NCBI GenBank assembly: GCA_031551455.1
Contig: JAVBNP010000006.1
Coordinates: forward strand, 6,749 to 70,748
Length of the DNA: 64,000 nt
Source of the DNA: Bacteroidales bacterium
GTDB lineage: Bacteria; Bacteroidota; Bacteroidia; Bacteroidales; UBA4181
Direction of reading: 5' to 3'
Shown here: positions 1 through 64,000 of the stretch, in pieces
How positions within the stretch are numbered: position 1 is the stretch's first letter
Layout: each line of letters opens with the position of its first letter
Translations under genes and position numbers: made by a program
Notes under the pieces: generated by a model
Seen by the model: only the letters and a program-made list of their open reading frames with translations
Database searches by the model: none
What the model was told of the DNA's origin: nothing

Positions 1-1112
1 TCAATCTTGACGTGGAAACCAAAAAAATACAAGCCGAAAGCGATATTCAAAATAATTCGGCCGAAACGCTTTCGCTGATGGTCCGAAACCCTGCCGTTTT
101 CGGATCGGATGTTAAGACCGTATCCGAATTGATCGGTCGTAAATTCGTGATATCTCGCGTTTGCCATGAGGACGGACATATTGAAATCGCTTCTTCCCAA
201 ACAATTCTCAACGAAGGCGACAAAGTGCTGGTGGTTACTTCGCCCGCCGAAGTAAAAGCAATTACGGCATTCATCGGGAAACCGATTGACATGAGTCCCG
301 CCGACTGGAAAAAATTGGACAGCGCTTTGGTGTCGCGGCGTATTCTGATAACCCGACCGGATATTAACGGCAAAACACTCGGACAAATGAAACTTCGCGC
401 GGCTTTCGGAATCAACATCACTCGGATCAATCGTTCGGGTATCGATTTGATTGCTCAGCCGGGATTACAATTGCAATTAGGTGATCGCGTGACGGTGGTC
501 GGAAGCGAACAAGCGATTGCCGCCGTCGAAAAGGTGTTGGGTAACAAGATGCAACGTCTTAACGAGCCCAATTTGATCCCGATTTTTATCGGTATCTTCT
601 TGGGAATACTGTTGGGCAGCATTCCGTTTGCTTTTCCCGGAATTCCGCAACCCGTAAAACTCGGTTTGGCAGGTGGTCCGCTGATTGTTGCCATTCTTGT
701 CAGTGTGTTCGGGCCTCGATTGAAATTAGTCACTTATACCACCATGAGCGCCAATTTGATGCTTCGCGAACTCGGCATTTGCTTGTTCTTGGCTTGCGTG
801 GGATTGGGCGCGGGCGAAAACTTTGTCAAAACAATCATCGAAGACGGCGGAGTGAAATGGATCGGCCTCGGTTTTATCATCACGGTATTACCCTTGATGA
901 TTATCGGAATTATCGGACGTGTCGCGTATAAAATGAATTATTACACATTGATGGGTTTGTTGGCGGGAAGCACCACCGACCCACCCGCTTTGGCGTATTC
1001 CGCCGCGGCTGCCGGTAACGATGCGCCTGCGGTAAGTTACGCCACAGTGTATCCGTTGACCATGTTTTTACGGGTACTATCGGCCCAACTGTTGATCCTT
1101 TTGTTTTGCTGA
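1..1112 (+). CDS. YidE/YbjL-type (AspT/AAE family) putative transporter, C-terminal part; 5' end lies upstream of the window
   Basis: The frame is open from nt 3 to the stop at 1110-1112; the track ORF start at 12 is an internal GTG. Two RCK_C/TrkA_C-like soluble segments (GDKVLVVTSPAEV, GDRVTVVGSEQAI) are followed by glycine-rich hydrophobic helices. Family assigned from motif recall only. Confidence 0.7.
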   Translation, partial: NLDVETKKIQAESDIQNNSAETLSLMVRNPAVFGSDVKTVSELIGRKFVISRVCHEDGHIEIASSQTILNEGDKVLVVTSPAEVKAITAFIGKPIDMSPADWKKLDSALVSRRILITRPDINGKTLGQMKLRAAFGINITRINRSGIDLIAQPGLQLQLGDRVTVVGSEQAIAAVEKVLGNKMQRLNEPNLIPIFIGIFLGILLGSIPFAFPGIPQPVKLGLAGGPLIVAILVSVFGPRLKLVTYTTMSANLMLRELGICLFLACVGLGAGENFVKTIIEDGGVKWIGLGFIITVLPLMIIGIIGRVAYKMNYYTLMGLLAGSTTDPPALAYSAAAAGNDAPAVSYATVYPLTMFLRVLSAQLLILLFC

Positions 1113-1124
1113 CGGAAAACTCAA

Positions 1125-2405
1125 TTACTTGTTTCCTCTCGCTTTCTCCAAAACCTTTGCAACGGCTTTCAATTGTTCCATTTGCGAAGGATTGATTTGT
1201 CCGTGGGCATTTACCTGTACGTCGAAACACATCACGCCTTCTTTTTCGAAAACTTTTTCGGCCCAATCAACAAGATCTTCCGTTTTGTGTTTCGTCCCCG
1301 GCCTTCCCCAATAGTCGCCTAAAAAGGTGAAATGAAACCATTGTATTCCCGGAGCAATCCACCGTCCGGAAGGTAATTCGTTGATGTCGTTTCGTTCACC
1401 GGCGGCGTAATCGTCGTAAGGCGAGTCGTATTGTATTGCGGCAACACCATAATTGTAACTGACAATGCTCTGCGGATTACCGGCTTTGGCCGCCAATGTA
1501 TGCGTGCTGATATTATGTTCCAAACTCATGTCCGAACGAGTTTGAATAATCCCTCCCCGATCCCGATACATACCGTCAAACCACCATCCCGAAAGATCCT
1601 TTCCGTAACGCAACGACCATTCTTTGATGACCGATTCCCAAAGAGCTTGAGTGTATTGTGACGTGGGAGAATCCTTTCCATACGTGTATTTGAACTTTTC
1701 GCAAACGGCTTCGTTACTGATGGGCGGATTACCGGGCAGATAAAACATGAACCGAATACCTTTCGCCTTCAATGCCTTAATCAAGTCGGCAGGCAGGTCG
1801 CGTTTGCTGCAAAGATCTCCCGGATTTACGCCCGTTATTTGATCATAAGCCGAGTTGGGAGAATTATAATACCCGTCATTCTGTCCGAGTGCCCAAAGGA
1901 CGTACTTTACGCCCGACGCTTCACATAAATCGGCAAACAAGTTGACATCAAATCCTTTGACAATCGCGTTCCACGCTTCCGAGCCGCCTTCTTTGATATA
2001 TACCCCTTTAAGATAATGCACCATCAAACCCAATCCCGCATCTTTAAACCAATCCGTATTCGGATTTCCCTTGTCGGCGATCGGTTTTTTGCTCACAATT
2101 TCCGCCGAAGGATAATCTTTTCCTGTCAAAGATGCTTTGATTTCGCATTTCAGATACTTCCCTGCATAATCGGTTAACAAAACGATTTCGGGCGTGTGAA
2201 TTCCCGGCAAAACCGTCCAATTATCGGAACCGGGATCGCCGATATACCATTGAAACGTTGTTTCTGTTCCGGGTACGGTATTAAATTTAACCCGCACGGT
2301 GTTTTTGGCATACAAGTCACCTTCAAATGAAAGATTGGTAACAACGGGGTTTTGACAAGAAACTGCAATTACCGAAAGAATGATATACAAACAAAGTTTT
2401 TTCAT
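1125..2405 (-). CDS. Lipoprotein with GH29 (alpha-L-fucosidase)-like catalytic-domain layout; putative glycoside hydrolase
   Basis: SpII-type signal (MKKLCLYIILSVIAVSC). An N-terminal beta-sandwich-like segment is followed by DWFKDAGLGLMVHYL ... SGVKYVLWALGQNDGYYNSPNS ... RDLPADLIKALKAKGIRFMFYLP. This mirrors the WF.AKFGIF.HW / AGAKY.V.T.KHHDGF / RD.V.EL...G layout of GH29. By-eye similarity only. Confidence 0.45.
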   Translation of the reverse strand: MKKLCLYIILSVIAVSCQNPVVTNLSFEGDLYAKNTVRVKFNTVPGTETTFQWYIGDPGSDNWTVLPGIHTPEIVLLTDYAGKYLKCEIKASLTGKDYPSAEIVSKKPIADKGNPNTDWFKDAGLGLMVHYLKGVYIKEGGSEAWNAIVKGFDVNLFADLCEASGVKYVLWALGQNDGYYNSPNSAYDQITGVNPGDLCSKRDLPADLIKALKAKGIRFMFYLPGNPPISNEAVCEKFKYTYGKDSPTSQYTQALWESVIKEWSLRYGKDLSGWWFDGMYRDRGGIIQTRSDMSLEHNISTHTLAAKAGNPQSIVSYNYGVAAIQYDSPYDDYAAGERNDINELPSGRWIAPGIQWFHFTFLGDYWGRPGTKHKTEDLVDWAEKVFEKEGVMCFDVQVNAHGQINPSQMEQLKAVAKVLEKARGNK

Positions 2406-2484
2406 AACGTATGAAGTATTAAAATATTAAAATAACAAATTTATAATCAACTGTTTATTTGATTAATTTATCGCGAATATTTCA

Positions 2485-3765
2485 TTACTTTTCCGACTTC
2501 AAAAGGTTACCGGATAACATGATTTTTCCCAAGTATATATTTCTTTTCGGCAAATCTTTGCGAATGTCGTCTGACAATTCCGCTGCCGGCGGATCGGTTT
2601 GTTTGTCGAAAGGAGTGGGATCAACCGTCAATGTTACCGTATGTTCTCCGTCTTCGAGTTCGGGCAACCAAAAATAGTGATAACGGTAATACGTGCAATA
2701 TTTGTCGAAACGACGAATCGGTATCGGGGATTGATTGTCAATGCGTACGATAACACTACCCGTTCCGGGACCGATCACATCAAAAAAACCGATGCGCGTA
2801 CCTTTGAAACGGACGGTTATTTGATCATCGGCTCCGGTTCCGCAAAAAAGTTCCGGTAATTCGGCTTTGAAACGATCGTATATTTCGTTGCCGGTGCCAA
2901 GTTGCTGCCAATTACCCGACATCTTTGCTTTCGTTACGGAATACCATCCGTATTTTTCGTAATTGTTTGGACTCAACGGTTTTCCCGGTTTTTTCCGAAC
3001 GTGTTGTTTCATTCCCGACATGATGTCAAACGCGTCCGTTAGCGCTTGCGTGTATATCTCATGTCCTTCTCGCGTGGGATGTACTCCATCGTATGAAAAA
3101 ATAATCTTATCGCCGTAATCCTTGCCCTTTTCTCCTTTTACGATCGTTTTTCCGGCAGCAACCGATTTTGCCAACGCAAAATCCAACGCGATGGAAGGTA
3201 TCTTATAATAATCCGCCACTCGTTCCATGACGCGCGCCGAATACCAATGTCGGCCTTGCAGGTTGGTTGCCGTCATCCTATCGGTGGCGGTGTACAAGAA
3301 ACAAATATCGGTTTTGGAATTTCGGTCCAGAATTTGACGCACAATCCCTTCCATGGCATCAATGATTTTTACGGAATCAATGCCGTCATCGTTCACGGCA
3401 TATTCCACGAACACCAAATCGGGCTGGTGTGATAAAACATCATCTTCCGTGCGTACCGCACCGAGATCGGAACATGTACCGCCGATGGCAGCATTTATCA
3501 TGGTAAAAGGAACACCGGGATACATTTCCCGAAACCGTTTTTCGGTCTGCACCCGATAACCGTATCCCGCATTGGTGATGCTTCCGCCGAAATAAACGAC
3601 GGTTACGGGCTTTTTCTCTTTAACTTTGGTAAAGAAATTCGGTAATCCGTCGCGTACGGTCAATGTATTTTCGGGAACGGATTGTGCCAATGAAGTTATC
3701 GAGAAACAGCCGATCAACAAACATGTCGATAATGCGGCAATAATGCAAATATTAATTTTTTTCAT
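2485..3765 (-). CDS. SGNH/GDSL-family hydrolase (putative carbohydrate esterase) with C-terminal beta-rich domain
   Basis: Start moved to the internal MKKINICIIAALSTCLLIGC signal peptide; ATG complement at 3763-3765. Block I VVYFGGSITNAGYG, block III AIGGT and block V-like DGVHPT are present, plus FVEYAVNDD. Confidence 0.7.
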   Translation of the reverse strand: MKKINICIIAALSTCLLIGCFSITSLAQSVPENTLTVRDGLPNFFTKVKEKKPVTVVYFGGSITNAGYGYRVQTEKRFREMYPGVPFTMINAAIGGTCSDLGAVRTEDDVLSHQPDLVFVEYAVNDDGIDSVKIIDAMEGIVRQILDRNSKTDICFLYTATDRMTATNLQGRHWYSARVMERVADYYKIPSIALDFALAKSVAAGKTIVKGEKGKDYGDKIIFSYDGVHPTREGHEIYTQALTDAFDIMSGMKQHVRKKPGKPLSPNNYEKYGWYSVTKAKMSGNWQQLGTGNEIYDRFKAELPELFCGTGADDQITVRFKGTRIGFFDVIGPGTGSVIVRIDNQSPIPIRRFDKYCTYYRYHYFWLPELEDGEHTVTLTVDPTPFDKQTDPPAAELSDDIRKDLPKRNIYLGKIMLSGNLLKSEK

Positions 3766-3937
3766 AATCGAATAAATCCGTCGTACTATTATAACGTTTA
3801 AAGGATTTGTAAAAACGGAAAATACCTTGATGTACAATATTTCAAAAGATATCGATTATCGCAATATTTGCCGTTCATGTAAAATTCGAAATCGATTTCA
3901 TCCCGGCGAAATCGATTTCGAAAATCCGAAGCCGTTG

Positions 3938-5257
3938 TCAGAACTTGAAATACTTTTCTCTGATGGGGATATTCAATAGAGCCGAAGCCGCGTTGTCGCC
4001 GATGAAGTCTTCCTTAACGGGGTCCCAGCTTAATTTCGATCCGATTTTTACCGCAATCAAACCCAGTTGACACATGGATATGGTACGATGTGCGGTTTCG
4101 AGCGGTTCTGCCGATTGTCTTTTTTCTTTGATTGCCAAAAGGAAATCGTCCTTATCGCTCAAATCGGATTTGAATGATTTTTCGTTACTCCCCAAAGGAG
4201 TACTTAATATCGCGTCGGACGAAGCCGAAAGTTTGTCGGGATATTCTATTTCCACCCAGCCGTTCGTGCCTTCAAAACGCACATAAGGACGTTCTATTTT
4301 GAAAAATACTTCCACGCCGTCGGCAAATTTGTAACGAATGTCAAAACGATTCATCGTATTCCACAAACCTTTGTCGAAATCGCCGTTTCCTTCTATTTCT
4401 ATAGGGCCCGTGTACTCGCTGTTATTTCCCCATTGCACGATTCCGACCAAATGAGCTCCCCAGTTGGAAATCATACCATTGCAATAATCGCTCACGCGCA
4501 TCCAACCCGGACGGCCGTATTTTTTTTGCGCATGTACGCGTTTTTCGGTGTAAGGCGCTTCCCAAGCAGGTCCCAACCAAAAATCATAATTCAACTCTTT
4601 GGGAACGGGCATCGTGAGTTGCGGCGGCAGCGGATCGCCGTTCAGTTCGGGAGGAACGGCAACATAAATTCTTTGTATTTTTCCGATACGACCGTTACGA
4701 ATGACCTCGACGAATTGCTGCATCGCCGGGATCGTACGGAATTCGCTGTCGTTTCGCGTAATTACTTTCGATTTTTTGACTGCTTCCACCAATTTGCGGC
4801 CGTGCTCGATGCAGGTCGAAATAGGTTTTTCCAACGAGACGTGTTTTCCCGCGCGAACGGCGTCAATGGCCATCGGCACATGCCAATGGTCGGGCAACGA
4901 CAACATGACGGCATCGATGCTTTTATCCTGCAACAATTTCCGATAGTCGGTGTATGCTTTGCAACCCTTATACGTTTTGCCCGATTCTTCGGTATAAAAA
5001 TCATTTACTTGTTTTTGGGCGGCGTCCAATCTCCAAGTATCGATATCGCAAACGGCAACCACTTGCCCGTGCGGCGACTTCAACAATTGAGGAATATTCG
5101 GATTGACCATTTGACGACCGCATCCGATGCAGGCAACCGTAATCCGATTACTCGGCGCCGTTTTACCGAAAACCGTTGAGGGAACAACCGTCGGCATTAA
5201 AAAAGTTCCCGCGGCAAGCGCAGCGCTTTTTTTCAAAAATTCTCTTCGTTCATTCAT
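3938..5257 (-). CDS. Tat-exported Gfo/Idh/MocA-family NAD(P)-dependent oxidoreductase (glycoside 3-dehydrogenase-like or GH109-like)
   Basis: Start set at MNERREFLKKSAALAAGTF, which carries a twin-arginine RREFLK motif. Rossmann start ITVACIGCGRQ. The DAVMLSLPDHWH and EKP motifs are typical of Gfo/Idh/MocA. Confidence 0.8.
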   Translation of the reverse strand: MNERREFLKKSAALAAGTFLMPTVVPSTVFGKTAPSNRITVACIGCGRQMVNPNIPQLLKSPHGQVVAVCDIDTWRLDAAQKQVNDFYTEESGKTYKGCKAYTDYRKLLQDKSIDAVMLSLPDHWHVPMAIDAVRAGKHVSLEKPISTCIEHGRKLVEAVKKSKVITRNDSEFRTIPAMQQFVEVIRNGRIGKIQRIYVAVPPELNGDPLPPQLTMPVPKELNYDFWLGPAWEAPYTEKRVHAQKKYGRPGWMRVSDYCNGMISNWGAHLVGIVQWGNNSEYTGPIEIEGNGDFDKGLWNTMNRFDIRYKFADGVEVFFKIERPYVRFEGTNGWVEIEYPDKLSASSDAILSTPLGSNEKSFKSDLSDKDDFLLAIKEKRQSAEPLETAHRTISMCQLGLIAVKIGSKLSWDPVKEDFIGDNAASALLNIPIREKYFKF

Positions 5258-5326
5258 GATATTATGTTTTGTATTATTCGATAAAATTCCCTTTCCTTTG
5301 TTTTCCCGAAGCCGGTTCAACAACAC

Positions 5327-5372
5327 GACTCCCCCTCTCCATGTGGGAGAAGGGGTCGGGGGGAGAGGCGCT
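5327..5372. repeat. G/C-rich REP-like hairpin between two co-directional genes
   Basis: gactccccctctcc-atgtg-ggagaaggggtcggggggagagg. CCCCTCTCC pairs with GGAGAAGGGG (one bulge), or alternatively CTCCCCC with GGGGGAG. Confidence 0.4.
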
Positions 5373-5375
5373 CAT

Positions 5376-6539
5376 TTACGCATATTCATTCCAAGTTTCC
5401 CACATGGCCCAGAAATTTTCGGGCGGAACATCTTCTTGCACATTATGTACAGGCGCAAAAACAAAACCGCCGCCCGGCGCCATGATGTCGATGATGCGTC
5501 GCACCTCGTCGCGTACCTGTTCCGGTGTACCGTTATTCAATGTCGATTGCGTATCCACGCCGCCGCCCCAGAATGTGATATCTTTTCCGAAATCTTTCTT
5601 CAAACCTTTCAATTCCATATTTTTGGCGGTAAACTGCACCGGATTCAGAATATCCACGCCGGCATCTATCAAATCGGGAATAATGGGACGAATGGAACCG
5701 CAGCAATGCAGGAACACTTTTGCATGCGGCAACCTTTTTTTCACGTGCGTGAATAATGTTTTCATACGCGGAATGACGGTTGCACGAAGCAGATCCGGTT
5801 CCAAAATGGTTGCATCCTGCGAACCCAAATCATCGCATTCCGATATTACTTGTATTTTATGTTCGTTTCCCGTTTTTTTCGCCCAATCGATAATGGCGTC
5901 CCAATAATTGATTTTGTCTTCGAGAATAATATCGAATAAAGCATCCACGCCTTCGGGATCGATCATCGTGTCCAAAAACCAATTTTCATAACCGCGGATA
6001 CGTAACGAATTTTCGGTAAATCCTGCCGTATTGCGGTCGGCAATGCAACAAGAATCGCCTACTTGAAGCACTTGCCAATCCATGCATTTCTCCAAATCCG
6101 CAATGTACGACTTCCAATCGGGTCGCGGCAACTTATGTAAATTACCCGAGATGGTTTCACAACCATCCAACGGCGAACCCACCAAGTTGAAATAAATATC
6201 TTTCCCTTCCTGATACGTCCATTTGCAACCGTAAAAATCGTACACGGTGGTGATGTTCCCCTCGACGATTTTATTCTTGTCGTATTCGAGTATGCGCGTG
6301 GCGCCGATACGACGTGTGTCCGATTTCAACTTCACCAGATTCTCTTCGATCGGGGTGATGATTTGTTGTATCGGATCGACCATTTCGGGATTGTAATCGA
6401 TAGACAATCCTTTGAATTTCATCGCTTTTTGGTAAGCATTTTTAGTGATGGCCGTCACCGTGGTACCCGAAAGATCGTAAGGAACTCTGTCCGGTTCCTC
6501 ATGATTCAGGGCTTTTGCAATTCTTTCTTTTCCGTTCAT
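5376..6539 (-). CDS. Uroporphyrinogen-decarboxylase (URO-D) fold protein, MtaA/CmuA-like methyltransferase family, divergent member (not HemE)
   Basis: 387 aa. N-terminus KERIAKALNHEEPDRVPYDL. LHCCGSI motif and C-terminal GGGFVFAPVHNVQ. It lacks the HemE PVW.MRQAGR signature. Confidence 0.65.
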   Translation of the reverse strand: MNGKERIAKALNHEEPDRVPYDLSGTTVTAITKNAYQKAMKFKGLSIDYNPEMVDPIQQIITPIEENLVKLKSDTRRIGATRILEYDKNKIVEGNITTVYDFYGCKWTYQEGKDIYFNLVGSPLDGCETISGNLHKLPRPDWKSYIADLEKCMDWQVLQVGDSCCIADRNTAGFTENSLRIRGYENWFLDTMIDPEGVDALFDIILEDKINYWDAIIDWAKKTGNEHKIQVISECDDLGSQDATILEPDLLRATVIPRMKTLFTHVKKRLPHAKVFLHCCGSIRPIIPDLIDAGVDILNPVQFTAKNMELKGLKKDFGKDITFWGGGVDTQSTLNNGTPEQVRDEVRRIIDIMAPGGGFVFAPVHNVQEDVPPENFWAMWETWNEYA

Positions 6540-6594
6540 GATATATTTATATTTTGATGATGATGTGTTTCTTAATTATCGAATAAAAAATCGT

Positions 6595-7851
6595 TTATAT
6601 TTTGATTGGTTTGATCTTCGGAAGCAACAATTGTATAACGGTTAAGGCTATGAAATAACCGAAAGCCGCTACCGTAAAAGGTATGATGTAGCCGTCCGTA
6701 CCCGATCCTTGTAAAGCTGCGCCGATCAACAACGGGGCTATGAACCCGCCGACCGCTCCCGCAAATCCGCCCAATCCGGAAACGGATGCTGTAACTTTTT
6801 TCGGAAATACGTCGCTCATCAAGCTGAAAATATTGGCCGACCAACCGCAGTGTCCGCCTGCCGCAACGGCAATCAAGGCAACCGCGGTCCATACGCCTTC
6901 CGCGTGCGGAACGTACATTACGGGAAGAGCACATATCGCGCAAGCCAACATGCTCAATTTACGTCCTCTGTTCAAGTTATTCCCTTGTTTCAACAGCTTG
7001 GACGACAACCATCCCAAAAGAATTCCGCCACCCCACGATACCGAGTATACAGTAAAAAAAGGCAATCCTATTTGCGTTAGTTCCAACCCAAATTTGGCTT
7101 TTAGGAATTTTGCGCCCCAGAACAGATAAAACCACCAAATGGGATCGGCCATGAATTTTCCGACGAGAATGGCCCACGTGGCACGATAACTTAACAGTTT
7201 TGAGTAAGCAACCTTTTCCGTCGTCGATTCTTCCTTGTCGCTTAAAATGTAATCCAATTCGGCTTGGTTTACTTTTTTGCTTTGTTCGGGCACGGAATAA
7301 AATTTCCACCAAAGAATGATCCAGATGATTGCGATCGGAAAAGTCCAAACGAATGCAACACGCCAAGTCCCGAACGTCGCTACCAACAAAGGGATGATCA
7401 GCGGGGCCGTCATGCTGCCGACATTAGCGCCGCCGTTGAAAATACTCACCGCAAGCGCCCGTTCTTTTTTCGGAAACCATTGGGCTACCGTTTTATTTGC
7501 CGCGGGAAAACTGCCCGATTGTCCGATGGAAAGAGCAAACCGACTTACCGCCATTCCGATCCATGACGAAACCAGAGCATGCGCCAGTTGTGCAATACTC
7601 CATAACCCCATCGAAACGGCGTAACCTTTTTTCGTTCCCATACGGTCGACGATCCGACCCATGATGAGGAAACAGATGGCATAACCGATCATAAAAGCGG
7701 AAGTGACATATCCGTATTGTTTTTCCGTCCATTCTATCGGCAGGTACGGCGCCATGATCCCCAAAGCGCCACGGTCAATGTACAGCAATGTGGTGGCTAT
7801 GAATAGTAAGGAGAGGATGAACCACCTGATTTTGGTTTTCTTTTGTTCCAT
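6595..7851 (-). CDS. MFS transporter, ACS/ExuT (hexuronate or sugar-acid)-like
   Basis: 418 aa with about 12 hydrophobic helices. The N-terminal RWFILSLLFIATTLLYIDRGALGIMAP pattern resembles anion:cation symporter family members. Confidence 0.75.
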   Translation of the reverse strand: MEQKKTKIRWFILSLLFIATTLLYIDRGALGIMAPYLPIEWTEKQYGYVTSAFMIGYAICFLIMGRIVDRMGTKKGYAVSMGLWSIAQLAHALVSSWIGMAVSRFALSIGQSGSFPAANKTVAQWFPKKERALAVSIFNGGANVGSMTAPLIIPLLVATFGTWRVAFVWTFPIAIIWIILWWKFYSVPEQSKKVNQAELDYILSDKEESTTEKVAYSKLLSYRATWAILVGKFMADPIWWFYLFWGAKFLKAKFGLELTQIGLPFFTVYSVSWGGGILLGWLSSKLLKQGNNLNRGRKLSMLACAICALPVMYVPHAEGVWTAVALIAVAAGGHCGWSANIFSLMSDVFPKKVTASVSGLGGFAGAVGGFIAPLLIGAALQGSGTDGYIIPFTVAAFGYFIALTVIQLLLPKIKPIKI

Positions 7852-7975
7852 TATTGGTTGTTTTTATGATTTTGTCGTATTAATAAATAACGATTAAAGG
7901 ATTAGTATTTATTATTGATGATGCATAAAACAGACTGTTTATTCCTAATTTAAAAGAACATCGATCGGGTATTCG

Positions 7976-8830
7976 TTATTTCAAAGCTGTAACAACGCCT
8001 TTAAAATAACCCGCCGATTCGGCCACGATTCTCACCGTATCTTCTTTATTTTCGGTACCCGTTTCCATGCTGCATGCTCCGGCGTAACCTATTTTTTTCA
8101 AGGTACGTACCAGCAGCGGAATATCGATAACTCCTCGTCCGATAATGCAAATTTTTTCGCTTTTCCCGGCGCCCGTAGCATCGTTCAAATGCATATCGAA
8201 CAAACGGTCGTGATAATTTTCAATGTCAGCAATCGGATTAAGTCCGTCACGTACGGTATGTCCGATATCCAGGCATAAACCGATGCGCGGATCGAGGTCT
8301 TTGATATATTTCATCACGTCGGTAGCATTGGGGTATAAATCTATGTCGGGTCCGTGGTTATGGATAGCATACCGGAAATCGTATTCCTTAACCTTTTTTT
8401 CCACATACGGCAACATTTCATGATTCGGAACGCCCACGATCAGTTTTACCCCAACTCGACGGGCATAATCGAAAGCGGCATCCGTTTCGGCTTCCGTTTT
8501 CATGTAGATGGGACCGGCCGCATAACCCGTGACGTTTTTGGCGGCAAGTTTGGCTTTAAAAGCGGCTATTTCTTCATCGGTACTTGTCATTGGCAAGTGA
8601 AAATCTTTGATGCACAAATAATGCAAGTCCAATTGCTGCAGAACTTCCAACGTTTCGTCGATGTCGAATTTTGCAAACGTATATCCGGCAACGGACAAAT
8701 TAAACTTTGCATCCGGATCTTTTTGCGGGGCGGAGTTGGTACATGAATTTTGCCCCACAAGAAGCGGAACGGCACTTGCGGCGAGCAATCCCGCGCCGGC
8801 TTTTTTTACGAAATTTCTTCTCGTGGTCAT
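7976..8830 (-). CDS. Tat-exported sugar-phosphate isomerase/epimerase (xylose isomerase-like TIM barrel) family protein
   Basis: MTTRRNFVKKAGAGLLAASAV carries an RRNFVK twin-arginine motif. The AIHNHG and CLDIGH metal-site-like motifs are characteristic of AP_endonuc_2 TIM barrels. Confidence 0.8.
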   Translation of the reverse strand: MTTRRNFVKKAGAGLLAASAVPLLVGQNSCTNSAPQKDPDAKFNLSVAGYTFAKFDIDETLEVLQQLDLHYLCIKDFHLPMTSTDEEIAAFKAKLAAKNVTGYAAGPIYMKTEAETDAAFDYARRVGVKLIVGVPNHEMLPYVEKKVKEYDFRYAIHNHGPDIDLYPNATDVMKYIKDLDPRIGLCLDIGHTVRDGLNPIADIENYHDRLFDMHLNDATGAGKSEKICIIGRGVIDIPLLVRTLKKIGYAGACSMETGTENKEDTVRIVAESAGYFKGVVTALK

Positions 8831-8851
8831 TTTAATAGTGTTTTGATATGG

Positions 8852-10039
8852 TTATCGATAAGCTTTTTTCATGATTTGAACCGTTTCGTCGAACGAAAGC
8901 GTATAACGGTCGCGCGCAAAAAGTTTTCCCATGGTATCGTATGCTTTTTGGGCTAACGAGGGGATGTCTTCCACGCGGATGCCGTAATCGGACATTTTCA
9001 AATCGTCGACGCTACAAGAACGACGCAACTTTGCCAATGCGGTCACGAAAAGTTCTCCCCGTTTTTCGGGTGCCGTGTTTTCCGTATCTTCTCCCATAGC
9101 CTTTGCGAGATCGCCGAGCAATTCCGGAATTTTATCGGCAAAGAACGAGAAAAACGAATCGGACAACATGATCAGTCCCGCGCCGTGCGGCAAATCGGGG
9201 CTTACCGCACTCAACGCATGTTCCATGGAGTGATGGGAGGTGGTGGAAGAAATCGATTCCACCAAACCCGAAAGCGTATTGGCAAAAGCTACTTGCGTGC
9301 GGGCTTCCAAGTCGTTGCCGTTCGTTACCGCGCACGGTAAATATTTTGTTACCAATTCCGCACTCTTCAAGGCATACAAATTACTGATGGGGGTCGCGGC
9401 ATTGGAAATATAACCTTCAACGGCATGAAACAATGCATCGAAACCCTGATAGGCAGTGAGTTTCGAGGGAACCGAAAGCATTAATTCGGGATCAACGATC
9501 GACAAGGTCGGGAAGGTATCCGGACGACCCAAGCCGATTTTTTCGTTGGTGTCTTCTCTGGTAATCACCGTCCACGGATCGGCTTCGGTACCGGTGCCGG
9601 CGGTTGTGGTAATGGCTATGATCGGCAAGGCTTTGTTCGGAGCGGTTTTCTTTCCGCCACTGCCCGCCGCGATATAATCCCAATAATCACCCGGATTGTG
9701 AACCATCAAAGCGATGCTTTTGGCCGAATCGATCGAGCTGCCTCCTCCGAGGCCGATCACGAAATCGCAGTTTTCTTTGCGCGCCAGTTCGGCGCCTTCG
9801 GCAACGTGCGGCAATATCGGATTTGCCAGTATTTTATCGAAAACGACGGCTTCAGTTTGGTTGTTTTCTTTCAACAACGCCAGTACTCGATCCAAATAAC
9901 CGTTCGCTTTCATGGATTTTCCGGCCGATGTAACCACAAGGGCCTTTTTTCCGGGTAAAGGAATTTTACCTAATTCGTTCAATTTCCCGGGACCGAACAA
10001 AATTTTCGTCGGGATGAAATAAGTAAACTCGTTGTTCAT
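8852..10039 (-). CDS. Iron-containing (group III) alcohol dehydrogenase, FucO/lactaldehyde-reductase-like
   Basis: Start set at MNNEFTYFIPTKILFGPGKL; ATG complement at 10037-10039. GLGGGSSIDSAKSIA glycine-rich NAD motif and conserved His-rich metal region (HHSMEHALS). Confidence 0.85.
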   Translation of the reverse strand: MNNEFTYFIPTKILFGPGKLNELGKIPLPGKKALVVTSAGKSMKANGYLDRVLALLKENNQTEAVVFDKILANPILPHVAEGAELARKENCDFVIGLGGGSSIDSAKSIALMVHNPGDYWDYIAAGSGGKKTAPNKALPIIAITTTAGTGTEADPWTVITREDTNEKIGLGRPDTFPTLSIVDPELMLSVPSKLTAYQGFDALFHAVEGYISNAATPISNLYALKSAELVTKYLPCAVTNGNDLEARTQVAFANTLSGLVESISSTTSHHSMEHALSAVSPDLPHGAGLIMLSDSFFSFFADKIPELLGDLAKAMGEDTENTAPEKRGELFVTALAKLRRSCSVDDLKMSDYGIRVEDIPSLAQKAYDTMGKLFARDRYTLSFDETVQIMKKAYR

Positions 10040-10192
10040 GGTGATAAAATTTTTATTACGCGTTACCGTGCTTTTCGTTGTTATACGCAACTTGACGACA
10101 TACGGTCGTCGAAAAAGCGAACCATCCGTCGGAATATGCTTGCGACATACGCCGACGGATGCGGTTCGAAACAAAATCGGATTTCCGAAATA

Positions 10193-11206
10193 TTAACGGG
10201 TCCGATTAAAATCGTTCAATGCTTTGTAAAACGCATCGATGTTTTCGAAGCTTACATGCGGCGGAACGTCGCATCCCGACGAAAGAATATAATTTTTGTA
10301 CTCCTTGGTGCGTTCCAGCAATTCGTAAACCGTTTTGTACAACTGGTCGGGAGTCATCATTTTGATCATACCCACGGGATCGACGTTACCCATGACAAGC
10401 AGGTTGCCGGGGCAAGCTTTCAACGCTTCGACCATATTGATGGCATTTCCGAAATGGTACGCATTTGCTCCCGTATAAAGCATGGCGTCGGTACATTGTC
10501 CCGTATTGCCGCAATTATGCAATACCACCATGAAACTGTCGTCTTGTACGACGGCAATCAATGTTTTCAGATATTCGGAAGAAAATTCCTTACAATCGTC
10601 GTTAGATAACAAGCCGGCAGCCGGTTCCGCAATCACCACACCGCTGCAACCGACACGTTTCAGCTCTTTACAATAAGCCGTGATAAATTGAGTACATTTA
10701 TCCAACAACATTTTGATGGCATCGGGCTCGATGTAACATGCCGTCATGATTTCGGACATGTCGAATAAACGTCCGGCCAACGAGAACGGACCAATAACAC
10801 CGGCTAACGTGGGTCTTCCCTTGATTTGCTCCACCACGAGCTTATTCGCTTTCAAATATTCGGGAACACGACCGGCGGTGAGGGCGGGAACTTTCAGTTT
10901 TTCTATTTCTTCGGCTGTGCTTACCAAACGACCCAAAATGTGGGGCATGTCGTTATCGGGAAATTCTATTTTGCAACCGAAAGCTTCCGCTTCCACGGTC
11001 AAATCCATGATTACCGTTGTTGCGGCCGACGGATATTTGTCGCTCAAGGCTTTGATGGCTTGTGCATGTACTTCTCCGCTTTTCACGGCATCGACCACCC
11101 GTTTGCCGATCATTTCGATACCCGGATGCGTCATGATCGGAATGGCGCTGCGTTTTTTATCCGCAACGATTTGCTCCATCCATTTTTTCATATTCATTGT
11201 TTCCAT
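10193..11206 (-). CDS. MtaA/MtbA/CmuA-type methylcobamide methyltransferase (URO-D fold)
   Basis: 337 aa and immediately downstream of the corrinoid protein gene. It carries VVLHNCGN (H-x-C) and ILSSGCDVPP, the zinc-ligand pattern of MtaA-type enzymes. No HemE RQAGR motif. Confidence 0.75.
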   Translation of the reverse strand: METMNMKKWMEQIVADKKRSAIPIMTHPGIEMIGKRVVDAVKSGEVHAQAIKALSDKYPSAATTVIMDLTVEAEAFGCKIEFPDNDMPHILGRLVSTAEEIEKLKVPALTAGRVPEYLKANKLVVEQIKGRPTLAGVIGPFSLAGRLFDMSEIMTACYIEPDAIKMLLDKCTQFITAYCKELKRVGCSGVVIAEPAAGLLSNDDCKEFSSEYLKTLIAVVQDDSFMVVLHNCGNTGQCTDAMLYTGANAYHFGNAINMVEALKACPGNLLVMGNVDPVGMIKMMTPDQLYKTVYELLERTKEYKNYILSSGCDVPPHVSFENIDAFYKALNDFNRTR

Positions 11207-11232
11207 CTTCTGTTCTTTTTAAAAGGTTGCGA

Positions 11233-11922
11233 TTAAGCGGTCAAACGATCCAAAATATCGACCAATGCCTGAGGTTCGGACGAATAATAATCCGCGCCGA
11301 TTTTCTTGGCGAATTCGTTATTTAACGGAGCTCCGCCGATACAGGTAACAGCTTTCGGGAACTCGGCTTTGATCGCTTTGTTGATTTTTTCCATGTTCAC
11401 CATGGTAGTGGTAAGAAGAGCCGACATGCCGACAAAGGCGTCGGGATTCTCTTTGATGGCGGCAATGAACTTTTCCGCCGAAACGTCCACACCGAGATCG
11501 ATTACTTCGTAACCGTTGCCTTCAACGATCATGCTCACCAAATTTTTTCCGATATCGTGCAAATCGCCTTCTACCGTGCCGATGATGAATTTTCCTTTAC
11601 GTTTTACCGATCCGTCGTTGAAGAATTTTTTCAAGTGGGCCATGGCTCCGCTCATGGCTTTGGCGCTCATCAACACTTGGGGCACGAAAACCTTATTTTC
11701 TCTGAACTTTACGCCCACTTTGCCCATACCTTCAATCAATCCGTGCGTAAGAATTTCGCCGGGACTAACGCCTTCGTTCAACGCTTGCACCGTAAGTTCG
11801 TCGGCGCCGGGTTGACCTTTCATGTCGGGGGGATAAGGAGAAGTTTGGTTGATCTTTCCGAATTCCACGCATTTCGCAATTTGTTCCAAAATACTACTCA
11901 TAGTTCCAAAATTTAAATTCAA
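11233..11922 (-). CDS. Corrinoid (cobalamin)-binding methyltransferase partner protein (MtaC/MtbC/MtvC-like)
   Basis: N-terminal helical cap domain followed by the B12-binding signature GDLHDIGKN (DxHxxG), MSALLTT (SxL) and IGGAPL (GG). Confidence 0.85.
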   Translation of the reverse strand: MNLNFGTMSSILEQIAKCVEFGKINQTSPYPPDMKGQPGADELTVQALNEGVSPGEILTHGLIEGMGKVGVKFRENKVFVPQVLMSAKAMSGAMAHLKKFFNDGSVKRKGKFIIGTVEGDLHDIGKNLVSMIVEGNGYEVIDLGVDVSAEKFIAAIKENPDAFVGMSALLTTTMVNMEKINKAIKAEFPKAVTCIGGAPLNNEFAKKIGADYYSSEPQALVDILDRLTA

Positions 11923-11925
11923 TAT

Positions 11926-12675
11926 TTATAATTCTTTTATTTTAATGTTTTTATATGACACTTTGTCGCCATGATCCTGTAACAGGATATAGCCTTCGGC
12001 AACTTCGCCGTATCCCGCTTTATCTTTGAATTTGGATTTTTGTACCAACGCCTTGAATTCGTCGCTGCCCAATACATAACTCAGCATTAATTCGCCGTTT
12101 AACCAATGTTCCACATGTCTGTCTTTGCTGACGATGCGACCACTGTTCCATTCGCCCGTGGGGTTGACTTTTTTTGTGTCCGGAGCTTCAATCAGTTCAT
12201 ATAAACCGCCCAATTTGCAACCTACTGGAATTTTATCCGTTTGGAAAATCGGATGTACTCCGTCGTCGATGATTTGATATTCCGGGCCGAAGACGTAAGC
12301 GCTGTTGGGATTTCCCAGCGATTCGTCCACGAAATATTTGATGCCGCTGTTGGCTCCCGGAGACATTTTGAAATCGAAAGTCAGATCGAAGTTTCCGTAT
12401 TTTTTCACGGTAACCAAGTCGCCGCCGTTAGCCGATTCTCCTCCTTTGCTTTTTTCGACGATCAAACAACCGTCTTCAACTCGCCAACCATGTTTCGGCA
12501 GACTATCGGTATAAATACGACGCCAACCGTTCATGGTTTTTCCGTCGAAAAGAAGTTGCCAACCATCTTTTTTTTCTTTTTCGGTCAATTGATTGTCTGC
12601 CGAAGGCGAAGAACCTCCGCAGGAAAAAATAAATGCGCAACAGGCAATGAGAAAAGGGATTTGGATGATTTTCAT
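11926..12675 (-). CDS. DUF1080 (3-keto-disaccharide hydrolase family) lipoprotein
   Basis: Start set at MKIIQIPFLIACCAFIFSC; ATG complement at 12673-12675. GWQLLFDGKTMNGW, GDLVTVKKYGNFDL, NSGIKY, PEYQIIDD, GGLYEL, GEWN and ILLQDHGDKVSYKNIKIKEL match the DUF1080 pattern. Confidence 0.8.
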   Translation of the reverse strand: MKIIQIPFLIACCAFIFSCGGSSPSADNQLTEKEKKDGWQLLFDGKTMNGWRRIYTDSLPKHGWRVEDGCLIVEKSKGGESANGGDLVTVKKYGNFDLTFDFKMSPGANSGIKYFVDESLGNPNSAYVFGPEYQIIDDGVHPIFQTDKIPVGCKLGGLYELIEAPDTKKVNPTGEWNSGRIVSKDRHVEHWLNGELMLSYVLGSDEFKALVQKSKFKDKAGYGEVAEGYILLQDHGDKVSYKNIKIKEL

Positions 12676-12753
12676 GAGTTTGATTTTTTCGTTAACGGTA
12701 TTAATTTCGAGATCTACTTGCAAATATAAGGTTATTGTTTTGAATATCGGCTA

Positions 12754-13773
12754 CTACAATGAATTTCTGATAATGACTTTCGTCGGAATATTTTTTTGAA
12801 CGAATTGTTGCGTTTCGACGAATTGTCGAATTTCGATTCCCATTTGTCTGAAATCGGTGCTCACGACGGTGATTCCGTTTCGGATGATTTCTTTCATCGG
12901 AGTTTCGTTATATGAGATAATCCCGATATCCGTTCCTATTTTATACCCCGCTTCCTCCGAAAATTTAACAACTTTAATTAAGTCGTTATCCGTTATTACC
13001 AAAAAAGCCGAACCTTTTCGAATCATCTCTTTTTCGACCACGGTTTCGGTTGATCTGTATATGCCTGCGGCATCGCACACTCGGGAAAACGAATCTTTGA
13101 TTTCTTCGGGAAATCCTCTTCCGGGTGGAAATATCAACCGGAAACAATCGTATTTTTTTATCCGATCGCTTGCTTGCAATAATGCGTTTATCAATTCATC
13201 ATCAAACCGTTGACTGATGTACGACGCATCGCTCAAAGCCGGTGGACGAATGATTTGCAACAATTTATGTTTGGGAATTTCGTTCAATACTTTTTTTACC
13301 GAAGGATGTTGAAAACAGGTAACAAGATACAGTCCGTATAATCCGACATGCTCCTTAATGACGGCGCGAAAAACGTCGGGATTGCAATGATGAAAAAACA
13401 AGTCCGTCCCGATATTTTTCGATTCGAGTCCCGAAATGATTTCTTTGTACAGAATTTCGTGATAGGAATCGAAAGAAGTCAAAAAAAGCATCACTTTTAA
13501 CTGACGATCAACGCCCCTGTTTCCGACGAAATAACCTATTCTGTTTTTTGATTCGATGACTCCGTTTTTTTTCAGCTCATTCAATGCTTTCACGACCGTC
13601 ATGCGGGCAAAACCGGTTTGGGCAATGATATAATTGACGGACGGCAACGGATCACCTCGTCGCAGTTTTTTTTCGGAAATCATTTGCACGATTCCGTCGA
13701 TCACTTTCGTTTGCTTTGATTTATTGCCGCCGGCATTGAAAACACCACTCATGGCTGTTCTATATTTACCCAT
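12754..13773 (-). CDS. GntR-type HTH regulator fused to a LacI/periplasmic-binding-protein-like sugar-sensing domain
   Basis: RGDPLPSVNYIIAQTGFARMTVVKALNELKKNGVIESKNRIGYFV is a GntR winged helix. The remaining roughly 250 aa alternate beta-alpha like a Peripla_BP domain. Confidence 0.75.
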   Translation of the reverse strand: MGKYRTAMSGVFNAGGNKSKQTKVIDGIVQMISEKKLRRGDPLPSVNYIIAQTGFARMTVVKALNELKKNGVIESKNRIGYFVGNRGVDRQLKVMLFLTSFDSYHEILYKEIISGLESKNIGTDLFFHHCNPDVFRAVIKEHVGLYGLYLVTCFQHPSVKKVLNEIPKHKLLQIIRPPALSDASYISQRFDDELINALLQASDRIKKYDCFRLIFPPGRGFPEEIKDSFSRVCDAAGIYRSTETVVEKEMIRKGSAFLVITDNDLIKVVKFSEEAGYKIGTDIGIISYNETPMKEIIRNGITVVSTDFRQMGIEIRQFVETQQFVQKNIPTKVIIRNSL

Positions 13774-14079
13774 ACAAATGTATTTATTGATTTGTTATAT
13801 GATAAGCATTTAGAACAGAAAAGCTTCAAGTAGAACAGTAATTTGGAATGATTCCGGATAATAATATGTCACAAAGACACGAAGAAGATACAAAAATGAA
13901 TCGAAATTTTATGTTTACGAGCAGGCTAACGCGTTATCCTTATTTGCGTTTTTCGAAAAGCATCGATAACGAAATGTGTATTGATGATTTCTGTTAAACA
14001 ATTGTTTCAAGATATTATGATTTATTTTCTCACAAGGCAAAATCGAATCAAACAAATCGAACTCCGTAAAAAATCAACG

Positions 14080-14126
14080 GGAGCATTAAAATTGATCATA
14101 CGATTTTTTATCAATTTTAATGCTCC
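14080..14126. terminator. Strong hairpin downstream of the cupin gene (possible bidirectional terminator)
   Basis: ggagcattaaaattgat-(13 nt)-atcaattttaatgctcc: a 17-bp perfect stem with A/T runs on both flanks. Confidence 0.5.
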
Positions 14127-14157
14127 AGAGAAGGATTTTGAACCAAATGTCGGCAGA

Positions 14158-14691
14158 TCAATGATGATGTTCCGCTTCTTCCGAATCTTTTTGGGTTTTA
14201 TGTACCGTTCCGTGCGGATGTTCCACCGGCGAATAAATCGAGTACAATTTCAACGGTTTATCGCCGATGTTGACGAGGTTGTGCCATTTCCCCGCGGGAA
14301 CAAATACAGCAAAATCTTTGCCCGCCATTTCCGTGAAATCGAGAGCGTCTTCACTGTCCCCCATCATTACTTTTGCTTTACCGTCTTCGATCCGTAAAAA
14401 CTGGTCGGTATCCGGATGGCGTTCCAAACCGACATCGCCTCCCACGGGAATGGACATCAAGGTTACCTGAATTTTCCCGCCTGTCCATAAGGCGGTTCTG
14501 AAATTGTCATTGGCGTCGGTGTAAGACTCGATATCCAATACGGTCGGCTCCGCACCGTAATCTTTCAACAGCACTTCCGTCTTCGCTATCTTTTCCTCAC
14601 TTACGGCACTTTTGGGGTTTTGATGGCAAGAAGTTCCAAACAATCCGAAAAAAGGCAAACAGAGAACAAATAAAACCGATTTCTTTTTCAT
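14158..14691 (-). CDS. Exported cupin-domain protein (lipoprotein signal, C-terminal His-rich tail)
   Basis: MKKKSVLFVLCLPFFGLFGTSC signal. Cupin-like GLERHPDTDQFLRIEDG ... FVPAGKWHNLVNIG. Ends in EEAEHHH. Confidence 0.6.
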   Translation of the reverse strand: MKKKSVLFVLCLPFFGLFGTSCHQNPKSAVSEEKIAKTEVLLKDYGAEPTVLDIESYTDANDNFRTALWTGGKIQVTLMSIPVGGDVGLERHPDTDQFLRIEDGKAKVMMGDSEDALDFTEMAGKDFAVFVPAGKWHNLVNIGDKPLKLYSIYSPVEHPHGTVHKTQKDSEEAEHHH

Positions 14692-14951
14692 GGCTTGATG
14701 TATTAAAGGTTTATATAGTTATTAACAAACGAACACGCGAATCGGCACATCGAATAAGAATATTTTGTTGACAAAATATCGTTTTTTCCTTACATGCGTA
14801 AAAAGTTACCAATTATCAATATTTCGTCTTTATTCGGTTGTCTCTTTCCTTAACCCGTAAATAATTTTGTCAAATATAACGAATTAGATGTTCAATTCAA
14901 AGATCCGATTTCCAAAAACATAATGTTTTGCTGTCAGCATAATAAAGATAA

Positions 14952-15077
14952 GACTGTCCAAAAAGCTATTTTTATCTCGTCATTGCGAGCGGTAATGAAG
15001 AAATATCTTTGACTATTAGAAGATTACTTCGTCGTTCCTCCTCGCAATGACGTTCATTTCCGACTTTTTGAACAGTC
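14952..15077. repeat. 126-bp nested inverted repeat (MITE/REP-like element)
   Basis: Outer arms gactgtccaaaaagc / gactttttgaacagtc have 1 mismatch. Inner arms cgtcattgcgag / ctcgcaatgacg are perfect over 12 bp. It lies between the TonB-receptor stop and the cupin promoter region. Confidence 0.5.
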
Positions 15078-15098
15078 GTATCACGTAAAAAATCAAAT

Positions 15099-17288
15099 TT
15101 AAAATCCGACTGTCAGTTTAGCCATGAAATTGCGAAACGGTTGCGGGAAAAAATATTTTGCCGTCCACGCCTCACCAGCGTAATATCCTCTGTAAACCGA
15201 CGCATTCGAGATATAATCCGCATTCCAAAGGTTGTAAACGGCCATTTGCAGCCCGACGTAATACTTTTTGAAATCGATTCGATATTGCGCCACGGCATTG
15301 TTGACAAAATATCCGTCCAATCGGCGACCGGCGTTCGACGTATTGTCATAATATTGTTTGCCGACATATTTTGCCGTCATGCTCACGGATAATCCCTTAA
15401 TGATCTCATAAGAAACATCGGCCGATCCGACCCATTCGGGAGAGTAGGCCAAATCGGTTGTACCCAAATGCTCCTCGCGTTGGGGAAGATCGTCGTTGTT
15501 CTCATCTTTTACTTCCAAGTATGCCGTATAATCTTTGATCTTGTTGCGGCTGAATGCAATGTTTCCGTTAATTTCCAGCTTTCGTATCGGACGTATACCG
15601 AAAACAAGTTCAATACCCGCACGGTAACTTTCCGGAACATTTTCCATGAGCGCATAACCCGTATCGCTGAGTTTTCCGGTATTGACCAATTGATCGGTAT
15701 AATACATGTAGAACAAATTGGCGCCGAATGACAGCATATTGTTTTTCAGCTCGTACCCTGCTTCAACATCATACAATGTTTCGGGTTTCGGGAAAGCCGT
15801 ACCGCCGTATTTGAATGCATCTTTAATGTCGGCTCGCGTCGGCTCGCGTCGACCCACGGCAAACGAAGCATAGGCACGTTGTCCCGACGCGAAGGCAAAA
15901 GTGATTCCCGCTTTCGGATTGAAAAAATCGTAATCGTGCGTCTGAGTGAGGTCGCCGAAATCGTCGTCGGGTCCTTTCATGTCGTACCCGATGTGCCGCC
16001 ATTGAACGTCTCCGAAGACATACCAACGCTTCGCGAGTTGTTGCGTTACCTTCAAGTAAGCGCCGAGATCGGTTTTATCGCCCGTGTTACGATACCATTC
16101 GTACCCGGCAGGGACGAGATCCCGATCTTGCGCCCAAATAATATCGCCGTAATGATCGTTGTCGAAATAACTTCCCGAAACGCCCAAGTGTGCGCGGGTT
16201 TTTTCCGTAACGTACGAAGCCGTTACCGTGCCTCCCCAAAGATGATTATCAAGCCACTTGCGGCGAACCAAATCGGTCGTATTTGAAGGCAACCCATAAT
16301 CTTCCAATGCGGCGTCTTCCTTATACTGCTCATAATATCCTTTTCCTCGGACATAGTACAAAACCGTATTCAATTTAACATGATCGCTAAGTCGTTCTCC
16401 GTAATGAAGGTGAACATGTGCTTGGCGGTAATTGTCGGTTTCGTTGTCATAACGGACCAATTTACCTTCATTGTCGGTATAAAGTCCCGAAGGATTATAA
16501 CGCCGATCGGTCGCCATTTTTTCCTCGGGAACACCGTCCCACGAAATGTCCGTGCATTGATCGCCGTAAAAAACATTCATTTTAACGGTGCGTTGTCCGG
16601 ATGAATAACCGCCCGTGAAAAATACCGATTGCTGATCGGAGCCGCCATGTTCAATATATCCGTCGGTTCGTCCCAACGAATAACGAACATCCGCATTCCA
16701 ACCGTTTTTGCTGCGCCCCGTCCCCGCGGCTGCATTCAGCTTAAACGTGTTGAAGGAACCGTAGGCCGCACCGATTTCACCGTACGGATCGATACTTGGT
16801 TGCGCCGTTTGCATGTTGAGCGTTGCCCCGAAAGCAGCCGTTCCGTTGGTTGACGTACCCACGCCCCGTTGTATCTGCAACGATTGCAACGACGATAATA
16901 AATCGGGCATGTTTACCCAAAACACGGATTGGCTTTCGCCGTCGTTTACCGGCACACCGTCGAAGGTCACGTTAATGCGCGTAGCGTCGCTTCCACGCAC
17001 ACGAAATGATTGATTCCCGATACCGGCGCCGTTTTCCGAAGTCATCACCAACGAAGGACTAAATCCGATGGCATTGGGGATTTCCGGTAATACCATTATT
17101 TTTTCGGCATCCGAAGCTTTAATATCGGTAAAAGTCGTCGGAGTACGACCATCGGCGCGCGTGGCCGAAATGACTACTTCCGACAGTTCCGCTTGCCGAA
17201 TCGTATCGATCGGCTGTTTCGGAATTTGAGCATATATGCTCGAAACGCCGCATAATACTGCGGCAAATAAAATTTCCTTTTTCATCAA
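15099..17288 (-). CDS. TonB-dependent outer-membrane receptor (thiamine/TPP-riboswitch controlled)
   Basis: Signal peptide MMKKEILFAAVLCGVSSIYAQ. Plug-domain motifs (VVISATR, GVGTSTNG). C-terminal beta-barrel ending in F (KLTVGF). A TPP riboswitch lies in the 5' leader. Confidence 0.85.
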   Translation of the reverse strand: MMKKEILFAAVLCGVSSIYAQIPKQPIDTIRQAELSEVVISATRADGRTPTTFTDIKASDAEKIMVLPEIPNAIGFSPSLVMTSENGAGIGNQSFRVRGSDATRINVTFDGVPVNDGESQSVFWVNMPDLLSSLQSLQIQRGVGTSTNGTAAFGATLNMQTAQPSIDPYGEIGAAYGSFNTFKLNAAAGTGRSKNGWNADVRYSLGRTDGYIEHGGSDQQSVFFTGGYSSGQRTVKMNVFYGDQCTDISWDGVPEEKMATDRRYNPSGLYTDNEGKLVRYDNETDNYRQAHVHLHYGERLSDHVKLNTVLYYVRGKGYYEQYKEDAALEDYGLPSNTTDLVRRKWLDNHLWGGTVTASYVTEKTRAHLGVSGSYFDNDHYGDIIWAQDRDLVPAGYEWYRNTGDKTDLGAYLKVTQQLAKRWYVFGDVQWRHIGYDMKGPDDDFGDLTQTHDYDFFNPKAGITFAFASGQRAYASFAVGRREPTRADIKDAFKYGGTAFPKPETLYDVEAGYELKNNMLSFGANLFYMYYTDQLVNTGKLSDTGYALMENVPESYRAGIELVFGIRPIRKLEINGNIAFSRNKIKDYTAYLEVKDENNDDLPQREEHLGTTDLAYSPEWVGSADVSYEIIKGLSVSMTAKYVGKQYYDNTSNAGRRLDGYFVNNAVAQYRIDFKKYYVGLQMAVYNLWNADYISNASVYRGYYAGEAWTAKYFFPQPFRNFMAKLTVGF

Positions 17289-17432
17289 AACAAGGTTTAT
17301 CGATCCATGTTTCGAACGTAAGATTTGAGGCCTCTATGAATTACCGATGAGGTAAACACCTAAAAACTTAACGCTCGAAGCGTGAATCGGGTTCAACAAA
17401 AAAGGGGATTGGTGAGATAAAAACGCGATGAA

Positions 17433-17540
17433 GAAAATTGCCCCGCGGCGGCAATCCTTATCCCTACGCCGGCATCAACCGGATCAGGTTCAATGGGTAT
17501 GATCTCAGTCCGTTGCGTACGGACACCCCTAAAAGATTCG
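17433..17540 (-). promoter_or_regulatory. TPP (THI-box) riboswitch with a possible short terminator-like hairpin
   Basis: The minus strand reads AGGGGUGUCCGUACGCAACGGACUGAGAUCAUACCCAUUGAACCUGAUCCGGUUGAUGCCGGCGUAGGGAU. This matches the conserved THI-box cores (GGGGUG, CUGAGA, ACCC, ACCUGAUCNGG..AAUGCCNGCGUAGGGA). It is followed by AUUGCC-GCCGCGG-GGCAAU UUUCUU. Confidence 0.9.
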
Positions 17541-17716
17541 GCCGCAAAAGTAGTGTTTTTTACGGAATTCGACAAATTTTATTTGAATATTGATTTTGAG
17601 AAACGGATTTGCATAAATCCTTATCTACAAATTCACAAATAACGCAACAAACAAAAGGGCCACTCTTGCGAATGACCCTTTCCGGTATTACCTCTTATTT
17701 CTTACCTTTTACCTTA

Positions 17717-19078
17717 TCAATGTTCCACCACAATTTGTCGCATTTGCGGTTTATCGTTCACTCCATCGTAAATATGCAAGTAGTAGATACCATTGGACAG
17801 GCTACTTACATCAAATTCCGTTTTTCCGCCTTTGGTCGTTTTACGGCGCAGCATATTGCCTTGCCCGTCGTACAACCGAATGTCGTAAGTGAGATCGGTT
17901 TTGAGTCGCTTGGCATCAAGAGTGGCTTGCTCGAGGGATTTGGCTTGAGCAATCGCTTCCCGATCCATTTCGATGTTGAGGATGTAGGAGGCCGGGTTGG
18001 GATAAAAGGACCAAAGAAGCGAATCATTGGGAGACACTGTTACATATTTTCTGACCGTGGAAGAAACGCCACATGCATTGCGCGCGTATACTTCTACCCA
18101 CAGATTGCCGCTTGAGTTAAAAACGACATCGGCGTAATTCATCGTGCCAACGGTATAAGTTGCCACTACGCTGCTGAACGTATTATGTGTCCATGTAAAC
18201 CAATAACCCGGTCGCGACGCTGCAACTCCGTATGTGTTGCGAACTCCGGCCATCGTTGTTGCAGGCCCGTCTATTGTGGCGCCAATAACCGGCGGACTAT
18301 CCACGGACACATTGTATCTTGTCAATTCCGAACCGTTGAACCGAACGCTTACCCAACCCGGTTCGCTGGTGCCGGATCCCGTAACCGAAACGGTATTGGT
18401 CCCTTGACCGCTGGTAATTGTAATATTGGAACTACAACTCCAACTATAACCCGATTGCCAATTGGTGGCCGTGAAGGTGGCCGACAAACCGTAACAGACT
18501 TTGGAGTTGGAGGGGCCAGAGATGGTAGGGGTTCTTATATAAAACCGTAAATAAGTATTATCATAGGGTGTATCATATCGTTGATGTATCATTAAGGGTC
18601 CTTCTCCCCATTTTGACATATACCACCCTGGACGATTTATCGTTATACCCGAGTGATCATCGGGACCGGATACTGATTGGTTGCTGTAACCCCATGACAC
18701 TTTTCCCGGATGAACTTCTTGCGGAACTAGAACATAGCTGGTATCTGTCATATATATATCTTCATCTGTTGTCCTATAATAACCGATCCATCGATTTTCT
18801 CCTCCCTCTGATACATGCCAAGCAAATCCATGACAATTATAGGTCCGGGTTGAGCTTATGTTAAAAATATCTGTTATGATAATCGCATTAGGGTACCTCG
18901 ATTGCCAATATTGATCTGATGCCACTCTCACCGAATGACTTGTTTCTTCCCTAACATATGCTTCTACCGTATGTCCTTTAGGAGTAAGTACATCTCTTCT
19001 TGTATCTCCTGCTATAAGTTTGTTAATACAAGCAAAATTTGACAATGATAATATGGTTAATAGTAAATATATTTTCAT
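17717..19078 (-). CDS. Secreted protein with T9SS type A C-terminal sorting domain; N-terminal possible Cys/His (papain or NlpC/P60-like) domain and two Ig/PKD-like modules
   Basis: Start set at MKIYLLLTILSLSNFAC; ATG complement at 19076-19078. The C-terminus FYPNPASYILNIE ... SNGIYYLHIYDG ... QIVVEH matches the Por_Secre_tail pattern. YNCHGFAWH (Cys82) and DDHSGITI (His142) are spaced 60 aa apart. Confidence 0.65.
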   Translation of the reverse strand: MKIYLLLTILSLSNFACINKLIAGDTRRDVLTPKGHTVEAYVREETSHSVRVASDQYWQSRYPNAIIITDIFNISSTRTYNCHGFAWHVSEGGENRWIGYYRTTDEDIYMTDTSYVLVPQEVHPGKVSWGYSNQSVSGPDDHSGITINRPGWYMSKWGEGPLMIHQRYDTPYDNTYLRFYIRTPTISGPSNSKVCYGLSATFTATNWQSGYSWSCSSNITITSGQGTNTVSVTGSGTSEPGWVSVRFNGSELTRYNVSVDSPPVIGATIDGPATTMAGVRNTYGVAASRPGYWFTWTHNTFSSVVATYTVGTMNYADVVFNSSGNLWVEVYARNACGVSSTVRKYVTVSPNDSLLWSFYPNPASYILNIEMDREAIAQAKSLEQATLDAKRLKTDLTYDIRLYDGQGNMLRRKTTKGGKTEFDVSSLSNGIYYLHIYDGVNDKPQMRQIVVEH

Positions 19079-19089
19079 GATTGTAAAAT

Positions 19090-19452
19090 TTAGTGTTCCC
19101 AATTTGAAAAAATAACAATCCTTCTTTTTTCCATAACTTTATTAAATCCGTCCGAATTATCCGGTTTAAAATCATTACCGGCACAGTCAAATAAATAATA
19201 TGCCCTACTCGCACTACGCATCGGACTTATGTCGGAAACAAAGATGTCTTCGCCTTTATACCTTACAAGCCAAATAGTACCCACATAAGGTATATCGGCA
19301 TTTTTATCTTCTGTTTTTTGTATTAGTTCGGCCAACCAAGAAATATTTTGTTGCGGATTTTCAACCCCGCAAGCAATCATTTTTTCGGATTCCCGCCCAC
19401 ATGAAAACATAATGATACACAATAATATAATAATAAAATCATGACTTTTCAT
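19090..19452 (-). CDS. Small lipoprotein of unknown function
   Basis: MKSHDFIIILLCIIMFSC lipobox-like signal. AT-rich. 11-nt gap to the downstream T9SS cargo gene. Confidence 0.5.
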   Translation of the reverse strand: MKSHDFIIILLCIIMFSCGRESEKMIACGVENPQQNISWLAELIQKTEDKNADIPYVGTIWLVRYKGEDIFVSDISPMRSASRAYYLFDCAGNDFKPDNSDGFNKVMEKRRIVIFSNWEH

Positions 19453-19455
19453 ATT

Positions 19456-20181
19456 TCAGTTTTTTATCAATTGATAAGACAAACGATCTATTTCGTTAAT
19501 CTGTTCGGCATCAGCACTACCCGAAAACAATACAGACTCTAAATGTTTACTTTGTAATGTTTTTACATTCGAGTCATTCATTTTTAAAATAATATGAGTC
19601 CTCGAAAACAAATTCGTTCGGAAGCCCAATCCTTGAAAATAAGTTGGTAATTCTTGCTTTTTTTCGTACCCTTGTACAAGGACTTTTAATATTTCTTTTT
19701 TTTCATCCATTGAAATGTTATCCTGCAACTCGAGGCGACATAATAAAACTTCCAACGTAGAGACTGAAATAATATATTCTCCTTTGACAAGATCCGTCGT
19801 TATGGAATTTAAAAGCGAACATTTCCGTAATTTGTCGACATAATGAGATGAAAGAATCGATGTCAAATCCTTTCTCCTAAAAAGTTCTCTAATCCCGTTA
19901 AAATCACGGAATAATTTATTGCAACCATCTGTATAACTATTGAATGCGTATATATCATATAATAATGGATATTGCAAACAAATATCCAATAAATCTTTTG
20001 TGGAAATGGTTAAAAGCAAGTTTTCAGGTATTTGGCAAGCCTCTGTTTTTTCCGTATTGCTTTTAAACTTTTCCCATTCTTCCATTCCCGGTTTTATCGG
20101 ATAATCCCAAATCAATTTTTTTTCTTGTGCATTCGTTATATGAAAAAAGAAGACAAGGCATATAAAAATAAATTTTTTCAT
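19456..20181 (-). CDS. Secreted protein of unknown function (mostly helical by composition)
   Basis: MKKFIFICLVFFFHITNAQ signal peptide. 3-nt gap to the next gene. No motif recognised. Confidence 0.5.
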   Translation of the reverse strand: MKKFIFICLVFFFHITNAQEKKLIWDYPIKPGMEEWEKFKSNTEKTEACQIPENLLLTISTKDLLDICLQYPLLYDIYAFNSYTDGCNKLFRDFNGIRELFRRKDLTSILSSHYVDKLRKCSLLNSITTDLVKGEYIISVSTLEVLLCRLELQDNISMDEKKEILKVLVQGYEKKQELPTYFQGLGFRTNLFSRTHIILKMNDSNVKTLQSKHLESVLFSGSADAEQINEIDRLSYQLIKN

Positions 20182-20499
20182 ATCAATCGATTATTAAGTT
20201 AATAAATTTAATAATAACACTTTGGTTTTCTGCCCCCAATAAAAATTGAGAGCCTTCATTTTATGCCGTTTCTCGGCAAATATATATTTGGTTTCATATC
20301 ATTCATAATTCGTTACAATTAGTTGCTGTAAATATAACAAATAAATATGATATTTTGATCAACAAAAACAGACTTTTTTTGCAAAAAATATCGTTTTTTT
20401 ACGAAACAAATGCTCAACCTTTCAATAACCTTGTTTCCGATAATTTTCATTGAACCGGCTTCGAAAAAAATTACCTTTGTCGTTGTTAAAACATTTGTG

Positions 20500-22938
20500 A
20501 TGAAACATCATTCAACAAGCATGAAAATCGAAAAAAAACGAAAAAGCGTTTTGCATACGCGTAATATCATGTTTTGCTTGATAATTTCGGCAGGTCTTTT
20601 TTCCGGTTGTTCCGAAAACAACCACATCCGACAACGGATGGAGGCATACAATATCGTTTGGACGGAACAATCCGCATCCTCTTTCCGATCGATGCCGTTG
20701 AGCGGAACGCGGGGTTACGGGGCCAACATCTGGGTGCAAAACAACGCGTTGTACGGTTATTTGGCCGGCAACGAAAGTTACGACGAAAACGGAGATCTGT
20801 TGAAACTCGGATGTTTCCGACTCGAACTCTCACCCAATCCTTTTCGTGAAGGAACCCGATTCGAACAAACGCTGGATCCGTATAACGGCCGCATACTTGT
20901 GAAAACGGAATCGACCGACGGAAACGAAGCGTGGTTGACGCTTTGGTACGATCAAACGTCTCCCGACTTGTATATTCGAACGGAAACCGGCCAAGAAACG
21001 GAATGTCGTCTTTCGTTGGCGACTTGGCGCACCAAAGTCGATACCGTTGCGTTGGACAATTGGGATCTCCCGACGGTGTCCGTCGTTCGGCCCGACAGTC
21101 TCGAAATTGATCCCGCAACCGTCATGTTATATCACCAAAACGACAATCGACGGTTGGAATTGACAACGATTCTCGAAAAGCAAAAAATGACAGAATATGC
21201 GTCGTTAGTGCCCGACGTAACCCGAGATCTGATTTTCGGATGTATCGCTGCGGGAGAGGATATGGTTTCCGTCGACACGAAAGAATCTTTTGACGGATTT
21301 TCATGGTCGGGAAAGGCGGTAAGTCTTCAATCGAACGGAAAGAAAAAGAACCGATTGATAACGATCCATTGTTCGACGGACGTACAAACCGATGCAGATG
21401 CTTGGATCCGACAAATGAAACAATCGGTCGGCGAAAGCCTGTGTCGCGCGGAAACTTCCGAACAACAAAGCATTAAACGGTGGAATGAATTTTGGGAACA
21501 TGGTTACGTGTTCATCAATCCCGACGCGGGCTCGAAGGATGAAGGTTGGCAGGTCGGGCGCAATTATCAATTGTTCCGTTACATGCTGGCATGCAATGAA
21601 GGCGGAAAGCTGCCGCTGAAATTCAACGGGGGTATTTTTACCGTGGAGCCCGTCGATCAATCGCTCATCAAACATCTTCCGGCATACGACCCGTGGTGGC
21701 CCGACAAAAAAGCGACACCCGATTATCGGAAATGGGGTAATTTTTTCATGGCGCAAAACCAACGATTGGTCGGCTGGGCGGGACTCGTATCCGGCGATCG
21801 GAGTTTAATGGAGCCTTCCTTGAAATACTATACCGACCGCCTGAAACTTGCCGAAGCCCGCTCCCGTCGTTATTGGAATCACGGAGGCGCATCTTTCCCG
21901 GAATGCCTCTCTCCTTACGGTCTTCCGGTACAACGAATCGCCGCGGCCGACGGATCCATGTTATACGGACACCTGAACAACCATTATTCCATGCAAATCG
22001 AATTTGCATTTATGATGATTCAATATTGCCGATATTCCGACATCGACATTCGGAATTATCTTCCGTTCATCGAATCGGTGCTTCGCTTTTACGACGAACA
22101 CTACCGCATGGAACACAAAAAACGAACGGGCAAAGAATTGGGCGAAGACGGATGTTTGGTGCTTTACCCGATGAACAGTTTGGAAGCGTTTGCCGATGTA
22201 ACCGATCCCGTGGAAGTAATTGCCGGGATGCGGAAAGTTTGCGAAGAAATTTTACGGTTTAAAGGAAAAATTCCCGACGATACTCGGCAGTATGTCGAAC
22301 AATTATCGAAAATCATTCCGGAAATCCCTTACGAAACACGAGACGGCGTTACCGTGATCGCTCCCGCCCGACAATACGAAAAATTTTTCAACGAATGGGA
22401 ACTTCCCGAAATGTTTACTGTTTGGCCGTACGCAACGTTCGGAATCAATAACGCGGAGGCAACCCGAATTGCCGAAAACACTTGGGAACATGTTCCCGAA
22501 AAACGTCAAAACGCATTATCGTTTTGGAGTTGGATGTGTACACCGATATATGCCGCGTGCATGGGACGGGAAGCGGATGCCCGACGGTTGATTATCGAAA
22601 AAATGAGCGACAAAAATGCCAACGCCGATTTTCCGGCTTTTTTCGGACCGGGCCACGATTGGATCCCCGACTTTAATTGGGGTGCTTCCGGAATGATTGC
22701 TTTGCACAAAATGCTGGTAAATACCGCCGGGGATTCGACACTGTTGTTTTCGGCATGGCCGAAGGATTGGGATGTGGAATACAAACTATATCTGCCGAAA
22801 AACAAGTTTATTCGAGGCAAATACACGAAAGAAAAAACATCCGTTGTTACCGACGCTTCCGATGAGCATGCTTTTTTGATCCGAAATCCGGGTAACGCGG
22901 ATGCAATTCCTTTTCGACCCGAAAAAGCGACACAATAA
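20500..22938 (+). CDS. Large lipoprotein, DUF5703-N-like plus six-hairpin-glycosidase-like region (putative glycoside hydrolase)
   Basis: Start tentatively at MKHH (20500); the lipobox LFSGCSENN follows. The N-terminal region YGANIWVQNNALYGYLAGNESYDENGDLLKLGCFRLEL resembles DUF5703_N as I recall it. Start and family are both uncertain. Confidence 0.45.
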   Translation: MKHHSTSMKIEKKRKSVLHTRNIMFCLIISAGLFSGCSENNHIRQRMEAYNIVWTEQSASSFRSMPLSGTRGYGANIWVQNNALYGYLAGNESYDENGDLLKLGCFRLELSPNPFREGTRFEQTLDPYNGRILVKTESTDGNEAWLTLWYDQTSPDLYIRTETGQETECRLSLATWRTKVDTVALDNWDLPTVSVVRPDSLEIDPATVMLYHQNDNRRLELTTILEKQKMTEYASLVPDVTRDLIFGCIAAGEDMVSVDTKESFDGFSWSGKAVSLQSNGKKKNRLITIHCSTDVQTDADAWIRQMKQSVGESLCRAETSEQQSIKRWNEFWEHGYVFINPDAGSKDEGWQVGRNYQLFRYMLACNEGGKLPLKFNGGIFTVEPVDQSLIKHLPAYDPWWPDKKATPDYRKWGNFFMAQNQRLVGWAGLVSGDRSLMEPSLKYYTDRLKLAEARSRRYWNHGGASFPECLSPYGLPVQRIAAADGSMLYGHLNNHYSMQIEFAFMMIQYCRYSDIDIRNYLPFIESVLRFYDEHYRMEHKKRTGKELGEDGCLVLYPMNSLEAFADVTDPVEVIAGMRKVCEEILRFKGKIPDDTRQYVEQLSKIIPEIPYETRDGVTVIAPARQYEKFFNEWELPEMFTVWPYATFGINNAEATRIAENTWEHVPEKRQNALSFWSWMCTPIYAACMGREADARRLIIEKMSDKNANADFPAFFGPGHDWIPDFNWGASGMIALHKMLVNTAGDSTLLFSAWPKDWDVEYKLYLPKNKFIRGKYTKEKTSVVTDASDEHAFLIRNPGNADAIPFRPEKATQ

Positions 22939-23163
22939 GTTGACATTTAAACAAACCTAACGTTTTATATATTTGTATGTATTGTTTTTCAAAATGTTAC
23001 GACAATAATTCGGATTGAATTTGCACATAATAAAAAACGATTTTCAACATACGATGGTATGCAACGTCTTATTTTTGTGAAATAAATCGATCAAATAAAT
23101 AACGATTTTTATCATTTCATTTACATGTCTATCATCTTTTTATCAACATAAAACCAAACAACC

Positions 23164-24525
23164 ATGGCGGAAAGCAGAAAAGAATTCATCAAAAAAATAA
23201 TCGCGGGAAGCATTACGGCATCTTTCTTTCCGCAAGTGATGATCGGGAACCGTCCCGCAGGACATTTCCGTAACGTATACGGTACCGGTGTAAACGAAGA
23301 AACCCCCATTCGAATAGGGCTTATCGGAAAAGGTACCATGGGAACGTCCGACACCGATACGGCATTACGGATTCCCGGAGTGAAGCTCGTCGCCGTGTGC
23401 GATTTGTATGATGCTCGTTTGCAAGAGGCAAAAACGGCTTGGGGAAACGATCTTTTCACAACGAAGGATTATACGGAAATACTTTCACGTCAAGACATTG
23501 ATGCCGTCATTATTGCCACGCCCGATCATTGGCATCAACGAATAAGCATCGAAGCGTTAAACGCCGGAAAGCACGTATACTGCGAAAAACCGGCCATCCG
23601 AAAATTGAATGAGGCCGAAGATCTGATCAAAGCGCAACGGGCCTCCGGCCGTCTTTACCAAGTCGGAAGTCAAGGCATGGCTTCGTTGGGCAATCGCAAG
23701 GCTCGACAATTGGTGCAAAGCGGCATCATCGGAAAAGTTCATTTGATTGAAGGATTTTTTACGTCGGCGCCTCAACCGTTGAACGAATATCCCGTTCCCG
23801 ACGACGCGTCCGAAAAAACCGTTTGGTGGAACCGATTTCTCGGGAATGCACCCAAAAGACCTTTCGATGCGCAACGGTTCTTTTATTGGCGAAATTGGAG
23901 CGATTACGGTACGGGCGTTGCGGGCGATCTGTTCGTTCATGTATTGGCAAGTTTACATTTTATCACGGACGCCGCAGGTCCCGAAAAAGTATATGCTACC
24001 GGCGGAATCGATTATTATTCCGACGGGAAAAGAGATATGCCCGACATTTTGCTCGGATATTCGGATTATCCCGATCGAAACAACATCGGCGCATTTAAGG
24101 TGTCGCTCGGCGTCAATTATTCCGACGGCATTTCCAAAAAATGGGGAAGCCTCGATTTTCGGATCATCGGCGATGCCGGGACCATTGAGGTAAAGTGGGA
24201 TTCCGTTACGTTAAAAACATTAAAAGAAATTCCCGAAAACAAATTTACCGTATTGGACCCGTTGGGACAAGGCGTTGATCGGATCATTCGTCCGGGCGCA
24301 AAAGAATACGTTTTTCAAGCCGACGACGGTTATAAAGGCGGTCATTACGATCATTTCGAAAAATTTTTCAACGGCATTCGCAACAATGCCCCCATAGACG
24401 CGGATGTGCTCTTCGCCGTACGATCGGCCGCTCCCGCCTTGTTGTGTTACGAAAGCTATCTCAAAGACAGTCCGATTTTTTGGGATGCGGAAAAATTGAA
24501 AATCAAAAAATCGGCAAAAAAATAA
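23164..24525 (+). CDS. Gfo/Idh/MocA-family oxidoreductase with Tat-like signal (second copy in window)
   Basis: MAESRKEFIKKIIAGSITASFF is a degenerate Tat motif (SRKEFIK). IRIGLIGKGTMG Rossmann start. DAVIIATPDHWH and CEKP motifs. Confidence 0.8.
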   Translation: MAESRKEFIKKIIAGSITASFFPQVMIGNRPAGHFRNVYGTGVNEETPIRIGLIGKGTMGTSDTDTALRIPGVKLVAVCDLYDARLQEAKTAWGNDLFTTKDYTEILSRQDIDAVIIATPDHWHQRISIEALNAGKHVYCEKPAIRKLNEAEDLIKAQRASGRLYQVGSQGMASLGNRKARQLVQSGIIGKVHLIEGFFTSAPQPLNEYPVPDDASEKTVWWNRFLGNAPKRPFDAQRFFYWRNWSDYGTGVAGDLFVHVLASLHFITDAAGPEKVYATGGIDYYSDGKRDMPDILLGYSDYPDRNNIGAFKVSLGVNYSDGISKKWGSLDFRIIGDAGTIEVKWDSVTLKTLKEIPENKFTVLDPLGQGVDRIIRPGAKEYVFQADDGYKGGHYDHFEKFFNGIRNNAPIDADVLFAVRSAAPALLCYESYLKDSPIFWDAEKLKIKKSAKK

Positions 24526-24775
24526 ACACAACAGCGATCGATATTCGCACATTCGTGAAAATCGTCCCTTACTCCCGCTTGACGACTTATTGAAGAATTG
24601 TCCGGGTTTGGTGTTTTTTCGGAATTTCGGCAGCATGTTTACCGGTCAACGTTATTATATCCGAAATCGACAGCCCCATTTTCCAAAAGTCCTTCAAAAT
24701 ATAGGGAAAAATGTCCAAATCCGAGGTGCGGTATCGCAACAACGTTTTCTTCCGGTAATTTCATTCTTTATGCCA

Positions 24776-26215
24776 TTACTTTGATTTCGAAGAAATTCTT
24801 TTTCCGAACCACCGGAAAAACATGATCGCAACCAAAAGGGTACATGCCGCACCGATCGGATAACCGATGGTTGTCGATAATCCCAACATTTCGGGCGCCA
24901 CCACGATATAGGTCGAAATCACCATTGTCATGAACAAGGCAGAAATTAACGTAACCCAATAAAATTTGTTTTCTTTGGCAAGATATACCGTTATTGTCCA
25001 CAACGTTACCGTTGCCAACGTTTGGTTCGACCATGCAAAATATCGCCAAATAATGCCGAAATCGGCTTGCAAAAGAATTAATGCCATAACGAATAGAGGA
25101 ATTGCGACTACAATTCGTCGATTGATCTCCTTCTGACCGTAATTGATAAAATCGGCCACAATGAGTCGCGCCGAACGAAAAGCTGTATCGCCCGAAGTAA
25201 TCGGAGCGGCAATTACTCCGATAACGGCCAACAATCCGCCAACCGGACCTAACCACGAATCGGCAATTTCTTTGACCGCCACGGCTGCCGGGTTTTTCTC
25301 ATGCGCTTGTACAAATTCATTTAATCCTCCCACCGATCCGAAAAAACTCATTGCAGCGGCAGCCCAAATCAGTGCTACCAAGGCTTCAGCAATCATCGCT
25401 CCGTAAAAGACGCGACGACCTTGACGTTCGTTTTTCAGACAACGCGCCATTAACGGCGATTGTGTGGCATGAAATCCCGAAACGGCGCCGCAGGCAATGG
25501 AAATGAAAAGCATCGGGAGAATCGGAAATTTATCCGGATTCGGATTCATATTATGCAGATTCGAAGGAATTGCCTCGGGTATCGGAGCCCCGTTCCAAAT
25601 CAATGCACCGCCGATGCCCACTGCCATGAACAACATGGCAAATCCGAAAAACGGGTATATTTTACCGATGATTTTATCGATCGGAAGAAGCGTGGCAAGA
25701 ATGTAGTAAATGAAAATGATGACACACCATACCGGAAAATTCAAATAATCGGGCGTCATGTCGGCCAACAATTCCGCGGGTCCCGAAACAAACACCGCAC
25801 CAACCAAAACCATCAGCAGAACGGTAAAAGCACGCATAAATTGTTTGAATCCCTTACCCATATATTTACCCACAATTTCGGGAAGACTGATTCCTTTGTT
25901 TCGCAGCGATAACATCCCCGAAAAGTAATCGTGCACCGCGCCGCCAAAAATACTTCCGAATACGATCCACAAAAAAGCCACGGGGCCGTAAACCGCTCCC
26001 ATGATCGCTCCGAAAATGGGCCCCAATCCTGCAATATTCAAAAACTGAATCAAGAAAATACGTCCCCATCCCATCGGGACGTAATCCACACCGTCGGTAT
26101 GTTCGTAGGCCGGTGTCGGGCGATTAGGATCGACGCCGAATATTCGTTCGACCAATTTGCCGTAAAGGAAATATCCGACGATAAGAAGCGCAATGGAAAC
26201 AATGAATGTAATCAT
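24776..26215 (-). CDS. cstA: Carbon starvation protein A (CstA family peptide/pyruvate transporter)
   Basis: The N-terminus LLIVGYFLYGKLVERIFGVDPNRPTPA ... DGVDYVPMGWGRIFLIQFLNIAGLGPIFGAIMGA is a close match to the CstA signature region. Polytopic membrane protein. Confidence 0.9.
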   Translation of the reverse strand: MITFIVSIALLIVGYFLYGKLVERIFGVDPNRPTPAYEHTDGVDYVPMGWGRIFLIQFLNIAGLGPIFGAIMGAVYGPVAFLWIVFGSIFGGAVHDYFSGMLSLRNKGISLPEIVGKYMGKGFKQFMRAFTVLLMVLVGAVFVSGPAELLADMTPDYLNFPVWCVIIFIYYILATLLPIDKIIGKIYPFFGFAMLFMAVGIGGALIWNGAPIPEAIPSNLHNMNPNPDKFPILPMLFISIACGAVSGFHATQSPLMARCLKNERQGRRVFYGAMIAEALVALIWAAAAMSFFGSVGGLNEFVQAHEKNPAAVAVKEIADSWLGPVGGLLAVIGVIAAPITSGDTAFRSARLIVADFINYGQKEINRRIVVAIPLFVMALILLQADFGIIWRYFAWSNQTLATVTLWTITVYLAKENKFYWVTLISALFMTMVISTYIVVAPEMLGLSTTIGYPIGAACTLLVAIMFFRWFGKRISSKSK

Positions 26216-26269
26216 GATTTCGAAAATTTTGATTTTGTGTGGTTAGCTCAAATCATCCGAGTTTTCCGC

Positions 26270-26959
26270 TTAATCGCTTATTGCGAAATTAATAATATCA
26301 TCTGTATGCTTGTCAAGCGTATTTACCAGCGGAAGATTACAATTGGTATCGTTGAGCAAAATCGGTAGTCGCATACATCCGATGACAACTCCGTCCACAG
26401 AATAATTATCGATAATGCTCAATAATTTTTCAAGACTTGATTCTTTTATTATATTGAAATTAAGTTCTTTTGAGATTATATCATCAATAATGTCCTGTTC
26501 TTTCTCCGCTGGAACTTGCAATTCTATATGCTCGGTTTCGAACCGTTCTTGAAAATAAGTTGATTGCATGGTAAATTTTATACCCAACAATAATCCCTTC
26601 TTAATATTTAAACTTTGAGCACCCTTGACAGCACTGTCAAGGGAACTGATTATAGGAACATTTATTTTATTTCTGATTTCTTCGATCACTTTATGCGGTG
26701 AATTTGCAGCAAAAGCGATCAATTCCGCACCAGCCGATTCAAGATAGCGAGCTCCGTATAAAATGTAATCAATATAATCGGAAAGATCGTTTTTATCTTC
26801 GTATGATTTAAACTTACCGTGCGACAAACTGTATATGATTATTTCCGGGTAGTTTATATCATTAAAAATGCGGTTATATTTTTTCATTATCAAATCATAA
26901 TACTGAATGGAAGTATTATAACTTATTCCGCCCAATAATCCGATTTTTTTCATTGACAC
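26270..26959 (-). CDS. Asp/Glu/hydantoin racemase-family protein (atypical active-site motif)
   Basis: KKIGLLGGISYNTSIQYY start and a VVIGCMRLP second-half Cys motif. The first-half motif reads FAANSPH where racemases have xCNTAH. AT-rich gene. Confidence 0.6.
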   Translation of the reverse strand: MSMKKIGLLGGISYNTSIQYYDLIMKKYNRIFNDINYPEIIIYSLSHGKFKSYEDKNDLSDYIDYILYGARYLESAGAELIAFAANSPHKVIEEIRNKINVPIISSLDSAVKGAQSLNIKKGLLLGIKFTMQSTYFQERFETEHIELQVPAEKEQDIIDDIISKELNFNIIKESSLEKLLSIIDNYSVDGVVIGCMRLPILLNDTNCNLPLVNTLDKHTDDIINFAISD

Positions 26960-27176
26960 AGATCTTTATGGTTTATTAATCTGCTTTTTGTTGTAAAATA
27001 TTCCGAACGCGTGTACATCATTGTGTTTTTACAAAAATAACCGGTTTTCGATTACAAAAATTTAATGGATCGAAAGAATTTTTCTAAAATTAATCCTTAA
27101 AAACGTTGTTTCTTACATCTGTAGTAAATCGCACTTCAAAAAACAACTAACCCGGTGGTGGTCTTGCATCCGGCTA

Positions 27177-27209
27177 ATTCCTATCGGGTTTTTGAAACCC
27201 GATAGGAAT
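27177..27209. repeat. CCTATCGGG-TTTT(T)GAAA-CCCGATAGG hairpin repeat, perfect copy
   Basis: attcctatcgggttt-ttg-aaacccgataggaat: a 15-bp perfect stem. It lies in the divergent region between the racemase-family gene and ychF. Confidence 0.7.
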
Positions 27210-27290
27210 AACATTGTACCAAAATGTCTTGCGACAAATCAAAACTCCGCTCCGAGAAATTGCTCCTTCGGCAATTCCGCAAAAAACAGT

Positions 27291-27298
27291 TACCTTTG
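27291..27298 (+). promoter_or_regulatory. Candidate Bacteroidota -7 promoter box (TAnnTTTG) for ychF
   Basis: TACCTTTG lies 26 nt upstream of the ychF ATG. Motif match only. Confidence 0.35.
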
Positions 27299-27323
27299 TT
27301 CTTTTTAACATCATCAAAAATCA

Positions 27324-28427
27324 ATGGCACTTCAATGCGGTATCGTAGGGCTTCCCAATGTGGGCAAGTCCACCCTTTTTAATTGTTTGTCGAACGCCAA
27401 AGCTCAAGCGGCCAATTTTCCGTTCTGTACCATCGAACCTAATGTCGGTGTCATTACCGTACCCGACGGGCGTTTAATTAAGTTGGCCGAAATTGATAAT
27501 CCGCCAAGCGTTATACCTGCAACGGTTGAAATCGTCGATATTGCCGGATTGGTGAAAGGTGCGAGCAAAGGCGAAGGTTTGGGTAACAAGTTTTTGGCCA
27601 ACATTCGCGAAACCGACGCTATTCTGCACGTGTTACGTTGTTTCGAAGACGATAACGTGACCCATGTCGACGGTTCGATCGATCCCGTTCGCGATAAAGA
27701 AATCATCGATGCCGAATTGCAAATCAAAGACCTCGAAACGGTGGAAGCCCGTATCGGTAAAGTACAAAAGCAGGCGCAAACGGGCGGCGACAAAACAGCC
27801 AAACGGATATACGAAATTTTGGTGCAATACCGTGACGCTTTGCAACAAGGAAAATCGGCACGTACGGTGCAATTGGACAATAAAGACGATCGCAAGTTGG
27901 CGCGCGAGTTTTTTCTTTTGACAGACAAACCGGTGCTTTACGTCTGCAATGTCGACGAAACATCGGCCGTAAAAGGCAACAAGTACACGGAAGCCGTTCG
28001 CGAAGCAATTAAGGATGAAAATGCCGGATTATTGATCGTTGCCGCGAAAACGGAGGCCGAAATCGCCGAATTTGAAACGTACGAAGAACGACAAATGTTT
28101 CTCGAAGAAATGGGGTTGCAAGAATCGGGCGTGTCGCGGCTCATCAAATCGGCTTACGCTTTGCTCGATCTCGAAACTTATTTCACCACCGGCAAAGACG
28201 AATCGCGCGCATGGACGTTTGTCCGGGGAACCAAAGCGCCCCAAGCCGCAGGAATCATTCACACCGATTTCGAAAAAGGATTTATCCGCGCCGAAGTCAT
28301 CAAATACGACGATTTCGTGCGACTTGGTTCCGAGGCTGCTTGCCGCGATTCCGGAAAAATTGCCGTCGAAGGAAAAGAATATGTCGTACAAGATGGCGAT
28401 ATCATGCATTTCCGATTCAACGTGTAA
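27324..28427 (+). CDS. ychF: Redox-regulated ribosome-associated ATPase YchF
   Basis: MALQCGIVGLPNVGKSTLFN P-loop, a coiled-coil insert and a C-terminal TGS-like domain ending in HFRFNV. Confidence 0.95.
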   Translation: MALQCGIVGLPNVGKSTLFNCLSNAKAQAANFPFCTIEPNVGVITVPDGRLIKLAEIDNPPSVIPATVEIVDIAGLVKGASKGEGLGNKFLANIRETDAILHVLRCFEDDNVTHVDGSIDPVRDKEIIDAELQIKDLETVEARIGKVQKQAQTGGDKTAKRIYEILVQYRDALQQGKSARTVQLDNKDDRKLAREFFLLTDKPVLYVCNVDETSAVKGNKYTEAVREAIKDENAGLLIVAAKTEAEIAEFETYEERQMFLEEMGLQESGVSRLIKSAYALLDLETYFTTGKDESRAWTFVRGTKAPQAAGIIHTDFEKGFIRAEVIKYDDFVRLGSEAACRDSGKIAVEGKEYVVQDGDIMHFRFNV

Positions 28428-28495
28428 ATCGATTGTCTATTGATGATCGACAATTTTTGATTGTTGTTTTATTTTCGGATTTTAAAGAAACATTC

Positions 28496-29584
28496 ATGAC
28501 TCGGGCAATCAAAAATCAAAAATCATTTATCGAAAATTATTTGAAACATCATCCGGCAGCCGCCGAATATCGATTCCTGTTCGACTGTTGCCGCGCTGCA
28601 TTTTCGGGCAGTTCTGTTTCTTATCCGGAGAATGTTCGTCCGAAAGTATTCTTGGAAATCGTACAACATCACAAATTGATTCCGCAGCTGTATCCTATCC
28701 TGAAAGGGCATTGTGAAAATATTTCAAGCGATGTTTTACAAGGATTTCGGGAATTATTAAATCGACATAACTTACATATACTTAAATTATCCGGGGAATT
28801 GGTTCGGTTTTCCGAATTATTTTCGGCAGAAAACATTCCATGGCTTTCCGTCAAAGGCCCGGCATTGGCATTGCAACTTTACGGTGACATTACGACAAGA
28901 CAAGCGGGCGATTTGGATATTTTGGTGAAAGACGATCATTGGGCGGATTCAATATCAATACTCACGCAAGAGGGATATGAGATGATGTTACCGGAAGGTA
29001 TTCGAAAAGAAAAAAACGGGAAGAAAATTGGAAAACAAGTTAAAGATATCATGTTCCGACATCCCAAAAAAAAGATTCTTGTTGAATTGCATCGAAAAGT
29101 ATCATACGATTGGTTAACGCCCGACGATATTACGTCCTTGCTTTGGGATCGCCCCGAAAAAATACGCATCGGCAATGAAGAAATTCCCGTACCAAATGCT
29201 GCAAATCATTTGACATTTCTTTACGAACACGGTAATCGGCACGGATGGTACCGTTTGGCTTGGTTGTGGGATATTGCTCTTGCCAGAACCGGCGGATTCG
29301 GAAAGGAATTAAAGCGTGCGGAATTTTCGAAAGAATTGAACCGGTGTTTCGCAACAGCCGATACGTTGTGCAACGAAATATTCGGTATCGACATTCTTCC
29401 CGAAAACAACAATTCGGAATATTTCCGCCCGATCAACACATTGGTTCATTTGGCGGAAAAAGCAATGCTGTATCCCGAAAAAACAAAATCAACAAAAATG
29501 GCTTTGTTACGGTTGCGATATATGTTGGTCTTTCGTCCCGGCGTTGCGGGAAAAATAAAAAGTCTGAAAAGATATTTCAAATAA
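28496..29584 (+). CDS. Uncharacterised nucleotidyltransferase-family protein (NTP_transf_5-like)
   Basis: Start set at MTRAIKNQ (28496); the upstream 285 nt of the track ORF overlaps ychF out of frame. VKGPALALQLYGDITTRQAGDLDILV matches the KG...R..D.D.LV core of this family as I recall it. Confidence 0.6.
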   Translation: MTRAIKNQKSFIENYLKHHPAAAEYRFLFDCCRAAFSGSSVSYPENVRPKVFLEIVQHHKLIPQLYPILKGHCENISSDVLQGFRELLNRHNLHILKLSGELVRFSELFSAENIPWLSVKGPALALQLYGDITTRQAGDLDILVKDDHWADSISILTQEGYEMMLPEGIRKEKNGKKIGKQVKDIMFRHPKKKILVELHRKVSYDWLTPDDITSLLWDRPEKIRIGNEEIPVPNAANHLTFLYEHGNRHGWYRLAWLWDIALARTGGFGKELKRAEFSKELNRCFATADTLCNEIFGIDILPENNNSEYFRPINTLVHLAEKAMLYPEKTKSTKMALLRLRYMLVFRPGVAGKIKSLKRYFK

Positions 29585-29618
29585 CTGTTTTTACCGATTC
29601 GCAATTGTGTCCTCGGTT

Positions 29619-29649
29619 ATCCTATTGGGTTTTCAAAGCCCGATAGGAT
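29619..29649. repeat. Hairpin repeat of the CCTAT(C/T)GGG...CCC(G/A)ATAGG family
   Basis: atcctattgggttttcaaagcccgataggat. The two non-Watson-Crick positions are G:U-compatible on the plus strand. Confidence 0.65.
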
Positions 29650-29663
29650 TTATTTGAATACAA

Positions 29664-29694
29664 GACCTATCGGGTTTTGAAAACCCAATAGGTC
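29664..29694. repeat. Hairpin repeat of the same family, opposite polarity
   Basis: gacctatcgggttttgaaaacccaataggtc. It is close to the reverse complement of the copy 15 bp upstream. Confidence 0.65.
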
Positions 29695-29779
29695 ATCCGG
29701 AAAAGCAACAATTTGAACGGCAAAGTTCTCAACAAAGTAAAATGCAACCGCATCCGAACCGAACCCGTTAAAAAAGAAT

Positions 29780-29787
29780 TATTTTTG
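29780..29787 (+). promoter_or_regulatory. Candidate -7 promoter box (TAnnTTTG) for the DUF2339 operon
   Basis: TATTTTTG lies 55 nt upstream of the ATG at 29842. Motif match only. Confidence 0.3.
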
Positions 29788-29841
29788 TTCCGGTATTTGC
29801 CCGGAAATATTCCGTCGCATGTAAATTAAAATTCAGGCATC

Positions 29842-32241
29842 ATGTCCGAAAACAACGAAAACATCAACCGACTTCACGAAAAGTTGGAATCGCTTTTGAA
29901 ACGGCAAGAAGAATTTTCGAAAGAGATCAACGAGTTACGAGCCGAACTTTGCAAATTATCGTCCGAAAAACCAGACGAAGCGTCCGAGAAAGTAATCATC
30001 CAACCGGAAATAAAACCGATTGCGGCGAATATTCCGGTCGAAAAAGAAAAACCGATTGTTGTGTCTATCAATACCGATGGCCGCAGCCCGACAATATGGG
30101 ACGCGGAACAACCCCGTCGTTCCTCCACTAAACCGAGTCAAAAATCAAATATCGAAAAATTTATCGGCGAAAATCTGATCAACAAAATCGGGATCATCAT
30201 CACCGTTATCGGAGTGAGCATCGGCGTAAAATACGCCATTGACCACGAATTGATCAGTCCGTTGACGAGAATCGTGCTGGGTTATCTGTTCGGGCTGGGA
30301 TTATTGGGATTCGCCGTAAAGTTGAAAAAGAACTACGAAGCATTCAGCTCCGTATTGTTAAGCGGAGCCGCGGCCGTACTCTATTTCATTACTTATGCCG
30401 CTTACGCGTTTTACGATCTGATTCCGCAACCGTTGGCATTTGCGTTGATGGTGATCTTTACCGCATTCACGGTAACGGCCGCTCTGCATTACAACCGACC
30501 CGTCATCGCGCACATCGGGTTGGTCGGAGCTTATGCGGTTCCGTTCCTGTTGAGTGACGACTCGGGCAGAGTATTGATTCTTTTTTCGTACATGACGTTC
30601 ATCAACATCGGAATCCTCATCGTCGCCGTCAAAAAATACTGGAAATCGGTTTATTGCGCCTCGTTCGGGCTAACATGGGTCATTTATGCCGGATGGTATT
30701 TTGTAAGATACCGTCCCGACGAGCACTTCGGTTTGGCATTTACGTTCCTTTTCATCTTTTTTGTCGTGTTCTATGCGGCATTTCTGGCCTATAAAATTCG
30801 TAAAAACGAAAAGCTCGACCTCCTTTTGGTTATTTTGTTGCTGATCAATTCGTTTATCTTTTTCGGCATCGGTTATTCCCTTTTGGCCGATCGTCCGACG
30901 GGCGGACAATTGTTGGGGTTATTCACCCTCGGCAATGCCGTATTGCATTTTTTGGTATGCTTGGTCATATACAAGCAAAAACTTGCCGACAAAAACCTGT
31001 TTTACATCGTTTCGGGATTGGTGTTGGTGTTTATCACGATTGCGGTGCCGATACAGTTGAATGGCAATTGGGTGACACTTCTCTGGGCGGGCGAAGCAGC
31101 TTTGGTGTTTTGGATCGGAAGAACAAGAAACGTTCCCGTGTACGAGCGGCTTTCATATATTTTGATATTATTGGCATTCGGCAGTCTCGTTCATGATTGG
31201 ACAAGTACTTACGGACATTATTATCCCGAAGCTCCCGAAACAAGCGTAACACCGTTCTTTAACGTCACATTCCTCACTTCGGTGCTGTTTACCGGCGTCT
31301 TGACATTTATTCTTCTTCTGAACAAGAATAAAAAGTATCTGTTGCCGGACTCAAAAAATATTCTCCCGACAATCGTATCTTTTATGATTCCGATCCTTCT
31401 GTTGATCGTTGCTTATTGTGCGATTCGTTTTGAAATTGCCGCTTATTGGGATCAATTGTATGCCGATTCGGCCGTTACGATAACCGCTGATGGAGACAAT
31501 TATCCCGATCGTTATATGAATACCGATTTGATGAGATTCAAATTCGTTTGGATATTGAATTATTCGCTTTTGTTTCTTTCAATTCTTTCGTTCGTCAATT
31601 GCAAAAAAATAAAAAATCAATTGCTCGGATCGGTTACGTTAATTTTGAGTGTATTGGCCGTTCTCGTTTTCTTGACTTCGGGACTGTACATGTTCAGCGA
31701 ACTGCGCGAAAGTTATTTGGAACAAACCCTTTCGCAATACTATCACCGAGGCGCTTTCAATATCGGAATTCGGTATGTTTCCTTTGCATTTTTGGCATTG
31801 ATGTTGGCGACGTGTTATCAATGCATTAAACAAGGATTCATGAAGGCGAATCTCAAAACCGCATTCGATATTATTATCCATATAACGATTTTGTGGACGG
31901 CAAGCAGCGAATTGATTCATTGGATGGATATGACCGGTTCCGATGAATCGTATAAACTCGGATTGAGTATTTTTTGGGGAATTTACGCGCTGCTGTTGGT
32001 GGTGTTGGGAATTTGGAAAAAGAAAAAATACTTGCGCATCGGGGCCATCGTATTGTTTGGTATTACGTTGATCAAGTTGTTTTTCTACGACATATCGGAT
32101 TTGAGCACCGTGGCGAAAACCATCGTATTTGTATCATTGGGAATATTGCTCCTGATCATTTCGTTCCTGTATAACAAATACAAACGCGTTATATTCGACG
32201 ATCACGCAGACGCGGAAAAAGAAATAAACGAAAATCAATGA
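29842..32241 (+). CDS. DUF2339-like large polytopic membrane protein with N-terminal coiled coil
   Basis: 799 aa. N-terminal helical, charged segment (NINRLHEKLESLLKRQEEFSKEINELRAEL), a low-complexity linker, then more than 20 hydrophobic helices. Family from recall. Confidence 0.6.
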   Translation: MSENNENINRLHEKLESLLKRQEEFSKEINELRAELCKLSSEKPDEASEKVIIQPEIKPIAANIPVEKEKPIVVSINTDGRSPTIWDAEQPRRSSTKPSQKSNIEKFIGENLINKIGIIITVIGVSIGVKYAIDHELISPLTRIVLGYLFGLGLLGFAVKLKKNYEAFSSVLLSGAAAVLYFITYAAYAFYDLIPQPLAFALMVIFTAFTVTAALHYNRPVIAHIGLVGAYAVPFLLSDDSGRVLILFSYMTFINIGILIVAVKKYWKSVYCASFGLTWVIYAGWYFVRYRPDEHFGLAFTFLFIFFVVFYAAFLAYKIRKNEKLDLLLVILLLINSFIFFGIGYSLLADRPTGGQLLGLFTLGNAVLHFLVCLVIYKQKLADKNLFYIVSGLVLVFITIAVPIQLNGNWVTLLWAGEAALVFWIGRTRNVPVYERLSYILILLAFGSLVHDWTSTYGHYYPEAPETSVTPFFNVTFLTSVLFTGVLTFILLLNKNKKYLLPDSKNILPTIVSFMIPILLLIVAYCAIRFEIAAYWDQLYADSAVTITADGDNYPDRYMNTDLMRFKFVWILNYSLLFLSILSFVNCKKIKNQLLGSVTLILSVLAVLVFLTSGLYMFSELRESYLEQTLSQYYHRGAFNIGIRYVSFAFLALMLATCYQCIKQGFMKANLKTAFDIIIHITILWTASSELIHWMDMTGSDESYKLGLSIFWGIYALLLVVLGIWKKKKYLRIGAIVLFGITLIKLFFYDISDLSTVAKTIVFVSLGILLLIISFLYNKYKRVIFDDHADAEKEINENQ

Positions 32242-33467
32242 AATCATTCAAGTTATTCCCGGTCCTAATGTTGTTTTTCTGTGCGATTGCTTACGGACAA
32301 CCGGGATCGTACGATCGAAAACGCGAATTGAAAAATGTGACGCCGGGCTGGCATTCGGTGATTTTACCAAACGACATTTTCGGAAAAACAGCATCCGATT
32401 TCTCGGATATTCGAATATTCGGAATCACTGCCGGAAACGACACGGTTGAAGTTCCTTACCTGGTTCGTTCCTCGGAAGGAGAAGTTATCGATAAAACGGT
32501 CGCATTTACCTTCATCAACACATCCCTAAACGAAATGGGATATTACTTTACGTTCGAAATGTCCGTACTGCAAGCGATTAATCGGATGGAACCGGAATTC
32601 GGGCAACGAAATTTCGATTGGAAAATAAAACTCGAAGGAAGTCACAACCAACGCGAGTGGTTTACCGTCGTCGATAATTACCGAATATTGTCGATCAGCA
32701 ACGATTTGACCGATTTCCGATTCACCGAAATAACGTTCCCGACATCCAAATATCGTTTTTTCCGCCTGCTCGTTGAAAGCAAAGAGAAGCCCGATCTATT
32801 GTCGACAAAGATTTCGCAAACGGAAACAACCGTCGGCGTTTTCATCGATTATCCGGTCGAAAAATTACACATCAACGAGAACAAAAAAGCCCGACAAACC
32901 GAAGCGGAAATCTATTTACATAATCCCGTTCTCGTGAGTCGAATCCGTATCAATATTAAAGATACGATCGATTATTATCGACCGGTAACCGTACAATATC
33001 TTGTTGACAGCGTGAAAACGGAAAAAGGTTGGTTCTACAATTATGCTTCGTTGGCATCGGGAATCGTCAGTTCGAACGGCAAAAACGAATTGACGTTCAC
33101 CCCGATCGTAGCGGAAAAATTAAAAATTCTGATTCTGAATCGTGACAATCAACCCGTAACGATTGAAAGTGTTGAAATAAAAGGATATGTTTACGAATTG
33201 ACGGCGCGATTTACCGAAGAAGGGAAATATTGGTTGGCGTACGGCAATACCCGCGCGCGAAAACCGCAATACGACATCGAAAAGTTTACGGATAAAATAC
33301 CCCGAGACATCACCGCATTGGAAACGGGCGACGAACAAATCGTACACCGTGCGGCAACGACCGACGTGAAACCTTTGTTTGAAAATAAAGCATGGTTGTG
33401 GGGTATCATGACGGTAATCATTTTGTTGCTCGGTTGGTTTACGTTGAAAATGATGAAAAAAATGTAA
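32238..33467 (+). CDS. Secreted, C-terminally anchored protein (DUF3999-like), translationally coupled to the DUF2339-like gene
   Basis: The ATGA start/stop overlap with the upstream gene is 4 nt. Signal peptide MKSFKLFPVLMLFFCAIAYG. Single C-terminal TM segment AWLWGIMTVIILLLGWFTL. Family name is tentative. Confidence 0.45.
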   Translation: MKSFKLFPVLMLFFCAIAYGQPGSYDRKRELKNVTPGWHSVILPNDIFGKTASDFSDIRIFGITAGNDTVEVPYLVRSSEGEVIDKTVAFTFINTSLNEMGYYFTFEMSVLQAINRMEPEFGQRNFDWKIKLEGSHNQREWFTVVDNYRILSISNDLTDFRFTEITFPTSKYRFFRLLVESKEKPDLLSTKISQTETTVGVFIDYPVEKLHINENKKARQTEAEIYLHNPVLVSRIRINIKDTIDYYRPVTVQYLVDSVKTEKGWFYNYASLASGIVSSNGKNELTFTPIVAEKLKILILNRDNQPVTIESVEIKGYVYELTARFTEEGKYWLAYGNTRARKPQYDIEKFTDKIPRDITALETGDEQIVHRAATTDVKPLFENKAWLWGIMTVIILLLGWFTLKMMKKM

Positions 33468-33537
33468 GAAACATTGTGAATTCACCGATAGTACCAAAAC
33501 CGACGAAACGGGCGTTGTAAATTTTGTAAAAAACCCG

Positions 33538-33545
33538 TAGGTTTG
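33538..33545 (+). promoter_or_regulatory. Candidate -7 promoter box (TAnnTTTG)
   Basis: TAGGTTTG lies 33 nt upstream of the ATG at 33578. Confidence 0.35.
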
Positions 33546-33577
33546 CATTCCATCTTATCAATTTTAAAACAAACAAA

Positions 33578-34771
33578 ATGAGCAAAGTTTTGATCATAGG
33601 AGCCGGCGGCGTGGGTACCGTGGTGGCTCACAAAATAGCTTCGGTTCCCGAAGTATTCGGCGAAATCATGTTAGCCAGCCGCACCAAATCAAAATGCGAC
33701 ACTATTGCAGCGGCAATCGGCGGCAATCGTGTGAAAACCGCACAAGTGGATGCCGACAACGTGTCGGAATTGGTGGTGCTTATTAACAGTTTCAAGCCCG
33801 ATTTGGTGGTTAATGTGGCATTGCCTTATCAAGACCTTACCATCATGGATGCTTGTCTCGAAACGGGCGTCAGCTATTTGGACACGGCCAACTACGAACC
33901 GAAAGACGAAGCTAAGTTCGAATACAAATGGCAATGGGCCTATCAAGAGAAGTTTAAAAATGCGGGGCTGACCGCCATTCTCGGTTGCGGCTTCGATCCC
34001 GGCGTAACGAACGTGTATACCGCTTATGCCGCCAAACATCATTTCGACGAAATACATTATTTGGATATCGTCGATTGCAATGCGGGCGATCACGGACATC
34101 CTTTTGCCACGAATTTCAATCCCGAAATCAACATTCGCGAAGTAACGCAAAAAGGGAAATTTTGGGAAAACGGCAAATGGGTATATACCGAGCCGCACGA
34201 AATTCACAAGCCGTTGAAATATCCCGAAATAGGGCCCAAAGAGTCGTATTTGATTTATCACGAAGAACTCGAATCGCTGGTAAAAAACTTCCCGACCCTG
34301 AAACGCGCACGTTTTTGGATGACTTTCGGGCAAGAATATTTGACGCATCTTCGTGTGATTCAAAATATCGGTATGTCAAGCATCAAACCGGTGATGTATC
34401 AAGGTATGGAGATTGTGCCGATACAGTTTTTGAAAGCCGTTCTTCCTAACCCAGGCGACCTTGGTGAAAATTATACGGGATGGACGTCCATCGGGTGTCG
34501 CATTCGCGGGTTGAAAAACGGAAAGGAGCAAACCTATTATGTCTACAATAATTGCAGCCACGAAGCGGCATACAAAGAAACGGGAACCCAAGCGGTGAGT
34601 TACACCACCGGTGTTCCGGCCATGATCGGAGCCATGATGTACATGAAAGGTCTTTGGAAAAAGCCCGGCGTGTTCAACGTGGAACAATTCGATCCCGATC
34701 CGTTCATGGAACAGCTCAATATTCACGGTTTGCCGTGGAAAGAAGTTCACGGTGTCGATTTGGAACTTTAA
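33578..34771 (+). CDS. Saccharopine-dehydrogenase-family enzyme, carboxy(nor)spermidine dehydrogenase-like
   Basis: MSKVLIIGAGGVGTVVAHKIA Rossmann start. About 397 aa. The overall layout matches CASDH/CANSDH of the alternative spermidine pathway. Confidence 0.75.
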   Translation: MSKVLIIGAGGVGTVVAHKIASVPEVFGEIMLASRTKSKCDTIAAAIGGNRVKTAQVDADNVSELVVLINSFKPDLVVNVALPYQDLTIMDACLETGVSYLDTANYEPKDEAKFEYKWQWAYQEKFKNAGLTAILGCGFDPGVTNVYTAYAAKHHFDEIHYLDIVDCNAGDHGHPFATNFNPEINIREVTQKGKFWENGKWVYTEPHEIHKPLKYPEIGPKESYLIYHEELESLVKNFPTLKRARFWMTFGQEYLTHLRVIQNIGMSSIKPVMYQGMEIVPIQFLKAVLPNPGDLGENYTGWTSIGCRIRGLKNGKEQTYYVYNNCSHEAAYKETGTQAVSYTTGVPAMIGAMMYMKGLWKKPGVFNVEQFDPDPFMEQLNIHGLPWKEVHGVDLEL

Positions 34772-34794
34772 TAAAGTTACTATTAGTGAAAAAG

Positions 34795-34825
34795 ACTTCA
34801 GAGAGTTTTGAACTCTCCGAAGTCT
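34795..34825 (+). terminator. Hairpin downstream of the dehydrogenase gene
   Basis: gacttcagagagtt-ttg-aactctccgaagtc: a 14-bp stem with one mismatch, followed by tcgatttt. Confidence 0.45.
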
Positions 34826-34881
34826 CGATTTTCCCTGTCGATACAATCGTAATTTTTTAAATATCAACAATTAAAATCGGG

Positions 34882-35586
34882 ATGAGTATTCCCCGTTATC
34901 GTCGTGTTTACGAATCGTTGCGCAAACAGATTCTCGATGAAGTGTTTGCCGAGGGCGATCTGTTGCCGTCGGAAAACGAATTATGTGCGCAACACGGCGT
35001 AACGCGTCCGACCATTCGACATGCGTTGGATGCCTTGGTGAACGATGGTTTGATTGTGAAACACAAAGGCAAGGGAAGTATCGTTCGGCGCAATCCGAAT
35101 GTGGTGGGCATTTTATCGCTTTCCGGAATTACATCGGCGGTGGGAAAGCATAACCTCAGAACCGAGATTATCGTTAAACCGCATATCGCAAAATGGCCCG
35201 AATCTTTTCCTTTTCGTTTGACTGAAACTGAACTGAAAGCCGGCTGTCTCTGCATGGAACGCTTACGCCGGGTCGCCGACAAAGCAATTTTCTACGAAAG
35301 AACATATTTACCGGCATCCTATTTTCCGCGATTTTCGCAGCGCAACATGGAGAACCGCTCGCTATTCGAAGTGTTGCGAAAAGTGTATCACGTGGAAATT
35401 AAAGGCGGTGAACAATTAATCAGAGCTATTCCCGCTGACGTGCAAATAAGTAGGTATTTCGGTGTTCCGCAAGGGCATCCCGTGTTATATTTGGAACGCA
35501 AATTCATCATCAACATTTCGAACATTCACATATATTCTTTCCTGTATTGCGATACGGAAGAACATGCGCTTTACGGAACTTTTTAA
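34882..35586 (+). CDS. GntR/HutC-subfamily transcriptional regulator (wHTH plus UTRA domain)
   Basis: LPSENELCAQHGVTRPTIRHALDALVNDGLIVKHKGKGSIV is a GntR helix-turn-helix. About 234 aa, typical of the HutC type. Confidence 0.8.
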   Translation: MSIPRYRRVYESLRKQILDEVFAEGDLLPSENELCAQHGVTRPTIRHALDALVNDGLIVKHKGKGSIVRRNPNVVGILSLSGITSAVGKHNLRTEIIVKPHIAKWPESFPFRLTETELKAGCLCMERLRRVADKAIFYERTYLPASYFPRFSQRNMENRSLFEVLRKVYHVEIKGGEQLIRAIPADVQISRYFGVPQGHPVLYLERKFIINISNIHIYSFLYCDTEEHALYGTF

Positions 35587-35640
35587 CAATCAGTTTTAGG
35601 GGTTAATTGACCGTTAATCAATATTTTATTTCCCGACAAC

Positions 35641-36267
35641 ATGAAATTCATCATTCTTTTGTTTCTCGCGACATATTTCCCGTGTTGCACGAATATCGCA
35701 CGTCCCGGCGCAATTCCGGAGGAACCGCCGCAAGATAATCCCGCATTATTTTACGTTCGCTTGAAAAGCAAAGCTGACAGCTTGAAACAATTCTGTACCA
35801 ACAACAATCGGAACACGGACTACGGTATTCTCGTGGATATGTCCGTTCATTCGGGAAAAGAGAGACTGTTTGTTTGGAATTTCACCAATGATACAATCGT
35901 TTGGTCGGGATTATGTTGTCATGGTTACGGAAAAGGGAGTACCGAAGAAAAAATCGTTTTCGCTAACGAACCGGGAAGTTACTGCAGTTCATCGGGAAAA
36001 TACAAAATCGGAAAGCGCGCTTACAGCAAATGGGGTATTCACGTTCATTACAAGTTACACGGCCTCGATCCGACCAACAGCAATGCATATGATCGGCAAA
36101 TTGTACTGCATTCGCATTCATATGTCCCCGATGCGTCCATTTATCCGCACCATTTGATGTTGGGCTACAGTCAAGGATGCCCGGTAATTTCCGACTCGTT
36201 GATGAGGAATATTGATTCGTTGTTAAAAAAGACGGGTAAGTCCGTTATAATGTGGATTTATCAATAA
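35641..36267 (+). CDS. L,D-transpeptidase catalytic-domain-like (YkuD_2-type) lipoprotein
   Basis: The signal ends in FPCC. IVLHSHSYVP ... GYSQGCPVIS resembles the His/Cys active-site arrangement of the YkuD_2 family. Confidence 0.55.
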   Translation: MKFIILLFLATYFPCCTNIARPGAIPEEPPQDNPALFYVRLKSKADSLKQFCTNNNRNTDYGILVDMSVHSGKERLFVWNFTNDTIVWSGLCCHGYGKGSTEEKIVFANEPGSYCSSSGKYKIGKRAYSKWGIHVHYKLHGLDPTNSNAYDRQIVLHSHSYVPDASIYPHHLMLGYSQGCPVISDSLMRNIDSLLKKTGKSVIMWIYQ

Positions 36268-36904
36268 AACAAATATTTAACTCGTTATATAAGGATCATA
36301 AAAATTTGGGGTCGCATATGAATATAAGTCATTGTTTATAGGTATTTTAAACTAACCAAAAATTATAAATTTGTCAAAACAATATTTTGACAAATCCATG
36401 TAGCATCATTTACTTAAATGTTTACTTTTAGTAGTACTATAAAACAATCACATTATCAATCAATAAAATTAAAATAAGATTGTGTAAAAAAGATATATCC
36501 ATGCCTGCGGCTTGCATGATCGCCTATAACGAAATCGACAATATCAAACGAAAAAATGAAAACCAACAAAATAAATAAGGGAAGCAAAATACTCCCGACA
36601 ATTACAACCGGTGAAAATCAGTTTTTGGAAAAGGTTTTTCGATAACGTATAATGAAATAGATATGTAACCCTACCGTCACTAATATTAACACAAATGTCA
36701 ATCCGCCCGGTTGATGCCGTGAATAAATGGAAGTGCCGTATTTGCCGATAATAGTCGACAAAAGAAGAAAATCATTAATAGGTCTATGGATAGTTTTTTG
36801 AAATTCATTGTGTGAGTTTTATTTTCCCGCAGATAACGCAAATGATGCAGATAAAACCTAATAGGTTTTTATTACAAAAGAATTAACCGTGTATTTGGAG
36901 CAAA

Positions 36905-36933
36905 ATCTACGAGGTTCCAAAAACCTCGCAGAT
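36905..36933 (-). terminator. Hairpin at the 3' end of the adenine deaminase gene
   Basis: atctacgaggtt-ccaaa-aacctcgcagat: a 12-bp stem with 1 mismatch. It abuts the stop codon at 36933-36935. Confidence 0.4.
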
Positions 36934-38597
36934 TATACAAAAAGATCGGTTCGCTCGAATCGGGTAACGTTGAATAGACCGCGATCGCTTAATTTTAACT
37001 CTGGAATAACAAGCAATGCCATGAACGACAAGGTCATAAAAGGCGCCGTTAACACACATCCCATGTCTCGAGCCGCTGTATTGAGTGCTTCGTATTCGGC
37101 GGCAACTTCTTCTCCGGATGCGGATGACATTAATCCCGTAATATCTAACTTTAAGTCTATTAGATTTTTATTATATACAACTGCCAACCCGCCTTTTAAA
37201 TCAATAATATGATTTATTGCTTTAACAATGGAATCATCATCACAACCAACCGCAATAATATGATGGCTGTCGTGAGCTACGGTGGAAACCAAGGCACCTT
37301 GTTTCAAACCGAATCCCCGAATAAATGCCACAGCGGGTTTTGCGGGTCGATAACGATTCAAAACAATAAGTTTTAACGTATCTGTTTCCTTATCGGATTC
37401 GACAACAGTTCCGGGGTTAACCGGACAAAAAATTTGGTGCGTGAGCAAATCGCCGTTTACGGCTTGTATTACTTTCATTGTATCGGATGTTGCCGTAACG
37501 GCGATATCCGATACCGAAATTTTGGCGGCGCCGAAATGCCCCGGAAAAGATGTTTTTAGATTTCGATTTGTTTCCGACCAAAAAATCAAATCCGACTTCT
37601 CTCCCGCCCTATCGTACACGCAATCGCCTCGCAGGAAACTTTTACGTACGGTAAAATTTTGCAAATCGTCGACAACGATAAAATCGGCAGAAGTGCCCGG
37701 TTGGACCATTCCCAAATCTATTTGATAATGCTGGACGGGATTCAGTGTAGCGGCACGTATCACCGAAAATAAATCCACTCCTTCGGCAACACCTTTCGCA
37801 AGCATCCGATTAATGTGTCCGCGAAGTAAATCGTCGGGATGAAAATCGTCCGTACAAAACATCACGCCGGCGGGATATCGATTAATCAACGGAATCAATG
37901 CATCAAAATCTTTTGCTGCACTTCCATTGCGAATCAAAATCTTCATTCCCGAACGAATCTTTTCTTCAGCTTCCTCCAACGTCGTACATTCATGATCGGT
38001 GGATATGATTGCCATGTCTTCCAAACTCCCGGCATGAACATATTTACGAAGTGCATCGCCCATAAGTCCGGGAGCATGTCCGTCAATCGGCTTCCCATAT
38101 TTTCGGGCAACGGCAATTTTCGCCATCACTTCCGTATCGCCGTTTAACACTCCGGGGAAGTTCATCATTTCAGATAAATAATTTACTTTCTTATTTTGAA
38201 ATAATTCGTTAATATCGTCAGCCGTTATACTAATTCCCGTTGATTCGAAAGATGTAGCGGGAACACAGGCGGGCGCTCCGAAAACAAAACGAAACGGAAT
38301 ACGCTCGGCATTTTCCAACATAAAATCAATTCCCTCAATACCCGAAACATTAGCAATTTCGTGCGGATCGGAAACCGCCGCCAATGTACCATGCCGCACT
38401 GCCAAACGTGCAAACTCCGACGGCAATAACATAGAGCTTTCAATATGAACATGCGCATCAACCAATCCGGGAAGAATAAAATAATCGAGAACCTTTGATA
38501 AGCGCTCTATCTTTTGTATGTGTGTGTCAAAATAAATACGACCGGGAAAAACTTCACCCTTTACAATATCTACAATATTGCCTTCAATTGCTTCCAT
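36933..38597 (-). CDS. ade: Adenine deaminase
   Basis: 554 aa. PGLVDAHVHIESSML metal-binding HxH motif and overall amidohydrolase layout with the characteristic C-terminal adenine deaminase domain. Confidence 0.85.
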   Translation of the reverse strand: MEAIEGNIVDIVKGEVFPGRIYFDTHIQKIERLSKVLDYFILPGLVDAHVHIESSMLLPSEFARLAVRHGTLAAVSDPHEIANVSGIEGIDFMLENAERIPFRFVFGAPACVPATSFESTGISITADDINELFQNKKVNYLSEMMNFPGVLNGDTEVMAKIAVARKYGKPIDGHAPGLMGDALRKYVHAGSLEDMAIISTDHECTTLEEAEEKIRSGMKILIRNGSAAKDFDALIPLINRYPAGVMFCTDDFHPDDLLRGHINRMLAKGVAEGVDLFSVIRAATLNPVQHYQIDLGMVQPGTSADFIVVDDLQNFTVRKSFLRGDCVYDRAGEKSDLIFWSETNRNLKTSFPGHFGAAKISVSDIAVTATSDTMKVIQAVNGDLLTHQIFCPVNPGTVVESDKETDTLKLIVLNRYRPAKPAVAFIRGFGLKQGALVSTVAHDSHHIIAVGCDDDSIVKAINHIIDLKGGLAVVYNKNLIDLKLDITGLMSSASGEEVAAEYEALNTAARDMGCVLTAPFMTLSFMALLVIPELKLSDRGLFNVTRFERTDLFV

Positions 38598-38616
38598 ATA
38601 TTTCCTGCATTAAGAT

Positions 38617-38632
38617 TGTTCCACGTGGAACA
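38617..38632. repeat. 16-nt perfect palindrome TGTTCCACGTGGAACA, 20 nt upstream of the ade start codon
   Basis: Read directly. Flanked by TTTTG on its inner side. Confidence 0.8.
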
Positions 38633-38746
38633 TTTTGCTAAAACACGAAATGCATCCATAAGGCTACTATCTTCGATGTCGACCACTTCAATTTCATTTT
38701 TTAATTCGACAAATATTTGTTTTCTTTTATCGACTCAACCAAAAAG

Positions 38747-38764
38747 ATGTTCCACGTGGAACAT
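38747..38764 (-). terminator. 18-nt perfect palindrome ATGTTCCACGTGGAACAT overlapping the mnmG stop; likely mnmG intrinsic terminator and/or operator
   Basis: On the minus strand the hairpin (7-bp stem, ACGT loop) is followed by CUUUUUGG. It is the second copy of the same core 114 bp from the first. Confidence 0.55.
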
Positions 38765-40647
38765 TACCTCCCAAAATGAACTAATAACACGTTAATATCG
38801 GAAGGTGAAACTCCGGGTATCCTTGAAGCATGACCGATAGTTTGCGGTTTAATTCGAGACAATTTAATGCGCGCTTCGGTCGACAAGGAATTAATTTTTC
38901 GGAAATCAAATCCCGAAGGAATTACAATATTTTCCAACCGTTCGAGTTTTTGAGCGTTTGCCTTTTCGCGCTCAATATACCCCGAGTACTTGATGCAAAT
39001 TTCAGCTGCTTCCAAAATCTCATCCTTCCGGCTTGGAATGGAATCAAGCAATGTTATAAACTCGGGGATTCGCTCGGCTAACTCCTGTATGGCCACTTGC
39101 GGTCGCATCACCAAATCGACAAGTTTTACCGTTTGTCGGATGGGCGATGTTTCTGTTTCGGATAAATAATCATTGACAGAGTCGGGCGATATGCTGTATT
39201 TAGCAACAAAATCAATAATCTTGTCTCGATAATTGATTTTCTCTTGCAACAAGTCGTATCGTCGGTGCGATGCCAAGCCTAATTCATATGATAAGGGAGT
39301 AAGTCGCACATCGGCATCATCTTGTCGCAATAAAATACGATATTCGGCACGCGAAGTAAACATACGATATGGTTCGTCCACACCTTTGGATACCAAATCA
39401 TCGATCAATACACCGATATATGCTTGGTCGCGTCGCAAAATAAATTCGGATTCGCTGCGAAGCTTTCGCACGGCATTAATTCCCGCCATTAATCCTTGGG
39501 CGGCAGCCTCTTCATAACCGGTCGTTCCATTGATTTGCCCGGCAAAATAAAGATTTTGTATCTGCTTCGTCTCTAACGTATGATACAATTGTGCGGGCGA
39601 AAAAAAATCATATTCGATGGCATATCCGGGACGAAACAGTTTCACGTTTTCTAAACCTTCGACATTCTTTAATGCTTCCCATTGAATGTTCCAAGGGAGC
39701 GACGAAGAAAATCCGTTAATATAATACTCGTCGGTATCGGTTCCTTCGGGTTCAAGAAAAAGATGGTGCGAATCCTTCGCGGCAAATGTAACGATTTTAT
39801 CTTCGATACTCGGACAATAACGCGGCCCGATGCTTTGTATCGTTCCGTTGTACATGGGCGAATCGACAAATCCCCGTTCCAAAATCCGATGAACATCGGG
39901 ATTGGTGTACGCAATGTAACAAGGACGTTGGCGTAATTCATTTTTAACATCGGGTAAATAGGAAAATTGATGAATGACCGAATCACCATCTTGTCGCTGC
40001 AATTTTTCGAAATTAATGCTTCGCCCTTCGATTCGTGCCGGAGTTCCGGTTTTCATCCGTCCGACTTCAAATCCGAGTTCGTGCAATTGTTCGGATAATC
40101 CTTTGGATGCCGGCTCGGCTACTCTCCCACCCTCCGTCTTCACACGTCCGACATGCATCAAACCGTTTAAAAAAGTTCCATTTGTGAGAATGATTGCTTG
40201 CGCACGAAACGTAACACCCAATCGAGTAACAACACCGCATGCAACACCATCCTCAATGACAAGCGAAATCACCCCGTCTTGCCAAATATCCAAATTCGGT
40301 GTCGATTCAAGCGTTCGCCTCCACTCCGCCGAAAATTTCATCCGGTCACATTGTGCTCGCGGGCTCCACATCGCCGGGCCTTTTGAAAGATTAAGCATTC
40401 GAAATTGGATGGTGGTACGATCGGTAACGATTCCCGAACGACCTCCGAGCGCGTCGATTTCGCGCACGATTTGTCCCTTGGCAATACCTCCCATTGCGGG
40501 ATTGCATGACATTTGGGCAATCTTTTCCATATCGAACGTGATCAATAAAACCGATGCTCCCATACCTGCGGCGGCACAAGCAGCTTCACACCCGGCATGT
40601 CCGGCCCCGACAATTATAATATCATATTGCGGTAAATTCATCTTCAA
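38764..40647 (-). CDS. mnmG: tRNA uridine 5-carboxymethylaminomethyl modification enzyme MnmG (GidA)
   Basis: YDIIIVGAGHAGCEAA FAD motif. Conserved blocks TGTPAR, GPRYCPSIE and AGQINGTTGYEEAAAQG. Confidence 0.95.
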   Translation of the reverse strand: MKMNLPQYDIIIVGAGHAGCEAACAAAGMGASVLLITFDMEKIAQMSCNPAMGGIAKGQIVREIDALGGRSGIVTDRTTIQFRMLNLSKGPAMWSPRAQCDRMKFSAEWRRTLESTPNLDIWQDGVISLVIEDGVACGVVTRLGVTFRAQAIILTNGTFLNGLMHVGRVKTEGGRVAEPASKGLSEQLHELGFEVGRMKTGTPARIEGRSINFEKLQRQDGDSVIHQFSYLPDVKNELRQRPCYIAYTNPDVHRILERGFVDSPMYNGTIQSIGPRYCPSIEDKIVTFAAKDSHHLFLEPEGTDTDEYYINGFSSSLPWNIQWEALKNVEGLENVKLFRPGYAIEYDFFSPAQLYHTLETKQIQNLYFAGQINGTTGYEEAAAQGLMAGINAVRKLRSESEFILRRDQAYIGVLIDDLVSKGVDEPYRMFTSRAEYRILLRQDDADVRLTPLSYELGLASHRRYDLLQEKINYRDKIIDFVAKYSISPDSVNDYLSETETSPIRQTVKLVDLVMRPQVAIQELAERIPEFITLLDSIPSRKDEILEAAEICIKYSGYIEREKANAQKLERLENIVIPSGFDFRKINSLSTEARIKLSRIKPQTIGHASRIPGVSPSDINVLLVHFGR

Positions 40648-41118
40648 ACTAAATTCGGCAACAAAGATACCAAAAGATTGTTACAGGTATAAATCTCGAA
40701 AATCATCGTAGAATTTACGATCGGTCATCATCAATATTGAATGATCGGATTAAAGTAAAAACAGGGTGAACTTCGGTTAATTTAGATAATTTTCAACAAA
40801 CAATCACCAAGCAAAGAGCATATCAAAACTATCGGTTCTTTGAAACGAACTTGCAAATTCAACGGAGTTGAATCCGGTATTTATCGGGTAAAGATTAACA
40901 AGACATTTATTATTTCACGATTTTACACGGTAATATTCACGCAATGTCCGTTTCGGGGTTGTTTTTTGGTATTTTATCAAATAAAATAAACAAAAATATC
41001 GATCGTCTATTCATCAATTTATACCTCAATTTCGAATTCCGAAAAAGATTAAAAATACAAAAGCGAATAAATTCGTTCATTTTTGTGGAGAATTTTTGGA
41101 AATAGTCTAATTAGTAAA

Positions 41119-41126
41119 TATTTTTG
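41119..41126 (+). promoter_or_regulatory. Candidate -7 promoter box (TAnnTTTG) for the T9SS type B cargo operon
   Basis: TATTTTTG lies 36 nt upstream of the ATG at 41162. Confidence 0.35.
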
Positions 41127-41161
41127 CTCAATCATTTTTAAAGGAACTTAATTTTATCGAT

Positions 41162-43924
41162 ATGATAAACGTACTTCCGTTCGGAAAAAAAGTTGTCTTT
41201 ATCGTTGCTGCCCTCATGCTTGCATGGGGTCAAACGATTTCGTACGCCCAAACATATTTTACTCCATCCAATCCGACCTGTACGCCCGGAACCATTACGC
41301 CGGGTATTTCGAATAATGAATTCAAAATAAGCATCAATTACGGAAGAGCGATGCAAATAAGTCCGTCTCCTACCGTAACTTTTACAGGTTTTTCGGGAAC
41401 GGAAGAATCCGAAGTTTTTCCGAATGCCCCTCAATATTTTTGGTCCGACGGAAACAAAAAGCTCGATATCGTTTATGTTGTAGACCCGACCAAGCGAGTC
41501 AATCGATCCGGAATTACCGCAACCATAAACCCCATACAATCGAGTACGCCCGGATTATGGGCAAATCCCGCAGGGGTTACTTTTAATGTCGCACTCGGAC
41601 AATCTACGGGAACAATAAGCTTTTCTCCGCAAAATATTAATATCAGTTCCGGTAGTCCGTTTACCATGACGGTAGATTATTCCGATCCTATGAATAACGA
41701 AGCCCCCGACGTTACTTTTCAACCGGATCTTATTGCCTCAAATATCCTTCAAGGAATGATGTATAGTTGGCAAACCAACAAACAGTGTATTATTTCATAC
41801 ACTGTAACCGATGACGGCAATAATCACGGAAGCATCGGCGTAACCATAGCGGCAACGGATGCCGGCGATGTTCCCGCCGCTAATGCAACCGGCTCGTTTC
41901 TCGTCGATTTCAAAAAGCCGGCCTGTACGGTAACCGCCGATCCCTCAAGCATCGGGCCCAACACAACCGCACTTACCATCACGTTGGTGTATGATGAAGA
42001 AATGGACGTCTCTCCCCCTTCCATCGCTTTTTCGAACGGATTCAATCCGACCCCTGCCGCCGGGACAGGTTGGTTGGTCAATAAAACAACATATGTAGCC
42101 AAATACACCATTACGTCAAGCAATTTAAATACGCAATCGGTAATTACCGTTGCCAATGCCAAGGATCTTGCGGGAAATATTCAAATTCAAAACAGTGACG
42201 CCATATTGACCATTGATCAACGTAAACCGCAAGTGAAAAGGGTTACCATGATACCGTCGAGCATTAATCGCGGCATCAGCACGGCAACATTAGAAGTGGA
42301 ATTCGAAAATGCCGATGCCATGGCCACCGGAGATATACCAAGCATTATTTTTGCCCCCGATATGTCGACGGTATTGACCGGAGGACCGAGCAGTTGGAAC
42401 GGAATGGTTTATTCGCGAGAATATATTATTAATACGTCCAACAACACAACCATGCAACCCAATGTAGCGGTTACGGTAAGCGGAGCAAAAGATAATAAGG
42501 GTACCATCATTGATCCAACAACCAAAACAAATGTTTTCAGTGTGGACATGACCGGTGTTACTTGTCGTTCGGTTGTGTTTGACCCCGCAAAATTACAATT
42601 GGGCGTTGCATCCATGAAAATGACAATCACATACGAAGCACCCATGCAGGCCGTAAATCCGACCATTGTTTTTGTTGATGCTCAGAATAATCCCATAACC
42701 GACGCCAACAATAACCTGTTTAATGCACCGTCATTTGTTTGGACATCAACGACCGTATGCGAGGTAACTTACCCCTTAAAACCGAATCCGCAATTGCAAA
42801 TTCTTGATATACATGCGCGCATTACCGGAGCAAAACGGGCCTCCGACGGCAGTACGCAAGTTCCGTATCTGTCGACTTCGAGTTTCATGGCCGACTTGAA
42901 GGATTTGGGCGCCGTGGTAACGCCAAGCGCCGATCCCGTTAAATGTACCGATTCGGAACTTCAATTGCGTATTGCATTCAATCAAATAATGATCCCGACG
43001 GCCGAAAATATCAACATTGCCGATTTGCCCGATTACGATTATAAATATGATTTTTTACAATTCGAAAAAACCGAGTGGACGGACAACAGTACGGCAGTAG
43101 TTACTTATCGTGTGGAGGCCGATAAAAATTCCACGGGAAGCGTCAAAGTATGGGTTCACAATCTGCAAAATGCCGGAGGAAGAGCTTTCGATAAGGAATA
43201 CGGTAATGTATTTTCTGCCGAATCGAATCCGCCGACCATCGACAATGCCATTTACACATCGCCCTTGTGCCACAATGACGCAACCGGCAGTATCAATTTG
43301 ACCGTTTCGGGCGGAAATCCCGGATATACGTACGAATGGTCAAAAGACGGCGGAACGCCTGCTTTAGGCACACTACCGAATATTATCGATTTGGGTCCGG
43401 GACAATATATCGTTAAAGCATATGGTAGCGATCGTTGTTTTGCCTCTTCGTCGGGGGTACTCAATAATCCCGATGCCATTATTTTGACGACTGAGGTGGT
43501 TCAAAATGTCGTTCGAAAGGATGACGGTATCATTCAAATGACTGCGGAAGGCGGAACGCCCGATTACAGGTATTATGTTGACGGAACGCCGTATACCGAC
43601 GGTCGTGTCGAAAATTTGAAGGTCGGAACTTACGCGCTTGCGGTAGTGGACGCCAATAGTTGTACGGCCACCGATCAAGCCGTAATTGCAGACCATCGAA
43701 TTCCCACGGCGTTTACACCCAACGAAGACGGGTACAATGACATGTTCATGGAGGGAAATCGCGTAAAAATTTTCGATCGCAACGGAACCCTTTTACATGA
43801 AGGCGATAACGGATGGGACGGCAAATATAAAGGCCAAGTCATGCGTCCGGCCGTATATTTTTACATTGTCACGTTTCCCGACGGATCGATAAAGAAAGGA
43901 AGCGTACAAATATTCAAGAAATAA
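41162..43924 (+). CDS. Cell-surface protein: tandem Ig-like modules, two SprB-type repeats and a T9SS type B (gliding-motility-associated) C-terminal domain
   Basis: Signal peptide. About six modules of roughly 95-100 aa. CHNDATGSINLTVSGGNPGYTYEWS is a SprB repeat. The C-terminus IPTAFTPNEDGYNDMF ... GWDGKYKG ... VYFYIV ... GSVQIFKK (about 43700-43921) matches the type B CTD pattern. Confidence 0.8.
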   Translation: MINVLPFGKKVVFIVAALMLAWGQTISYAQTYFTPSNPTCTPGTITPGISNNEFKISINYGRAMQISPSPTVTFTGFSGTEESEVFPNAPQYFWSDGNKKLDIVYVVDPTKRVNRSGITATINPIQSSTPGLWANPAGVTFNVALGQSTGTISFSPQNINISSGSPFTMTVDYSDPMNNEAPDVTFQPDLIASNILQGMMYSWQTNKQCIISYTVTDDGNNHGSIGVTIAATDAGDVPAANATGSFLVDFKKPACTVTADPSSIGPNTTALTITLVYDEEMDVSPPSIAFSNGFNPTPAAGTGWLVNKTTYVAKYTITSSNLNTQSVITVANAKDLAGNIQIQNSDAILTIDQRKPQVKRVTMIPSSINRGISTATLEVEFENADAMATGDIPSIIFAPDMSTVLTGGPSSWNGMVYSREYIINTSNNTTMQPNVAVTVSGAKDNKGTIIDPTTKTNVFSVDMTGVTCRSVVFDPAKLQLGVASMKMTITYEAPMQAVNPTIVFVDAQNNPITDANNNLFNAPSFVWTSTTVCEVTYPLKPNPQLQILDIHARITGAKRASDGSTQVPYLSTSSFMADLKDLGAVVTPSADPVKCTDSELQLRIAFNQIMIPTAENINIADLPDYDYKYDFLQFEKTEWTDNSTAVVTYRVEADKNSTGSVKVWVHNLQNAGGRAFDKEYGNVFSAESNPPTIDNAIYTSPLCHNDATGSINLTVSGGNPGYTYEWSKDGGTPALGTLPNIIDLGPGQYIVKAYGSDRCFASSSGVLNNPDAIILTTEVVQNVVRKDDGIIQMTAEGGTPDYRYYVDGTPYTDGRVENLKVGTYALAVVDANSCTATDQAVIADHRIPTAFTPNEDGYNDMFMEGNRVKIFDRNGTLLHEGDNGWDGKYKGQVMRPAVYFYIVTFPDGSIKKGSVQIFKK

Positions 43925-43925
43925 A

Positions 43926-45638
43926 ATGCTCATGAGATATATTTCCCGCATCGTTATTTTTCTAATTGTCGGTCTCCTCGCCATCCCCGCATCGGGACAA
44001 AAAAAGGGTGAAACCGGTCAGGACTATTTCAAAAGACAGGAATATGCGCTTGCCGTAAAGGCATTTGAAAAAGAACTGAAAAAAGCTAAAAAGAAAAAAT
44101 CGGAACAAGCCCGAGTCGAAGCGTACATCGGGATGTCGTATTATTACATGAACAAACCGCGAGAGGCATCAACAAGGTTGAAAAAGGGAATCGACCTCGG
44201 GTACAAAAAGGCCGATGCTTATGCCGTTTACGGTCTTTCATTGCAAAAACAGGAAAAATACACGGAAGCGCTCGAAGCATTTAATCAATGCATCAAAACG
44301 GACAGCAAATATCCCAACATCAATCTGTACATCCAATCATGCAATTATGCGATGGAACATCCCGAGCCGAATACCCAAATCGTATTGCGTTCGTCGAAAG
44401 TAAATACGGACGGCAGCGAGTACGGTATCTCGCCGGGTCCCGAAGGGGAAATTTTCTTTTCGCGTGCTCCCGTTAAAGGGCGCATCGATCCGCGAACGGG
44501 ATTGGCGTATACCGACGTATATGTCTGCAAGCTTGACGGAAATGATCTTACGAAGCCCGAAAAGGAAAAAGCATTCATGAAAGCGTATTACAACACGGGC
44601 GTATTTTCGTATGATACACGTACCAAGAATATATACATGACCGTTTGCGACCCGAAAGGTAAATGCGGAATATATAAAAGCCCGTACAACCGAAACAAAT
44701 GGGGCAAACCCGAACCGGTTCTCATTAACGATAAATATGACATGGTGCATCCTGCCGTCACCAACGACGGCAATCGGCTCTATTTTTCGTCCAATGCACC
44801 GGGCGGATTCGGCAAAACCGATATTTGGTACGTTGATCGTGTCTCCGATGACAAATGGAGCGATCCGATTAATGCGGGAAATAAAATTAACACTCCCGGG
44901 CGTGAAGAATTTCCATTTGCCGGCGAAAGCGGATTCCTTTATTTTGCTTCCGACGGTCATCCGGGATTCGGAGGATTGGATATTTTTTGGTCAACGGCTG
45001 AAGGAAACGCAATCGGTACGCCGCAAAATCTTGGACGTCCTTTCAACAGCGGAGCAGATGATTTTAACTTGACCACTACGGGCGACAAGGGCCTGCTTAT
45101 CTCTTCGCGAAACATCAATACGGGCGATGATATTTACATTTTCGCGAAAGCGGATCTTACGAAAACCGAAATTGCGGAAGAGGAAGAAAAAGAAACCGAA
45201 TCTGAACCGATTCCGGAAACAAAGCCCGAGCCGGTTATCGTGGAACAACCCGAACCCGAGCCGATTGTCGTAGAACCCGTCAAACCGAGACCGGACAATT
45301 TCGCCGTCATTTATTTCGATTTCAATCGATTTGTCCCGCAACGCGAATACCGTCAACAATACGACGAAATTGCGGCACAAATGAAAGCATATCCCAATGC
45401 AACGTTTGAGATTGCAGGGTATGCCGATCCCCGAGGCGGAAGGGAATTTAACTCCGAACTTTCGGATAAACGTGCGGAATACATTGCAAAACGTTTGGTT
45501 GACAGAGGTGTTCCGAAAAGTAATTTGATCATCAAAGGTTACGGATTCACTGATCCCGCGGAACCGAATGCCTCTACGGAGGAAGAATTCCAAAAAAATC
45601 GACGGGTGGAAATACGTATTATTAAAACCACGAATTAA
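43926..45638 (+). CDS. PorE-like outer-membrane-associated protein: TPR, TolB/PD40-type beta-propeller repeats, E/P-rich linker, OmpA_C peptidoglycan-binding domain
   Basis: 1-nt gap after the cargo stop. TPR-like N-terminus, PD40-like repeats (RLYFSSNAPGGFGKTDIWY, FLYFASDGHPGFGGLDIF), the linker EEEEKETESEPIPETKPEPVIVEQPEPEPIVVEPVKP, and an OmpA_C core GYADPRGG..FNSELSDKRA ... NRRVEI. Confidence 0.75.
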   Translation: MLMRYISRIVIFLIVGLLAIPASGQKKGETGQDYFKRQEYALAVKAFEKELKKAKKKKSEQARVEAYIGMSYYYMNKPREASTRLKKGIDLGYKKADAYAVYGLSLQKQEKYTEALEAFNQCIKTDSKYPNINLYIQSCNYAMEHPEPNTQIVLRSSKVNTDGSEYGISPGPEGEIFFSRAPVKGRIDPRTGLAYTDVYVCKLDGNDLTKPEKEKAFMKAYYNTGVFSYDTRTKNIYMTVCDPKGKCGIYKSPYNRNKWGKPEPVLINDKYDMVHPAVTNDGNRLYFSSNAPGGFGKTDIWYVDRVSDDKWSDPINAGNKINTPGREEFPFAGESGFLYFASDGHPGFGGLDIFWSTAEGNAIGTPQNLGRPFNSGADDFNLTTTGDKGLLISSRNINTGDDIYIFAKADLTKTEIAEEEEKETESEPIPETKPEPVIVEQPEPEPIVVEPVKPRPDNFAVIYFDFNRFVPQREYRQQYDEIAAQMKAYPNATFEIAGYADPRGGREFNSELSDKRAEYIAKRLVDRGVPKSNLIIKGYGFTDPAEPNASTEEEFQKNRRVEIRIIKTTN

Positions 45639-45643
45639 TCAAC

Positions 45644-46582
45644 ATGAGGATCATCAAAAAATATCGAGTAATACGTCGAATTGTTGCAACGGTTGCGATA
45701 TGCACCATATCGGGTAACCTGTTTGCGCAAAGCGACATACTCCTGACGCAACAATGGCTGTCGCGTATCAACATGAATCCGGCAGCAACGGGAAATTCGG
45801 ACAACATTGACGTATTTGTGCTTTTGCGTCAACAATGGGAAGGATTCGAGAATGCTCCCGAAACGGGCGTTGTGAACGTACACAGCTATTTTGATCGTAT
45901 CCGATCGGGCCTCGGGCTGACGGCCATGTACGATAAAATCGGCGTGGGCAACAATACCGTTAATGCAAAATTGGCGTATGCCTTTCATTTCAACATCGGC
46001 GAAAGTTGGCTGATGTCGCTCGGATTGTCGGGCGGCGTCGAACAACGAGTCTTCGATCCGTCGAAACAATTTTTCCTCGACGAAAGCGATCCCGAAATTC
46101 CGCACGAAAAAATATCGCAAATATCTCCTGATGTCGACTTTGGTTTCGAACTTTCGTCGGAACGGTTTCTGTTTGGCGCATCGGCAACACATCTGTTGAA
46201 ACTTCCCGACCAAGCGACCACCAAACAAGATGCGCAACAATATTACGCATATGCGCGCTACAAACAACCGCTCGGTGAATCAGTAGCGCTTCTTGCAGGC
46301 GTTCGCGGAAGCAACTTCGATACGAAATATTTTCTGGAGGGTAACTTGACGGCAATGTTCTTCGATAAGTTTTGGATCGGAGGAGCTTTTCGTCCCGATA
46401 ATGCAGTAGCGGGGTTTGCCGGTTTGCAACTCGGTTTTTTCCGACTGGGTTATGCGTACGATTATTCGATCGGAAGCACCGCATCACTCGCCAAAAATTC
46501 GCACGAGATTGTTGTTTCGTTAAAAATCGGAAAACCCAAAAGAACCATCAACACCAAATCTCCGCGATTTATCGAAAATTAG
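45644..46582 (+). CDS. PorP/SprF-family T9SS outer-membrane protein (cognate partner of type B cargo)
   Basis: 5-nt gap from the upstream gene. LTQQWLSRINMNPAATG ... LLRQQWEGFENAP ... SHEIVVSLKIG matches the PorP/SprF (TIGR03519-type) pattern. Confidence 0.85.
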   Translation: MRIIKKYRVIRRIVATVAICTISGNLFAQSDILLTQQWLSRINMNPAATGNSDNIDVFVLLRQQWEGFENAPETGVVNVHSYFDRIRSGLGLTAMYDKIGVGNNTVNAKLAYAFHFNIGESWLMSLGLSGGVEQRVFDPSKQFFLDESDPEIPHEKISQISPDVDFGFELSSERFLFGASATHLLKLPDQATTKQDAQQYYAYARYKQPLGESVALLAGVRGSNFDTKYFLEGNLTAMFFDKFWIGGAFRPDNAVAGFAGLQLGFFRLGYAYDYSIGSTASLAKNSHEIVVSLKIGKPKRTINTKSPRFIEN

Positions 46583-46647
46583 CATCAAGCAACTTATTGA
46601 TCATCTGTTAAGTATATAAAAATCTAATCATTTAAACAAAAATCATC

Positions 46648-47163
46648 ATGCCTCCGGTACGTCCTCGTCCCCAAGCTCAAAAACCGAAATCCGAAAAAAA
46701 TCCGGCCGGTTCCGGCAACACCACCACGATTGTTGTTATCATCATTTTGTTACTGCTCATCGGTGGCGGTATTGCGGCTTATTTCCTTTATCCGCCTTTC
46801 CAAAACTTTTTCCGGAAAACTCCGAAAGAAACAATCGTCACGGAACCTGCTCCCAAGGATACAGTGGTGATCGAAGAAGCTCCTCCCATTGAAGAATTGA
46901 AACCCCAAAAACAAGAATCGTCAAATTCCGCACCCAAAGGATTTTACATCATTGTAGGCAGCTATCGCAACCAAAGCTATGCGAACAAAATGGTCAAAAA
47001 TTGCAGCAAGGATATTGAACTTGAAGTAATTTATTTCGAAGAAATCGGAATGTACAGAGTTTCGGCAGGTCATTACGACAATATCCACAAAGCTTATAAT
47101 GATGCTTACAGTATCAAGGATTTGGACGGTTGCGCCAACGCATGGGTATTGGAAATCCTGTAA
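46648..47163 (+). CDS. Bitopic SPOR-domain (septal peptidoglycan-binding) protein
   Basis: Basic, Pro-rich N-terminus and one TM helix (TTIVVIIILLLLIGGGIAAYFLY). C-terminal FYIIVGSYRNQSYANKMV ... YRVSAGHYDNIHKAYNDAYSIKD is SPOR-like. Confidence 0.7.
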   Translation: MPPVRPRPQAQKPKSEKNPAGSGNTTTIVVIIILLLLIGGGIAAYFLYPPFQNFFRKTPKETIVTEPAPKDTVVIEEAPPIEELKPQKQESSNSAPKGFYIIVGSYRNQSYANKMVKNCSKDIELEVIYFEEIGMYRVSAGHYDNIHKAYNDAYSIKDLDGCANAWVLEIL

Positions 47164-47260
47164 AACATCGACATACAGGTATTGTATCATCACTTAACAA
47201 AGCAATACATCCAATCTAATTAATGCGATTATTGAAAATCGCATAACAAGAATACGATAA

Positions 47261-47313
47261 AACCGAATTCCGCGAGAACAAAAATCGACAAGTTGTTCCC
47301 GCAGAATTCGGTT
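47261..47313 (+). terminator. Long imperfect hairpin after the SPOR gene
   Basis: aaccgaattccgcgagaac-(15 nt)-gttcccgcagaattcggtt followed by tgttt. Confidence 0.45.
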
Positions 47314-47560
47314 TGTTTAAAAATTTATCTATTTACGACATCAATTTTATCGAGACTGATATATGTCCGTACACCGGAAAACATGGATAACATCGGACAA
47401 CCGGACGATTGTTGCAATATTCTGCTTTTAAACAGGCAATTAATTGAAACCTATTTGTTAATAATTTCGTATACATTAGTCAGATACATGATCATGATTC
47501 ATCGAATTTTAAATCTGCATGGTTCCACACCGAATTATTACAAATAAAAAATTACCCGAT

Positions 47561-50500
47561 ATGCTTCGATACATAAAGGTATTGATTCTCCCGTACTTTT
47601 TATTCATTGCACAACAAACGGCAGCGCAACAACCTCCGGTCGCGTTGAGCCACACGATCACGCTCACGGGATTTAACGGATATATAAATAAAATCACTGT
47701 TGTTTATACCATCAAAAACAATGGTTCGGATAAATTGGAAAACATTGTTCTGACGGACAATTACACCCAAATGTTCGGTACCGAAGCAACAGCAAGTACT
47801 TTCGCCAAAACATTGACCACCGTTCCCGCGGGCAACGGAATTACGTTAAATCCCGCTTATCAAGGAGGATCGGATAATTTATTGCAAACGGGGTCGTTTT
47901 TGGACTCCGCAGATGAAGCCAAAATTACCGTAACCTTTGAGGTGGAACTTACCTCAAAATACAAAGGAGATCAATTTAACAGCAACGCCCGATTGGCATG
48001 CGACGGATTTACGTTTCCCGTACTTTCCGTTGCCGCATTGAACCTCTGCCAAATCACCATCGAAAAAGTAAACGGACTTTCGTTGTCGCAAACGGGAACC
48101 GCCATCGTCAGCACGGCCGAAAAAGATCAGGAAACGCTTGTTTTCGTCATCACCCGCAAAGGTATGACCACCAAAGAAACGAGAGTCAGTTACAGTTTCA
48201 CGCCTTCGGCTTCGCGTCCGGCAGCCAATCGAGCAACCATGCCCGGCGATATCAGTTGGATCAGTTCGCAAACGGGCACCATTATCTTTCCCAAAGACAA
48301 CACAAATCCTCAAACCGTCAGCATCAAAATTGTAGACGATCTGATTTACGAATTGCTCGAATATTTCGATTTAACACTCACCCCCGTTGCCGCTTACCCG
48401 GAAGCATCCATTTTACAACGAAAGGTTGAAACGGAAATCCTCAGCGATGACGCCAAACCGGTGGTAACCGTTGAACAAGCGGGACCGAAAACGATTATTG
48501 AAGGAAACGGCGGTGCAGCTGTGTCTACGTTGGTTCCGATCAGAGTTTCCATCAGTAATGCTTCTTATTTGCCCGTTACGGTCAGTTGGTCCATCAGTGC
48601 GGTCGGAACCAATAATTTCAATGCCCCCACGTCCGGCACGATAACGTTTGCGGCAAACACGACCGATTTACAACAAACATTCAATATACTCGTCAGTCAA
48701 GACGAATTGGAAGAAAGCGATTATCCGTTTAAAGTAAACTTCACGGCAACCAATGCGGAAACGGTCATTAACAATGCTCCCCTGTCATATACCATCAAAG
48801 ATGACGATATGCGACGGATCATTTGGAATACCCAAAGCCCGGGGTTGTATTTCAAAAAAATGGATGCCGGCAGCGAAATCGTGGATACCATGTACATCAA
48901 TTTTCTGGTAACCGATGCAACATTGAAAAACCCGAAAGTACATATCATCCTGCCCGCGGGCGTTACGCCGATAACAACCTATTTGACCAATATTCATGAC
49001 GAAAGTACCGTAAAAGGCGTAAAATTCGCTTCATGGACGGCAAGTACACGTACGTTGATCTATGATTTGGTTGGAAACGGTGATCTGAAAGCGGGAGACA
49101 TGGTCCATTTCAAGATCATTCGTAAAGCCGAATGTACTGCAACGCTGGGAGCGGTAAAAGACATCGTGAAAGTGGAAGCGACCAACGTTGCCGCCCAACC
49201 TTGGGTTAAAGACGGTCTCGTAACCAACAAACAGGAATGGGAAGTACCGCATACCATTAACAAAGGCAAGCTTAGCCTAACGATAAAAGCCGGCGATTTA
49301 TTGATGTACGAAAACGAAGGCGATTTGAGGGATCAAAAGCTGGAAGTAATGAACAGCGGACAAGGGTCCATGAAAAATTGCACCATCCGAATCGCATTCC
49401 CGAAGGAAATCGTCGAAATGACCGCATTGACCATCGGAACGACAGTCATCGGGACATTACCGACGCGCCAATTGTCGGGAACCGAAAGCTTCTACGACAT
49501 CATCCTCTCGGGAACACTTTTGGGCAGCGATCAATTGTTGACCGCGGGCGAAAAAATCAACATCACGTACACCTTAAAAGGGGGGCAGAAAAAGAACGTC
49601 GGTTGCGGATTGAAATACGAAAAAATATCCGCATGGTGGGGTTGCAGCACGTCGGCCAAACCGGACGCAACGGTTCCCGCCACCATCGAATTATATCGCC
49701 CCGAAGGTGTTCCGCAATTGACTCGTACGCTGATTCCTCCGACGGGAGAATTGAACGAGTCGGGCGTCAACATTTACAAAATGGAACTCAAGAACGAGGG
49801 ACAAAGCGATGCTTACTACACCAACATACCGATAACCATTTATTCGTACAAAACGGATAAATTGGGATCGGGAGCAAGCGACGTCGTCGTTACGTTAAGC
49901 GCGGGCACACCCACGTATACGCTTGCGGCTCGCACCGACAGAGGCGTTACGGTAACCAATCTGATTATTCCCGCGGGAGAAACCGCAACCATAGAGTATA
50001 AAATAACGCGTAACGTATTGGACAGATATTCGGGTTCGCCGAATGCCAATGTCCTCAACGAAGATTATTTCCTGCATATTCGATCGGAAAAAATCACTTA
50101 TTCCGACGAATGTAACGAAAATCCGGGAAGCATTGACGTCGGCTATTTTACGCAGAATGCGGGCAGCGTTAACGTCAGCCACTTGCCAATCATCAAACCG
50201 ACGCATTTCGACATGCTTTTTGCCAAAAAGTTCGGAACTTGGTCTTTCGAATTCGGAACCGCCAATACCGTATTCCCCATGGCCGAAACGAAAGGCTTTT
50301 TCGGTCCGAACGATAACGGGGCGGGAAAAAAAGTGGTGATCAATTTTGATTTAAGCACCAACAAATTTCTTCCCCAAGAAATAAAAATTACCGCCGCCGA
50401 TGGAACATCGTACAACCAAACCAACGGAATTTTGGTCAGTTGGACGGCAAGCGGCGCCGTTCCGAAAAATCAAACCAACCTGCCCGTAAGCAATGTTAAC

Positions 50501-53500
50501 GATGCGGCGCCCGACGGAAAATATACCGTCACCATCCCGTTTAATATCGCAAAATTGTGTTCGGCCGGAGCACGTTTCGATTTTAAAGTAAAGGGAGACG
50601 ACTGTTCGGCCGGCAACGAATTCTCCGTTAAATATACCGTCGATTTCGTCACAAAGGCAGGGAAGGTACATAAGCTGTACCAAGTTACGGGCGTCACAGC
50701 CATTAAGTGCGCCAACGAAGCGGGAGCAAACCTTAAAGATTGGGATGACCCGAACAGCATCTATATTCAAATGAATCGTCTCAGCCTCGGCATGAGAGAC
50801 AATAACAACAACGGATTGGAAAATGCCGGCGACGCCATGTCGACCAATACAAGCGGAATGCGGCTGGATCGATTCTACCACGGTGATACGTTGGAATTTG
50901 TATACAAAATCAGAACCAAAAACGACCCGAATTCAAACGTAACCGCATCCGACGGTATTTCCACTCCGTGGGAATATCTCTACGTTACCCTCGACAAGAT
51001 GAGTCAAAAACGATTTACGCATCTCGAATCGAGCTATAATGTTTACATCGGCCCCGATCAAGCCGTCAATCCGGGACAACCTCGACCGAACGGCAGCGGC
51101 CCGGCAACGCCGCAATACATTCCTTCAACCGACTCGGTTTACTTCAGGCTGAATCCGGCAAGCAAATTCAACGAAATGGACTCGGTAGTGTTCCGAACTC
51201 GCTGGTTGGTGCAAACCATGACCATGAACACCGGTGCAAACGGCACAAATTCAACAAGAATAGAAGAAAACCACATGGTAAAACATTGGGTATACTGTTG
51301 GCATGCCGTAAGAAACACAAACGATATTTTCAGACCTTTTACAAATTCCGATTTTGCCGTTCCGACAGATTACGGGTTGATGCAAAAATACGAACGGGGA
51401 TCTTCCTCCATTCAATTATATTCGTTATCGCACGGCACCAACGGAATATTCGGCGGCGGCGGTTCGGGATATATGTTCGACAAATATTATATCTCTCAAA
51501 ATACCGAATACGATTATTTTGAAGTATTCGGATTGCACGCCACCAACGACGCCGTTCCGATATTTTTCCCGTACGAATTGCGGAAACCGCATTACATTGA
51601 TAGTATCTCTTTCATGATTCCCTATGGATATCGCTTGACGCAAAACGTACAGCTTTTCGGTAACTCGGGTTTGGCGCGCATGCAATATGCGACAGCCGGC
51701 ACGCCGTACAACGGCTTTGTATCCGTTATAGCGCCCAACCCGCAAATGCAGGGTTTCAAACAAAAGTTAATCTTCAATAATTGGCATAAAAACCCGTATA
51801 CACAACACACGCCGGGAACGGATTATCAGATACCCGACGAATCTTGGGGATCGCGTCCTTTCATGCGGCTCGAACTGACACCCAAAGCGCCGTATGGAGA
51901 ATATACCGTATACATCAAAACAAATTACGGAAGCACCAAGGATTATCCCTCGAATTTAGGAATTCCCAAGTTGGAGTCGAAAAATTCAATCGGATTTAAA
52001 ATTCGCAATACCGCACCCACCTTCTTGCTTTCATGTGTTCCCAACACCGTGCAAGCCCGAGGCGATACGGTGCAATGGACCATCAGAATCGAAAACAAAA
52101 GTTCCGACAAAATCAACGGAACGGCTAAAAGCGGATACTTGTACATGGGCAATATGAACGACGTATACGGCGCCGGCAGTTTCGATTTGGATATAGAAGC
52201 CTGCGAATTACTGAACGAAACCGGAAACCGGTTCAATCCGAACAAAAAAGGAGAAGGGTTCGGAAATCGGTGGATCTATGTGGGCGATCTTCCCGCAGCC
52301 ACCACTAAAATATACCGATTCACGGCCGTTATCAAAAACTGGGCAGGTCATTGCGACAAGGACAGTTTGTTCCTCACTCCTTGGTTTGATTGCGAAAACG
52401 ACGGAAGCGTTCCGAATTTGAGTAATTCTCCCGCGGGAGCCTGTGACACCACCTACGACAGACATGTGGGACGTTCCGTAAATATATACATGGAACACCA
52501 ACCGGCTCATTTGGCGGGTGAAGTAACCGCATTGTATCAAACGCCGACGGATCCTTCCGTTCCCGGAAGCGCCAAATTCGGTTCGGACGAAATACAAGCC
52601 GGAACCCCTTTCCCCGTGGAAATCAAACTTTCGAGTACCGATATTATTTCCGTGAAAAACGCTCAAATAGAGATGTTATTACCCGCAGGTATGACCTATG
52701 TTTCGGGGACGGCATATTATGAAACGGGGGGCAGTAACCAACCGTTTGTCAAAGACGGAAGCAATAAAGATGCTCTGGATCGAAACGTTGACGGCAGCGG
52801 AACACCGTTTACGCTTATCATGACGGATATTACGGGTCAACCGCTCATTTTGGAAGGTCTTACGCAAAATGACACGACCAAACGTGATATTTATTTGAGA
52901 TTCAAGTTGACCACCGATTGCAGTTTTAATGCCGACAGCGCCATCATTAAGGCACACATCGACGGACAACATCTTTGCGACGCATCGGCGATGTACCACA
53001 ATAACCCCGATACCATACAGGGTTTGCAAATATACCTTGAAGGGTATCGCTATTACATCCTCACCGATGCAATATACGGGCCTCAAGGTTACACCTTTGC
53101 ACTATGCGAGGACGGTAAAAAGAAAAAAACGCTTCGGGGACAATTTACGCGCCAAGGCAGAGCGTTGCAAAACGATTATTTCGAACTCAAAATGCCCGGT
53201 TATTTCTCGCTCGATCCCGAACCCTCACCCGGAAAATCCGTCATCAAATATTTCTCGTGGAATCCGGACGATCCGATGGCCATACCTCCGTTGGTCATCG
53301 ATTCGGTGAGCGAAGATCCGATTATTATCACCAAATCGGCCGATGCCGACACGATCATTTATCGTTGGAAATTACCGGTAGTCTATTCCGCGAAAACCAC
53401 TCAAAATTTGTTGGTGGAATACAATATTCCAGTCATTTTAAATGACTTGGCTCCAAATATAAAACTCGACAATCCATTTGTTCTCAACATTGTGGCCGAC

Positions 53501-56383
53501 AAAACCAATCAATGCAGCGGCAAAGGCGCTTTGCTGGCCACCGATACGCTTATGGCACAAGTGTACATCAATGAAGTGGGATTGGCCAAAAGAGTATCCA
53601 AAGTATTAAATGCCGATCAATATTTTACCGTTACGTATACCTATACGCTTGTCAATTTGAGCAATGTTCCCGTATATAACGTAACGCTTACCGATAATCT
53701 TGCTTCGATGTTCGGCGGGATGATCGATTTCAAGGCGGGTTCATTCTCCATTGACACCACCAACGCATCCGGATTGAAAGCAAACGACGGCTATGCCGGA
53801 AACGGAGCCGTGATATATGCGGGAACCATGGCTGCGGGCGAAACAAAAACGGTAGTGCTAACGTTCGATGCGCGACCCAACATGACCTATGACGGACGTA
53901 CTTTCGAAAACAATGCAAAGTTGACCGCCAGCAATACCGAAAATTGCGAAACGTTCGATATATCGACCGATTCGCAAAACGATGATCCCGGAACGCCGCC
54001 CGCAGCATTTGCCGATCCGACACCCATTAGTTTTAACAGCCTACGATTCAAAGATATCGGCCCGATTACGGTACAGGAAAATGTCGGTACCATGACGCTT
54101 ACCATCGAGCGTGTGGGTGATTTGTCGGCATACGATTTTTATTTTCTGCTTGCCGACAAATCAGATCTCGGCGGATATTTGCCCATAAGCTTCTACAATG
54201 AAGCCACGGTAGGCAGTTCGCCCGACGGTTGCACCGATGCTTGGCGCGATCCCGAAAAAGAAAAACTTACTTTCCCTGCGGGAAAATCCGAAATGACCGT
54301 TCAAGTGCACATTGTCGACGACAATATCGACGAAACGCCGCTTATCGATAATATTTCGGAAGCATTCGCGGCCATTATCACGCATGTATCCATGCCCGAC
54401 GATGTTTCGTTCATCAACGACACATTGATCGTGGTTATCGAAGACAACGACATGCTTCCCACTTTGTCGATTTGGGCCATGGCAGACTCAATTCGCGAAC
54501 GAACAATTATTTTGGGTCCGGGACACAATTACGGTACCAACGATATGAAATTCGAGCTCCGCTTGAGTAACCCCACCATCAATTACGCAACCATCAAAGC
54601 GAATTGGCAAACCGAAAACGGTTCGGGATTGGCTGTGGGAGGTTCCGCGGGCATACAAGGCGTCGATTTCGATTATTACGAACAACTTGCCGCAGCAATT
54701 CCGGCTTTCACGCTGGGATGCATCGCAACCGATACCATTCAAACCATTACCGTTAAAGTGGTTGCCGACAGCATACCCGAAACGGCCAAAAAGGTAAAAG
54801 TATCCTTATCGGGCGTGCAAGGCATTATTCCGGGAACCCTCGAAGCTTATTCCACCATTGTCGACGACGATATCAAGATAGATACGATCAAATTGAAAAA
54901 TTTGATTTGCAAAGGCGACGGAACGGGTGAAATAACCGTTAAAGCCCGCGGAGGCGAAACATACGCATCCGGAGGAAAATACCACTACCGATGGACGGGA
55001 CCGGGAGGATTCAATGCTTATGAATTCACTTCCGGAAACAATGCGATACAAAACCTCCAAGCGGGATTTTATGCGGTAACCGTAACCGATGTATGGAGCA
55101 CTCCCACGGATTCGAGCTTTATCATTGAAGTAAAAGAACCGACGCTTCCCCTTGCCGTTCATGTCGATAGCAAACAAGACGTCACTTGCAACGGAGGTAA
55201 TGACGGATTGATCAACACCACCGTTTCGGGAGGTTGGAATGTTGTATTGCCTTACGATATCAAGTGGACCAAAAAAGATGATGTCGGATATTCTTCAACT
55301 TCCGACGACATTAATACGCTGACGGCCGGATTGTACCGGATTACGGTGAAAGACAGTGTGTCATGTGTGGTAAAAGACAGCGTTGAAATCAAGGAACCGC
55401 TTCCGCTCGGCATCGACAATACCGTTGTTCGGGATATCACATGCAAAGGAAGTTCGGACGGAAGCATCGAAATAACCATTGTCGGAGGAAATCCTTTCCC
55501 GACACCCAATGATCCGTACTTAATCTTTTGGACCGGTCCGAGCATCAATGCCGGTAATAACAACAAAACAAGCATTTCCGGATTGTTGCCGGGCACATAC
55601 ACCGTGGTTATAAGCGATAACGGTTGCGGTACGATCACCGATTTCTTCACGATAAAAGAACCCGCCACGCTGATGACGGCTTCCGTCGAAAGTATTACCG
55701 ATGTTGCTTGTAAAGGCGATGCTTCCGGTATAGCCGTCATAAAAGCTGAAGGCGGATGGGGAAAATACACCTATGCATGGAGTGACGGTATAACAACGGA
55801 CAATAATACCCGCAACGATTTGAAAGCGGGAGATTACAGTGTCCTTGTAACCGACAGCGCGGGATGTACCAAAAATCTTTCACCCGTTACCATCGGAGAG
55901 CCTGCCGAAAGAATGAAAGTAACGCTCACCGCAACCGACGAAACATATCAAAACGGTAACGATGGTACCATTACGGTTGATGTTACGGGCGGAGTTCCCG
56001 CATATATTTATTCGTGGGCCGATGCACCGACGCTAAACACCGCTTTCCGTAATTTCCTCGAAGCGGGAACCTATACGGTTACCGTTACCGATCAACAAAA
56101 TTGCGTCATGAGCGAAAGCGCCGTCATTAACGAGCCAAACACAACGGATAATTTGCCGAACGTATTTACCCCGGACGGAGACGGCTTTAACGATAAGTTA
56201 CTGGAATATCATCACATTAAGGTTTTCGATCGTTGGGGTTTGCTTCTCTATGATGGTACCGATGGTTGGGATGGTCGTTACAAAGGCAAAATGATGCCCT
56301 CGGGAACTTATTTTTATGTCTTAATTGACGATACCACGGGTAAAGAATATAAGAGTTCGGTATTATTGCAAATTCTCAAATAA
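47561..56383 (+). CDS. Giant (about 2940 aa) surface adhesin-like protein: DUF11-like and Calx-beta modules at both ends of a roughly 1580-aa unassigned core, about five SprB repeats and a T9SS type B C-terminal domain
   Basis: Start set at MLRYIKVLILPYFLFIAQQTAAQ (47561). DUF11-like repeats (VVYTIKNNGSDKLENIVLTDN; YTYTLVNLSNVPVYNVTLTDN). Calx-beta-like motifs (VSIKIVDDLIYELLEYF, VQVHIVDDNIDETP, ITVKVVADSIPETAKKV). SprB repeats (CNGGNDGLINTTVSGG, CKGSSDGSIEITIVGGNP, CKGDASGIAVIKAEGGWGKYTYAWSDG). C-terminal CTD NVFTPDGDGFNDKL ... GWDGRYKG ... TYFYVL ... LLQILK (about 56152-56380). Confidence 0.85.
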   Translation: MLRYIKVLILPYFLFIAQQTAAQQPPVALSHTITLTGFNGYINKITVVYTIKNNGSDKLENIVLTDNYTQMFGTEATASTFAKTLTTVPAGNGITLNPAYQGGSDNLLQTGSFLDSADEAKITVTFEVELTSKYKGDQFNSNARLACDGFTFPVLSVAALNLCQITIEKVNGLSLSQTGTAIVSTAEKDQETLVFVITRKGMTTKETRVSYSFTPSASRPAANRATMPGDISWISSQTGTIIFPKDNTNPQTVSIKIVDDLIYELLEYFDLTLTPVAAYPEASILQRKVETEILSDDAKPVVTVEQAGPKTIIEGNGGAAVSTLVPIRVSISNASYLPVTVSWSISAVGTNNFNAPTSGTITFAANTTDLQQTFNILVSQDELEESDYPFKVNFTATNAETVINNAPLSYTIKDDDMRRIIWNTQSPGLYFKKMDAGSEIVDTMYINFLVTDATLKNPKVHIILPAGVTPITTYLTNIHDESTVKGVKFASWTASTRTLIYDLVGNGDLKAGDMVHFKIIRKAECTATLGAVKDIVKVEATNVAAQPWVKDGLVTNKQEWEVPHTINKGKLSLTIKAGDLLMYENEGDLRDQKLEVMNSGQGSMKNCTIRIAFPKEIVEMTALTIGTTVIGTLPTRQLSGTESFYDIILSGTLLGSDQLLTAGEKINITYTLKGGQKKNVGCGLKYEKISAWWGCSTSAKPDATVPATIELYRPEGVPQLTRTLIPPTGELNESGVNIYKMELKNEGQSDAYYTNIPITIYSYKTDKLGSGASDVVVTLSAGTPTYTLAARTDRGVTVTNLIIPAGETATIEYKITRNVLDRYSGSPNANVLNEDYFLHIRSEKITYSDECNENPGSIDVGYFTQNAGSVNVSHLPIIKPTHFDMLFAKKFGTWSFEFGTANTVFPMAETKGFFGPNDNGAGKKVVINFDLSTNKFLPQEIKITAADGTSYNQTNGILVSWTASGAVPKNQTNLPVSNVNDAAPDGKYTVTIPFNIAKLCSAGARFDFKVKGDDCSAGNEFSVKYTVDFVTKAGKVHKLYQVTGVTAIKCANEAGANLKDWDDPNSIYIQMNRLSLGMRDNNNNGLENAGDAMSTNTSGMRLDRFYHGDTLEFVYKIRTKNDPNSNVTASDGISTPWEYLYVTLDKMSQKRFTHLESSYNVYIGPDQAVNPGQPRPNGSGPATPQYIPSTDSVYFRLNPASKFNEMDSVVFRTRWLVQTMTMNTGANGTNSTRIEENHMVKHWVYCWHAVRNTNDIFRPFTNSDFAVPTDYGLMQKYERGSSSIQLYSLSHGTNGIFGGGGSGYMFDKYYISQNTEYDYFEVFGLHATNDAVPIFFPYELRKPHYIDSISFMIPYGYRLTQNVQLFGNSGLARMQYATAGTPYNGFVSVIAPNPQMQGFKQKLIFNNWHKNPYTQHTPGTDYQIPDESWGSRPFMRLELTPKAPYGEYTVYIKTNYGSTKDYPSNLGIPKLESKNSIGFKIRNTAPTFLLSCVPNTVQARGDTVQWTIRIENKSSDKINGTAKSGYLYMGNMNDVYGAGSFDLDIEACELLNETGNRFNPNKKGEGFGNRWIYVGDLPAATTKIYRFTAVIKNWAGHCDKDSLFLTPWFDCENDGSVPNLSNSPAGACDTTYDRHVGRSVNIYMEHQPAHLAGEVTALYQTPTDPSVPGSAKFGSDEIQAGTPFPVEIKLSSTDIISVKNAQIEMLLPAGMTYVSGTAYYETGGSNQPFVKDGSNKDALDRNVDGSGTPFTLIMTDITGQPLILEGLTQNDTTKRDIYLRFKLTTDCSFNADSAIIKAHIDGQHLCDASAMYHNNPDTIQGLQIYLEGYRYYILTDAIYGPQGYTFALCEDGKKKKTLRGQFTRQGRALQNDYFELKMPGYFSLDPEPSPGKSVIKYFSWNPDDPMAIPPLVIDSVSEDPIIITKSADADTIIYRWKLPVVYSAKTTQNLLVEYNIPVILNDLAPNIKLDNPFVLNIVADKTNQCSGKGALLATDTLMAQVYINEVGLAKRVSKVLNADQYFTVTYTYTLVNLSNVPVYNVTLTDNLASMFGGMIDFKAGSFSIDTTNASGLKANDGYAGNGAVIYAGTMAAGETKTVVLTFDARPNMTYDGRTFENNAKLTASNTENCETFDISTDSQNDDPGTPPAAFADPTPISFNSLRFKDIGPITVQENVGTMTLTIERVGDLSAYDFYFLLADKSDLGGYLPISFYNEATVGSSPDGCTDAWRDPEKEKLTFPAGKSEMTVQVHIVDDNIDETPLIDNISEAFAAIITHVSMPDDVSFINDTLIVVIEDNDMLPTLSIWAMADSIRERTIILGPGHNYGTNDMKFELRLSNPTINYATIKANWQTENGSGLAVGGSAGIQGVDFDYYEQLAAAIPAFTLGCIATDTIQTITVKVVADSIPETAKKVKVSLSGVQGIIPGTLEAYSTIVDDDIKIDTIKLKNLICKGDGTGEITVKARGGETYASGGKYHYRWTGPGGFNAYEFTSGNNAIQNLQAGFYAVTVTDVWSTPTDSSFIIEVKEPTLPLAVHVDSKQDVTCNGGNDGLINTTVSGGWNVVLPYDIKWTKKDDVGYSSTSDDINTLTAGLYRITVKDSVSCVVKDSVEIKEPLPLGIDNTVVRDITCKGSSDGSIEITIVGGNPFPTPNDPYLIFWTGPSINAGNNNKTSISGLLPGTYTVVISDNGCGTITDFFTIKEPATLMTASVESITDVACKGDASGIAVIKAEGGWGKYTYAWSDGITTDNNTRNDLKAGDYSVLVTDSAGCTKNLSPVTIGEPAERMKVTLTATDETYQNGNDGTITVDVTGGVPAYIYSWADAPTLNTAFRNFLEAGTYTVTVTDQQNCVMSESAVINEPNTTDNLPNVFTPDGDGFNDKLLEYHHIKVFDRWGLLLYDGTDGWDGRYKGKMMPSGTYFYVLIDDTTGKEYKSSVLLQILK

Positions 56384-56400
56384 GCCAAAAGAATCATACA

Positions 56401-57369
56401 ATGATCACGCAATTATCACATGGCGGTTATACGGGTTTTGCAAAAAAGATATTGTATTTCTTCTTTGTTTGCACGATATGGATGTCTCCAAAGATATCCG
56501 CCCAAACGGATGTACAATTAAGCCAACAGATGTTCAGCCGAATCAACTATAATCCCGCCGCAACGGGTCTTTCCGAAGACATTCATTTATATTTGTTGGC
56601 CCGACAACAATGGGTCGGATTCAAACTCGCTCCGCAAACCATTGTGTTCAATGCACATACATTTGTTCCTTGGACGCGCTCCGGTTGGGGTTTTTCATTA
56701 ATCGGCGACATGCTCGGATATGAAAAAAGCATTAATCCGAAACTCCGATACGCTTTCCATATCCCGTTTATTTCAACCCGATCTTCTTTATCGTTGGGTA
56801 TCGGCGCCGGCATCATGTACAAAACCATCGACGGCAATAAATTGGTGTACGAAAATCCCGCCGATCCCAATCGAATCTATGGCGTAAAATCCGACACAAA
56901 ACCCGATTTCGACTTCGGAGCGGAATATAATTCGAAACATATCAGTGCGGGAGCATCGGTAACGCATTTGGGCAATAAAATCAACAACACGCCCAATACC
57001 GAAAGTTCACCGCATTTCTACGGATATGCTCGCGGAATGTTCGACATCACCAAACAATGGCAAATTACCCCCGCTTTTTCTTGGCACAACAGTAAAACGG
57101 TTAATCAATTGGAAGTAAATGCTTTGTTGTTTTACAAAAAAACGTTTTGGGTAGGCGCTTCTTACCGGGTTAACGAATCGGTTGTGGGATTGGCGGGAGT
57201 TTATCCGTCACCTCAACTTATGTTGGGCTACTCGTACGATTACAATGCGGGCAAATTGGCGCCCTACTCGCGCGGTTCTCATGAAATCATGCTTTCGTGG
57301 CGCATCCCGCAACCGCAAAAAACCCGCAAGGCAACCCGTATGCGCGAATGTACGCATGAATGGTGGTAA
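56401..57369 (+). CDS. PorP/SprF-family T9SS outer-membrane protein (second copy)
   Basis: 17-nt gap after the giant gene. LSQQMFSRINYNPAATG ... LARQQWVGFKLAP ... SHEIMLSWRI parallels the first copy. Confidence 0.85.
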   Translation: MITQLSHGGYTGFAKKILYFFFVCTIWMSPKISAQTDVQLSQQMFSRINYNPAATGLSEDIHLYLLARQQWVGFKLAPQTIVFNAHTFVPWTRSGWGFSLIGDMLGYEKSINPKLRYAFHIPFISTRSSLSLGIGAGIMYKTIDGNKLVYENPADPNRIYGVKSDTKPDFDFGAEYNSKHISAGASVTHLGNKINNTPNTESSPHFYGYARGMFDITKQWQITPAFSWHNSKTVNQLEVNALLFYKKTFWVGASYRVNESVVGLAGVYPSPQLMLGYSYDYNAGKLAPYSRGSHEIMLSWRIPQPQKTRKATRMRECTHEWW

Positions 57370-57471
57370 ATCAATTTTCGATTTTTGATTGATTATTGAA
57401 TTCGAAAGAATAATTCCGATAACCACGCAAAAGATAGATCAATACAACAATATTTTATTTTCAATTTTTTA

Positions 57472-57502
57472 AACCTATCGGGTCTTTGAGACCCAACAGG
57501 TT
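57472..57502. repeat. Hairpin repeat of the CCTATCGGG...CCC(A/G)A(T/C)AGG family (diverged loop)
   Basis: aacctatcgggtctttgagacccaacaggtt. Confidence 0.6.
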
Positions 57503-57506
57503 AATC

Positions 57507-57537
57507 GACCTATTGGGTTTTGAAAGCCCGATAGGTC
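57507..57537. repeat. Hairpin repeat of the same family
   Basis: gacctattgggttttgaaagcccgataggtc. It lies 4 bp after the previous copy, between convergent genes. Confidence 0.65.
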
Positions 57538-57633
57538 TTACAACCGAAAAAATAAGTACGAATTTCGACTTGATTCTGCTCGTTTTTCCGAAAGGTCAAA
57601 CGAATCAAGCGCAAATTTTGAATCTTAAATCTT

Positions 57634-58338
57634 TTATGTTGTCGCCTGCAACAAAAACACCGCAGGAACCTTATGCAGTTGCGGCAATTTGTTTCTCCAC
57701 TGTTTGATGCTTCGTGTAACGATCATTTCATTGGCGCCGGTAATATCCGCCGCAATAGTCAATAACGTTTCCGGTTTGCAGCATTTCAAAATATCTTCTA
57801 AAAGCTGCATGTTGCGATAAGGCGTTTCGATGAAAATCTGCGTTTGTTGTTCCGCAGCCGAACGTCGTTCCAGTATCCGTATTCGCTCCGTACGTTCGTT
57901 CTGTTTCACCGGAAGATACCCGACAAAGGCAAATGATTGCCCGTTGAGTCCGGAAGCCATCAGCGCCATTAAAATAGACGAAGGTCCTACCAACGGTACC
58001 ACCTTAATTCCGTGTTCATGTGCCAACCTAACGACAGCCGCTCCGGGATCGGCCACACCCGGAACACCCGCTTCCGAAATAACCCCGGTATCAGCCTCCT
58101 GCAAATAAGGTAGGAGAGAAGCTGCTTCGCTCGCAGTAGTATGTTCATTCAATTCACGAAATTGCAGTTGATCAATTGGCCCGGGATGCCCGGCTTTGGA
58201 TAAAAACCGCCTCGCCGTGCGGATATCCTCCACAACAAACTGCCGCAAACCATGTATTACGGTAACAACATGCGGCGGCAATACCTGCGGGTTGGTATTT
58301 TCGGACAATAGGGTAGGAGAGAGGTAGAGAACAGGCAT
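57634..58338 (-). CDS. SAM-dependent methyltransferase of the tetrapyrrole-methylase (RsmI-like) fold
   Basis: 234 aa. VISEAGVPGVADPG and GPSSILMALMASGL blocks are typical of TP_methylase/RsmI-type proteins. Confidence 0.7.
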   Translation of the reverse strand: MPVLYLSPTLLSENTNPQVLPPHVVTVIHGLRQFVVEDIRTARRFLSKAGHPGPIDQLQFRELNEHTTASEAASLLPYLQEADTGVISEAGVPGVADPGAAVVRLAHEHGIKVVPLVGPSSILMALMASGLNGQSFAFVGYLPVKQNERTERIRILERRSAAEQQTQIFIETPYRNMQLLEDILKCCKPETLLTIAADITGANEMIVTRSIKQWRNKLPQLHKVPAVFLLQATT

Positions 58339-58621
58339 TTTAATTGACTATTTTATTTACAAATTGTCCACCGATGACAAAACCAAAAAAAGCATCATAA
58401 AATAGGGATTACTTTCGTTGAGCTCGCTTTGCTTGCACATAACAATCTGTATATTAGATAACAATAACACCATTACATCTGAATGGGTAACGATTTAGTA
58501 ACGACTGATTTGCTATACAATGCATTGATTTTCTTACTTAAATAACTCTATTTTGACTCAAAGATATATTTCTTTTTTGGGTTTAAAAATTGGAAAATGG
58601 AAAATAAATAAATTCATTTTA

Positions 58622-58936
58622 CTATTTTCGTAAAACCACACTATTTGAGGCGATTAATTGATCACTGCCATTGAAAATCCGAATAGTAGAAATACCATCG
58701 TTTTGTTCCGGCATCATGGGTACACCAATATTTTTGATAAAGCAACAACTATCGATGGATACTTTATCGGACTCGTTTAGTTCGGTTCCTAACAGTTGTT
58801 TTGCAATACGCTCAGCACCTTCGTAGGTTTCGGACTTTACTGAAAAGTTGGTTCTTTCCCAGTAGGTTACTTTTTCATCTTTGTAAAAACCAAATGTTTT
58901 CATCTCTACTTTGTTTAAATCTTTTTTGTTTGTCAT
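58622..58936 (-). CDS. Small cytoplasmic protein of unknown function
   Basis: A 104-aa ORF in an AT-rich patch. No signal peptide and no recognised motif. The coding call rests on ORF length and position only. Confidence 0.4.
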   Translation of the reverse strand: MTNKKDLNKVEMKTFGFYKDEKVTYWERTNFSVKSETYEGAERIAKQLLGTELNESDKVSIDSCCFIKNIGVPMMPEQNDGISTIRIFNGSDQLIASNSVVLRK

Positions 58937-58980
58937 ACTATTGTTTTTTTATTTGTTATTACTTTTTGAAATCAGACACT

Positions 58981-59135
58981 TTATTTCATGGGCGATTCTC
59001 AATTCCGTGTCCCGTCAGGCAAGGTTTTGCGGGAAAATACTACCCGACCGAAGGGAGGGCTGGAGATTTTTCCGCAAACGTGCTTGACCTTGCCGGACGA
59101 AATGGACACGGAATTATCTTTGCCCGATGAAATAA
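58981..59135. repeat. 155-bp nested imperfect palindrome (structured RNA or MITE-like element)
   Basis: Four nested arm pairs: ttatttcatgggc/gcccgatgaaataa, aattccgtgtcc/ggacacggaatt (perfect 12 bp), gtcaggcaaggt/accttgccggac (11/12) and tttgcgggaaaa/tttttccgcaaa (11/12). They surround a G-rich apical segment of about 29 nt. Confidence 0.6.
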
Positions 59136-59346
59136 AGGGGATAAAAACCTTTTTTCTGTATACTTTAAAAGTCAAAATAGTTAATTGAAAGAAATTACTT
59201 CCCAGGTATTTTGTCGGCGACAAAGAGTTTCGACCTATTTTATTTAAATTTCCATCTAACAAAAAACGACTTTCTAACGTTTCTCCTATAGAGATAATAT
59301 TAGGTGAAAATTCATTGATTTACACAGTTTTATATATTGTGACGAC

Positions 59347-61947
59347 ATGGAAAAGAGGAAATATAAAATCAAAAGCCGGAACAGAGGCCGGTACGTTTCC
59401 GATAGTAACGTAAACGTCCTGCCGGAAAACATCCTACAGATGCAGACGCTCAACGATTTGCTATTACACAGCGGGGAAGTGGTGGTTTATGCGGCAAACG
59501 ACGAACGGAAAACCATCCGGGCTGTTTCCGGAAGTATTTCGTTGTACGGATACGACCCCGACGAATTCATTACGGGCCAATACGTTCTGAGTGATTTTAT
59601 ACATCCCGGCGACCTGGAGGGTGTTCATAAAAAAGTAGGCGATGCAACGGCCAAAAAGTCGGTAAGTTTCGACTTGGAATACAGGGCTATGAAAAAGTCG
59701 GGCGACTATATTTGGGTGGTTTCCACCACTCTTCCCGAATATGACTCCGAAGGGAAGGTGACCCGTTTCCTGATCAAGATCAAGGATATCAGTATCAGGA
59801 AACTATATGAGGCGGAATTGAACGAAATGTGGCAACAATCGGCAAAAGACAAAAGCACCATGCGCGGGATTTTTGATTATTCTACGGATGGCATTGTCCT
59901 GATCAACAGCGAAGGTATTATTGTTGATTGGAGCAAAGGATACGAGCGGATTTCGGGTATTTTGAAAGAAGAAGCCGTAGGAAAACAGGTATGGGAAGTT
60001 ACTTCGATGATGCTGTATTATAAAGTCCGGAGCCGGGAAACATTGGAATATGTGGTATCATCATTGAAGGAAATTGTTGCCGGCAAGCAACCCGGGGTCA
60101 TCATCCGGCACATCACGCACCGGAAAACCGGAGAGCACAGGGTAATTCATGTCCTGTACTTTCCCATACCCATGCCCGATAGTACTATGATTGGCGCCAT
60201 TGTCCGCGATATCACCGAGACGGAACGTGCCCGAGAAGAAATAGAACAAGGTAAAAGTTTGCTTGAAAATATTATGGAAGCCATCCCCGCCCCGGTTTTC
60301 GTAAAAAATGCGGAAAGAAATTATATCAAGTGCAACCAGGCTTTCCTCAAAGAATTCGGTGTCAGCCATAACCAGGTGATTGGTAAAAAGGGTGAAGATG
60401 TATTACCTGGTTTTGCAGATGAAATCATGGAAATAGACCGGAAATTGCTTGAAGACGACATCCAACCTGACTTACGGATTGCCGTTTACAACCGGGAATT
60501 GGAAAGGATCACTTATCGCAGTGCAATGAATATCAATGGCAAAAGGGAAGGTATTGTGGGCGTGATGCTTGATGTTGCCGACCTGAAGAAGGCCGAAGAG
60601 GAACTATCGACCGAAAAGAACCGGCTGCTGGCCATCGGCAGTAACCTTCCCAACGGTTGCATCTACCGGTTGGAAATAAACAGGAGCGATAAAAAGATAA
60701 AGCTGTTGTATGCAAGCGATGCCTGGGAAAAAGTTACCAATACTCGTCTCGAAGATGCGTTGCGCGACATCAATACAGTGTTTTCGAAAAACCATCCCGC
60801 CGAATTGGATAAGATGTTAATCGATACATGGAACCCCATGTATGACGATGAAGATCTGACATACGAATTGCGGTATTTCTACACCCCCACCGAAGTGCGC
60901 TGGTTGTACGTGTCGGCGCACCTGCACCTTGTGAACGGGCAATTGATGGCCGACGGTATCATCCTCGACATGACCCGCCGCAAACAGGCGGAAATGGAAT
61001 TGGACGCATACCGTCAAAAGCTGGAATTATTGGTGAAGGAACGCACGGAAGAACTTGCCGTGACTAACGAAGAGTTGGAGGCGGCCAACGAGGAATTACT
61101 GTCGGCCAACGAAGAAATGCTGTCGGCCAACGAAGAGATGATATCGACCAACGACGAACTGTCCCTCTACAAGACGCAACTGGAACAAATGGTGGCCGAC
61201 AAAACCAGAGAATTATGGCAGGCCAAGGAAAAAGCCGAAGAGTCGGACAGGTTGAAGTCGGCCTTCCTGGCTAACATGTCGCACGAAATACGTACGCCGC
61301 TCAACGGGATCATCGGGTTCGTCAACTTCCTCAACTCGGGTAACCTGACGTCCGACCTGTACCAGGAATATGCGCAGGTGGTGAACACATGCAGCCAGCA
61401 ATTGGTTCGGCTGATCGACGATATCATCGACCTCTCCAAGATCGAAGCCGGGCAGTTGAAGATATGCCCGGTACCGACATGCATCAATACATTGTTGCAC
61501 GAGAAATGCAACGAGTTCGAAGCCTGCATGAAAACCAATAACAAGCAGTATGTTGCACTGGTGCTCGACGACAGTTGTTTCGTGGAAAATTGCAAATTCC
61601 TTGTCGACCCGCTGCGCCTGCAGCAAATACTAACCAATCTGATCGGCAACGCCATCAAGTTCACCGAAAAGGGTTATATCAGCTTCGGATACAGGCCGCT
61701 CGAACCCGGAATACTTGAATTTATGGTGGAGGATACCGGCATCGGCATCGAACCCGACCAGTTGGAAGTTATCTTCGACCGTTTCAGGCAGGCTAAAACA
61801 GGCAATAATCGTTTTTATGGCGGCACCGGGCTTGGGTTGGCCATCACACGGAACCTGGTACGATTGATGGGCGGTGAGATATCCGTCGAGTCAACTGTCG
61901 GTACAGGGTCATCATTCCGTTTCACCATTGCCTGCCAACCGGCTTGA
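59347..61947 (+). CDS. Cytoplasmic multi-PAS sensor histidine kinase (no TM segment, no receiver domain, no adjacent response regulator)
   Basis: Several PAS/PAC-like modules and a heptad coiled coil (TNEELEAANEELLSANEEMLSANEEMISTNDEL). HisKA H-box SAFLANMSHEIRTPLNGIIG. HATPase N, G1 and G2 boxes (NLIGNAIKFT, DTGIGI, GGTGLGLAI). Confidence 0.85.
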   Translation: MEKRKYKIKSRNRGRYVSDSNVNVLPENILQMQTLNDLLLHSGEVVVYAANDERKTIRAVSGSISLYGYDPDEFITGQYVLSDFIHPGDLEGVHKKVGDATAKKSVSFDLEYRAMKKSGDYIWVVSTTLPEYDSEGKVTRFLIKIKDISIRKLYEAELNEMWQQSAKDKSTMRGIFDYSTDGIVLINSEGIIVDWSKGYERISGILKEEAVGKQVWEVTSMMLYYKVRSRETLEYVVSSLKEIVAGKQPGVIIRHITHRKTGEHRVIHVLYFPIPMPDSTMIGAIVRDITETERAREEIEQGKSLLENIMEAIPAPVFVKNAERNYIKCNQAFLKEFGVSHNQVIGKKGEDVLPGFADEIMEIDRKLLEDDIQPDLRIAVYNRELERITYRSAMNINGKREGIVGVMLDVADLKKAEEELSTEKNRLLAIGSNLPNGCIYRLEINRSDKKIKLLYASDAWEKVTNTRLEDALRDINTVFSKNHPAELDKMLIDTWNPMYDDEDLTYELRYFYTPTEVRWLYVSAHLHLVNGQLMADGIILDMTRRKQAEMELDAYRQKLELLVKERTEELAVTNEELEAANEELLSANEEMLSANEEMISTNDELSLYKTQLEQMVADKTRELWQAKEKAEESDRLKSAFLANMSHEIRTPLNGIIGFVNFLNSGNLTSDLYQEYAQVVNTCSQQLVRLIDDIIDLSKIEAGQLKICPVPTCINTLLHEKCNEFEACMKTNNKQYVALVLDDSCFVENCKFLVDPLRLQQILTNLIGNAIKFTEKGYISFGYRPLEPGILEFMVEDTGIGIEPDQLEVIFDRFRQAKTGNNRFYGGTGLGLAITRNLVRLMGGEISVESTVGTGSSFRFTIACQPA
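61063..61167 (+). repeat. Five tandem 21-bp units inside the kinase gene encoding (T/A)N(E/D)EL heptads
   Basis: actaacgaagagttggaggcg / gccaacgaggaattactgtcg / gccaacgaagaaatgctgtcg / gccaacgaagagatgatatcg / accaacgacgaactgtccctc. Confidence 0.75.
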
Positions 61948-62047
61948 AGATTGAATATCAAAATATCGATACGAACAAAAAGACATGTTGCTTGAGGGAT
62001 TAAAGACGATATGGGGGAGATGAGGCACAACCTCGTCCCAAACTATA

Positions 62048-62794
62048 TTATTGCAACTGTCTTACCCTTACGTTGATTTTTCTTTCATTTTGCAACATAT
62101 CTTTCAGATCCGCGATATTTGTGTATCCGTAATGATACGGGTAAAGAATTTTCGGTTGGAAAAGCATTGCCGCACGGGCAGCCTGTTCCAATGTCATTGT
62201 GTAAGGCTGGTTCACCGGGAGAAAAGCGACGTCGATGTCTTTCAGTTGGATCATTTCGGGAATATCCTCGGTGTCACCGGCAATGTACACACGTTTGTTA
62301 CCTAATTGCAGAATATAGCCGTTGTCGCGGCCTTTGGGATGAAATTGCGTATGACCTTCGGTAGTGTTATACGCCGGCACAACTTGTATTTTAATACCGT
62401 CAACGGTACGCTCGTCGCCGTTCTTCATAACGTCGCCTTCTTTTATTTTTTCGTATACGTTGCCGGTCACCACAAGCTTTGTTCCTTGCTTCCGCACGGC
62501 GGCAATAGCAGCGGGATCGAGGTGGTCGCCGTGCTCGTGGGTGATCAGGATCAGATCGGCTTTCGGCAACTTGGTATAATCGGCATATTCGCCCACGGGA
62601 TCGATGTGAATGATGTAGCCGTTGAAATCGAACATCAACGTACCGTGCTTGATGAAATATATTGTCAGTTTGCCCTTACCGGTATCGAATACATCGCTTT
62701 CGAAATTTTGGCTTTGAGCAAAAGCGCTCAACGAAAAAAACAGGATTACCATAGGAGTTTGAAAATTAGAGTGAATAAGATCTATTATATTCAT
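62048..62794 (-). CDS. Secreted MBL-fold metallo-hydrolase
   Basis: Signal-like segment MVILFFSLSAFAQSQ (the true start may be the internal Met). The ITHEHGDHLD motif is HxHxDH. Confidence 0.75.
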   Translation of the reverse strand: MNIIDLIHSNFQTPMVILFFSLSAFAQSQNFESDVFDTGKGKLTIYFIKHGTLMFDFNGYIIHIDPVGEYADYTKLPKADLILITHEHGDHLDPAAIAAVRKQGTKLVVTGNVYEKIKEGDVMKNGDERTVDGIKIQVVPAYNTTEGHTQFHPKGRDNGYILQLGNKRVYIAGDTEDIPEMIQLKDIDVAFLPVNQPYTMTLEQAARAAMLFQPKILYPYHYGYTNIADLKDMLQNERKINVRVRQLQ

Positions 62795-62981
62795 GATATT
62801 ATAGAAACAAATATTGAGAAATAGGGTTCATTTTATGGACGGTTACAAACCATGAAATAAAAGAACGAAATGTCTATTCCGTATTTCGAAAGAGGCAGGG
62901 GCATTATTTCGGCCGGAATGATTGTACACAGTTAGTGTTATAAAAAATACTAAAAACCATCCGTAATCAATAGACAATTTC

Positions 62982-62989
62982 TATATTTG
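62982..62989 (+). promoter_or_regulatory. Candidate -7 promoter box (TAnnTTTG)
   Basis: TATATTTG lies 35 nt upstream of the ATG at 63024. Confidence 0.35.
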
Positions 62990-63023
62990 CACCGTTTCAA
63001 TATCGGCTTCAAGTTATGTATTT

Positions 63024-63689
63024 ATGAAAAAAGTGTATTATACGCCGTCTACCCCCATGGTAGACGTTATGAAAGACGATTTCCACAGGCAGGATATGTT
63101 ATGCTCGTTAGGGTTCAAACCCGGTTTTAAGGAAAACACATCTGTTTTGGAGGCATGCAATGACCAGGGGGTGAATGTTGAATTATTCCTTCTCATCAAT
63201 AATTTGTACACGTATGATGATTATGCGCCGGATGACGACATCGTCAAGGGTTTGTCCGTCGAACAGACGCTCAAATGCAATAGCTACGCCCAGGACTTCT
63301 TTTTCCATGTCAATGGCGTTGATCTGAGGAGGAAATACGACAGGTTGAAATCCAGGCTGGAAGACAGCAGTATGCTTACCGGACTTTTTGATGCGTTATG
63401 GGACTCGCTGTGCAAACAGTATGCAGATATCGACAAGCTGATTGAACAGTATGCGAATGCGCCGGAGTCGATAACTTCCGCGCAGGTCGAACACATCATC
63501 ATCGGCCTTGAACAGGAATGTTACAAATGCACGGAACATTTGATAGAATACCTGGAAGGGTTGCGTTTAACGGGCGAAAACCGTGCGGCTGCCGACGATT
63601 TTACAGGATATTTGAAGTTTTTCCGTAAAGATTGCGGTAGGTTTGACACCGCTAAAAATGTGGCTTTTCGGAAAATGATACGAAGTTAG
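63024..63689 (+). CDS. Unknown-function protein with ScdA_N-like N-terminus (lacking the CCGG motif) and a helical C-terminal domain
   Basis: PMVDVMKDDFHRQDMLCSLGFKPGFKENTSVLEACNDQGVNVELF parallels the ScdA/YtfE N-terminal domain pattern by eye. The C-terminal half is paralogous to the neighbouring gene. Confidence 0.45.
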   Translation: MKKVYYTPSTPMVDVMKDDFHRQDMLCSLGFKPGFKENTSVLEACNDQGVNVELFLLINNLYTYDDYAPDDDIVKGLSVEQTLKCNSYAQDFFFHVNGVDLRRKYDRLKSRLEDSSMLTGLFDALWDSLCKQYADIDKLIEQYANAPESITSAQVEHIIIGLEQECYKCTEHLIEYLEGLRLTGENRAAADDFTGYLKFFRKDCGRFDTAKNVAFRKMIRS

Positions 63690-63696
63690 TTGATAC

Positions 63697-64000
63697 TCAA
63701 TTCCTCACTAACCTCCTGAATACTGCATCCTTGATTACGTTGTGCCTGTCGAAATCCGAACGCATGAAAATCAGGTATATCCTCAACTGGTCAAATGATA
63801 CCCCATGAAGGTCTTCTACCTGCAAATCAGACAAATACCTGATCACTGCATCCAAGCTGCGGTTTATTTCCGACTTTTGCGTTGCCAGATATTCGAACTG
63901 GACGGACTTGATTGTCTGGGAAGTGTTCAGATACTGCTCAAAAATTTGGTTAATGGTGGAAATATGCTCCGCCATGCAATTCCAGAAAGTATCAAAAAAT
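63697..64000 (-). CDS. Paralog of the 63024..63689 protein, C-terminal part; 5' end lies beyond the window
   Basis: The frame stays open upstream of the track Met (FFDTFWNC precedes MAEHIST) to the window edge. FFDTFWNCMAEHISTINQIFEQY aligns with LFDALWDSLCKQYADIDKLIEQY, and the ending FRRLVRN aligns with FRKMIRS. Confidence 0.5.
   Translation of the reverse strand, partial: FFDTFWNCMAEHISTINQIFEQYLNTSQTIKSVQFEYLATQKSEINRSLDAVIRYLSDLQVEDLHGVSFDQLRIYLIFMRSDFDRHNVIKDAVFRRLVRN

Follow-up and report, generated by a model that had tools for sequence, protein, structure and literature searches.

To our knowledge, the substrates of all biochemically characterised URO-D-related substrate methyltransferases (MT1) that use a corrinoid protein are aryl methyl ethers, methylthiols or chloromethane, and we know of no characterised corrinoid methyltransferase for an aliphatic sugar methyl ether, which speaks against the reading proposed below. 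The demethylation of aliphatic sugar ethers is harder than that of aryl ethers and comparable to the activation of methanol by MtaB. The Mto/Mtv system acts on aryl methyl ethers (PMC8630106). A second system for comparison is the 3-keto pathway of glycoside cleavage; the enzyme roles in this pathway, including the DUF1080 function used here as an analogy, have been described (bioRxiv 10.1101/2024.03.25.586180).

The window, i.e. the whole 64-kb stretch of DNA that was analysed, harbours at 1125-13773 eleven minus-strand open reading frames with short gaps between neighbours and no competing long reading frame on the opposite strand. Profile searches with Pfam and NCBIfam confirmed all families that the earlier note had listed for these same-strand genes. 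They are given here in gene order, together with a terminator-like hairpin.

12754..13773, minus strand: regulator with GntR winged helix and LacI-type periplasmic-binding-protein-like sensor (Pfam GntR, 49 bits; Peripla_BP_3, 32 bits)
11926..12675, minus strand: DUF1080 lipoprotein (PF06439, 162 bits; lipoprotein-type signal ...IFSCGG)
11233..11901, minus strand: corrinoid (B12-binding) protein, 222 aa (B12-binding_2 and B12-binding)
10193..11206, minus strand: MtaA-like URO-D family methyltransferase, 337 aa (PF01208, 195 bits)
8852..10039, minus strand: iron-containing alcohol dehydrogenase (Fe-ADH), predicted to be cytoplasmic (Fe-ADH and ADH_Fe_C)
7976..8830, minus strand: xylose-isomerase-like TIM barrel, predicted to be Tat-exported (PF01261, 71 bits; TIGR01409 Tat signal; RRNFVK motif)
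6595..7851, minus strand: MFS transporter of the anion:cation symporter type (MFS_1, 198 bits)
5376..6539, minus strand: URO-D-like protein, here called MT1, 387 aa (PF01208, 84 bits, residues 182-386, C-terminal half only)
3938..5257, minus strand: Gfo/Idh/MocA oxidoreductase, predicted to be Tat-exported (GFO_IDH_MocA and GFO_IDH_MocA_C2)
3885..3922, minus strand: terminator-like hairpin (16-bp perfect stem, 6-nt loop, then UUUU)
2485..3765, minus strand: secreted SGNH/GDSL hydrolase with C-terminal extension (Lipase_GDSL_2, 55 bits; signal peptide MKKINICIIAAL...)
1125..2405, minus strand: GH29-like lipoprotein with an extra N-terminal region of ~120 aa (Alpha_L_fucos, 67 bits, partial, profile positions 92-342)

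From the regulator to the GH29-like gene, the intergenic gaps measure 78, 24, 26, 153, 21, 124, 55, 118, 172 and 79 nt when the most plausible start codons are used. The hairpin lies just past the Gfo/Idh/MocA stop codon and folds with -22 kcal/mol (z = -2.78 vs shuffles); hence, the SGNH and GH29-like genes probably form a transcription unit separate from the other nine. Export signals and compartments are predictions read from the translations, in which neither of the two URO-D proteins nor the corrinoid protein or Fe-ADH showed a signal peptide. A SusC/SusD pair was found neither within nor adjoining the block, as the earlier note had stated; the flanking genes encode an Asp-Al_Ex/TrkA-C permease, a cupin and, behind a TPP riboswitch, a TonB receptor.

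We tentatively regard the locus as a catabolic cassette that would release a sugar, O-methylated and probably acidic, from a glycoside and subsequently remove its methyl group by means of a three-component corrinoid methyltransferase, a possible reading that falls somewhat short of being probable. All three protein types of such a methyl-transfer system are present in the locus and apparently intact. The motifs DLHDIG, SALL and GG (DxHxxG, SxL, GG) are readable in the corrinoid protein, with MtgC, pyl_corrinoid and MtbC corrinoid proteins as its top NCBIfam matches, all under cut-off. The MtaA-like protein scored 138-144 bits with MtaA/CmuA-type NCBIfam models, also under cut-off, and its alignment to MtaA (4ay7) places LHNCG opposite LHICG and SSGCD opposite APGCG, so that the H-x-C and the downstream C, which we take to be the zinc-ligand positions, are kept. 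MT1 gave weak MtaA-type NCBIfam matches and 4ay7 as its sole PDB sequence match; the top Foldseek matches of its AlphaFold model (pLDDT 80.6) were MtaA 4ay8/4ay7 (E 1e-13), with UROD next. Among 151 family members, the conserved residues include H278, C280 (Cys or Asp) and H365. However, MT1 has APGGGF where MtaA has APGCG and is thus without the third zinc-ligand cysteine of MtaA, which counts against our reading. The same applies to the finding that the 64-kb window contains no RACo/RamA-type reductive activase or MetH-type reactivation domain.

The division of labour between the two URO-D proteins can be read from gene positions in other loci (denoted by L numbers). Orthologues of the MtaA-like protein with 65-78% identity sit between a corrinoid protein and MtaB-CobW-RACo in L005, L168 and L169, and adjoin a corrinoid protein and Met_synt_B12 in L082, L165 and L173; 222-aa orthologues of the corrinoid protein occur in L082, L165, L168 and L169. 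Operons of the order corrinoid protein - MtaA - MtaB - CobW - RACo were found in Paludibacter, Mangrovibacterium and another Bacteroidota MAG (65-72% MtaA identity), those of the order corrinoid protein - MtaA - Met_synt_B12 - MT1-paralogue in Parabacteroides pacaensis and the ENA metagenome contig L173. Since the MtaA-like orthologue stays constant while an MtaB or MT1-type partner alternates, its position in these loci assigns it the role of MT2, the constant methyl-corrinoid:acceptor enzyme, and leaves MT1 as the predicted substrate:corrinoid methyltransferase, the demethylase proper. That methyl transfer runs from MT1 to the MtaA-like protein is our inference. Only the MT1 class paired with an anion-type MFS has invariant arginines at R77, R82, R169 and R180; they are replaced in the class where the one checked locus (L037) carries a sugar ABC transporter. 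Judged from sequence, these arginines might represent a specificity signal in MT1.

The trio of Gfo/Idh/MocA, DUF1080 and TIM barrel proteins resembles the characterised 3-keto pathway. The Gfo/Idh/MocA protein, with the Tat motif RREFLK in its translation, is predicted to be a periplasmic glycoside 3-dehydrogenase. Its top PDB matches were 8tdf (E 6e-24) and 8tdh (1e-21), named there only dehydrogenases and presumably the AL3/BT3 enzymes, and other Gfo enzymes followed at ~1e-14. The top NCBIfam match, the BT_2158_fam glycoside 3-dehydrogenase, reached 136 bits vs a cut-off of 750, and this low score counts against the proposal. For the DUF1080 lipoprotein, by analogy a predicted periplasmic 3-keto-glycoside 1,2-lyase / 3-keto-2-hydroxy-glycal hydratase, the PDB matches include 8tda (E 4.5e-35), which is titled only 'Probable secreted glycosyl hydrolase' and which we take to be the AL2/BT2 DUF1080 enzyme. 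The TIM barrel, a predicted periplasmic 3-keto-glycoside lyase, matched best to 3lmz, a 'putative sugar isomerase' (E 6e-101); every other PDB chain was no better than E 1.8e-21, and the lack of an informative PDB match also weighs against our reading. Members of this trio, often as a TIM-DUF1080 fusion, are present in about one third of the related loci, and in many Bacteroidota the fusion and then a Tat-Gfo enzyme follow immediately 3' of MT1. Such gene fusions speak for functional coupling. Their TIM half is not orthologous to the TIM barrel of the window. Orthologues of the latter precede MFS-MT1 in L008 (339 bits) and L002, and those of the Gfo/Idh/MocA protein (742-778 bits) lie downstream of MT1 in L001, L009, L011, L017, L057 and L096.

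The neighbourhoods of MT1 were compared in 39 close and 68 distant loci. Conservation does not extend to the eleven genes as a unit; the related loci rather form a mosaic of conserved modules. The MFS transporter, predicted to import the methylated substrate, lies immediately upstream of MT1 in 30 of the 39 close loci, and regulator orthologues (315-377 bits) lie immediately 5' of MFS-MT1 in 10 of the 39; loci with this arrangement include L001, L010, L011, L016, L019, L030, L089, L090, L092 and L093. Fe-ADH, the predicted carbonyl reductase of the pathway, has orthologues (626-644 bits) immediately before MFS-MT1 in L082/L083 and L172, and an aldo-keto reductase fills the equivalent position in 7 of the 39. 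The earlier labels "FucO-like" and "ExuT-like" proved unspecific and carry no substrate information: no NCBIfam model reaches its cut-off for Fe-ADH, and those for choline dehydrogenase, lactaldehyde reductase and ErcA score about alike, each far short of the required value; the top match of the MFS, TIGR00893 (2A0114, D-galactonate/ACS subfamily; 230 bits), is likewise under cut-off.

The corrinoid part (corrinoid protein, MtaA-like protein, Fe-ADH) recurs in the nearest relatives, as corrinoid protein - MtaA - Met_synt_B12 - Fe-ADH - MFS - MT1 in L082/83 (MT1 identity 85%) and as Fe-ADH - MFS - MT1 - MtaA in L172 (79%). At about 67% MT1 identity, L005 and L014 have a corrinoid system within a few kb, L014 additionally a homocysteine S-methyltransferase. 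In the distant class, a corrinoid protein is immediately adjacent in 15 of the 68 loci; L037 reads MT1 - corrinoid protein - MtaB - DUF1638 - RACo - HcyMT. Against our reading, corrinoid genes are absent within 8-10 kb in ~85% of the close MT1 loci, where corrinoid dependence would require a module elsewhere in the genome. The locus does unite three parts, namely non-hydrolytic deglycosylation in the periplasm, corrinoid methyl transfer in the cytoplasm and an anion-type MFS, and these recur together in other genomes. The SGNH and GH29-like genes are essentially unique to the window locus. A homologue of the SGNH hydrolase, probably a sugar O-acyl esterase loosely tied to the cassette, occurs in one related locus only (L009, 232 bits), and the GDSL genes in L168 and L172 are unrelated to it. 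The GH29-like protein, with the alpha-L-fucosidases 9pnj (8e-13) and 8z63 as PDB matches, is predicted to be an exo-alpha-L-fucosidase-type glycosidase. It does not share the conservation of the cassette, since none of the related loci contains a homologue at E < 1e-5.

Regarding the substrate, the missing SusC/SusD pair had been taken as a sign of a small molecule. This is not supported, since orthologous cassettes (MT1 identity 75-85%) occur inside polysaccharide utilisation loci, where they directly adjoin SusC/SusD and polysaccharide lyases (L082, L084, L171, also L090); therefore, its absence is no such sign. The neighbours of MFS-MT1 comprise heparinase-II/III-like lyases, PL11, GH88, GH154, GH92, GH38, sulfatases, SusC/SusD and aldo-keto reductases, and KDG kinase and KDPG aldolase also occur beside MT1. 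GH154 is a beta-glucuronate dehydratase (PMC12269599). An HpcH-type aldolase adjoins MT1 in L088, and a Chloroflexi locus (L075) has the order lactonase, PfkB kinase, KDPG aldolase, MT1, corrinoid protein. The lyases, GH88, GH154, GH92, GH38, sulfatases and KDPG aldolase fit the first reading of the earlier note, a methylated sugar or sugar acid. Its second reading, with methoxylated phenolic aglycones as substrate, would match the aryl methyl ethers mentioned at the outset; it is weakened but still a candidate. The MT1 neighbourhoods suggest that the substrate is an acidic sugar with methyl groups and not an aromatic compound. Within the preferred sugar-acid class, 4-O-methyl-glucuronate is the leading single candidate and yet unlikely to be the substrate; the glycan-degrading genes beside MT1 orthologues are diverse (mannosidases, lyases, hexosaminidase) and indicate no single glycan or methylated sugar, which also counts against the proposal.

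In the proposed pathway, trimming of the parent glycan would fall to the SGNH esterase, which is secreted, and to the GH29-like glycosidase, both of them probably transcribed separately. In the periplasm, the Tat-exported Gfo/Idh/MocA enzyme would oxidise the sugar at C3, and the DUF1080 lipoprotein, together with the TIM barrel that is likewise exported by Tat, might break the glycosidic bond by 1,2-elimination and subsequent hydration. Because 3-keto cleavage is independent of the anomeric configuration, it should cope with a methyl-decorated residue on which ordinary glycosidases fail. Once released, the methylated sugar acid or keto-sugar acid would be taken up by the anion-type MFS, whereupon MT1 may move the O-methyl group onto the corrinoid protein in its Co(I) state and the MtaA-like enzyme may hand it on; our putative acceptors are tetrahydrofolate and thiols, for instance homocysteine. 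Fe-ADH would reduce a carbonyl of the sugar skeleton, with the product entering standard KDG-type sugar-acid catabolism, and the GntR/PBP regulator would sense the sugar. A literature search found no paper describing a corrinoid demethylation route of this kind, in agreement with the earlier statement that neither substrate reading had been described as corrinoid-dependent in Bacteroidota. Hence, if the proposal is true, the related loci suggest an undescribed anaerobic route by which methyl ethers would be stripped from sugars.

The ORF listing returned eleven same-strand genes between 1125 and 13773, and Pfam together with NCBIfam assigned each of them to the family that the earlier note had named from the sequence.

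Genes of the block, from the regulator downwards (coordinates in the window)
12754-13773, minus strand: regulator with a GntR domain and a periplasmic-binding-protein-like (PBP) domain
11926-12675, minus strand: DUF1080 protein
11233-11901, minus strand: B12-binding corrinoid protein
10193-11206, minus strand: MtaA-like URO-D protein, 337 aa
8852-10039, minus strand: iron-type alcohol dehydrogenase (Fe-ADH)
7976-8830, minus strand: xylose-isomerase-like TIM barrel
6595-7851, minus strand: MFS transporter of the D-galactonate/ACS subfamily
5376-6539, minus strand: divergent URO-D-like protein, 387 aa (MT1)
3938-5257, minus strand: Gfo/Idh/MocA oxidoreductase (Gfo enzyme)
2485-3765, minus strand: SGNH hydrolase
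1125-2405, minus strand: GH29-like protein

The claimed lack of SusC/SusD also holds, there being no such pair in or beside 1125-13773. The labels "ExuT-like" for the transporter and "FucO-like" for the Fe-ADH are unspecific, because every curated NCBIfam model scored far below its cut-off, and a specific function of either protein could likewise not be assigned from these models. In the translations, the Gfo enzyme and the TIM barrel each bear a Tat motif, the DUF1080, SGNH and GH29-like proteins have lipoprotein or signal peptides, and the four methyl-transfer and alcohol dehydrogenase proteins have no signal peptide. The sensor domain of the regulator has a sugar-binding-type fold.

Directly 3' of the stop codon of the Gfo gene a hairpin with a perfect 16-bp stem is followed by UUUU (3885-3922). 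Because this terminator-like structure precedes them, the SGNH and GH29-like genes probably form their own transcription unit. As conserved partners both were discarded, since the related loci contain no GH29-like homologue and a single SGNH homologue (L009). The GH29-like protein matches PF01120 at 67 bits, above the cut-off and with partial cover (profile positions 92-342), and its best PDB match is 9pnj (8e-13). The expectation that the eleven genes are conserved as a block failed in the comparison across about 170 loci: the whole block was found nowhere else, and its modules alone recur. It could be argued that the locus is a chance mosaic of several unrelated transcription units that share a strand and no common pathway; the exact eleven-gene order is absent from other loci, the hairpin and the poor conservation of the last two genes fit such a view, and gaps of 118-153 nt could harbour internal promoters. 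However, the remaining order (DUF1080 - corrinoid protein - MtaA - Fe-ADH - TIM - MFS - MT1 - Gfo) interleaves corrinoid with periplasmic genes, with intergenic gaps of 21-26 nt at three junctions, and sub-blocks recur in varied order in many phylogenetically distant genomes, namely MFS-MT1 with TIM/DUF1080/Gfo, corrinoid protein - MtaA - Fe-ADH with MFS-MT1, and the regulator with MFS-MT1. We therefore regard a mosaic as very unlikely.

Some other elements of the window were recorded as well. A search for a B12 riboswitch with Rfam at gathering thresholds gave only a TPP riboswitch belonging to another gene (RF00059, 69.9 bits, 17444-17540, minus strand), located upstream of a 729-aa TonB-dependent receptor (15099-17288, minus strand); this is the only TonB receptor near the block and is probably a thiamine-related outer-membrane transporter unconnected with the cluster. 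On the plus strand, an 842-aa DUF5703_N protein (20410-22938) is followed by a second Gfo/Idh/MocA protein (453 aa, 23164-24525); the two, encoded a few kb away, may be a further pair of glycan-oxidoreductase type. The plus strand also carries a very long ORF of 2954 aa (47519-56383), near which proteins sorted by type IX secretion are encoded at 41162-43924 (SprB/CHU_C) and 17717-19102 (Por_Secre_tail).

Regarding the periplasmic part, the block resembles the AL/BT pathway, a periplasmic 3-keto-glycoside pathway (BT2156-2160 in Bacteroides thetaiotaomicron) that comprises a Tat-exported Gfo enzyme, a DUF1080 lipoprotein and a secreted sugar-phosphate-isomerase-like TIM barrel, and that reportedly acts on glucosinolates. 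In this pathway, C3 is oxidised by the Tat-Gfo enzyme; the role of 3-keto-beta-glycoside 1,2-lyase falls to the TIM-barrel protein, and that of 3-keto-alpha-glycoside lyase and glycal hydratase to DUF1080, with all of them located in the periplasm. The pathway emerged from a screen for non-Koshland glycosidase activities through an alpha-thiomannosidase hit and accepts both anomers (Nasseri et al., bioRxiv 10.1101/2024.03.25.586180). The window Gfo enzyme carries the Tat motif RREFLK and has its best PDB sequence matches in 8tdf (E 6e-24) and 8tdh (E 1e-21), other family members being at about 1e-14, while the DUF1080 protein (PF06439, 162 bits, lipoprotein signal) matches 8tda (E 4.5e-35), which is evidence at the family level. 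The PDB table names 8tdf and 8tdh as dehydrogenases and 8tda as a secreted glycosyl hydrolase, nothing more; we take all three to be structures of the AL/BT pathway. The top NCBIfam model of the Gfo enzyme, the BT_2158_fam glycoside 3-dehydrogenase, scores 136 bits versus an equivalog cut-off of 750, and the enzyme is, by its sequence, a relative of BT_2158 rather than an equivalog. The TIM barrel (PF01261, 71 bits, Tat signal) has its sole strong PDB match in the uncharacterised 3lmz (E 6e-101) and belongs to another subfamily than its AL/BT counterpart. Moreover, AL/BT has a second, cytosolic Gfo/Idh/MocA enzyme that reduces the 3-keto-sugar, whereas the block contains a single, Tat-bearing Gfo gene; the Fe-ADH might stand in for the missing reductase. 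The regulators also differ (GntR/PBP in the window, DUF6377 in AL/BT), and coupling to a methyltransferase cassette is unreported for AL/BT clusters. Given the other TIM-barrel subfamily and the lack of a cytosolic second Gfo enzyme, the set would work like AL/BT and is not an orthologous copy of it.

In related loci, fusions of a xylose-isomerase-like TIM barrel with DUF1080, about 520-550 aa long, are encoded directly downstream of MT1 (L021, 1251-2819; equivalents in L009, L011, L012, L014, L017, L019, L030, L057 and L096), and in many MT1 loci a Gfo/Idh/MocA gene comes after the fusion. These proteins unite the lyase/hydratase activities of the 3-keto-glycoside pathway, and their fusion strongly indicates that both activities serve a common pathway and go together with MFS-MT1. 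Orthology of the window TIM barrel with the TIM half of the fusions was ruled out (BLASTP E 0.17). At L171, a GH92/SusCD locus, a DUF6807 protein (PF14100, 7633-8691) sits between a Gfo/Idh/MocA enzyme (466 aa, same C2 domain) and MFS-MT1; as a partner of periplasmic Gfo enzymes it is uncharacterised.

MT1 is a URO-D family member (PF01208) whose Pfam match covers the C-terminal half only. The sole PDB sequence match is MtaA (E 1e-4), and the best Foldseek matches are also MtaA, ahead of UroD (model pLDDT 80.6). H278 and C280 align with the H-x-C motif of MtaA, presumably part of its zinc site, while the third zinc cysteine of MtaA has no counterpart (APGGGF in MT1); across the 151 homologues examined, H278, C280 (Cys or Asp), H365, D236 and D237 are always retained. 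MT1 has homologues in more than 8,000 sequence clusters; the top 120 share 67% identity or more with it, and their sources are Tannerella-labelled MAGs, Prolixibacteraceae and other Bacteroidota. The closest informative relatives of MT1 repeat the arrangement of the window, in L082/L083 (85% MT1 identity) as GH154 - corrinoid protein - MtaA - Met_synt_B12 - Fe-ADH - MFS - MT1 - lyase - GH88 ... SusC - SusD and in L172 (79%) as Fe-ADH - MFS - MT1 - MtaA, which we count in favour of MT1 being a corrinoid methyltransferase. Complete corrinoid systems are situated a few kb from MT1 in L005 and L014, and at L037 a sugar ABC transporter is followed by MT1 - corrinoid protein - MtaB - DUF1638 - RACo (the reductive activase) - homocysteine methyltransferase.

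A 352-aa paralogue, MT1' (34% identical to MT1, with which it shares the ILNPVQ and HNxQ motifs), is encoded at the end of a corrinoid protein - MtaA - Met_synt_B12 - MT1' operon in Parabacteroides pacaensis, a cultured human-gut isolate (L165, OLMS01000002.1, 342903-363904; operon at 9322-12795 of this locus), and on an ENA metagenome contig (L173, 7545-11071). The operon is surrounded by GH106 and GH78-like rhamnosidases, SusC/SusD and an AraC regulator; rhamnose glycans bearing methyl groups, or flavonoid rhamnosides bearing methoxy groups, are possible substrates. Among the homologues of MT1' are clusters at 90% identity that comprise more than 250 sequences.

These data have to be weighed against the possibility that MT1 is not a corrinoid enzyme at all and that the transporter, the URO-D-like protein and the reductase carry out a cofactor-independent or metal-dependent step on a keto-uronate or sugar acid, the corrinoid protein - MtaA pair being a remnant or a separate, for example methanol-related, system. 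Most close MT1 loci have no corrinoid gene within 8-10 kb, and a corrinoid protein within 8 kb was found in only 4 of 39, compared with 30 for the MFS transporter, 14 for DUF1080, 13 for Gfo/Idh/MocA and 7 for aldo-keto reductases; one of the three MtaA zinc ligands is missing, the Pfam match is partial, and the corrinoid protein - MtaA pair occurs elsewhere with MtaB on its own. B12-binding proteins are few per Bacteroidota genome. However, corrinoid proteins accompany MT1 in at least four independent Bacteroidota loci (window, L082/L083, L005, L014), an MtaA-like gene does so in L172, and in the distant class the corrinoid protein immediately adjoins MT1 in 15 of 68 loci (22%). Furthermore, a tight corrinoid operon has the MT1-type paralogue in fourth place, the best sequence and structure matches are MtaA rather than UroD, and the H-x-C(D) plus H365 signature is universal in the family. 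A non-corrinoid role hence appears rather unlikely to us, and MT1 is predicted to be the substrate-side enzyme that methylates the corrinoid, a prediction opposed by the missing zinc ligand and by the loci devoid of corrinoid genes.

The corrinoid protein (PF02310, 84 bits; PF02607, 63.5 bits) shows DLHDIG, SALL and IGGAP motifs in its translation, in agreement with the DxHxxG...SxL...GG and B12-binding signature. The MtaA-like protein keeps H-x-C and the downstream C opposite the residues of MtaA 4ay7 that we assume to be the three zinc ligands. In Paludibacter, Mangrovibacterium and L005, its orthologues (65-78% identity) have a corrinoid protein on one side and MtaB - CobW - RACo on the other, the Paludibacter locus adjoining GH28 and esterases. 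Judged by gene position, it is the second methyltransferase (MT2) of Bacteroidota corrinoid systems, beside which MtaB or an MT1-type protein alternates as substrate-side enzyme. Since Bacteroidota are, to our knowledge, not known to make coenzyme M and its presence is not expected, the methyl acceptor of the window system must differ from that of methanogen MtaA; it could be THF, or homocysteine as the L014 and L037 clusters hint. To which family the THF-methylating MT2 of acetogens (MtqA, MthA) belongs is not stated in PMC12155760.

Searches with phmmer for RACo, Met_synt_B12, CobW, MtaB and homocysteine methyltransferase gave no match in the 64-kb window. Such reactivation and accessory genes occur in L005, L082, L165, L168, L169 and L173, MtaB (PF12176) being found in L005, L037, L168 and L169, and an activase or reactivation gene of this genome may sit outside the window. 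In the course of this survey, complete methanol-type corrinoid systems (corrinoid protein, MtaA-like, MtaB, CobW, RACo) were encountered in non-acetogenic Bacteroidota, i.e. in a Paludibacter sp. MAG (L168, 6611-15711), a Mangrovibacterium sp. MAG (L169, 9190-15466) and L005 (12126-17920). We know of no earlier description of MtaB systems in Bacteroidota. The one in Paludibacter adjoins GH28 and GDSL/CE2 esterases, and capture of methanol from pectin methyl esters would fit. Another cluster, upstream of MFS-MT1 in L014 (OW818689.1, 3504-8636), encodes a corrinoid protein, a URO-D protein (336 aa), a URO-D-thioredoxin fusion (563 aa), a homocysteine S-methyltransferase (PF02574) and CobW, which hints at a methyl group ending on homocysteine in some lineages. 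Stand-alone Met_synt_B12 proteins of about 235 aa are present inside Bacteroidales corrinoid cassettes (L082, 6762-7466; L165, 11004-11723; L168, 15007-15711). This domain is the reactivation domain of MetH, and its occurrence suggests AdoMet-dependent corrinoid reactivation as in MetH, replacing or adding to the ATP-dependent RACo.

The neighbourhood survey covered 160 loci from genome and metagenome collections plus 13 from exact-protein look-ups. Homologues of the window genes and of recurrent neighbours were mapped onto them and counted in a close set of 39 loci, with an MT1 identity of at least about 54% and enough flanking sequence.

Neighbours of MT1 in the 39 close loci
Same anion-type MFS transporter directly upstream of MT1: 30
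DUF1080: 14
Gfo/Idh/MocA: 13 (Tat export checked only in the window and L171)
GntR/PBP regulator: 10
Aldo-keto reductase: 7
Sulfatases: 7
GH154, GH88 and heparinase-II/III-like lyase: 5 each
Corrinoid protein: 4

The front-end genes beside MFS-MT1 are diverse and include PL11 lyases (L016), GH20 (L015), GH2 (L172) and SusC/SusD either with GH92 and a GH63-like enzyme (L171) or with GH38 (L084); cassettes orthologous to that of the window adjoin SusC/SusD in L082, L084, L090 and L171. This variety speaks for the methylated residue being a decoration shared by several glycans. In L004, L005, L082 and L084, MFS-MT1 is flanked by GH154 (PF10022), GH88 and a lyase as in the unsaturated-uronate route of Bacteroides caccae PUL25, where GH154 is the beta-glucuronate dehydratase that primes GH88 (PMC12269599). 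The cassette thus serves uronate-containing glycans in relatives, whereas the window lacks these genes and has the oxidative 3-keto enzymes in the same front-end place. Among Chloroflexi relatives of MT1 (36-40% identity), L075 reads lactonase - PfkB - KDPG aldolase - MT1 - corrinoid protein. In L088, an HpcH-type aldolase stands beside MT1. Collectively, the neighbouring lyases, glycosidases, aldolases and kinases place the family in sugar or sugar-acid rather than aromatic catabolism. Four arginines (R77, R82, R169, R180) are without variation in the MT1 class accompanied by the anion-type transporter, and in that class only; the distant class has other residues in their place, and the single locus of it that was checked (L037) carries a sugar ABC transporter. 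An anionic substrate fits these class-specific residues. Furthermore, a reductase is a regular partner, be it Fe-ADH, aldo-keto reductase or a cytosolic Gfo enzyme. This points to a sugar acid with a carbonyl group, for example a product of GH88 or of the 3-keto route. From the arginines and the reductase together, an O-methylated uronate or related acid sugar is therefore favoured as substrate, with 4-O-methyl-glucuronate as the leading, unproven candidate. The observation of the earlier note is confirmed, and its interpretation is supported in part.

The second proposal of the earlier note was that sugars are stripped from methoxylated phenolic glycosides, the anionic aglycone (ferulate, vanillate, syringate) is imported by the MFS transporter, and its aryl methyl ether is demethylated by MT1, the corrinoid protein and the MtaA-like protein as in Mtv, Odm and Mto, with Fe-ADH or aldo-keto reductase acting on aromatic aldehydes. 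All characterised URO-D-related MT1 enzymes known to us act on aryl methyl ethers, methylthiols or chloromethane, and the nearest relatives bear locus tags that we take to be of termite-gut MAG type, which counts for this proposal. It also gains from the alpha-thiomannosidase origin and broad anomer acceptance of the AL/BT pathway, from aromatic-acid carriers among ACS-type MFS proteins (HpaX and MhpT being among the weaker NCBIfam matches of the window transporter), and from the MT1' cassette, whose GH78 and GH106 rhamnosidases could act on methoxylated flavonoid rutinosides. The Mto operon of Methermicoccus (MtoB/MtoC/MtoA/MtoD), which acts on aryl methyl ethers, likewise has an MFS transporter and a regulator beside its corrinoid methyltransferase genes (PMC8630106). 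On the other hand, none of the about 170 loci contains an aromatic-ring catabolic or decarboxylase gene, and polysaccharide lyases, GH88, GH154, GH92, sulfatases, SusC/SusD and genes of KDG-kinase and KDPG-aldolase type make up the neighbourhood. The sugar-binding-type fold of the regulator sensor also speaks against it, and the residues invariant in one class only are four arginines, an obvious change to hydrophobics being absent. Methoxylated aromatic acids, on which the Mto system (PMC8630106) and most characterised MT1 systems known to us act, are possible MT1 substrates, but we consider this proposal unlikely.

An even smaller chance is given to a non-ether methyl donor, i.e. an S-methyl or N-methyl organic acid (methylmercaptopropionate-type thioethers, methylated amino-acid derivatives) used mainly for methionine, in which case the glycoside enzymes would be unrelated neighbours. 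URO-D-type MtsA enzymes use methylthiols and a His/Cys zinc site is typical of thiol/thioether chemistry, so both features would fit; homocysteine S-methyltransferase genes occur in the L014 and L037 clusters, MetH reactivation domains in L082, L165 and L173, and the importer is of anion type. However, MT1 is consistently tied to glycan-degrading genes and PULs, TIM-DUF1080 and Gfo/Idh/MocA genes follow it immediately and in the same orientation in many genomes, and no sulfur or amine catabolic genes were seen.

With regard to known demethylases, the logic of Mtv (Moorella MtvABC), Odm/Vdm (Acetobacterium, Desulfitobacterium) and Mto returns in the window system, where a predicted substrate-specific MT1 is combined with a small corrinoid protein that binds B12 and with a further methyltransferase; the MT1 of these known three-component systems is also URO-D-related. 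The window system differs from them in its MT2, which is MtaA-type with a zinc motif instead of the MtrH/MeTr-type pterin-binding protein, in the lack of an activase at the locus, in its host, a fermentative Bacteroidales rather than an acetogen or methanogen, in the wiring to periplasmic glycoside-cleaving enzymes and, in relatives, to PULs, and in the predicted substrate, a sugar instead of an aryl methyl ether. The corrinoid and MtaA-like proteins are orthologous to those of the L005, L168 and L169 operons with MtaB, CobW and RACo (MtaA 65-72%), but MtaB is absent, and the 387-aa MT1 with its importer takes the substrate-side position of MtaB. The window system is neither an orthologous AL/BT cluster nor a PUL nor an MtaABC methanol system; it would work like a three-component corrinoid O-demethylase joined to an AL/BT-type periplasmic deglycosylation set. 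The earlier supposition that neither proposed route had been described as corrinoid-dependent in Bacteroidota was sustained by full-text literature searches, which found no corrinoid-dependent demethylation described for Bacteroidota or for sugars; the sole sugar demethylase retrieved was the P450 of aerobic marine Bacteroidetes acting on 6-O-methyl-D-galactose (PMC6292453). In both cases a methyl ether blocks sugar catabolism and the demethylase gene, a predicted one in the present case, is part of glycan-utilisation loci. Yet the P450 performs an O2-dependent hydroxylation with release of formaldehyde, whereas O2-independent methyl transfer to Co(I) is predicted here, and the proteins are not homologous; the two would be related by function only.

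Release of a methylated acidic sugar followed by its B12-dependent demethylation is the best explanation of the locus, to which we give slightly less than an even chance; the main uncertainties are the corrinoid dependence of MT1 where no corrinoid gene adjoins, the missing activase and the substrate. The novelty consists of known methyl-transfer machinery in a new phylum, with new genomic wiring and probably a new substrate class. More tentatively, the 387-aa family and its 352-aa paralogue could be O-demethylases that depend on a corrinoid and act on carbohydrate (aliphatic) methyl ethers, the first of this kind and an O2-independent counterpart of the P450 sugar demethylases, with exchangeable substrate-side modules on one shared set of corrinoid protein, MtaA-like protein and reactivation functions, spread through glycan loci of anaerobic Bacteroidota and through Chloroflexi, Kiritimatiellia, Lentisphaerae and Spirochaetes.

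Methyl ethers occur widely on the sugars of plant, algal, fungal and bacterial glycans and block catabolism; examples are 4-O-methyl-glucuronate, 2-O-methyl-fucose and -xylose, 6-O-methyl-galactose, methyl-rhamnoses and methyl-mannoses. As the only route of sugar demethylation known to us is the O2-dependent P450, the anaerobic removal of sugar methyl groups is an open question, for which a very widespread B12-dependent cassette placed inside glycan-degrading loci would be a candidate answer. If true, corrinoid methyltransferases would gain a new substrate class, glycan methyl groups a new sink, and Bacteroidota a new B12-dependent trait of relevance to corrinoid cross-feeding in guts. A related cassette in the cultured human-gut isolate Parabacteroides pacaensis makes these ideas testable now. 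In this scenario, the supply of B12 would be the limiting factor when methyl-decorated glycans are used in guts and sediments, and the folate or methionine pools of non-acetogenic fermenters would receive methyl groups from sugars.

Follow-up and report, generated by a model that had tools for sequence, protein, structure and literature searches.

An operon of a Bacteroidales bacterium that may link periplasmic oxidation-elimination of glycosides to corrinoid-dependent demethylation of a sugar

The window, by which we mean the whole stretch of 64,000 nucleotides that was analysed, carries on its minus strand a string of nine co-directional genes separated by gaps of 3-172 bp (Table 1). Within it, the sequence-only reading had singled out an oxidoreductase and a TIM barrel with twin-arginine (Tat) motifs and a DUF1080 lipoprotein, all on one strand and in one gene string. 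This description is borne out, as the motifs are conserved in homologues and the domains are matched by Pfam, but it understated the string: a corrinoid protein (CP), an MtaA-like zinc methyltransferase, an iron-containing alcohol dehydrogenase (Fe-ADH), a DgoT-like MFS transporter and a second URO-D-family protein, UROD387, were overlooked. These five define the purpose of the operon and are interspersed within the trio, in the order DUF1080 / CP, MtaA, ADH / TIM / MFS, UROD / oxidoreductase. A hairpin scan found a strong hairpin solely 3' of the oxidoreductase stop, and no internal terminator within the interleaved genes; the regulator, starting at 13773, and the structural genes from 12675 to 3938 are a single operon. 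The SGNH/GDSL esterase gene beyond the hairpin is probably a separate downstream unit, possibly encoding an accessory de-esterifying enzyme, and the GH29-like protein has no orthologue in related loci.

Table 1. Features of the gene string and their domain matches
Feature	Position	Strand	Evidence and remarks
GH29-like protein (alpha-L-fucosidase family), exported	1125..2405	-	PF01120 3.5e-18, residues 150-421; final gene of the string
SGNH/GDSL esterase, exported	2485..3765	-	PF13472 2.6e-14; signal-like MKKINICIIAALSTCLLIGC
Terminator-like hairpin, 16-bp stem	3885..3922	-	Hairpin scan and sequence read; ends the transcription unit
Gfo/Idh/MocA oxidoreductase, Tat signal	3938..5257	-	PF01408 8e-18, PF19051 7e-25
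UROD387, divergent URO-D-family protein, cytoplasmic	5376..6539	-	PF01208 9e-24, C-terminal half only
MFS transporter, anion:cation symporter type	6595..7851	-	PF07690 2.3e-58; TIGR00893 230 bits
Xylose-isomerase-like TIM barrel, Tat signal, 3LMZ family	7976..8830	-	PF01261 1.5e-19; N-terminus MTTRRNFVKKAGAGLLAASAVPLLVG
Iron-containing alcohol dehydrogenase, cytoplasmic	8852..10039	-	PF00465 4e-50, PF25137 4e-34; conserved core
MtaA337, MtaA/CmuA-like URO-D-family methyltransferase	10193..11206	-	PF01208 2.3e-57; NCBIfam mtaA_cmuA 138 bits
Corrinoid (B12-binding) protein, putative methyl carrier	11233..11901	-	PF02607 2.3e-17, PF02310 9.7e-24
DUF1080 lipoprotein	11926..12675	-	PF06439 3.1e-47
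Regulator, GntR-type HTH and periplasmic-binding-protein-like sugar sensor	12754..13773	-	PF00392 3.6e-13, PF13377 1.4e-7; first gene of the string

The oxidoreductase ORF spans 3938..5326, and from the ATG at 5257 the protein begins with MNERREFLKKSAALAAGTFLMPTVVPSTVFG, followed by KTAPSN. Two arginines occupy the same N-terminal position in 41 of 43 related oxidoreductases from homologous loci, the remaining two being truncated ORFs, and 8TDF, a crystallised dehydrogenase of the AL3/BT3 type, aligns with the protein from FGKTAPSN onwards, just past the predicted signal. The twin-arginine motifs of the oxidoreductase and the TIM barrel are therefore not a product of chance; from the signal motifs and their conservation, we infer that the trio is exported. 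The top NCBIfam match of the oxidoreductase is the glycoside 3-dehydrogenase model BT_2158_fam, with 136 bits and thus far under the equivalog cut-off of 750 bits, and its best solved relatives are 8TDF (E 6e-24) and 8TDH (E 1e-21). It lacks the sugar contacts Arg192/Trp195 of AL3 and has Asn-x3-His where AL3 has Asp-x3-His, the former motif being reported also for a glucuronide 3-dehydrogenase (10.1101/2024.03.25.586180); an EKP motif and N265-x3-H269 are invariant among its 70-74% orthologues. By homology, it is a candidate for a periplasmic glycoside 3-dehydrogenase that carries NAD(P) in bound form; the suggested link to GH109 is weak (structure 2IXA, 32 bits). The Tat-exported glucose-fructose oxidoreductase (GFOR) of Zymomonas belongs to the same family (49 bits), and the closest solved relative of the transporter carries D-galactonate, so that one might imagine oxidation of a free aldose at C1 and import of the aldonic acid by the DgoT-like protein, with the DUF1080 protein and the TIM barrel being accessory or unrelated. 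We regard this as very doubtful, as GFOR scores well below 8TDF (88 bits), a glycoside 3-dehydrogenase is the best NCBIfam model, DUF1080 fusions are tightly linked in related loci, and a bound-cofactor enzyme in the periplasm of an anaerobe needs an internal re-oxidant, which a 3-keto cycle supplies.

The DUF1080 ORF (11926..12723) is read from the ATG at 12675 as MKIIQIPFLIACCAFIFSC followed by GGSS, a lipoprotein-type signal. Its nearest structures are the uncharacterised 4JQT/3HBK, but the BT2157-type 3OSD/8TDA still match over the full length; against 8TDA/8TDE and 3OSD/8RR2 the whole domain aligns at E ~4e-35, and the SKF...QDH sugar-contact residues are kept. Export signals, too, correspond, AL2 being a lipoprotein and AL3 a Tat substrate (10.1101/2024.03.25.586180). 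The sequence-only reading treated DUF1080 as a family of 3-keto-disaccharide hydrolases, but the current description of these enzymes is that of lyase/hydratases (10.1101/2024.03.25.586180), and the protein is a candidate periplasmic 3-keto-glycoside 1,2-lyase/3-keto-2-hydroxy-glycal hydratase. Profile and structure assignments thus agree with the proposed oxidation-elimination module for these two proteins and depart from it for the third. The TIM barrel matches 3LMZ (E 6e-101, 61% identity), and its placement in the AL1/BT2156 lyase family had to be rejected: its profile matches 8TCD/8TCS only at E ~2e-3, and neither is among its Foldseek top 50. It belongs to a separate, uncharacterised family, akin to the known lyases at the superfamily level only. 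Residues H157/H159/D188/H214/E256 are invariant among its homologues; 10 of 18 carry MTTRRNFxKK and the other eight Sec-type signals, indicating that the family is exported either way.

Conservation was followed across 79 non-redundant UROD387 loci, 48 of them with full flanks. MFS and UROD387 form a conserved pair, the transporter gene lying within 6 kb in 50/79 loci (39/48 with full flanks) and directly upstream in 50/79. An exported oxidoreductase with the RR motif accompanies UROD387 in 42/79 loci (33/48), and a TIM-DUF1080 fusion, whose DUF1080 half is 51% identical to ours (E 1e-72), follows directly downstream in 14/79, usually with the oxidoreductase next; oxidoreductase orthologues come after UROD387 or the fusion in L001, L005, L020, L022, L024, L037 and L050. 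In 13-17 related loci, an orthologue of the regulator (47-58% identity) is the gene next upstream of MFS-UROD387. The oxidoreductase and DUF1080 are thus co-conserved, and both accompany MFS-UROD387 across phyla. Most of the nearest homologues of the TIM barrel stand alone among housekeeping genes; the order TIM-MFS-UROD is kept in L006, L019, L020 and L071. DUF1080 is missing from L071, the closest syntenic locus, and all three trio genes are missing from L173; this inconstancy counts against the reading that we favour below. One can ask whether the trio is instead a self-contained 3-keto-glycoside module like BT2156-2158, sharing its operon with a separate corrinoid/URO-D/ADH/MFS system, for example for methanol. 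Oxidoreductase and DUF1080 are indeed homologous to AL/BT enzymes, whose cycle is redox-neutral and requires no cytoplasmic partner (10.1101/2024.03.25.586180), and homologues of the corrinoid protein and MtaA337 are widespread without the trio, sometimes with MtaB for methanol. However, the window encodes no MtaB, methyl-transfer genes stand between those of the trio with no terminator found in between, and oxidoreductase and DUF1080 recur beside MFS-UROD387 in different phyla, making such a division unlikely.

The methyl-transfer genes encode homologues of MtaA- and MtaC-type proteins. MtgC/MtbC/MtaC-like models match the corrinoid protein, in which DLHDIG (DxHxxG), SALL and GG motifs can be read and which is 82% identical to corrinoid proteins of Parabacteroides goldsteinii/faecis. 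MtaA337, with M. mazei MtaA 4AY7 as best PDB match (E 5e-17) and H230-x-C232 plus C312 invariant among orthologues, is a candidate methyl-corrinoid:acceptor methyltransferase (MT II). For UROD387, a candidate substrate:corrinoid methyltransferase (MT I), 4AY7 is the top match in both sequence and fold. Nevertheless, it might be a cofactor-independent enzyme, such as a decarboxylase or isomerase, acting on an imported sugar acid, with the corrinoid protein and MtaA337 using another methyl donor. Its N-terminal half is matched by no Pfam model; the third zinc Cys of MtaA is replaced by H365, although H278-x-C280 is conserved; in fold, MtaA outranks uroporphyrinogen decarboxylases only narrowly (E 3e-9 versus 1e-7, with a model of moderate quality, pLDDT 72); and 72/79 UROD387 loci have no corrinoid protein within 10 kb. 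The last three points also weigh on our own reading. We still consider this alternative improbable. NCBIfam matches of UROD387 are solely of the methyltransferase branch (MtaA/MtbA/CmuA/MetE-type), with no hemE among them, and UROD387-type genes adjoin corrinoid genes in six independent layouts: (1) the window and L071; (2) L173/L174, CP-MtaA-MetH-activation-like-FeADH-MFS-UROD (85% identity)-PL-GH88; (3) L013/L068, beside a full MtaB-CobW-RACo set; (4) L054; (5) L028/L029, with a homocysteine S-methyltransferase in the string; and (6) polysaccharide loci of P. goldsteinii, as CP-MtaA-MetHact-RhaT-UROD415 flanked by SusC/D pairs and as CP-MtaA-MetHact-UROD354 flanked by GH78/GH106 genes. In Pfam-annotated Parabacteroides-type clusters (L128, L171/L172), the URO-D protein is the sole MT I candidate.

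Several neighbours point to an acidic sugar. The MFS protein, a probable sugar-acid importer, finds its best PDB match in DgoT, which carries D-galactonate in E. coli (6E9N/6E9O, E 1e-43), and it preserves the YIDR motif. CE15 glucuronoyl-esterase-like genes occur in L005 and L023, neighbouring genes encode GH88, heparinase-II/III-type lyases, a PfkB kinase and a GH120-like protein, and the Asn-x3-His of the oxidoreductase fits the same context. In a close relative, the cytoplasmic core is kept and a polysaccharide lyase and GH88 replace the trio, as expected of a glycan-cleaving module. Fe-ADH, whose orthologues (73-74%) are likewise placed in L071 and L173/L174, falls under every NCBIfam equivalog cut-off (nearest GbsB-like, 230 bits, and lactaldehyde reductase, 224 bits). 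The substrate could also be a methoxylated aromatic glycoside (lignan, phenylpropanoid or flavonoid), deglycosylated by the trio, with the imported aglycone O-demethylated as in acetogens and Fe-ADH acting on its side chain. To our knowledge, every O-demethylase MT I enzyme of the URO-D type characterised so far, OdmB and VdmB among them, uses aryl methyl ethers; AL/BT enzymes cleave aryl- and thio-glycosides, and the ACS and aromatic-acid MFS families are related. Yet the neighbours are carbohydrate enzymes for uronic-acid or rhamnose polymers (PL, GH88, CE15, GH78, GH106, sulfatase), the paired transporters are of sugar types (DgoT-like and RhaT), and the regulator carries a sugar-binding-type sensor domain. 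We therefore give this substrate class little credence.

Our preferred reading, held with somewhat less than even confidence, is that periplasmic oxidation-elimination frees a sugar that bears an O-methyl group and is probably acidic, and that this sugar is then taken up and loses its methyl group in a corrinoid-dependent manner. The oxidoreductase would oxidise C3 of a sugar residue in the glycoside. The DUF1080 lipoprotein, possibly with assistance from the TIM barrel, would then split off the aglycone or adjoining glycan through 1,2-elimination, with rehydration of the glycal; and the reduced oxidoreductase would turn the keto-sugar back to its reduced form. By this cycle, the bond would be broken with no classical hydrolysis and no net change in redox state. 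The freed sugar would enter through the DgoT-like transporter; 4-O-methyl-glucuronic acid is the best single guess, if one more apt to be wrong than right. In the cytoplasm, UROD387 would move the O-methyl group of this same molecule onto the Co(I) corrinoid protein, from which the MtaA-like zinc enzyme would hand it to tetrahydrofolate, homocysteine or another thiol; Fe-ADH, or an aldo-keto reductase in other loci, may perform a carbonyl or alcohol step, and the demethylated sugar would pass into ordinary catabolism. That the known corrinoid O-demethylases use aryl methyl ethers counts against this reading: the alkyl methyl ether of a sugar leaves far less readily, and we know of no precedent for its corrinoid-dependent demethylation. 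Neither a reductive activator (RACo/RamA) nor a MetH-activation-like gene occurs in the window, a further point against it. Moreover, AL3/BT3 requires free 3-OH and 4-OH groups, so that a 4-O-methyl sugar would demand a different specificity of this 35%-identical enzyme.

Compared with known systems, the oxidoreductase and the DUF1080 protein are moderately distant homologues of the AL3/BT2158 dehydrogenase and the AL2/BT2157 lyase/hydratase, respectively. The AL/BT route cleaves either anomer and accepts substrates that are modified outside positions 3 and 4, properties that would suit unusual methylated residues. We found no paper describing a combined system of oxidative deglycosylation and sugar demethylation. 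The operon seems to unite two known kinds of machinery, an exported trio and B12-type methyl transfer, and, if our reading is true, this would suggest a way for anaerobes to demethylate sugars of plant or algal origin.

The ORF reading of the window placed all substantial open reading frames from 13773 down to 1125 on the minus strand, and we assigned these genes by Pfam and NCBIfam (see table). Intergenic gaps range from 3 to 172 bp, and a single strong terminator-like hairpin with a 16-bp stem lies right behind the stop codon of the oxidoreductase gene, on which grounds we take 12675 to 3938, with the regulator gene ahead of it, as the transcription unit. This unit coincides with the span that a sequence-only reading had assigned to a periplasmic, non-hydrolytic glycoside-cleavage module consisting of an exported oxidoreductase, a TIM barrel and a DUF1080 lipoprotein. 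A sigma-70 promoter scan did not exceed shuffle expectation; the sigma-70 consensus is not applicable to Bacteroidota, and of the two signals the hairpin alone was used. Upstream, a TPP riboswitch (RF00059, 69.9 bits) precedes the gene of a TonB-dependent receptor (729 aa) and that of a cupin lipoprotein. The receptor with its riboswitch is a unit separate from the operon, and the set probably serves thiamine-related uptake and marks the operon's upstream boundary. A cobalamin riboswitch or BtuB upstream of the operon was rejected, the riboswitch of this unrelated neighbour being the sole Rfam match in the window. Farther away, a second Gfo/Idh/MocA oxidoreductase (PF01408 and PF22725), preceded by a DUF5703_N protein, starts with MAESRKEFIKK, an Arg-Lys variant of a Tat-like motif. 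An SprB/CHU_C-type ORF and a 2954-aa ORF, each followed by a PorP/SprF gene, look like loci for type IX secretion cargo and adhesins.

Features of the window, with gene assignments of the operon region and its surroundings
Feature	Position	Strand	Assigned by
GntR and periplasmic-binding-protein-type regulator	12754-13773	-	Pfam/NCBIfam
DUF1080 (PF06439) lipoprotein	11926-12675	-	Pfam/NCBIfam
Corrinoid protein (B12-binding_2 and B12-binding)	11233-11901	-	Pfam/NCBIfam
MtaA337, MtaA/CmuA-like URO-D methyltransferase	10193-11206	-	Pfam/NCBIfam
153-bp gap between MtaA337 and alcohol dehydrogenase genes	10040-10192
Iron alcohol dehydrogenase	8852-10039	-	Pfam/NCBIfam
Xylose-isomerase-like TIM barrel	7976-8830	-	Pfam/NCBIfam
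MFS transporter	6595-7851	-	Pfam/NCBIfam
UROD387, second, divergent URO-D protein	5376-6539	-	Pfam/NCBIfam
Gfo/Idh/MocA oxidoreductase with PF19051 C-terminal domain	3938-5257	-	Pfam/NCBIfam
Terminator-like hairpin	3922-3885
SGNH esterase	2485-3765	-	Pfam/NCBIfam
GH29-like protein	1125-2405	-	Pfam/NCBIfam
Cupin lipoprotein	14158-14691
TonB-dependent receptor	15099-17288
TPP riboswitch	17444-17540	-	Rfam
DUF5703_N protein	20410-22938	+
Second Gfo/Idh/MocA oxidoreductase	23164-24525	+
Region with SprB/CHU_C-type and PorP/SprF genes	41162-57369
PorP/SprF gene after the SprB/CHU_C-type ORF	45644-46582
2954-aa ORF	47519-56383
PorP/SprF gene after the 2954-aa ORF	56401-57369

The export motifs noted earlier, twin arginines on the oxidoreductase and the TIM barrel, are present in the sequence, and the DUF1080 protein has a lipoprotein-type signal with a lipobox-like FIFSC. 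Of 43 related oxidoreductases from homologous loci, 41 retain the twin arginine and the other two are truncated ORFs; aligned with the crystal structure of the dehydrogenase 8TDF, the window oxidoreductase matches from FGKTAPSN onwards, directly past the predicted signal. The best NCBIfam model, BT_2158_fam (NF058561), scores 136 bits against a cut-off of 750 bits and covers profile positions 1-320 of 487; judged by its profile match, the oxidoreductase is a homologue, not an equivalog, of this family. Its closest solved structures are 8TDF (E 6e-24; 88 bits over residues 30-279) and 8TDH (E 1e-21). The proposed kinship with GH109 enzymes was not borne out: compared with the 88 bits for 8TDF, the GH109 founder 2IXA reached 32 bits (E 4.8e-7), confined to the N-terminal Rossmann part. 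In numbering mapped from chain indices, the protein retains the EKP motif and His269, aligned with the catalytic His252 of the glycoside 3-dehydrogenase AL3, while it has Asn265 at the position of AL3 Asp248, the partner of that His, and Pro and Asn at those of the sugar contacts Arg192 and Trp195. Asn205 and His209 are given for a glucuronide 3-dehydrogenase (10.1101/2024.03.25.586180), and the shared Asn-x3-His arrangement is a weak hint that the substrate may be acidic.

The DUF1080 protein (PF06439, 3.1e-47) aligns over its full length with BT2157-type chains (3OSD, 8RR2 and 8TDA, E ~4e-35), and its SKF and QDH motifs are identical to those holding the sugar contacts Lys245, Gln273 and His275 of BT2, assuming a chain offset of 25. 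It is nearer to the uncharacterised structures 4JQT and 3HBK than to the BT2157-type chains, and 51% identical to the DUF1080 half of TIM-DUF1080 fusion proteins encoded at related loci. Two members of the trio thus stood up as real but distant members of 3-keto-glycoside enzyme families, whereas the third, the TIM barrel, belongs to a different family.

This TIM barrel is 61% identical to 3LMZ, an uncharacterised Parabacteroides distasonis protein, and signals in its family are of the form MTTRRNFxKK or Sec-type. The profile of this uncharacterised family (3LMZ, 3P6L, 4KW2) matches the AL1/BT1 structures 8TCD and 8TCS at E ~2e-3, with ~20 bits over ~90 residues, and neither structure is among the Foldseek top 50 for the window protein. 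An H-x-H...D...H...E pattern of similar spacing is a superfamily trait, and by fold ketose epimerases are closer to the protein than is any enzyme acting on 3-keto-glycosides. The suggestion that it is an AL1/BT2156-type lyase could therefore not be upheld. Its proximity to a corrinoid protein gene also raised the idea of a cobamide-remodelling CbiR, which we rejected, as the NCBIfam match (E 6e-4; 19 bits against a cut-off of 105) covers 37 residues and corresponds to the superfamily motif. The nearest homologues are mostly lone genes next to housekeeping genes. In Dysgonomonas hofstadii and gut metagenome contigs (L086-L090), for instance, a 3LMZ-type exported TIM barrel with 58-62% identity to that of the window usually stands alone between genes for a PNP_UDP_1 nucleoside phosphorylase and rlmH, a setting that points to a conserved periplasmic function of its own.

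Between the members of the trio lie genes for a corrinoid protein, two URO-D proteins and an alcohol dehydrogenase, all lacking a signal and therefore cytoplasmic. Besides its two B12-binding domains, the corrinoid protein shows the motifs DxHxxG, SxL and GG, which we take, following the definition from MetH, to denote His-on cobalamin binding. MtaA337 scores 138 bits against the 235-bit cut-off of the NCBIfam model mtaA_cmuA; its closest solved relative is Methanosarcina mazei MtaA (4AY7, E 5e-17), and HxC...C is invariant, so that it is homologous, at family level, to methyl-corrinoid:acceptor methyltransferases and a candidate MT II. To our knowledge, Bacteroidales do not make coenzyme M. 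UROD387 matches only MtaA/MtbA/CmuA/MetE-type NCBIfam models, and in sequence comparison as well as by fold MtaA comes first (by fold, E 3e-9 versus 1e-7 for decarboxylases; the predicted model is mediocre, at pLDDT 72). Its family keeps H278-x-C280 and has a His (VHN; His365) at the exact position of MtaA's third zinc-binding Cys. UROD387, which lacks one zinc ligand of MtaA and has no close relative that is characterised, is the sole candidate in the operon for the substrate-side methyltransferase (MT I).

Among window ORFs of at least 200 aa other than the 2954-aa ORF, Pfam detected neither a RACo/RamA activator nor a MetH-activation-like gene. Activator or MetH-activation-like genes are present in the related loci L013, L128, L171 and L173, and close relatives carry the latter between the MtaA-like and alcohol dehydrogenase genes, where the window has a 153-bp gap. 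A decayed copy at this position was considered and dismissed, as tblastn and blastn of the window found no remnant; corrinoid reactivation, if any, would consequently be supplied from elsewhere.

We scanned species-representative genomes with a UROD387 alignment, obtaining 80 loci, to which look-ups added five; 79 remained after duplicate removal, 48 of them with 5 kb on both sides, and counts were based on ORF clustering. The MFS gene lies immediately upstream of UROD387 in 50 of the 79 loci (39 of the 48 with full flanks), and an RR-motif oxidoreductase of ~450 aa within 6 kb in 42 (33 of the 48). A TIM-DUF1080 fusion of ~520 aa directly follows UROD387 in 14/79, usually with the oxidoreductase next; the TIM barrel of the window is not related to the TIM half of this fusion. 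Other neighbours are an aldo-keto reductase and the regulator (13/79 each), DUF6807 (8/79) and GH88 (6/79). In most UROD387 loci, no corrinoid gene was found within 10 kb; examples of complete genomes in which MFS-UROD387 has none close by are those of Gaoshiqia hydrogeniformans Z1-71 (NZ_CP186334.1) and Mariniphaga sediminis SY21. The expected co-conservation of the trio was hence confirmed for the oxidoreductase and DUF1080, which track UROD387 loci, and only half for the TIM barrel, whose window-type genes occur upstream of MFS-UROD387 in L006, L019, L020 and L071 and elsewhere mostly alone. DUF1080 and the TIM barrel are variable parts of the locus; L071 has the gene order of the window without DUF1080. 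At several MFS-UROD387 loci (L003, L009, L016, L023, L043, L044, L048, L051, L052), DUF6807 (PF14100) adjoins a second RR-oxidoreductase subfamily with a GNQGVHE motif and is apparently an alternative partner to TIM-DUF1080.

In L173 and L174, the order is DUF2264, corrinoid protein, MtaA, MetH-activation-like gene, alcohol dehydrogenase, MFS, UROD, heparinase-II/III-type lyase and GH88. They contain the cytoplasmic core of the window (identities: UROD 85%, corrinoid protein 80%, MtaA 72%, alcohol dehydrogenase 74%, MFS 75%) and lack the entire trio. This exchange of the trio for a lyase and GH88 around an unchanged core is our best evidence that the trio is the glycan-cleaving part of the same pathway. 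L054 reads UROD-MFS-corrinoid protein-(reverse-strand ORF)-MtaA. In the human gut species Parabacteroides goldsteinii (L128, 9320-14015), genes for a corrinoid protein, MtaA, the MetH-activation-like protein, a RhaT symporter and UROD415 (40% identity, same motifs) are set between SusC/SusD pairs, and a P. goldsteinii-type locus (L171, 10001-13497) has a corrinoid protein (82%), MtaA, the MetH-activation-like gene and UROD354 between GH78- and GH106-type rhamnosidase genes, plus a sulfatase. The Pfam-annotated Parabacteroides-type clusters offer no candidate for the substrate-side methyltransferase other than the URO-D protein.

L028 (3-12762) and L029 form one co-directional string encoding a UROD387-type copy, a GH120-like protein, FKBP, a corrinoid protein, a URO-D protein (332 aa), a URO-D-thioredoxin fusion (539 aa), homocysteine S-methyltransferase (PF02574), CobW, MFS, UROD389 and TIM-DUF1080; it has the look of a split, MetH-like pathway to methionine that starts from a methylated substrate. 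In L013 (12147-18769) and L068 (13017-19193), MFS-UROD adjoins a complete MtaB-CobW-RACo methanol set; here, as in L092, L093 and L106, all Bacteroidetes metagenome genomes, a divergent AraC gene is followed by genes for a corrinoid protein, an MtaA-like protein, MtaB (PF12176, E 6e-161), CobW, RACo and a MetH-activation-like protein. Such complete methanol-type operons suggest that methanol methyl groups may be used outside methanogens and acetogens.

What could the substrate be? Glycans of plants and algae commonly contain O-methylated sugars: xylan and arabinogalactan proteins have 4-O-methyl-glucuronic acid, rhamnogalacturonan II has 2-O-methyl-fucose and 2-O-methyl-xylose, porphyran has 6-O-methyl-galactose, and methyl-rhamnoses are another example. 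The sole route known to us for removing sugar O-methyl groups is an O2-dependent P450. Among solved structures, DgoT, the D-galactonate symporter of E. coli, is nearest to the window transporter (E 1e-43), which retains the Asp-Arg of the YIDR motif, whose Arg in DgoT presumably binds the carboxylate. Related loci contain CE15 glucuronoyl-esterase-like genes (L005, L023), GH88, uronate-type lyases, a GH120-like gene and a PfkB kinase. Transporter and uronate-type neighbours together indicate a uronic or aldonic acid as substrate, for which 4-O-methyl-glucuronic acid is the obvious methylated candidate; judging from the relatives linked to RhaT and rhamnosidases, methylated deoxy-sugars may be the substrates of other family members. 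Since AL3/BT3 requires free 3- and 4-hydroxyls (10.1101/2024.03.25.586180), its distant homologue in the window would have to differ in specificity to act on 4-O-methyl-glucuronic acid.

Mainly because a sugar transporter and a UROD387-like gene recur with a corrinoid protein and an MtaA-like enzyme in glycan loci of anaerobes, we tentatively propose, at rather less than even confidence, that UROD387-type proteins, in every case accompanied by a transporter for sugars or sugar acids, represent a new class of corrinoid-dependent MT I that removes sugar O-methyl groups. Demethylation would take place in the cytoplasm, in anaerobic Bacteroidota as well as in other anaerobes that degrade glycans, and the corrinoid would retain the methyl group for methionine or folate metabolism; in the window, the system would share one operon with a non-hydrolytic (3-keto) module that frees the methylated residue. 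Substrates would include 4-O-methyl-glucuronate, methyl-rhamnose, methyl-fucose and perhaps 6-O-methyl-galactose. We know of no precedent for corrinoid attack on an alkyl ether.

If correct, UROD387-type proteins would be the anaerobic counterpart of P450 sugar demethylases, extending corrinoid O-demethylation from aryl to sugar ethers, adding a methyl-conserving step to Bacteroidales metabolism and tying vitamin B12 availability to gut fibre breakdown; 3-keto glycoside cleavage would be a swappable module, here replacing a polysaccharide lyase and GH88. The operon and its relatives are concrete, clonable candidates, some of them in the cultured P. goldsteinii, which makes genetics tractable. 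Should the proposal be wrong, the locus would still be a divergent member of the AL/BT type with an unexplained link to B12 enzymes. Our literature search, of incomplete coverage and hence no proof of novelty, found no account of corrinoid/URO-D systems in Bacteroidales glycan loci.

As predicted from its genes, the operon would be novel in combining two known kinds of system with a candidate new substrate class. The first is the AL1-AL4/BT2156-BT2159 pathway of Alistipes and Bacteroides thetaiotaomicron (10.1101/2024.03.25.586180; PMC8121099), which shares a Tat-signal Gfo/Idh/MocA protein with PF19051, a DUF1080 lipoprotein and an exported xylose-isomerase-like TIM barrel. There, AL3/BT3 (BT2158) is a Tat-exported glycoside 3-dehydrogenase with tightly bound NAD, the DUF1080 lipoprotein AL2/BT2 a 3-keto-alpha-glycoside 1,2-lyase and glycal hydratase, and the TIM barrel AL1/BT1 a 3-keto-beta-glycoside lyase (10.1101/2024.03.25.586180). 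The best matches of the window oxidoreductase and DUF1080 protein point to this pathway, while the TIM barrel comes from another family; we regard the trio as a divergent relative with predicted activity. The AL/BT system further has a second, cytoplasmic Gfo/Idh/MocA protein (BT2159/AL4) and a SusR/DUF6377 regulator, whereas the window operon has neither, but a GntR/PBP regulator; another oxidoreductase lies ~10 kb off on the opposite strand with its own signal-like N-terminus. Unlike AL/BT, the module has genes for corrinoid methyl transfer and for an anion transporter around it. The TIM superfamily of the window protein also includes three enzymes that all act on 3-keto-glycosides, namely AtOGE (8BVK, O-glycoside beta-eliminase) and AtHYD (8RO4, 2-hydroxy-3-keto-glucal hydratase), both of Agrobacterium tumefaciens, and E. 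coli YcjR (6WN6); starting from the window protein they are detectable by profile (8BVK, E 7e-5) and fold (ranks 26-41), but at 11-15% identity and behind ketose 3-epimerases, UlaE and IolE.

The second kind comprises MtaABC of methanogens and the MT I/corrinoid protein/MT II/activator O-demethylases of acetogens and Desulfitobacterium, with which the operon has in common a small corrinoid protein bearing DxHxxG, a zinc methyltransferase of MtaA type and a second URO-D protein as candidate MT I. In contrast to these, the operon comes from a polysaccharide-degrading member of the Bacteroidales, its MT I candidate is of a divergent family paired with sugar transporters, no activator gene was found in the window ORFs scanned, and the reaction would presumably act on an alkyl methyl ether of a sugar rather than on methanol or an aryl ether. 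We also considered, and set aside, identity with the type 1 mlp clusters, which likewise bring together MtaA-like URO-D proteins and a corrinoid protein in non-methanogens of anoxic habitats; these comprise two or three Mlps with a Ram/RACE activase, mainly in Firmicutes, and are tied to methyl-sulfur or methyl-selenium metabolism (Kountz and Balskus, PMC10418091), the text making no mention of Bacteroid-, sugar or MFS. In proposed role only, O-methyl removal from a polysaccharide-derived sugar in a polysaccharide utilisation locus, the operon resembles the cytochrome P450/ferredoxin system with which aerobic marine bacteria demethylate 6-O-methyl-D-galactose (Reisky et al. 2018, as cited in PMC12316285); a 2025 study of gut porphyran use describes the anaerobic mechanism for this sugar as still to be discovered (PMC12316285). 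The P450 route employs unrelated proteins, depends on hydroxylation with O2 and releases formaldehyde, whereas in the route proposed here the methyl group would be retained, by a transfer reaction sensitive to O2.

Follow-up and report, generated by a model that had tools for sequence, protein, structure and literature searches.

The window analysed here, a stretch of 64,000 nucleotides of Bacteroidales DNA, carries a giant gene for a type B CTD protein, which lies downstream of a four-gene module with a cargo of the same class and immediately upstream of a PorP/SprF gene. The relevant features are as follows:

41162-43924, + strand: type B CTD cargo with SprB repeat, module gene 1 (920 aa)
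43926-45638, + strand: PorE-like TPR/PD40/OmpA_C protein, module gene 2 (570 aa; Pfam OmpA, PD40 and TPR)
45644-46582, + strand: PorP/SprF, module gene 3 (312 aa)
46648-47163, + strand: SPOR-domain protein, module gene 4 (171 aa; PF05036, 27.5 bits)
47260-47318, + strand: terminator-like hairpin, then UUUGUUU, in the intergenic region that separates the SPOR and giant genes
47561-56383, + strand: giant type B CTD cargo gene (2,940 aa plus stop)
56401-57369, + strand: PorP/SprF-like outer-membrane barrel, the predicted cognate of the giant protein (322 aa; PF11751, 203.7 bits; TIGR03519, 218.6 bits)

The first ATG of the giant ORF lies at 47519 and the frame ends at 56383; the NCBI protein (P0001) is the same 2,940-aa sequence and starts at the ATG at 47561. 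The original prediction, a single 8.8-kb ORF of about 2,940 aa, thus agreed with the ORF list, the translation and the NCBI protein almost to the base. The exact protein is on record for one contig, and its protein cluster has a single member. By inspection, the N-terminus (MLRYIKVLILPYFLFIAQQTAAQQ) is signal-peptide-like, with a basic n-region, a hydrophobic core and a TAA-QQ junction (MLRYIKVLILPYFLFIAQQTAA/QQ), and the N-termini of the homologues are comparable. Scans for sigma-70 promoters and terminators remained at or below shuffle expectation, and the Bacteroidota -7 motif TAnnTTTG was neither enriched in the window nor present on the + strand immediately 5' of the giant gene.

In the upstream module, the 920-aa cargo has syntenic orthologues in L001, L003-L005, L081, L085 and L086. 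The product of the second gene scored 255.8 with NF052230 (T9SS_PorE; cut-off 600) and 276 with NF053607 (the CHU_0125 family; cut-off 620); it has TPR, PD40 and OmpA_C domains, where PorE has a four-domain TPR/WD40/CRD/OmpA_C build, and is PorE-like by architecture, but we do not call it a PorE equivalog. The position of the SPOR gene is conserved in L001-L004, L081, L085 and L086. RNA folding of the hairpin that follows gave -25.6 kcal/mol (z = -5.7), a value equalled by none of 200 shuffles. The upstream operon ends at this hairpin, which separates it from the giant gene. A type A CTD protein is encoded at 17717-19102, also within the window. Neither core T9SS genes (sprA/sov, porKLMN) nor gliding genes were found in the 64-kb window, and the presence of a T9SS is presumed, given the phylum and the cargos of type A and type B encoded here.

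The PorP/SprF gene begins 17 nt after the giant gene, and its product matches TIGR03519 over its full length (profile positions 2-291 of 292, cut-off 90.55). A PorP orthologue lies directly 3' of the giant gene in all five members of the giant family described below. These giant-linked PorPs share 61-81% identity among themselves and only 33-37% with the upstream PorPs, and the CTDs split into the same two classes, giant-linked and upstream-cargo orthogroups. In one relative, EPI_MAG_00218, the giant-PorP pair resides at another locus while the mnmG locus retains the cargo, PorE, PorP and SPOR genes, so the cargo/PorP modules are separable. Both the predicted second PorP/SprF gene and the claim that the window holds two independent cargo/PorP pairs are therefore upheld by the profile matches, the distinct orthogroups and the separate locus.

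Modules of the giant protein and duplication of the flanking block

Profile and alignment searches resolve the giant protein into, in order, a signal peptide, a DUF11-like domain, two Calx-beta domains, the core, a second DUF11 domain, two further Calx-beta domains, five SprB repeats and a type B CTD:

47561-47632, + strand: putative signal peptide (residues 1-24; Sec, SPI type, without a lipobox Cys; by inspection)
47633-48055, + strand: DUF11-like beta-sandwich, N copy (residues 25-165)
48056-48454, + strand: Calx-beta N1 (residues 166-298)
48455-48814, + strand: Calx-beta N2 (residues 299-418, ending in IKDDD)
48815-53572, + strand: family-specific core (residues 419-2004; 1,586 aa), predicted all-beta, partly CARDB/DUF11-like sandwiches
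~51419-52030, + strand: conserved aromatic-rich core segment (residues ~1287-1490), with no domain match and no fold prediction
53573-54040, + strand: DUF11 repeat, C copy (residues 2005-2160)
54041-54460, + strand: Calx-beta C1 (residues 2161-2300, ending in IEDND)
54461-54880, + strand: Calx-beta C2 (residues 2301-2440, ending in IVDDD)
54881-56146, + strand: five SprB repeats (residues 2441-2862)
56147-56380, + strand: type B T9SS CTD (residues 2863-2940)

The N-side DUF11 domain was recognised solely via its C-side copy (hhalign 98.3%, E 1.6e-14; in BLAST, residues 61-145 and 2040-2121 share 31% identity at E 5e-5), with a weak DUF7507 match besides. Calx-beta N1 scored 35 bits with PF03160 at residues 184-278, above the cut-off of 27, and residues 186-416 form two Calx-beta units when aligned to a Solitalea Calx-beta protein. 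The family profile matched NCX Calx-beta (CBD) structures on the N side at E 2.8e-10, with 3gin at profile positions 323-416 in the case of N2, and on the C side at E 1.1e-5, at profile positions 2232-2368 in the case of C1. The C-side DUF11 domain passed the curated threshold of TIGR01451 (26.2, cut-off 24), lay slightly below that of PF01345 (18.9-24.4, cut-off 24.6) and matched the DUF11 repeats of P0093 by BLAST at E 2e-13. Calx-beta C1 scored 22.5 bits with PF03160 and was paired with N1 by hhalign at 98.2%; C2 was paired with N2 at 95.9%, which compares with 94.7% between N2 and N1, and its residues 2384-2439 match residues 362-418 by BLAST; the collinear alignment described below also covers C2. 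All four Calx-beta units are interrelated by hhalign and acidic end motifs are kept (IKDDD at 412, IEDND at 2293 and IVDDD at 2433); judged from this homology and the retained motifs, the four modules probably bind Ca2+. PF13573 matched the SprB region in five stretches at 102 bits; the motifs begin at residues 2450, 2543, 2628, 2717 and 2796, and an internal BLAST ladder agreed. The CTD match covers residues 2865-2936 of 2,940 (TIGR04131, 43.2 bits, cut-off 35; PF13585, 44.2 bits, cut-off 27). Calls for the SprB, CHU_C/TIGR04131, Calx-beta, TIGR01451 and PorP/SprF families thus reach their curated thresholds. The first reading had placed one DUF11-like and two Calx-beta modules on each side of the core, followed by about five SprB repeats and a type B CTD; each of these assignments held, and its module coordinates agree with ours to within a few residues.

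That reading had also called the flanks mirrored and had suggested an internal duplication, for which a self-comparison at the protein level was run. Self-BLAST of the giant protein was informative only with a masked, windowed query and otherwise returned the diagonal alone. The N block (residues 45-419) and the C block (residues 2024-2440) proved collinear, with a Smith-Waterman score of 158 against 44 +/- 7 for shuffles (z = 16), and in profile-profile comparison every domain paired with its positional partner at hhalign probabilities of 96-98%. Since the module order is identical on both sides, the arrangement is a direct repeat and not a mirror, and the duplication hypothesis stands in this refined form. 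On these alignments, the flanks are an ancient direct duplication of one DUF11-Calx-Calx three-domain block, which is older than the giant family because both copies occur in all full-length homologues.

Among known proteins, Solitalea longa C3K47_16215 (P0094) and P0093 resemble the flanks in having tandem Calx-beta domains (27-31% identity) and DUF11 repeats (28-33%), in P0094 together with a CHU_C tail. However, both are long homogeneous repeat arrays without the core of the giant protein, whereas the latter has exactly two DUF11-Calx-Calx copies around a non-repetitive centre.

The family-specific core and its homologues

No match to any domain was obtained for the core (residues 419-2004) in Pfam, NCBIfam or the PDB, with the family profile included in the search, which bears out the original description of a long unassigned core. 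The PDB profile search with the core gave only antibody V domains, at E-values of 0.3 or more, and these were discarded as noise. Weak CARDB/DUF11 matches were present in the core of three of the five family members, and residues 591-677 and 742-826 aligned weakly by hhalign to the N-side DUF11 domain. A regular repeat array was rejected, as no pair of core windows reached an hhalign probability of 50%. AlphaFold2 models computed from five-sequence alignments were all-beta and of low confidence, with a mean pLDDT of 50 for residues 1186-2006 and of 45 for residues 1010-1490. Foldseek related the core models to the Ig-like stalks of integrins, PrgB and antigen I/II adhesins at TM-scores of 0.1-0.24, which is a weak pointer to tandem beta-sandwiches. 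The most conserved stretch of the core, at about residues 1335-1445, includes YELRQPYY, IPYGY, DQIPDEGW and TPRAP. It falls in the aromatic-rich segment, and with these ~200 conserved residues (1287-1490) lacking a predicted fold, the core may have a non-structural activity.

Exhaustive HMMER searching of 1.84 billion representatives yielded four homologues, each of them in uncultured Bacteroidales that are close relatives, so that the giant family comprises five members among about 15 billion predicted proteins. Homologues of 2,981, 3,047 and 3,878 aa are collinear with the giant protein in their architecture, and two of these are represented in two assemblies each. The homologue P0099 carries ~640 additional residues at its N-terminus, and the EPI_MAG_00075 orthologue is split by a frameshift into ORFs of 1,846 and 1,071 aa, which shows that the giant gene can be lost or mis-assembled. 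Identity to the homologues is lowest for the N block and core (26-39%) and increases towards the C-terminus, with 36-49% for the C block, 45-63% for the SprB repeats and 67-91% for the CTD. This gradient is consistent with a fibre that is attached at its C-terminal end and whose outer part evolves fast.

Word-indexed searching retrieved solely SprB-repeat proteins with the whole giant protein, at a coverage of 6-18%, and with residues 25-2440 just two partial domain matches and no SprB-repeat protein. The five-sequence core alignment gave zero matches and missed even the query itself; this reflects a limit of candidate selection and not absence, given the four homologues obtained by exhaustive HMMER. 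Scans of genome contigs with the core and of metagenome contigs with the core alignment found no relative, the degenerate patterns used being either too specific or too loose.

Proposed surface anchorage and alternative explanations

The analysis directly established the domain content, the conserved gene pairing, the duplication and the gradient of conservation, and we propose, with a probability of about 0.75, that the giant protein is a T9SS-exported, PorP-anchored fibrillar adhesin of the cell surface. Its secretion route, anchorage, orientation and adhesive function are suggested by analogy with other species, in which type B CTD proteins bind a PorP-like partner with the CTD remaining uncleaved (PMC9143113) and require cognate shuttles encoded nearby (PMC12618676). 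The protein would be exported by Sec through a cleavable N-terminal signal peptide, after which the T9SS would recognise the type B CTD and the dedicated PorP/SprF-like barrel would aid passage across the outer membrane. It would then be retained at the surface by its uncleaved CTD, non-covalently bound to the downstream PorP-like protein. A membrane-proximal stalk would consist of the C-terminal DUF11-Calx-Calx block together with the five SprB repeats, with the fast-evolving and presumably ligand-binding all-beta core and the N-terminal DUF11-Calx-Calx block pointing outward, and Ca2+ bound by the four Calx-beta domains would stiffen the fibre. Such a fibre-like build is suggested by the weak CARDB/DUF11 signals in the core and by its all-beta models with their Ig-like stalk matches.

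A close parallel within the order Bacteroidales is PG1035-PorP-PorE of Porphyromonas gingivalis, in which a type B CTD protein with an uncleaved CTD is held at the surface by PorP (PMC9143113), and the upstream operon of the window likewise has genes for a cargo, a PorE-like protein and a PorP next to one another. PG1035, however, is small (about 50 kDa on blots) and associates with the secretion machine's general PorP, whereas the cargos of the window each have a dedicated PorP paralogue and the PorP of the giant protein is without a PorE-like partner gene. Linked pairs of cargo and dedicated shuttle are also found in F. johnsoniae, for example Fjoh_3952/Fjoh_3951, where they are pair-specific (PMC12618676). 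Here, the two co-conserved CTD/PorP orthogroups and their synteny would suggest comparable pair specificity; the cargo bodies are unrelated to those of F. johnsoniae.

One alternative is that the giant protein is a SprB-like mobile adhesin, bound to its PorP/SprF-like partner alone and propelled on a gliding track for gliding or movement over host surfaces, which we consider unlikely. Like SprB of Flavobacterium johnsoniae, it is giant, carries PF13573 repeats beside a type B CTD and is followed directly by a PorP/SprF gene without a porE-like gene, whereas the PorP of the upstream cargo has such a neighbour. However, F. johnsoniae SprB is ~6,500 aa, more than twice the size of the giant protein, and similarity to SprB-repeat proteins spans just 6-18% of the latter (repeats and CTD), the other 83% (DUF11, Calx-beta and core) being unrelated; the PF13573 repeats expected of a SprB orthologue are thus present, but homology does not extend along most of the protein. 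An sprF-like gene is present, but Pfam and NCBIfam profiles detected no sprC/sprD-like genes upstream of the giant gene, which is preceded instead by the PorE-like, PorP and SPOR genes and the terminator, and gliding genes are missing from the window. Moreover, many Bacteroidales do not glide. SprB was found bound to SprF, and Gorasia et al. postulate that PorP-only anchorage denotes mobile cargos such as SprB/SprF and PorP-PorE anchorage non-mobile ones (PMC9143113); this rule is a postulate and not a demonstration.

Quite improbable, in our estimate, is a reading in which the core acts as the functional payload, be it enzyme, toxin or lectin-like glycan binder, of a protein that is released or shed, with the flanking beta-sandwiches as spacers. 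The best-conserved core stretch does lie in the region without fold prediction or domain match, and in F. johnsoniae the CTD/shuttle pair sets the post-secretion location of putative type B adhesins (PMC12618676). Yet no catalytic family or PDB structure was matched, even with the family profile, and the core is all-beta and adhesin-stalk-like both in composition and in predicted secondary structure. Its identity of ~30% also does not exceed that of the N block, whereas an enzyme would be expected to be more conserved than its spacer domains. It is scarcely credible that the giant ORF results from mis-assembly or represents a decaying gene without functional product: the source is a metagenome-assembled genome with the protein on a single contig, and one orthologue is in two ORFs, but the frame is open over 8.8 kb, the gene is free of direct and tandem repeats at the DNA level that might mislead an assembler, full-length uninterrupted homologues occur in independent assemblies, and conservation in the CTD is that of a sequence under purifying selection. 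These results speak against the assembly artefact considered with the original prediction.

A bolder combination of these elements, which we regard as doubtful, would make the core, chiefly residues 1287-1490, a new ligand-binding or catalytic fold, maybe for attachment to host or partner cells, framed by two Ca2+-stiffened DUF11-Calx-Calx blocks in a family confined to one uncultured Bacteroidales clade; the giant protein would in addition be mobile through PorP-only anchorage beside a PorE-tethered cargo, in a lineage not known to glide.

Returning to the PorP-anchored fibrillar adhesin, the pairing of type B CTD cargo with a dedicated PorP/SprF is already established, and the giant protein adds nothing new to it as a system. 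What the window offers is a PorE-linked pair adjoining a PorE-free pair, each with its own CTD/PorP orthogroup, which makes it a natural case for studying CTD-shuttle specificity and also suits a test of the PorE postulate on static and mobile cargos. The giant protein itself defines a very rare family with a core that matches nothing known and, should the host lineage prove to live on surfaces or on other cells in an attached state, this core would be a candidate attachment determinant.

The giant gene, its domains and its relatives

The region holds a single long ORF in the ORF list (47519-56383); read from the ATG at 47561, it encodes 2,940 residues, and the N-terminus, MLRYIKVLILPYFLFIAQQTAAQQ, has the look of a typical signal peptide by sequence inspection. 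The NCBI copy of this protein (P0001, on a 71.9-kb contig) has 2,940 aa and is identical. A DNA-level repeat search found no direct or tandem repeats in the giant gene, which makes repeat-driven mis-assembly unlikely, and given also a reading frame that stays open over 8.8 kb and collinear homologues from separate assemblies, we consider it very unlikely that the ORF is an assembly artefact. For domain calls we used Pfam and NCBIfam profiles, supplemented by pairwise BLAST and a family-profile search of structures.

Profile matches in the giant protein
Residues 184-278: Calx-beta, Pfam, 35 bits (cut-off 27)
Residues ~2018-2131: DUF11 repeat, TIGR01451 26.2 against a cut-off of 24; PF01345 18.9-24.4, just below 24.6
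Motif starts at residues 2450, 2543, 2628, 2717 and 2796: five SprB repeats, PF13573, 102 bits
Residues 2865-2936: type B CTD, PF13585 44.2 bits; TIGR04131 43.2 (cut-off 35)

In pairwise BLAST, residues 186-416 formed two Calx-beta units resembling those of a Solitalea longa protein, and residues 2005-2158 a DUF11 repeat resembling those of the DUF11 repeat protein P0093. The family profile matched solved Na/Ca-exchanger Calx-beta domains with its N-side (E 2.8e-10) and C-side units (E 1.1e-5). Profiles, BLAST and the family profile support the DUF11 and Calx-beta modules, the SprB repeats and the type B CTD of the original prediction, and all module coordinates read from sequence alone lay within a few residues of those obtained here.

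For the N-terminal 2,440 residues, word-indexed searches found no relative except two partial domain matches. With a five-sequence core alignment such a search returned zero matches, although the database includes the query protein itself; long multi-sequence queries seem to swamp the candidate step, and absent word-indexed matches are not evidence of absence. When residues 421-1620 were run through exhaustive phmmer, 1.84 billion cluster representatives yielded four true homologues, 31-35% identical across all 1,200 residues.

Homologues of the giant protein
P0096: 1,846 aa, encoded in EPI_MAG_00075
P0097: 2,981 aa, full-length
P0098: 3,047 aa, full-length, encoded in EPI_MAG_00218
P0099: 3,878 aa, full-length

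The order of parts is identical in the three full-length homologues. In P0099, residues 1 to ~640 (8966 to ~10900 of L085, a JGI 3300042615 contig) add N-terminal G/T/N/A-rich short repeats of GT..N.G...N type, beta-helix-like, before the first DUF11 block, and the distal end of the fibre would therefore accrete new modules. In EPI_MAG_00075 (contig JAVBNI010000069.1, 8001-16738) the orthologue is split into ORFs of 1,846 and 1,071 aa, whose overlap spans 13523-13541; the split is present both in this NCBI MAG and in a Logan assembly of SRR23967709. It indicates a frameshift, for which a true pseudogene, programmed frameshifting and a shared sequencing error could each account.

Identity of the giant protein to P0097, P0098 and P0099
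N block (DUF11 and two Calx-beta): 26-39%
Core (residues 419-2004): 25-36%
C block (DUF11 and two Calx-beta): 36-49%
SprB repeats: 45-63%
CTD: 67-91%

The C-terminal end, which has to fit the secretion and anchoring proteins, is held constant; the opposite end diverges and has, in P0099, lengthened as well. The mnmG gene beside the locus is 88%, 83%, 83%, 82% and 77% identical to those of five 'EPI_MAG' genomes versus ~65% for Paludibacteraceae, which by this marker places the source organism among uncultured Bacteroidales.

Duplicated flanks and the core between them

The flanks had been described as mirrored, with an internal duplication or insertion as their possible history; the duplication stands, but the mirror does not, since the blocks align collinearly in the same orientation. 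Windowed self-BLAST paired residues 61-145 with 2040-2121 (31% identity, E 5e-5) and residues 362-418 with 2384-2439, and local alignment of 25-425 with 1996-2445 was collinear across all three domains (27% identity, 360 columns; score 158 versus 44 +/- 7 in 300 shuffles, z = 16).

hhalign probabilities between family profiles of the flank domains
DUF11-N / DUF11-C: 98.3%
Calx-N1 / Calx-C1: 98.2%
Calx-N2 / Calx-C2: 95.9%
Calx-N1 / Calx-C2 (crossed): 27%
Calx-N2 / Calx-C1 (crossed): 5.6%

Every domain pairs with its positional partner, and therefore the DUF11-Calx-Calx block was copied as one unit. Judged by these alignments, the flanks are a direct duplication of this three-domain block, bracketing the core in the same orientation. 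Both copies are present in all full-length homologues, the duplication is old, and no DNA-level trace of it is left.

The core gave no Pfam match at E <= 1 apart from faint DUF11, no PDB sequence match, family profile included, and no internal repeat, every window pair scoring <= 50% hhalign probability; residues 591-677 and 742-826 reached only ~20% against the DUF11-N block. Scanned one by one, three of the five family members showed weak similarity to CARDB (best E 1.2e-4) and three showed weak similarity to DUF11. Confidence was low in the AlphaFold2 models from five-sequence alignments; the one for residues 1186-2006 (mean pLDDT 50) was all-beta from ~1485 on, and that for 1010-1490 (mean pLDDT 45) contained one sandwich at ~1104-1250 (pLDDT 70-79). 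Foldseek matched the 1186-2006 model to strings of Ig-like domains (integrin legs, PrgB, antigen I/II C-domains) at TM-scores of 0.14-0.24, which may serve as a hint only. Residues 1287-1490 yielded nothing usable, and it is in this stretch that conservation within the core is highest, at the motifs YELRQPYY, IPYGY, DQIPDEGW and TPRAP. Because ~200 conserved residues are unmodelled, the core could conceivably carry a payload function, but nothing positive speaks in its favour.

Two cargo/PorP modules

Genes and features of the two modules
41162-43924 (+): type B CTD cargo, 920 aa (Pfam/NCBIfam)
43926-45638 (+): PorE-like TPR/PD40/OmpA_C protein, well under the PorE cut-off
45644-46582 (+): PorP/SprF (Pfam/NCBIfam)
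46648-47163 (+): SPOR-domain protein (Pfam/NCBIfam)
47260-47318: strong hairpin and U-run, -25.6 kcal/mol, z = -5.7
47561-56383 (+): giant gene
56401-57369 (+): full-length PorP/SprF, 322 aa, 17 nt after the giant gene; TIGR03519 218.6 against a cut-off of 90.55, PF11751 203.7

The four-gene set adjoining mnmG is kept in relatives; in the window the hairpin sets it apart from the giant gene. A PorP gene lies directly 3' of the giant homologue in all five family members. In EPI_MAG_00218 the giant-PorP pair occupies a different locus, where its neighbours encode a LacI regulator and an S41 peptidase, and the mnmG locus carries the four-gene set only. The two are separable modules. Giant-linked PorPs are 61-81% identical to one another versus 33-37% to upstream PorPs, which share 60-80% among themselves, and the CTDs divide into the same two groups, the pattern expected if each CTD has a cognate shuttle. 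Synteny, the separation in EPI_MAG_00218 and this split bear out the proposal of two independent cargo/PorP pairs.

On L085, an insertion at 7059-8948, exactly between the SPOR and giant genes, carries a transposase-like gene (PDDEXK_2) along with three small ORFs, which marks the module junction as a rearrangement point. The upstream operon has the same three component kinds as the P. gingivalis PorE-PorP-type B cargo complex and adds a second peptidoglycan-binding protein, the SPOR-domain one; a TAnnTTTG motif lies at 41119-41126, 36 nt upstream of the 920-aa cargo ATG.

Other loci in the window
17717-19102 (-): 461-aa protein that combines a PKD-like domain with a type A T9SS sorting domain (PF18962, 42 bits); both CTD classes are therefore in use in this organism
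29842-33467: an uncharacterised pair of neighbouring genes with a 4-nt overlap, one for a DUF2339 predicted membrane protein of 799 aa and one for a DUF3999 protein of 409 aa
5376-6539 and 10193-11206 (-): two URO-D-like (uroporphyrinogen decarboxylase family) genes, clustered with an MFS transporter, a xylose-isomerase-like TIM barrel, an Fe-alcohol dehydrogenase, a GFO/IDH/MocA oxidoreductase and a GntR-type regulator; the cluster resembles a locus for catabolism or of methyltransferase type, not one for haem synthesis

Proposed anchorage and function of the giant protein

In P. gingivalis, PG1035, a protein with a type B CTD, lies exposed on the surface, retains its CTD and is complexed with PorP and PorE, and F. 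johnsoniae SprB was found bound to SprF (PMC9143113); type B substrates require cognate PorP/SprF shuttles, often encoded nearby (PMC12618676). In light of this work, the most likely reading is a PorP-anchored T9SS fibre. The giant protein would be exported by Sec and translocated by the T9SS, with its type B CTD and the PorP encoded downstream as guides, and its C-terminus would keep it anchored to that PorP barrel; a long all-beta fibre would result, so oriented that binding falls to the N-terminal two thirds, with Ca2+ stiffening and adhesion as probable properties. A SprB-like mobile adhesin is a possible but less likely reading. No porE-like gene adjoins the giant's PorP gene, and Gorasia et al. 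postulated PorP without PorE as a mark of mobile cargos (PMC9143113), but SprB similarity is limited to <=18% of the protein and the locus offers no sprC/sprD context by Pfam/NCBIfam.

Profile searches and comparisons with relatives show the original prediction to have been accurate on the gene and largely right in interpretation. The giant family is very small and lineage-restricted, with an uncharacterised core and an ancient block duplication, and the system adds one more case to an arrangement already known, in which a type B CTD cargo has its own dedicated PorP/SprF.
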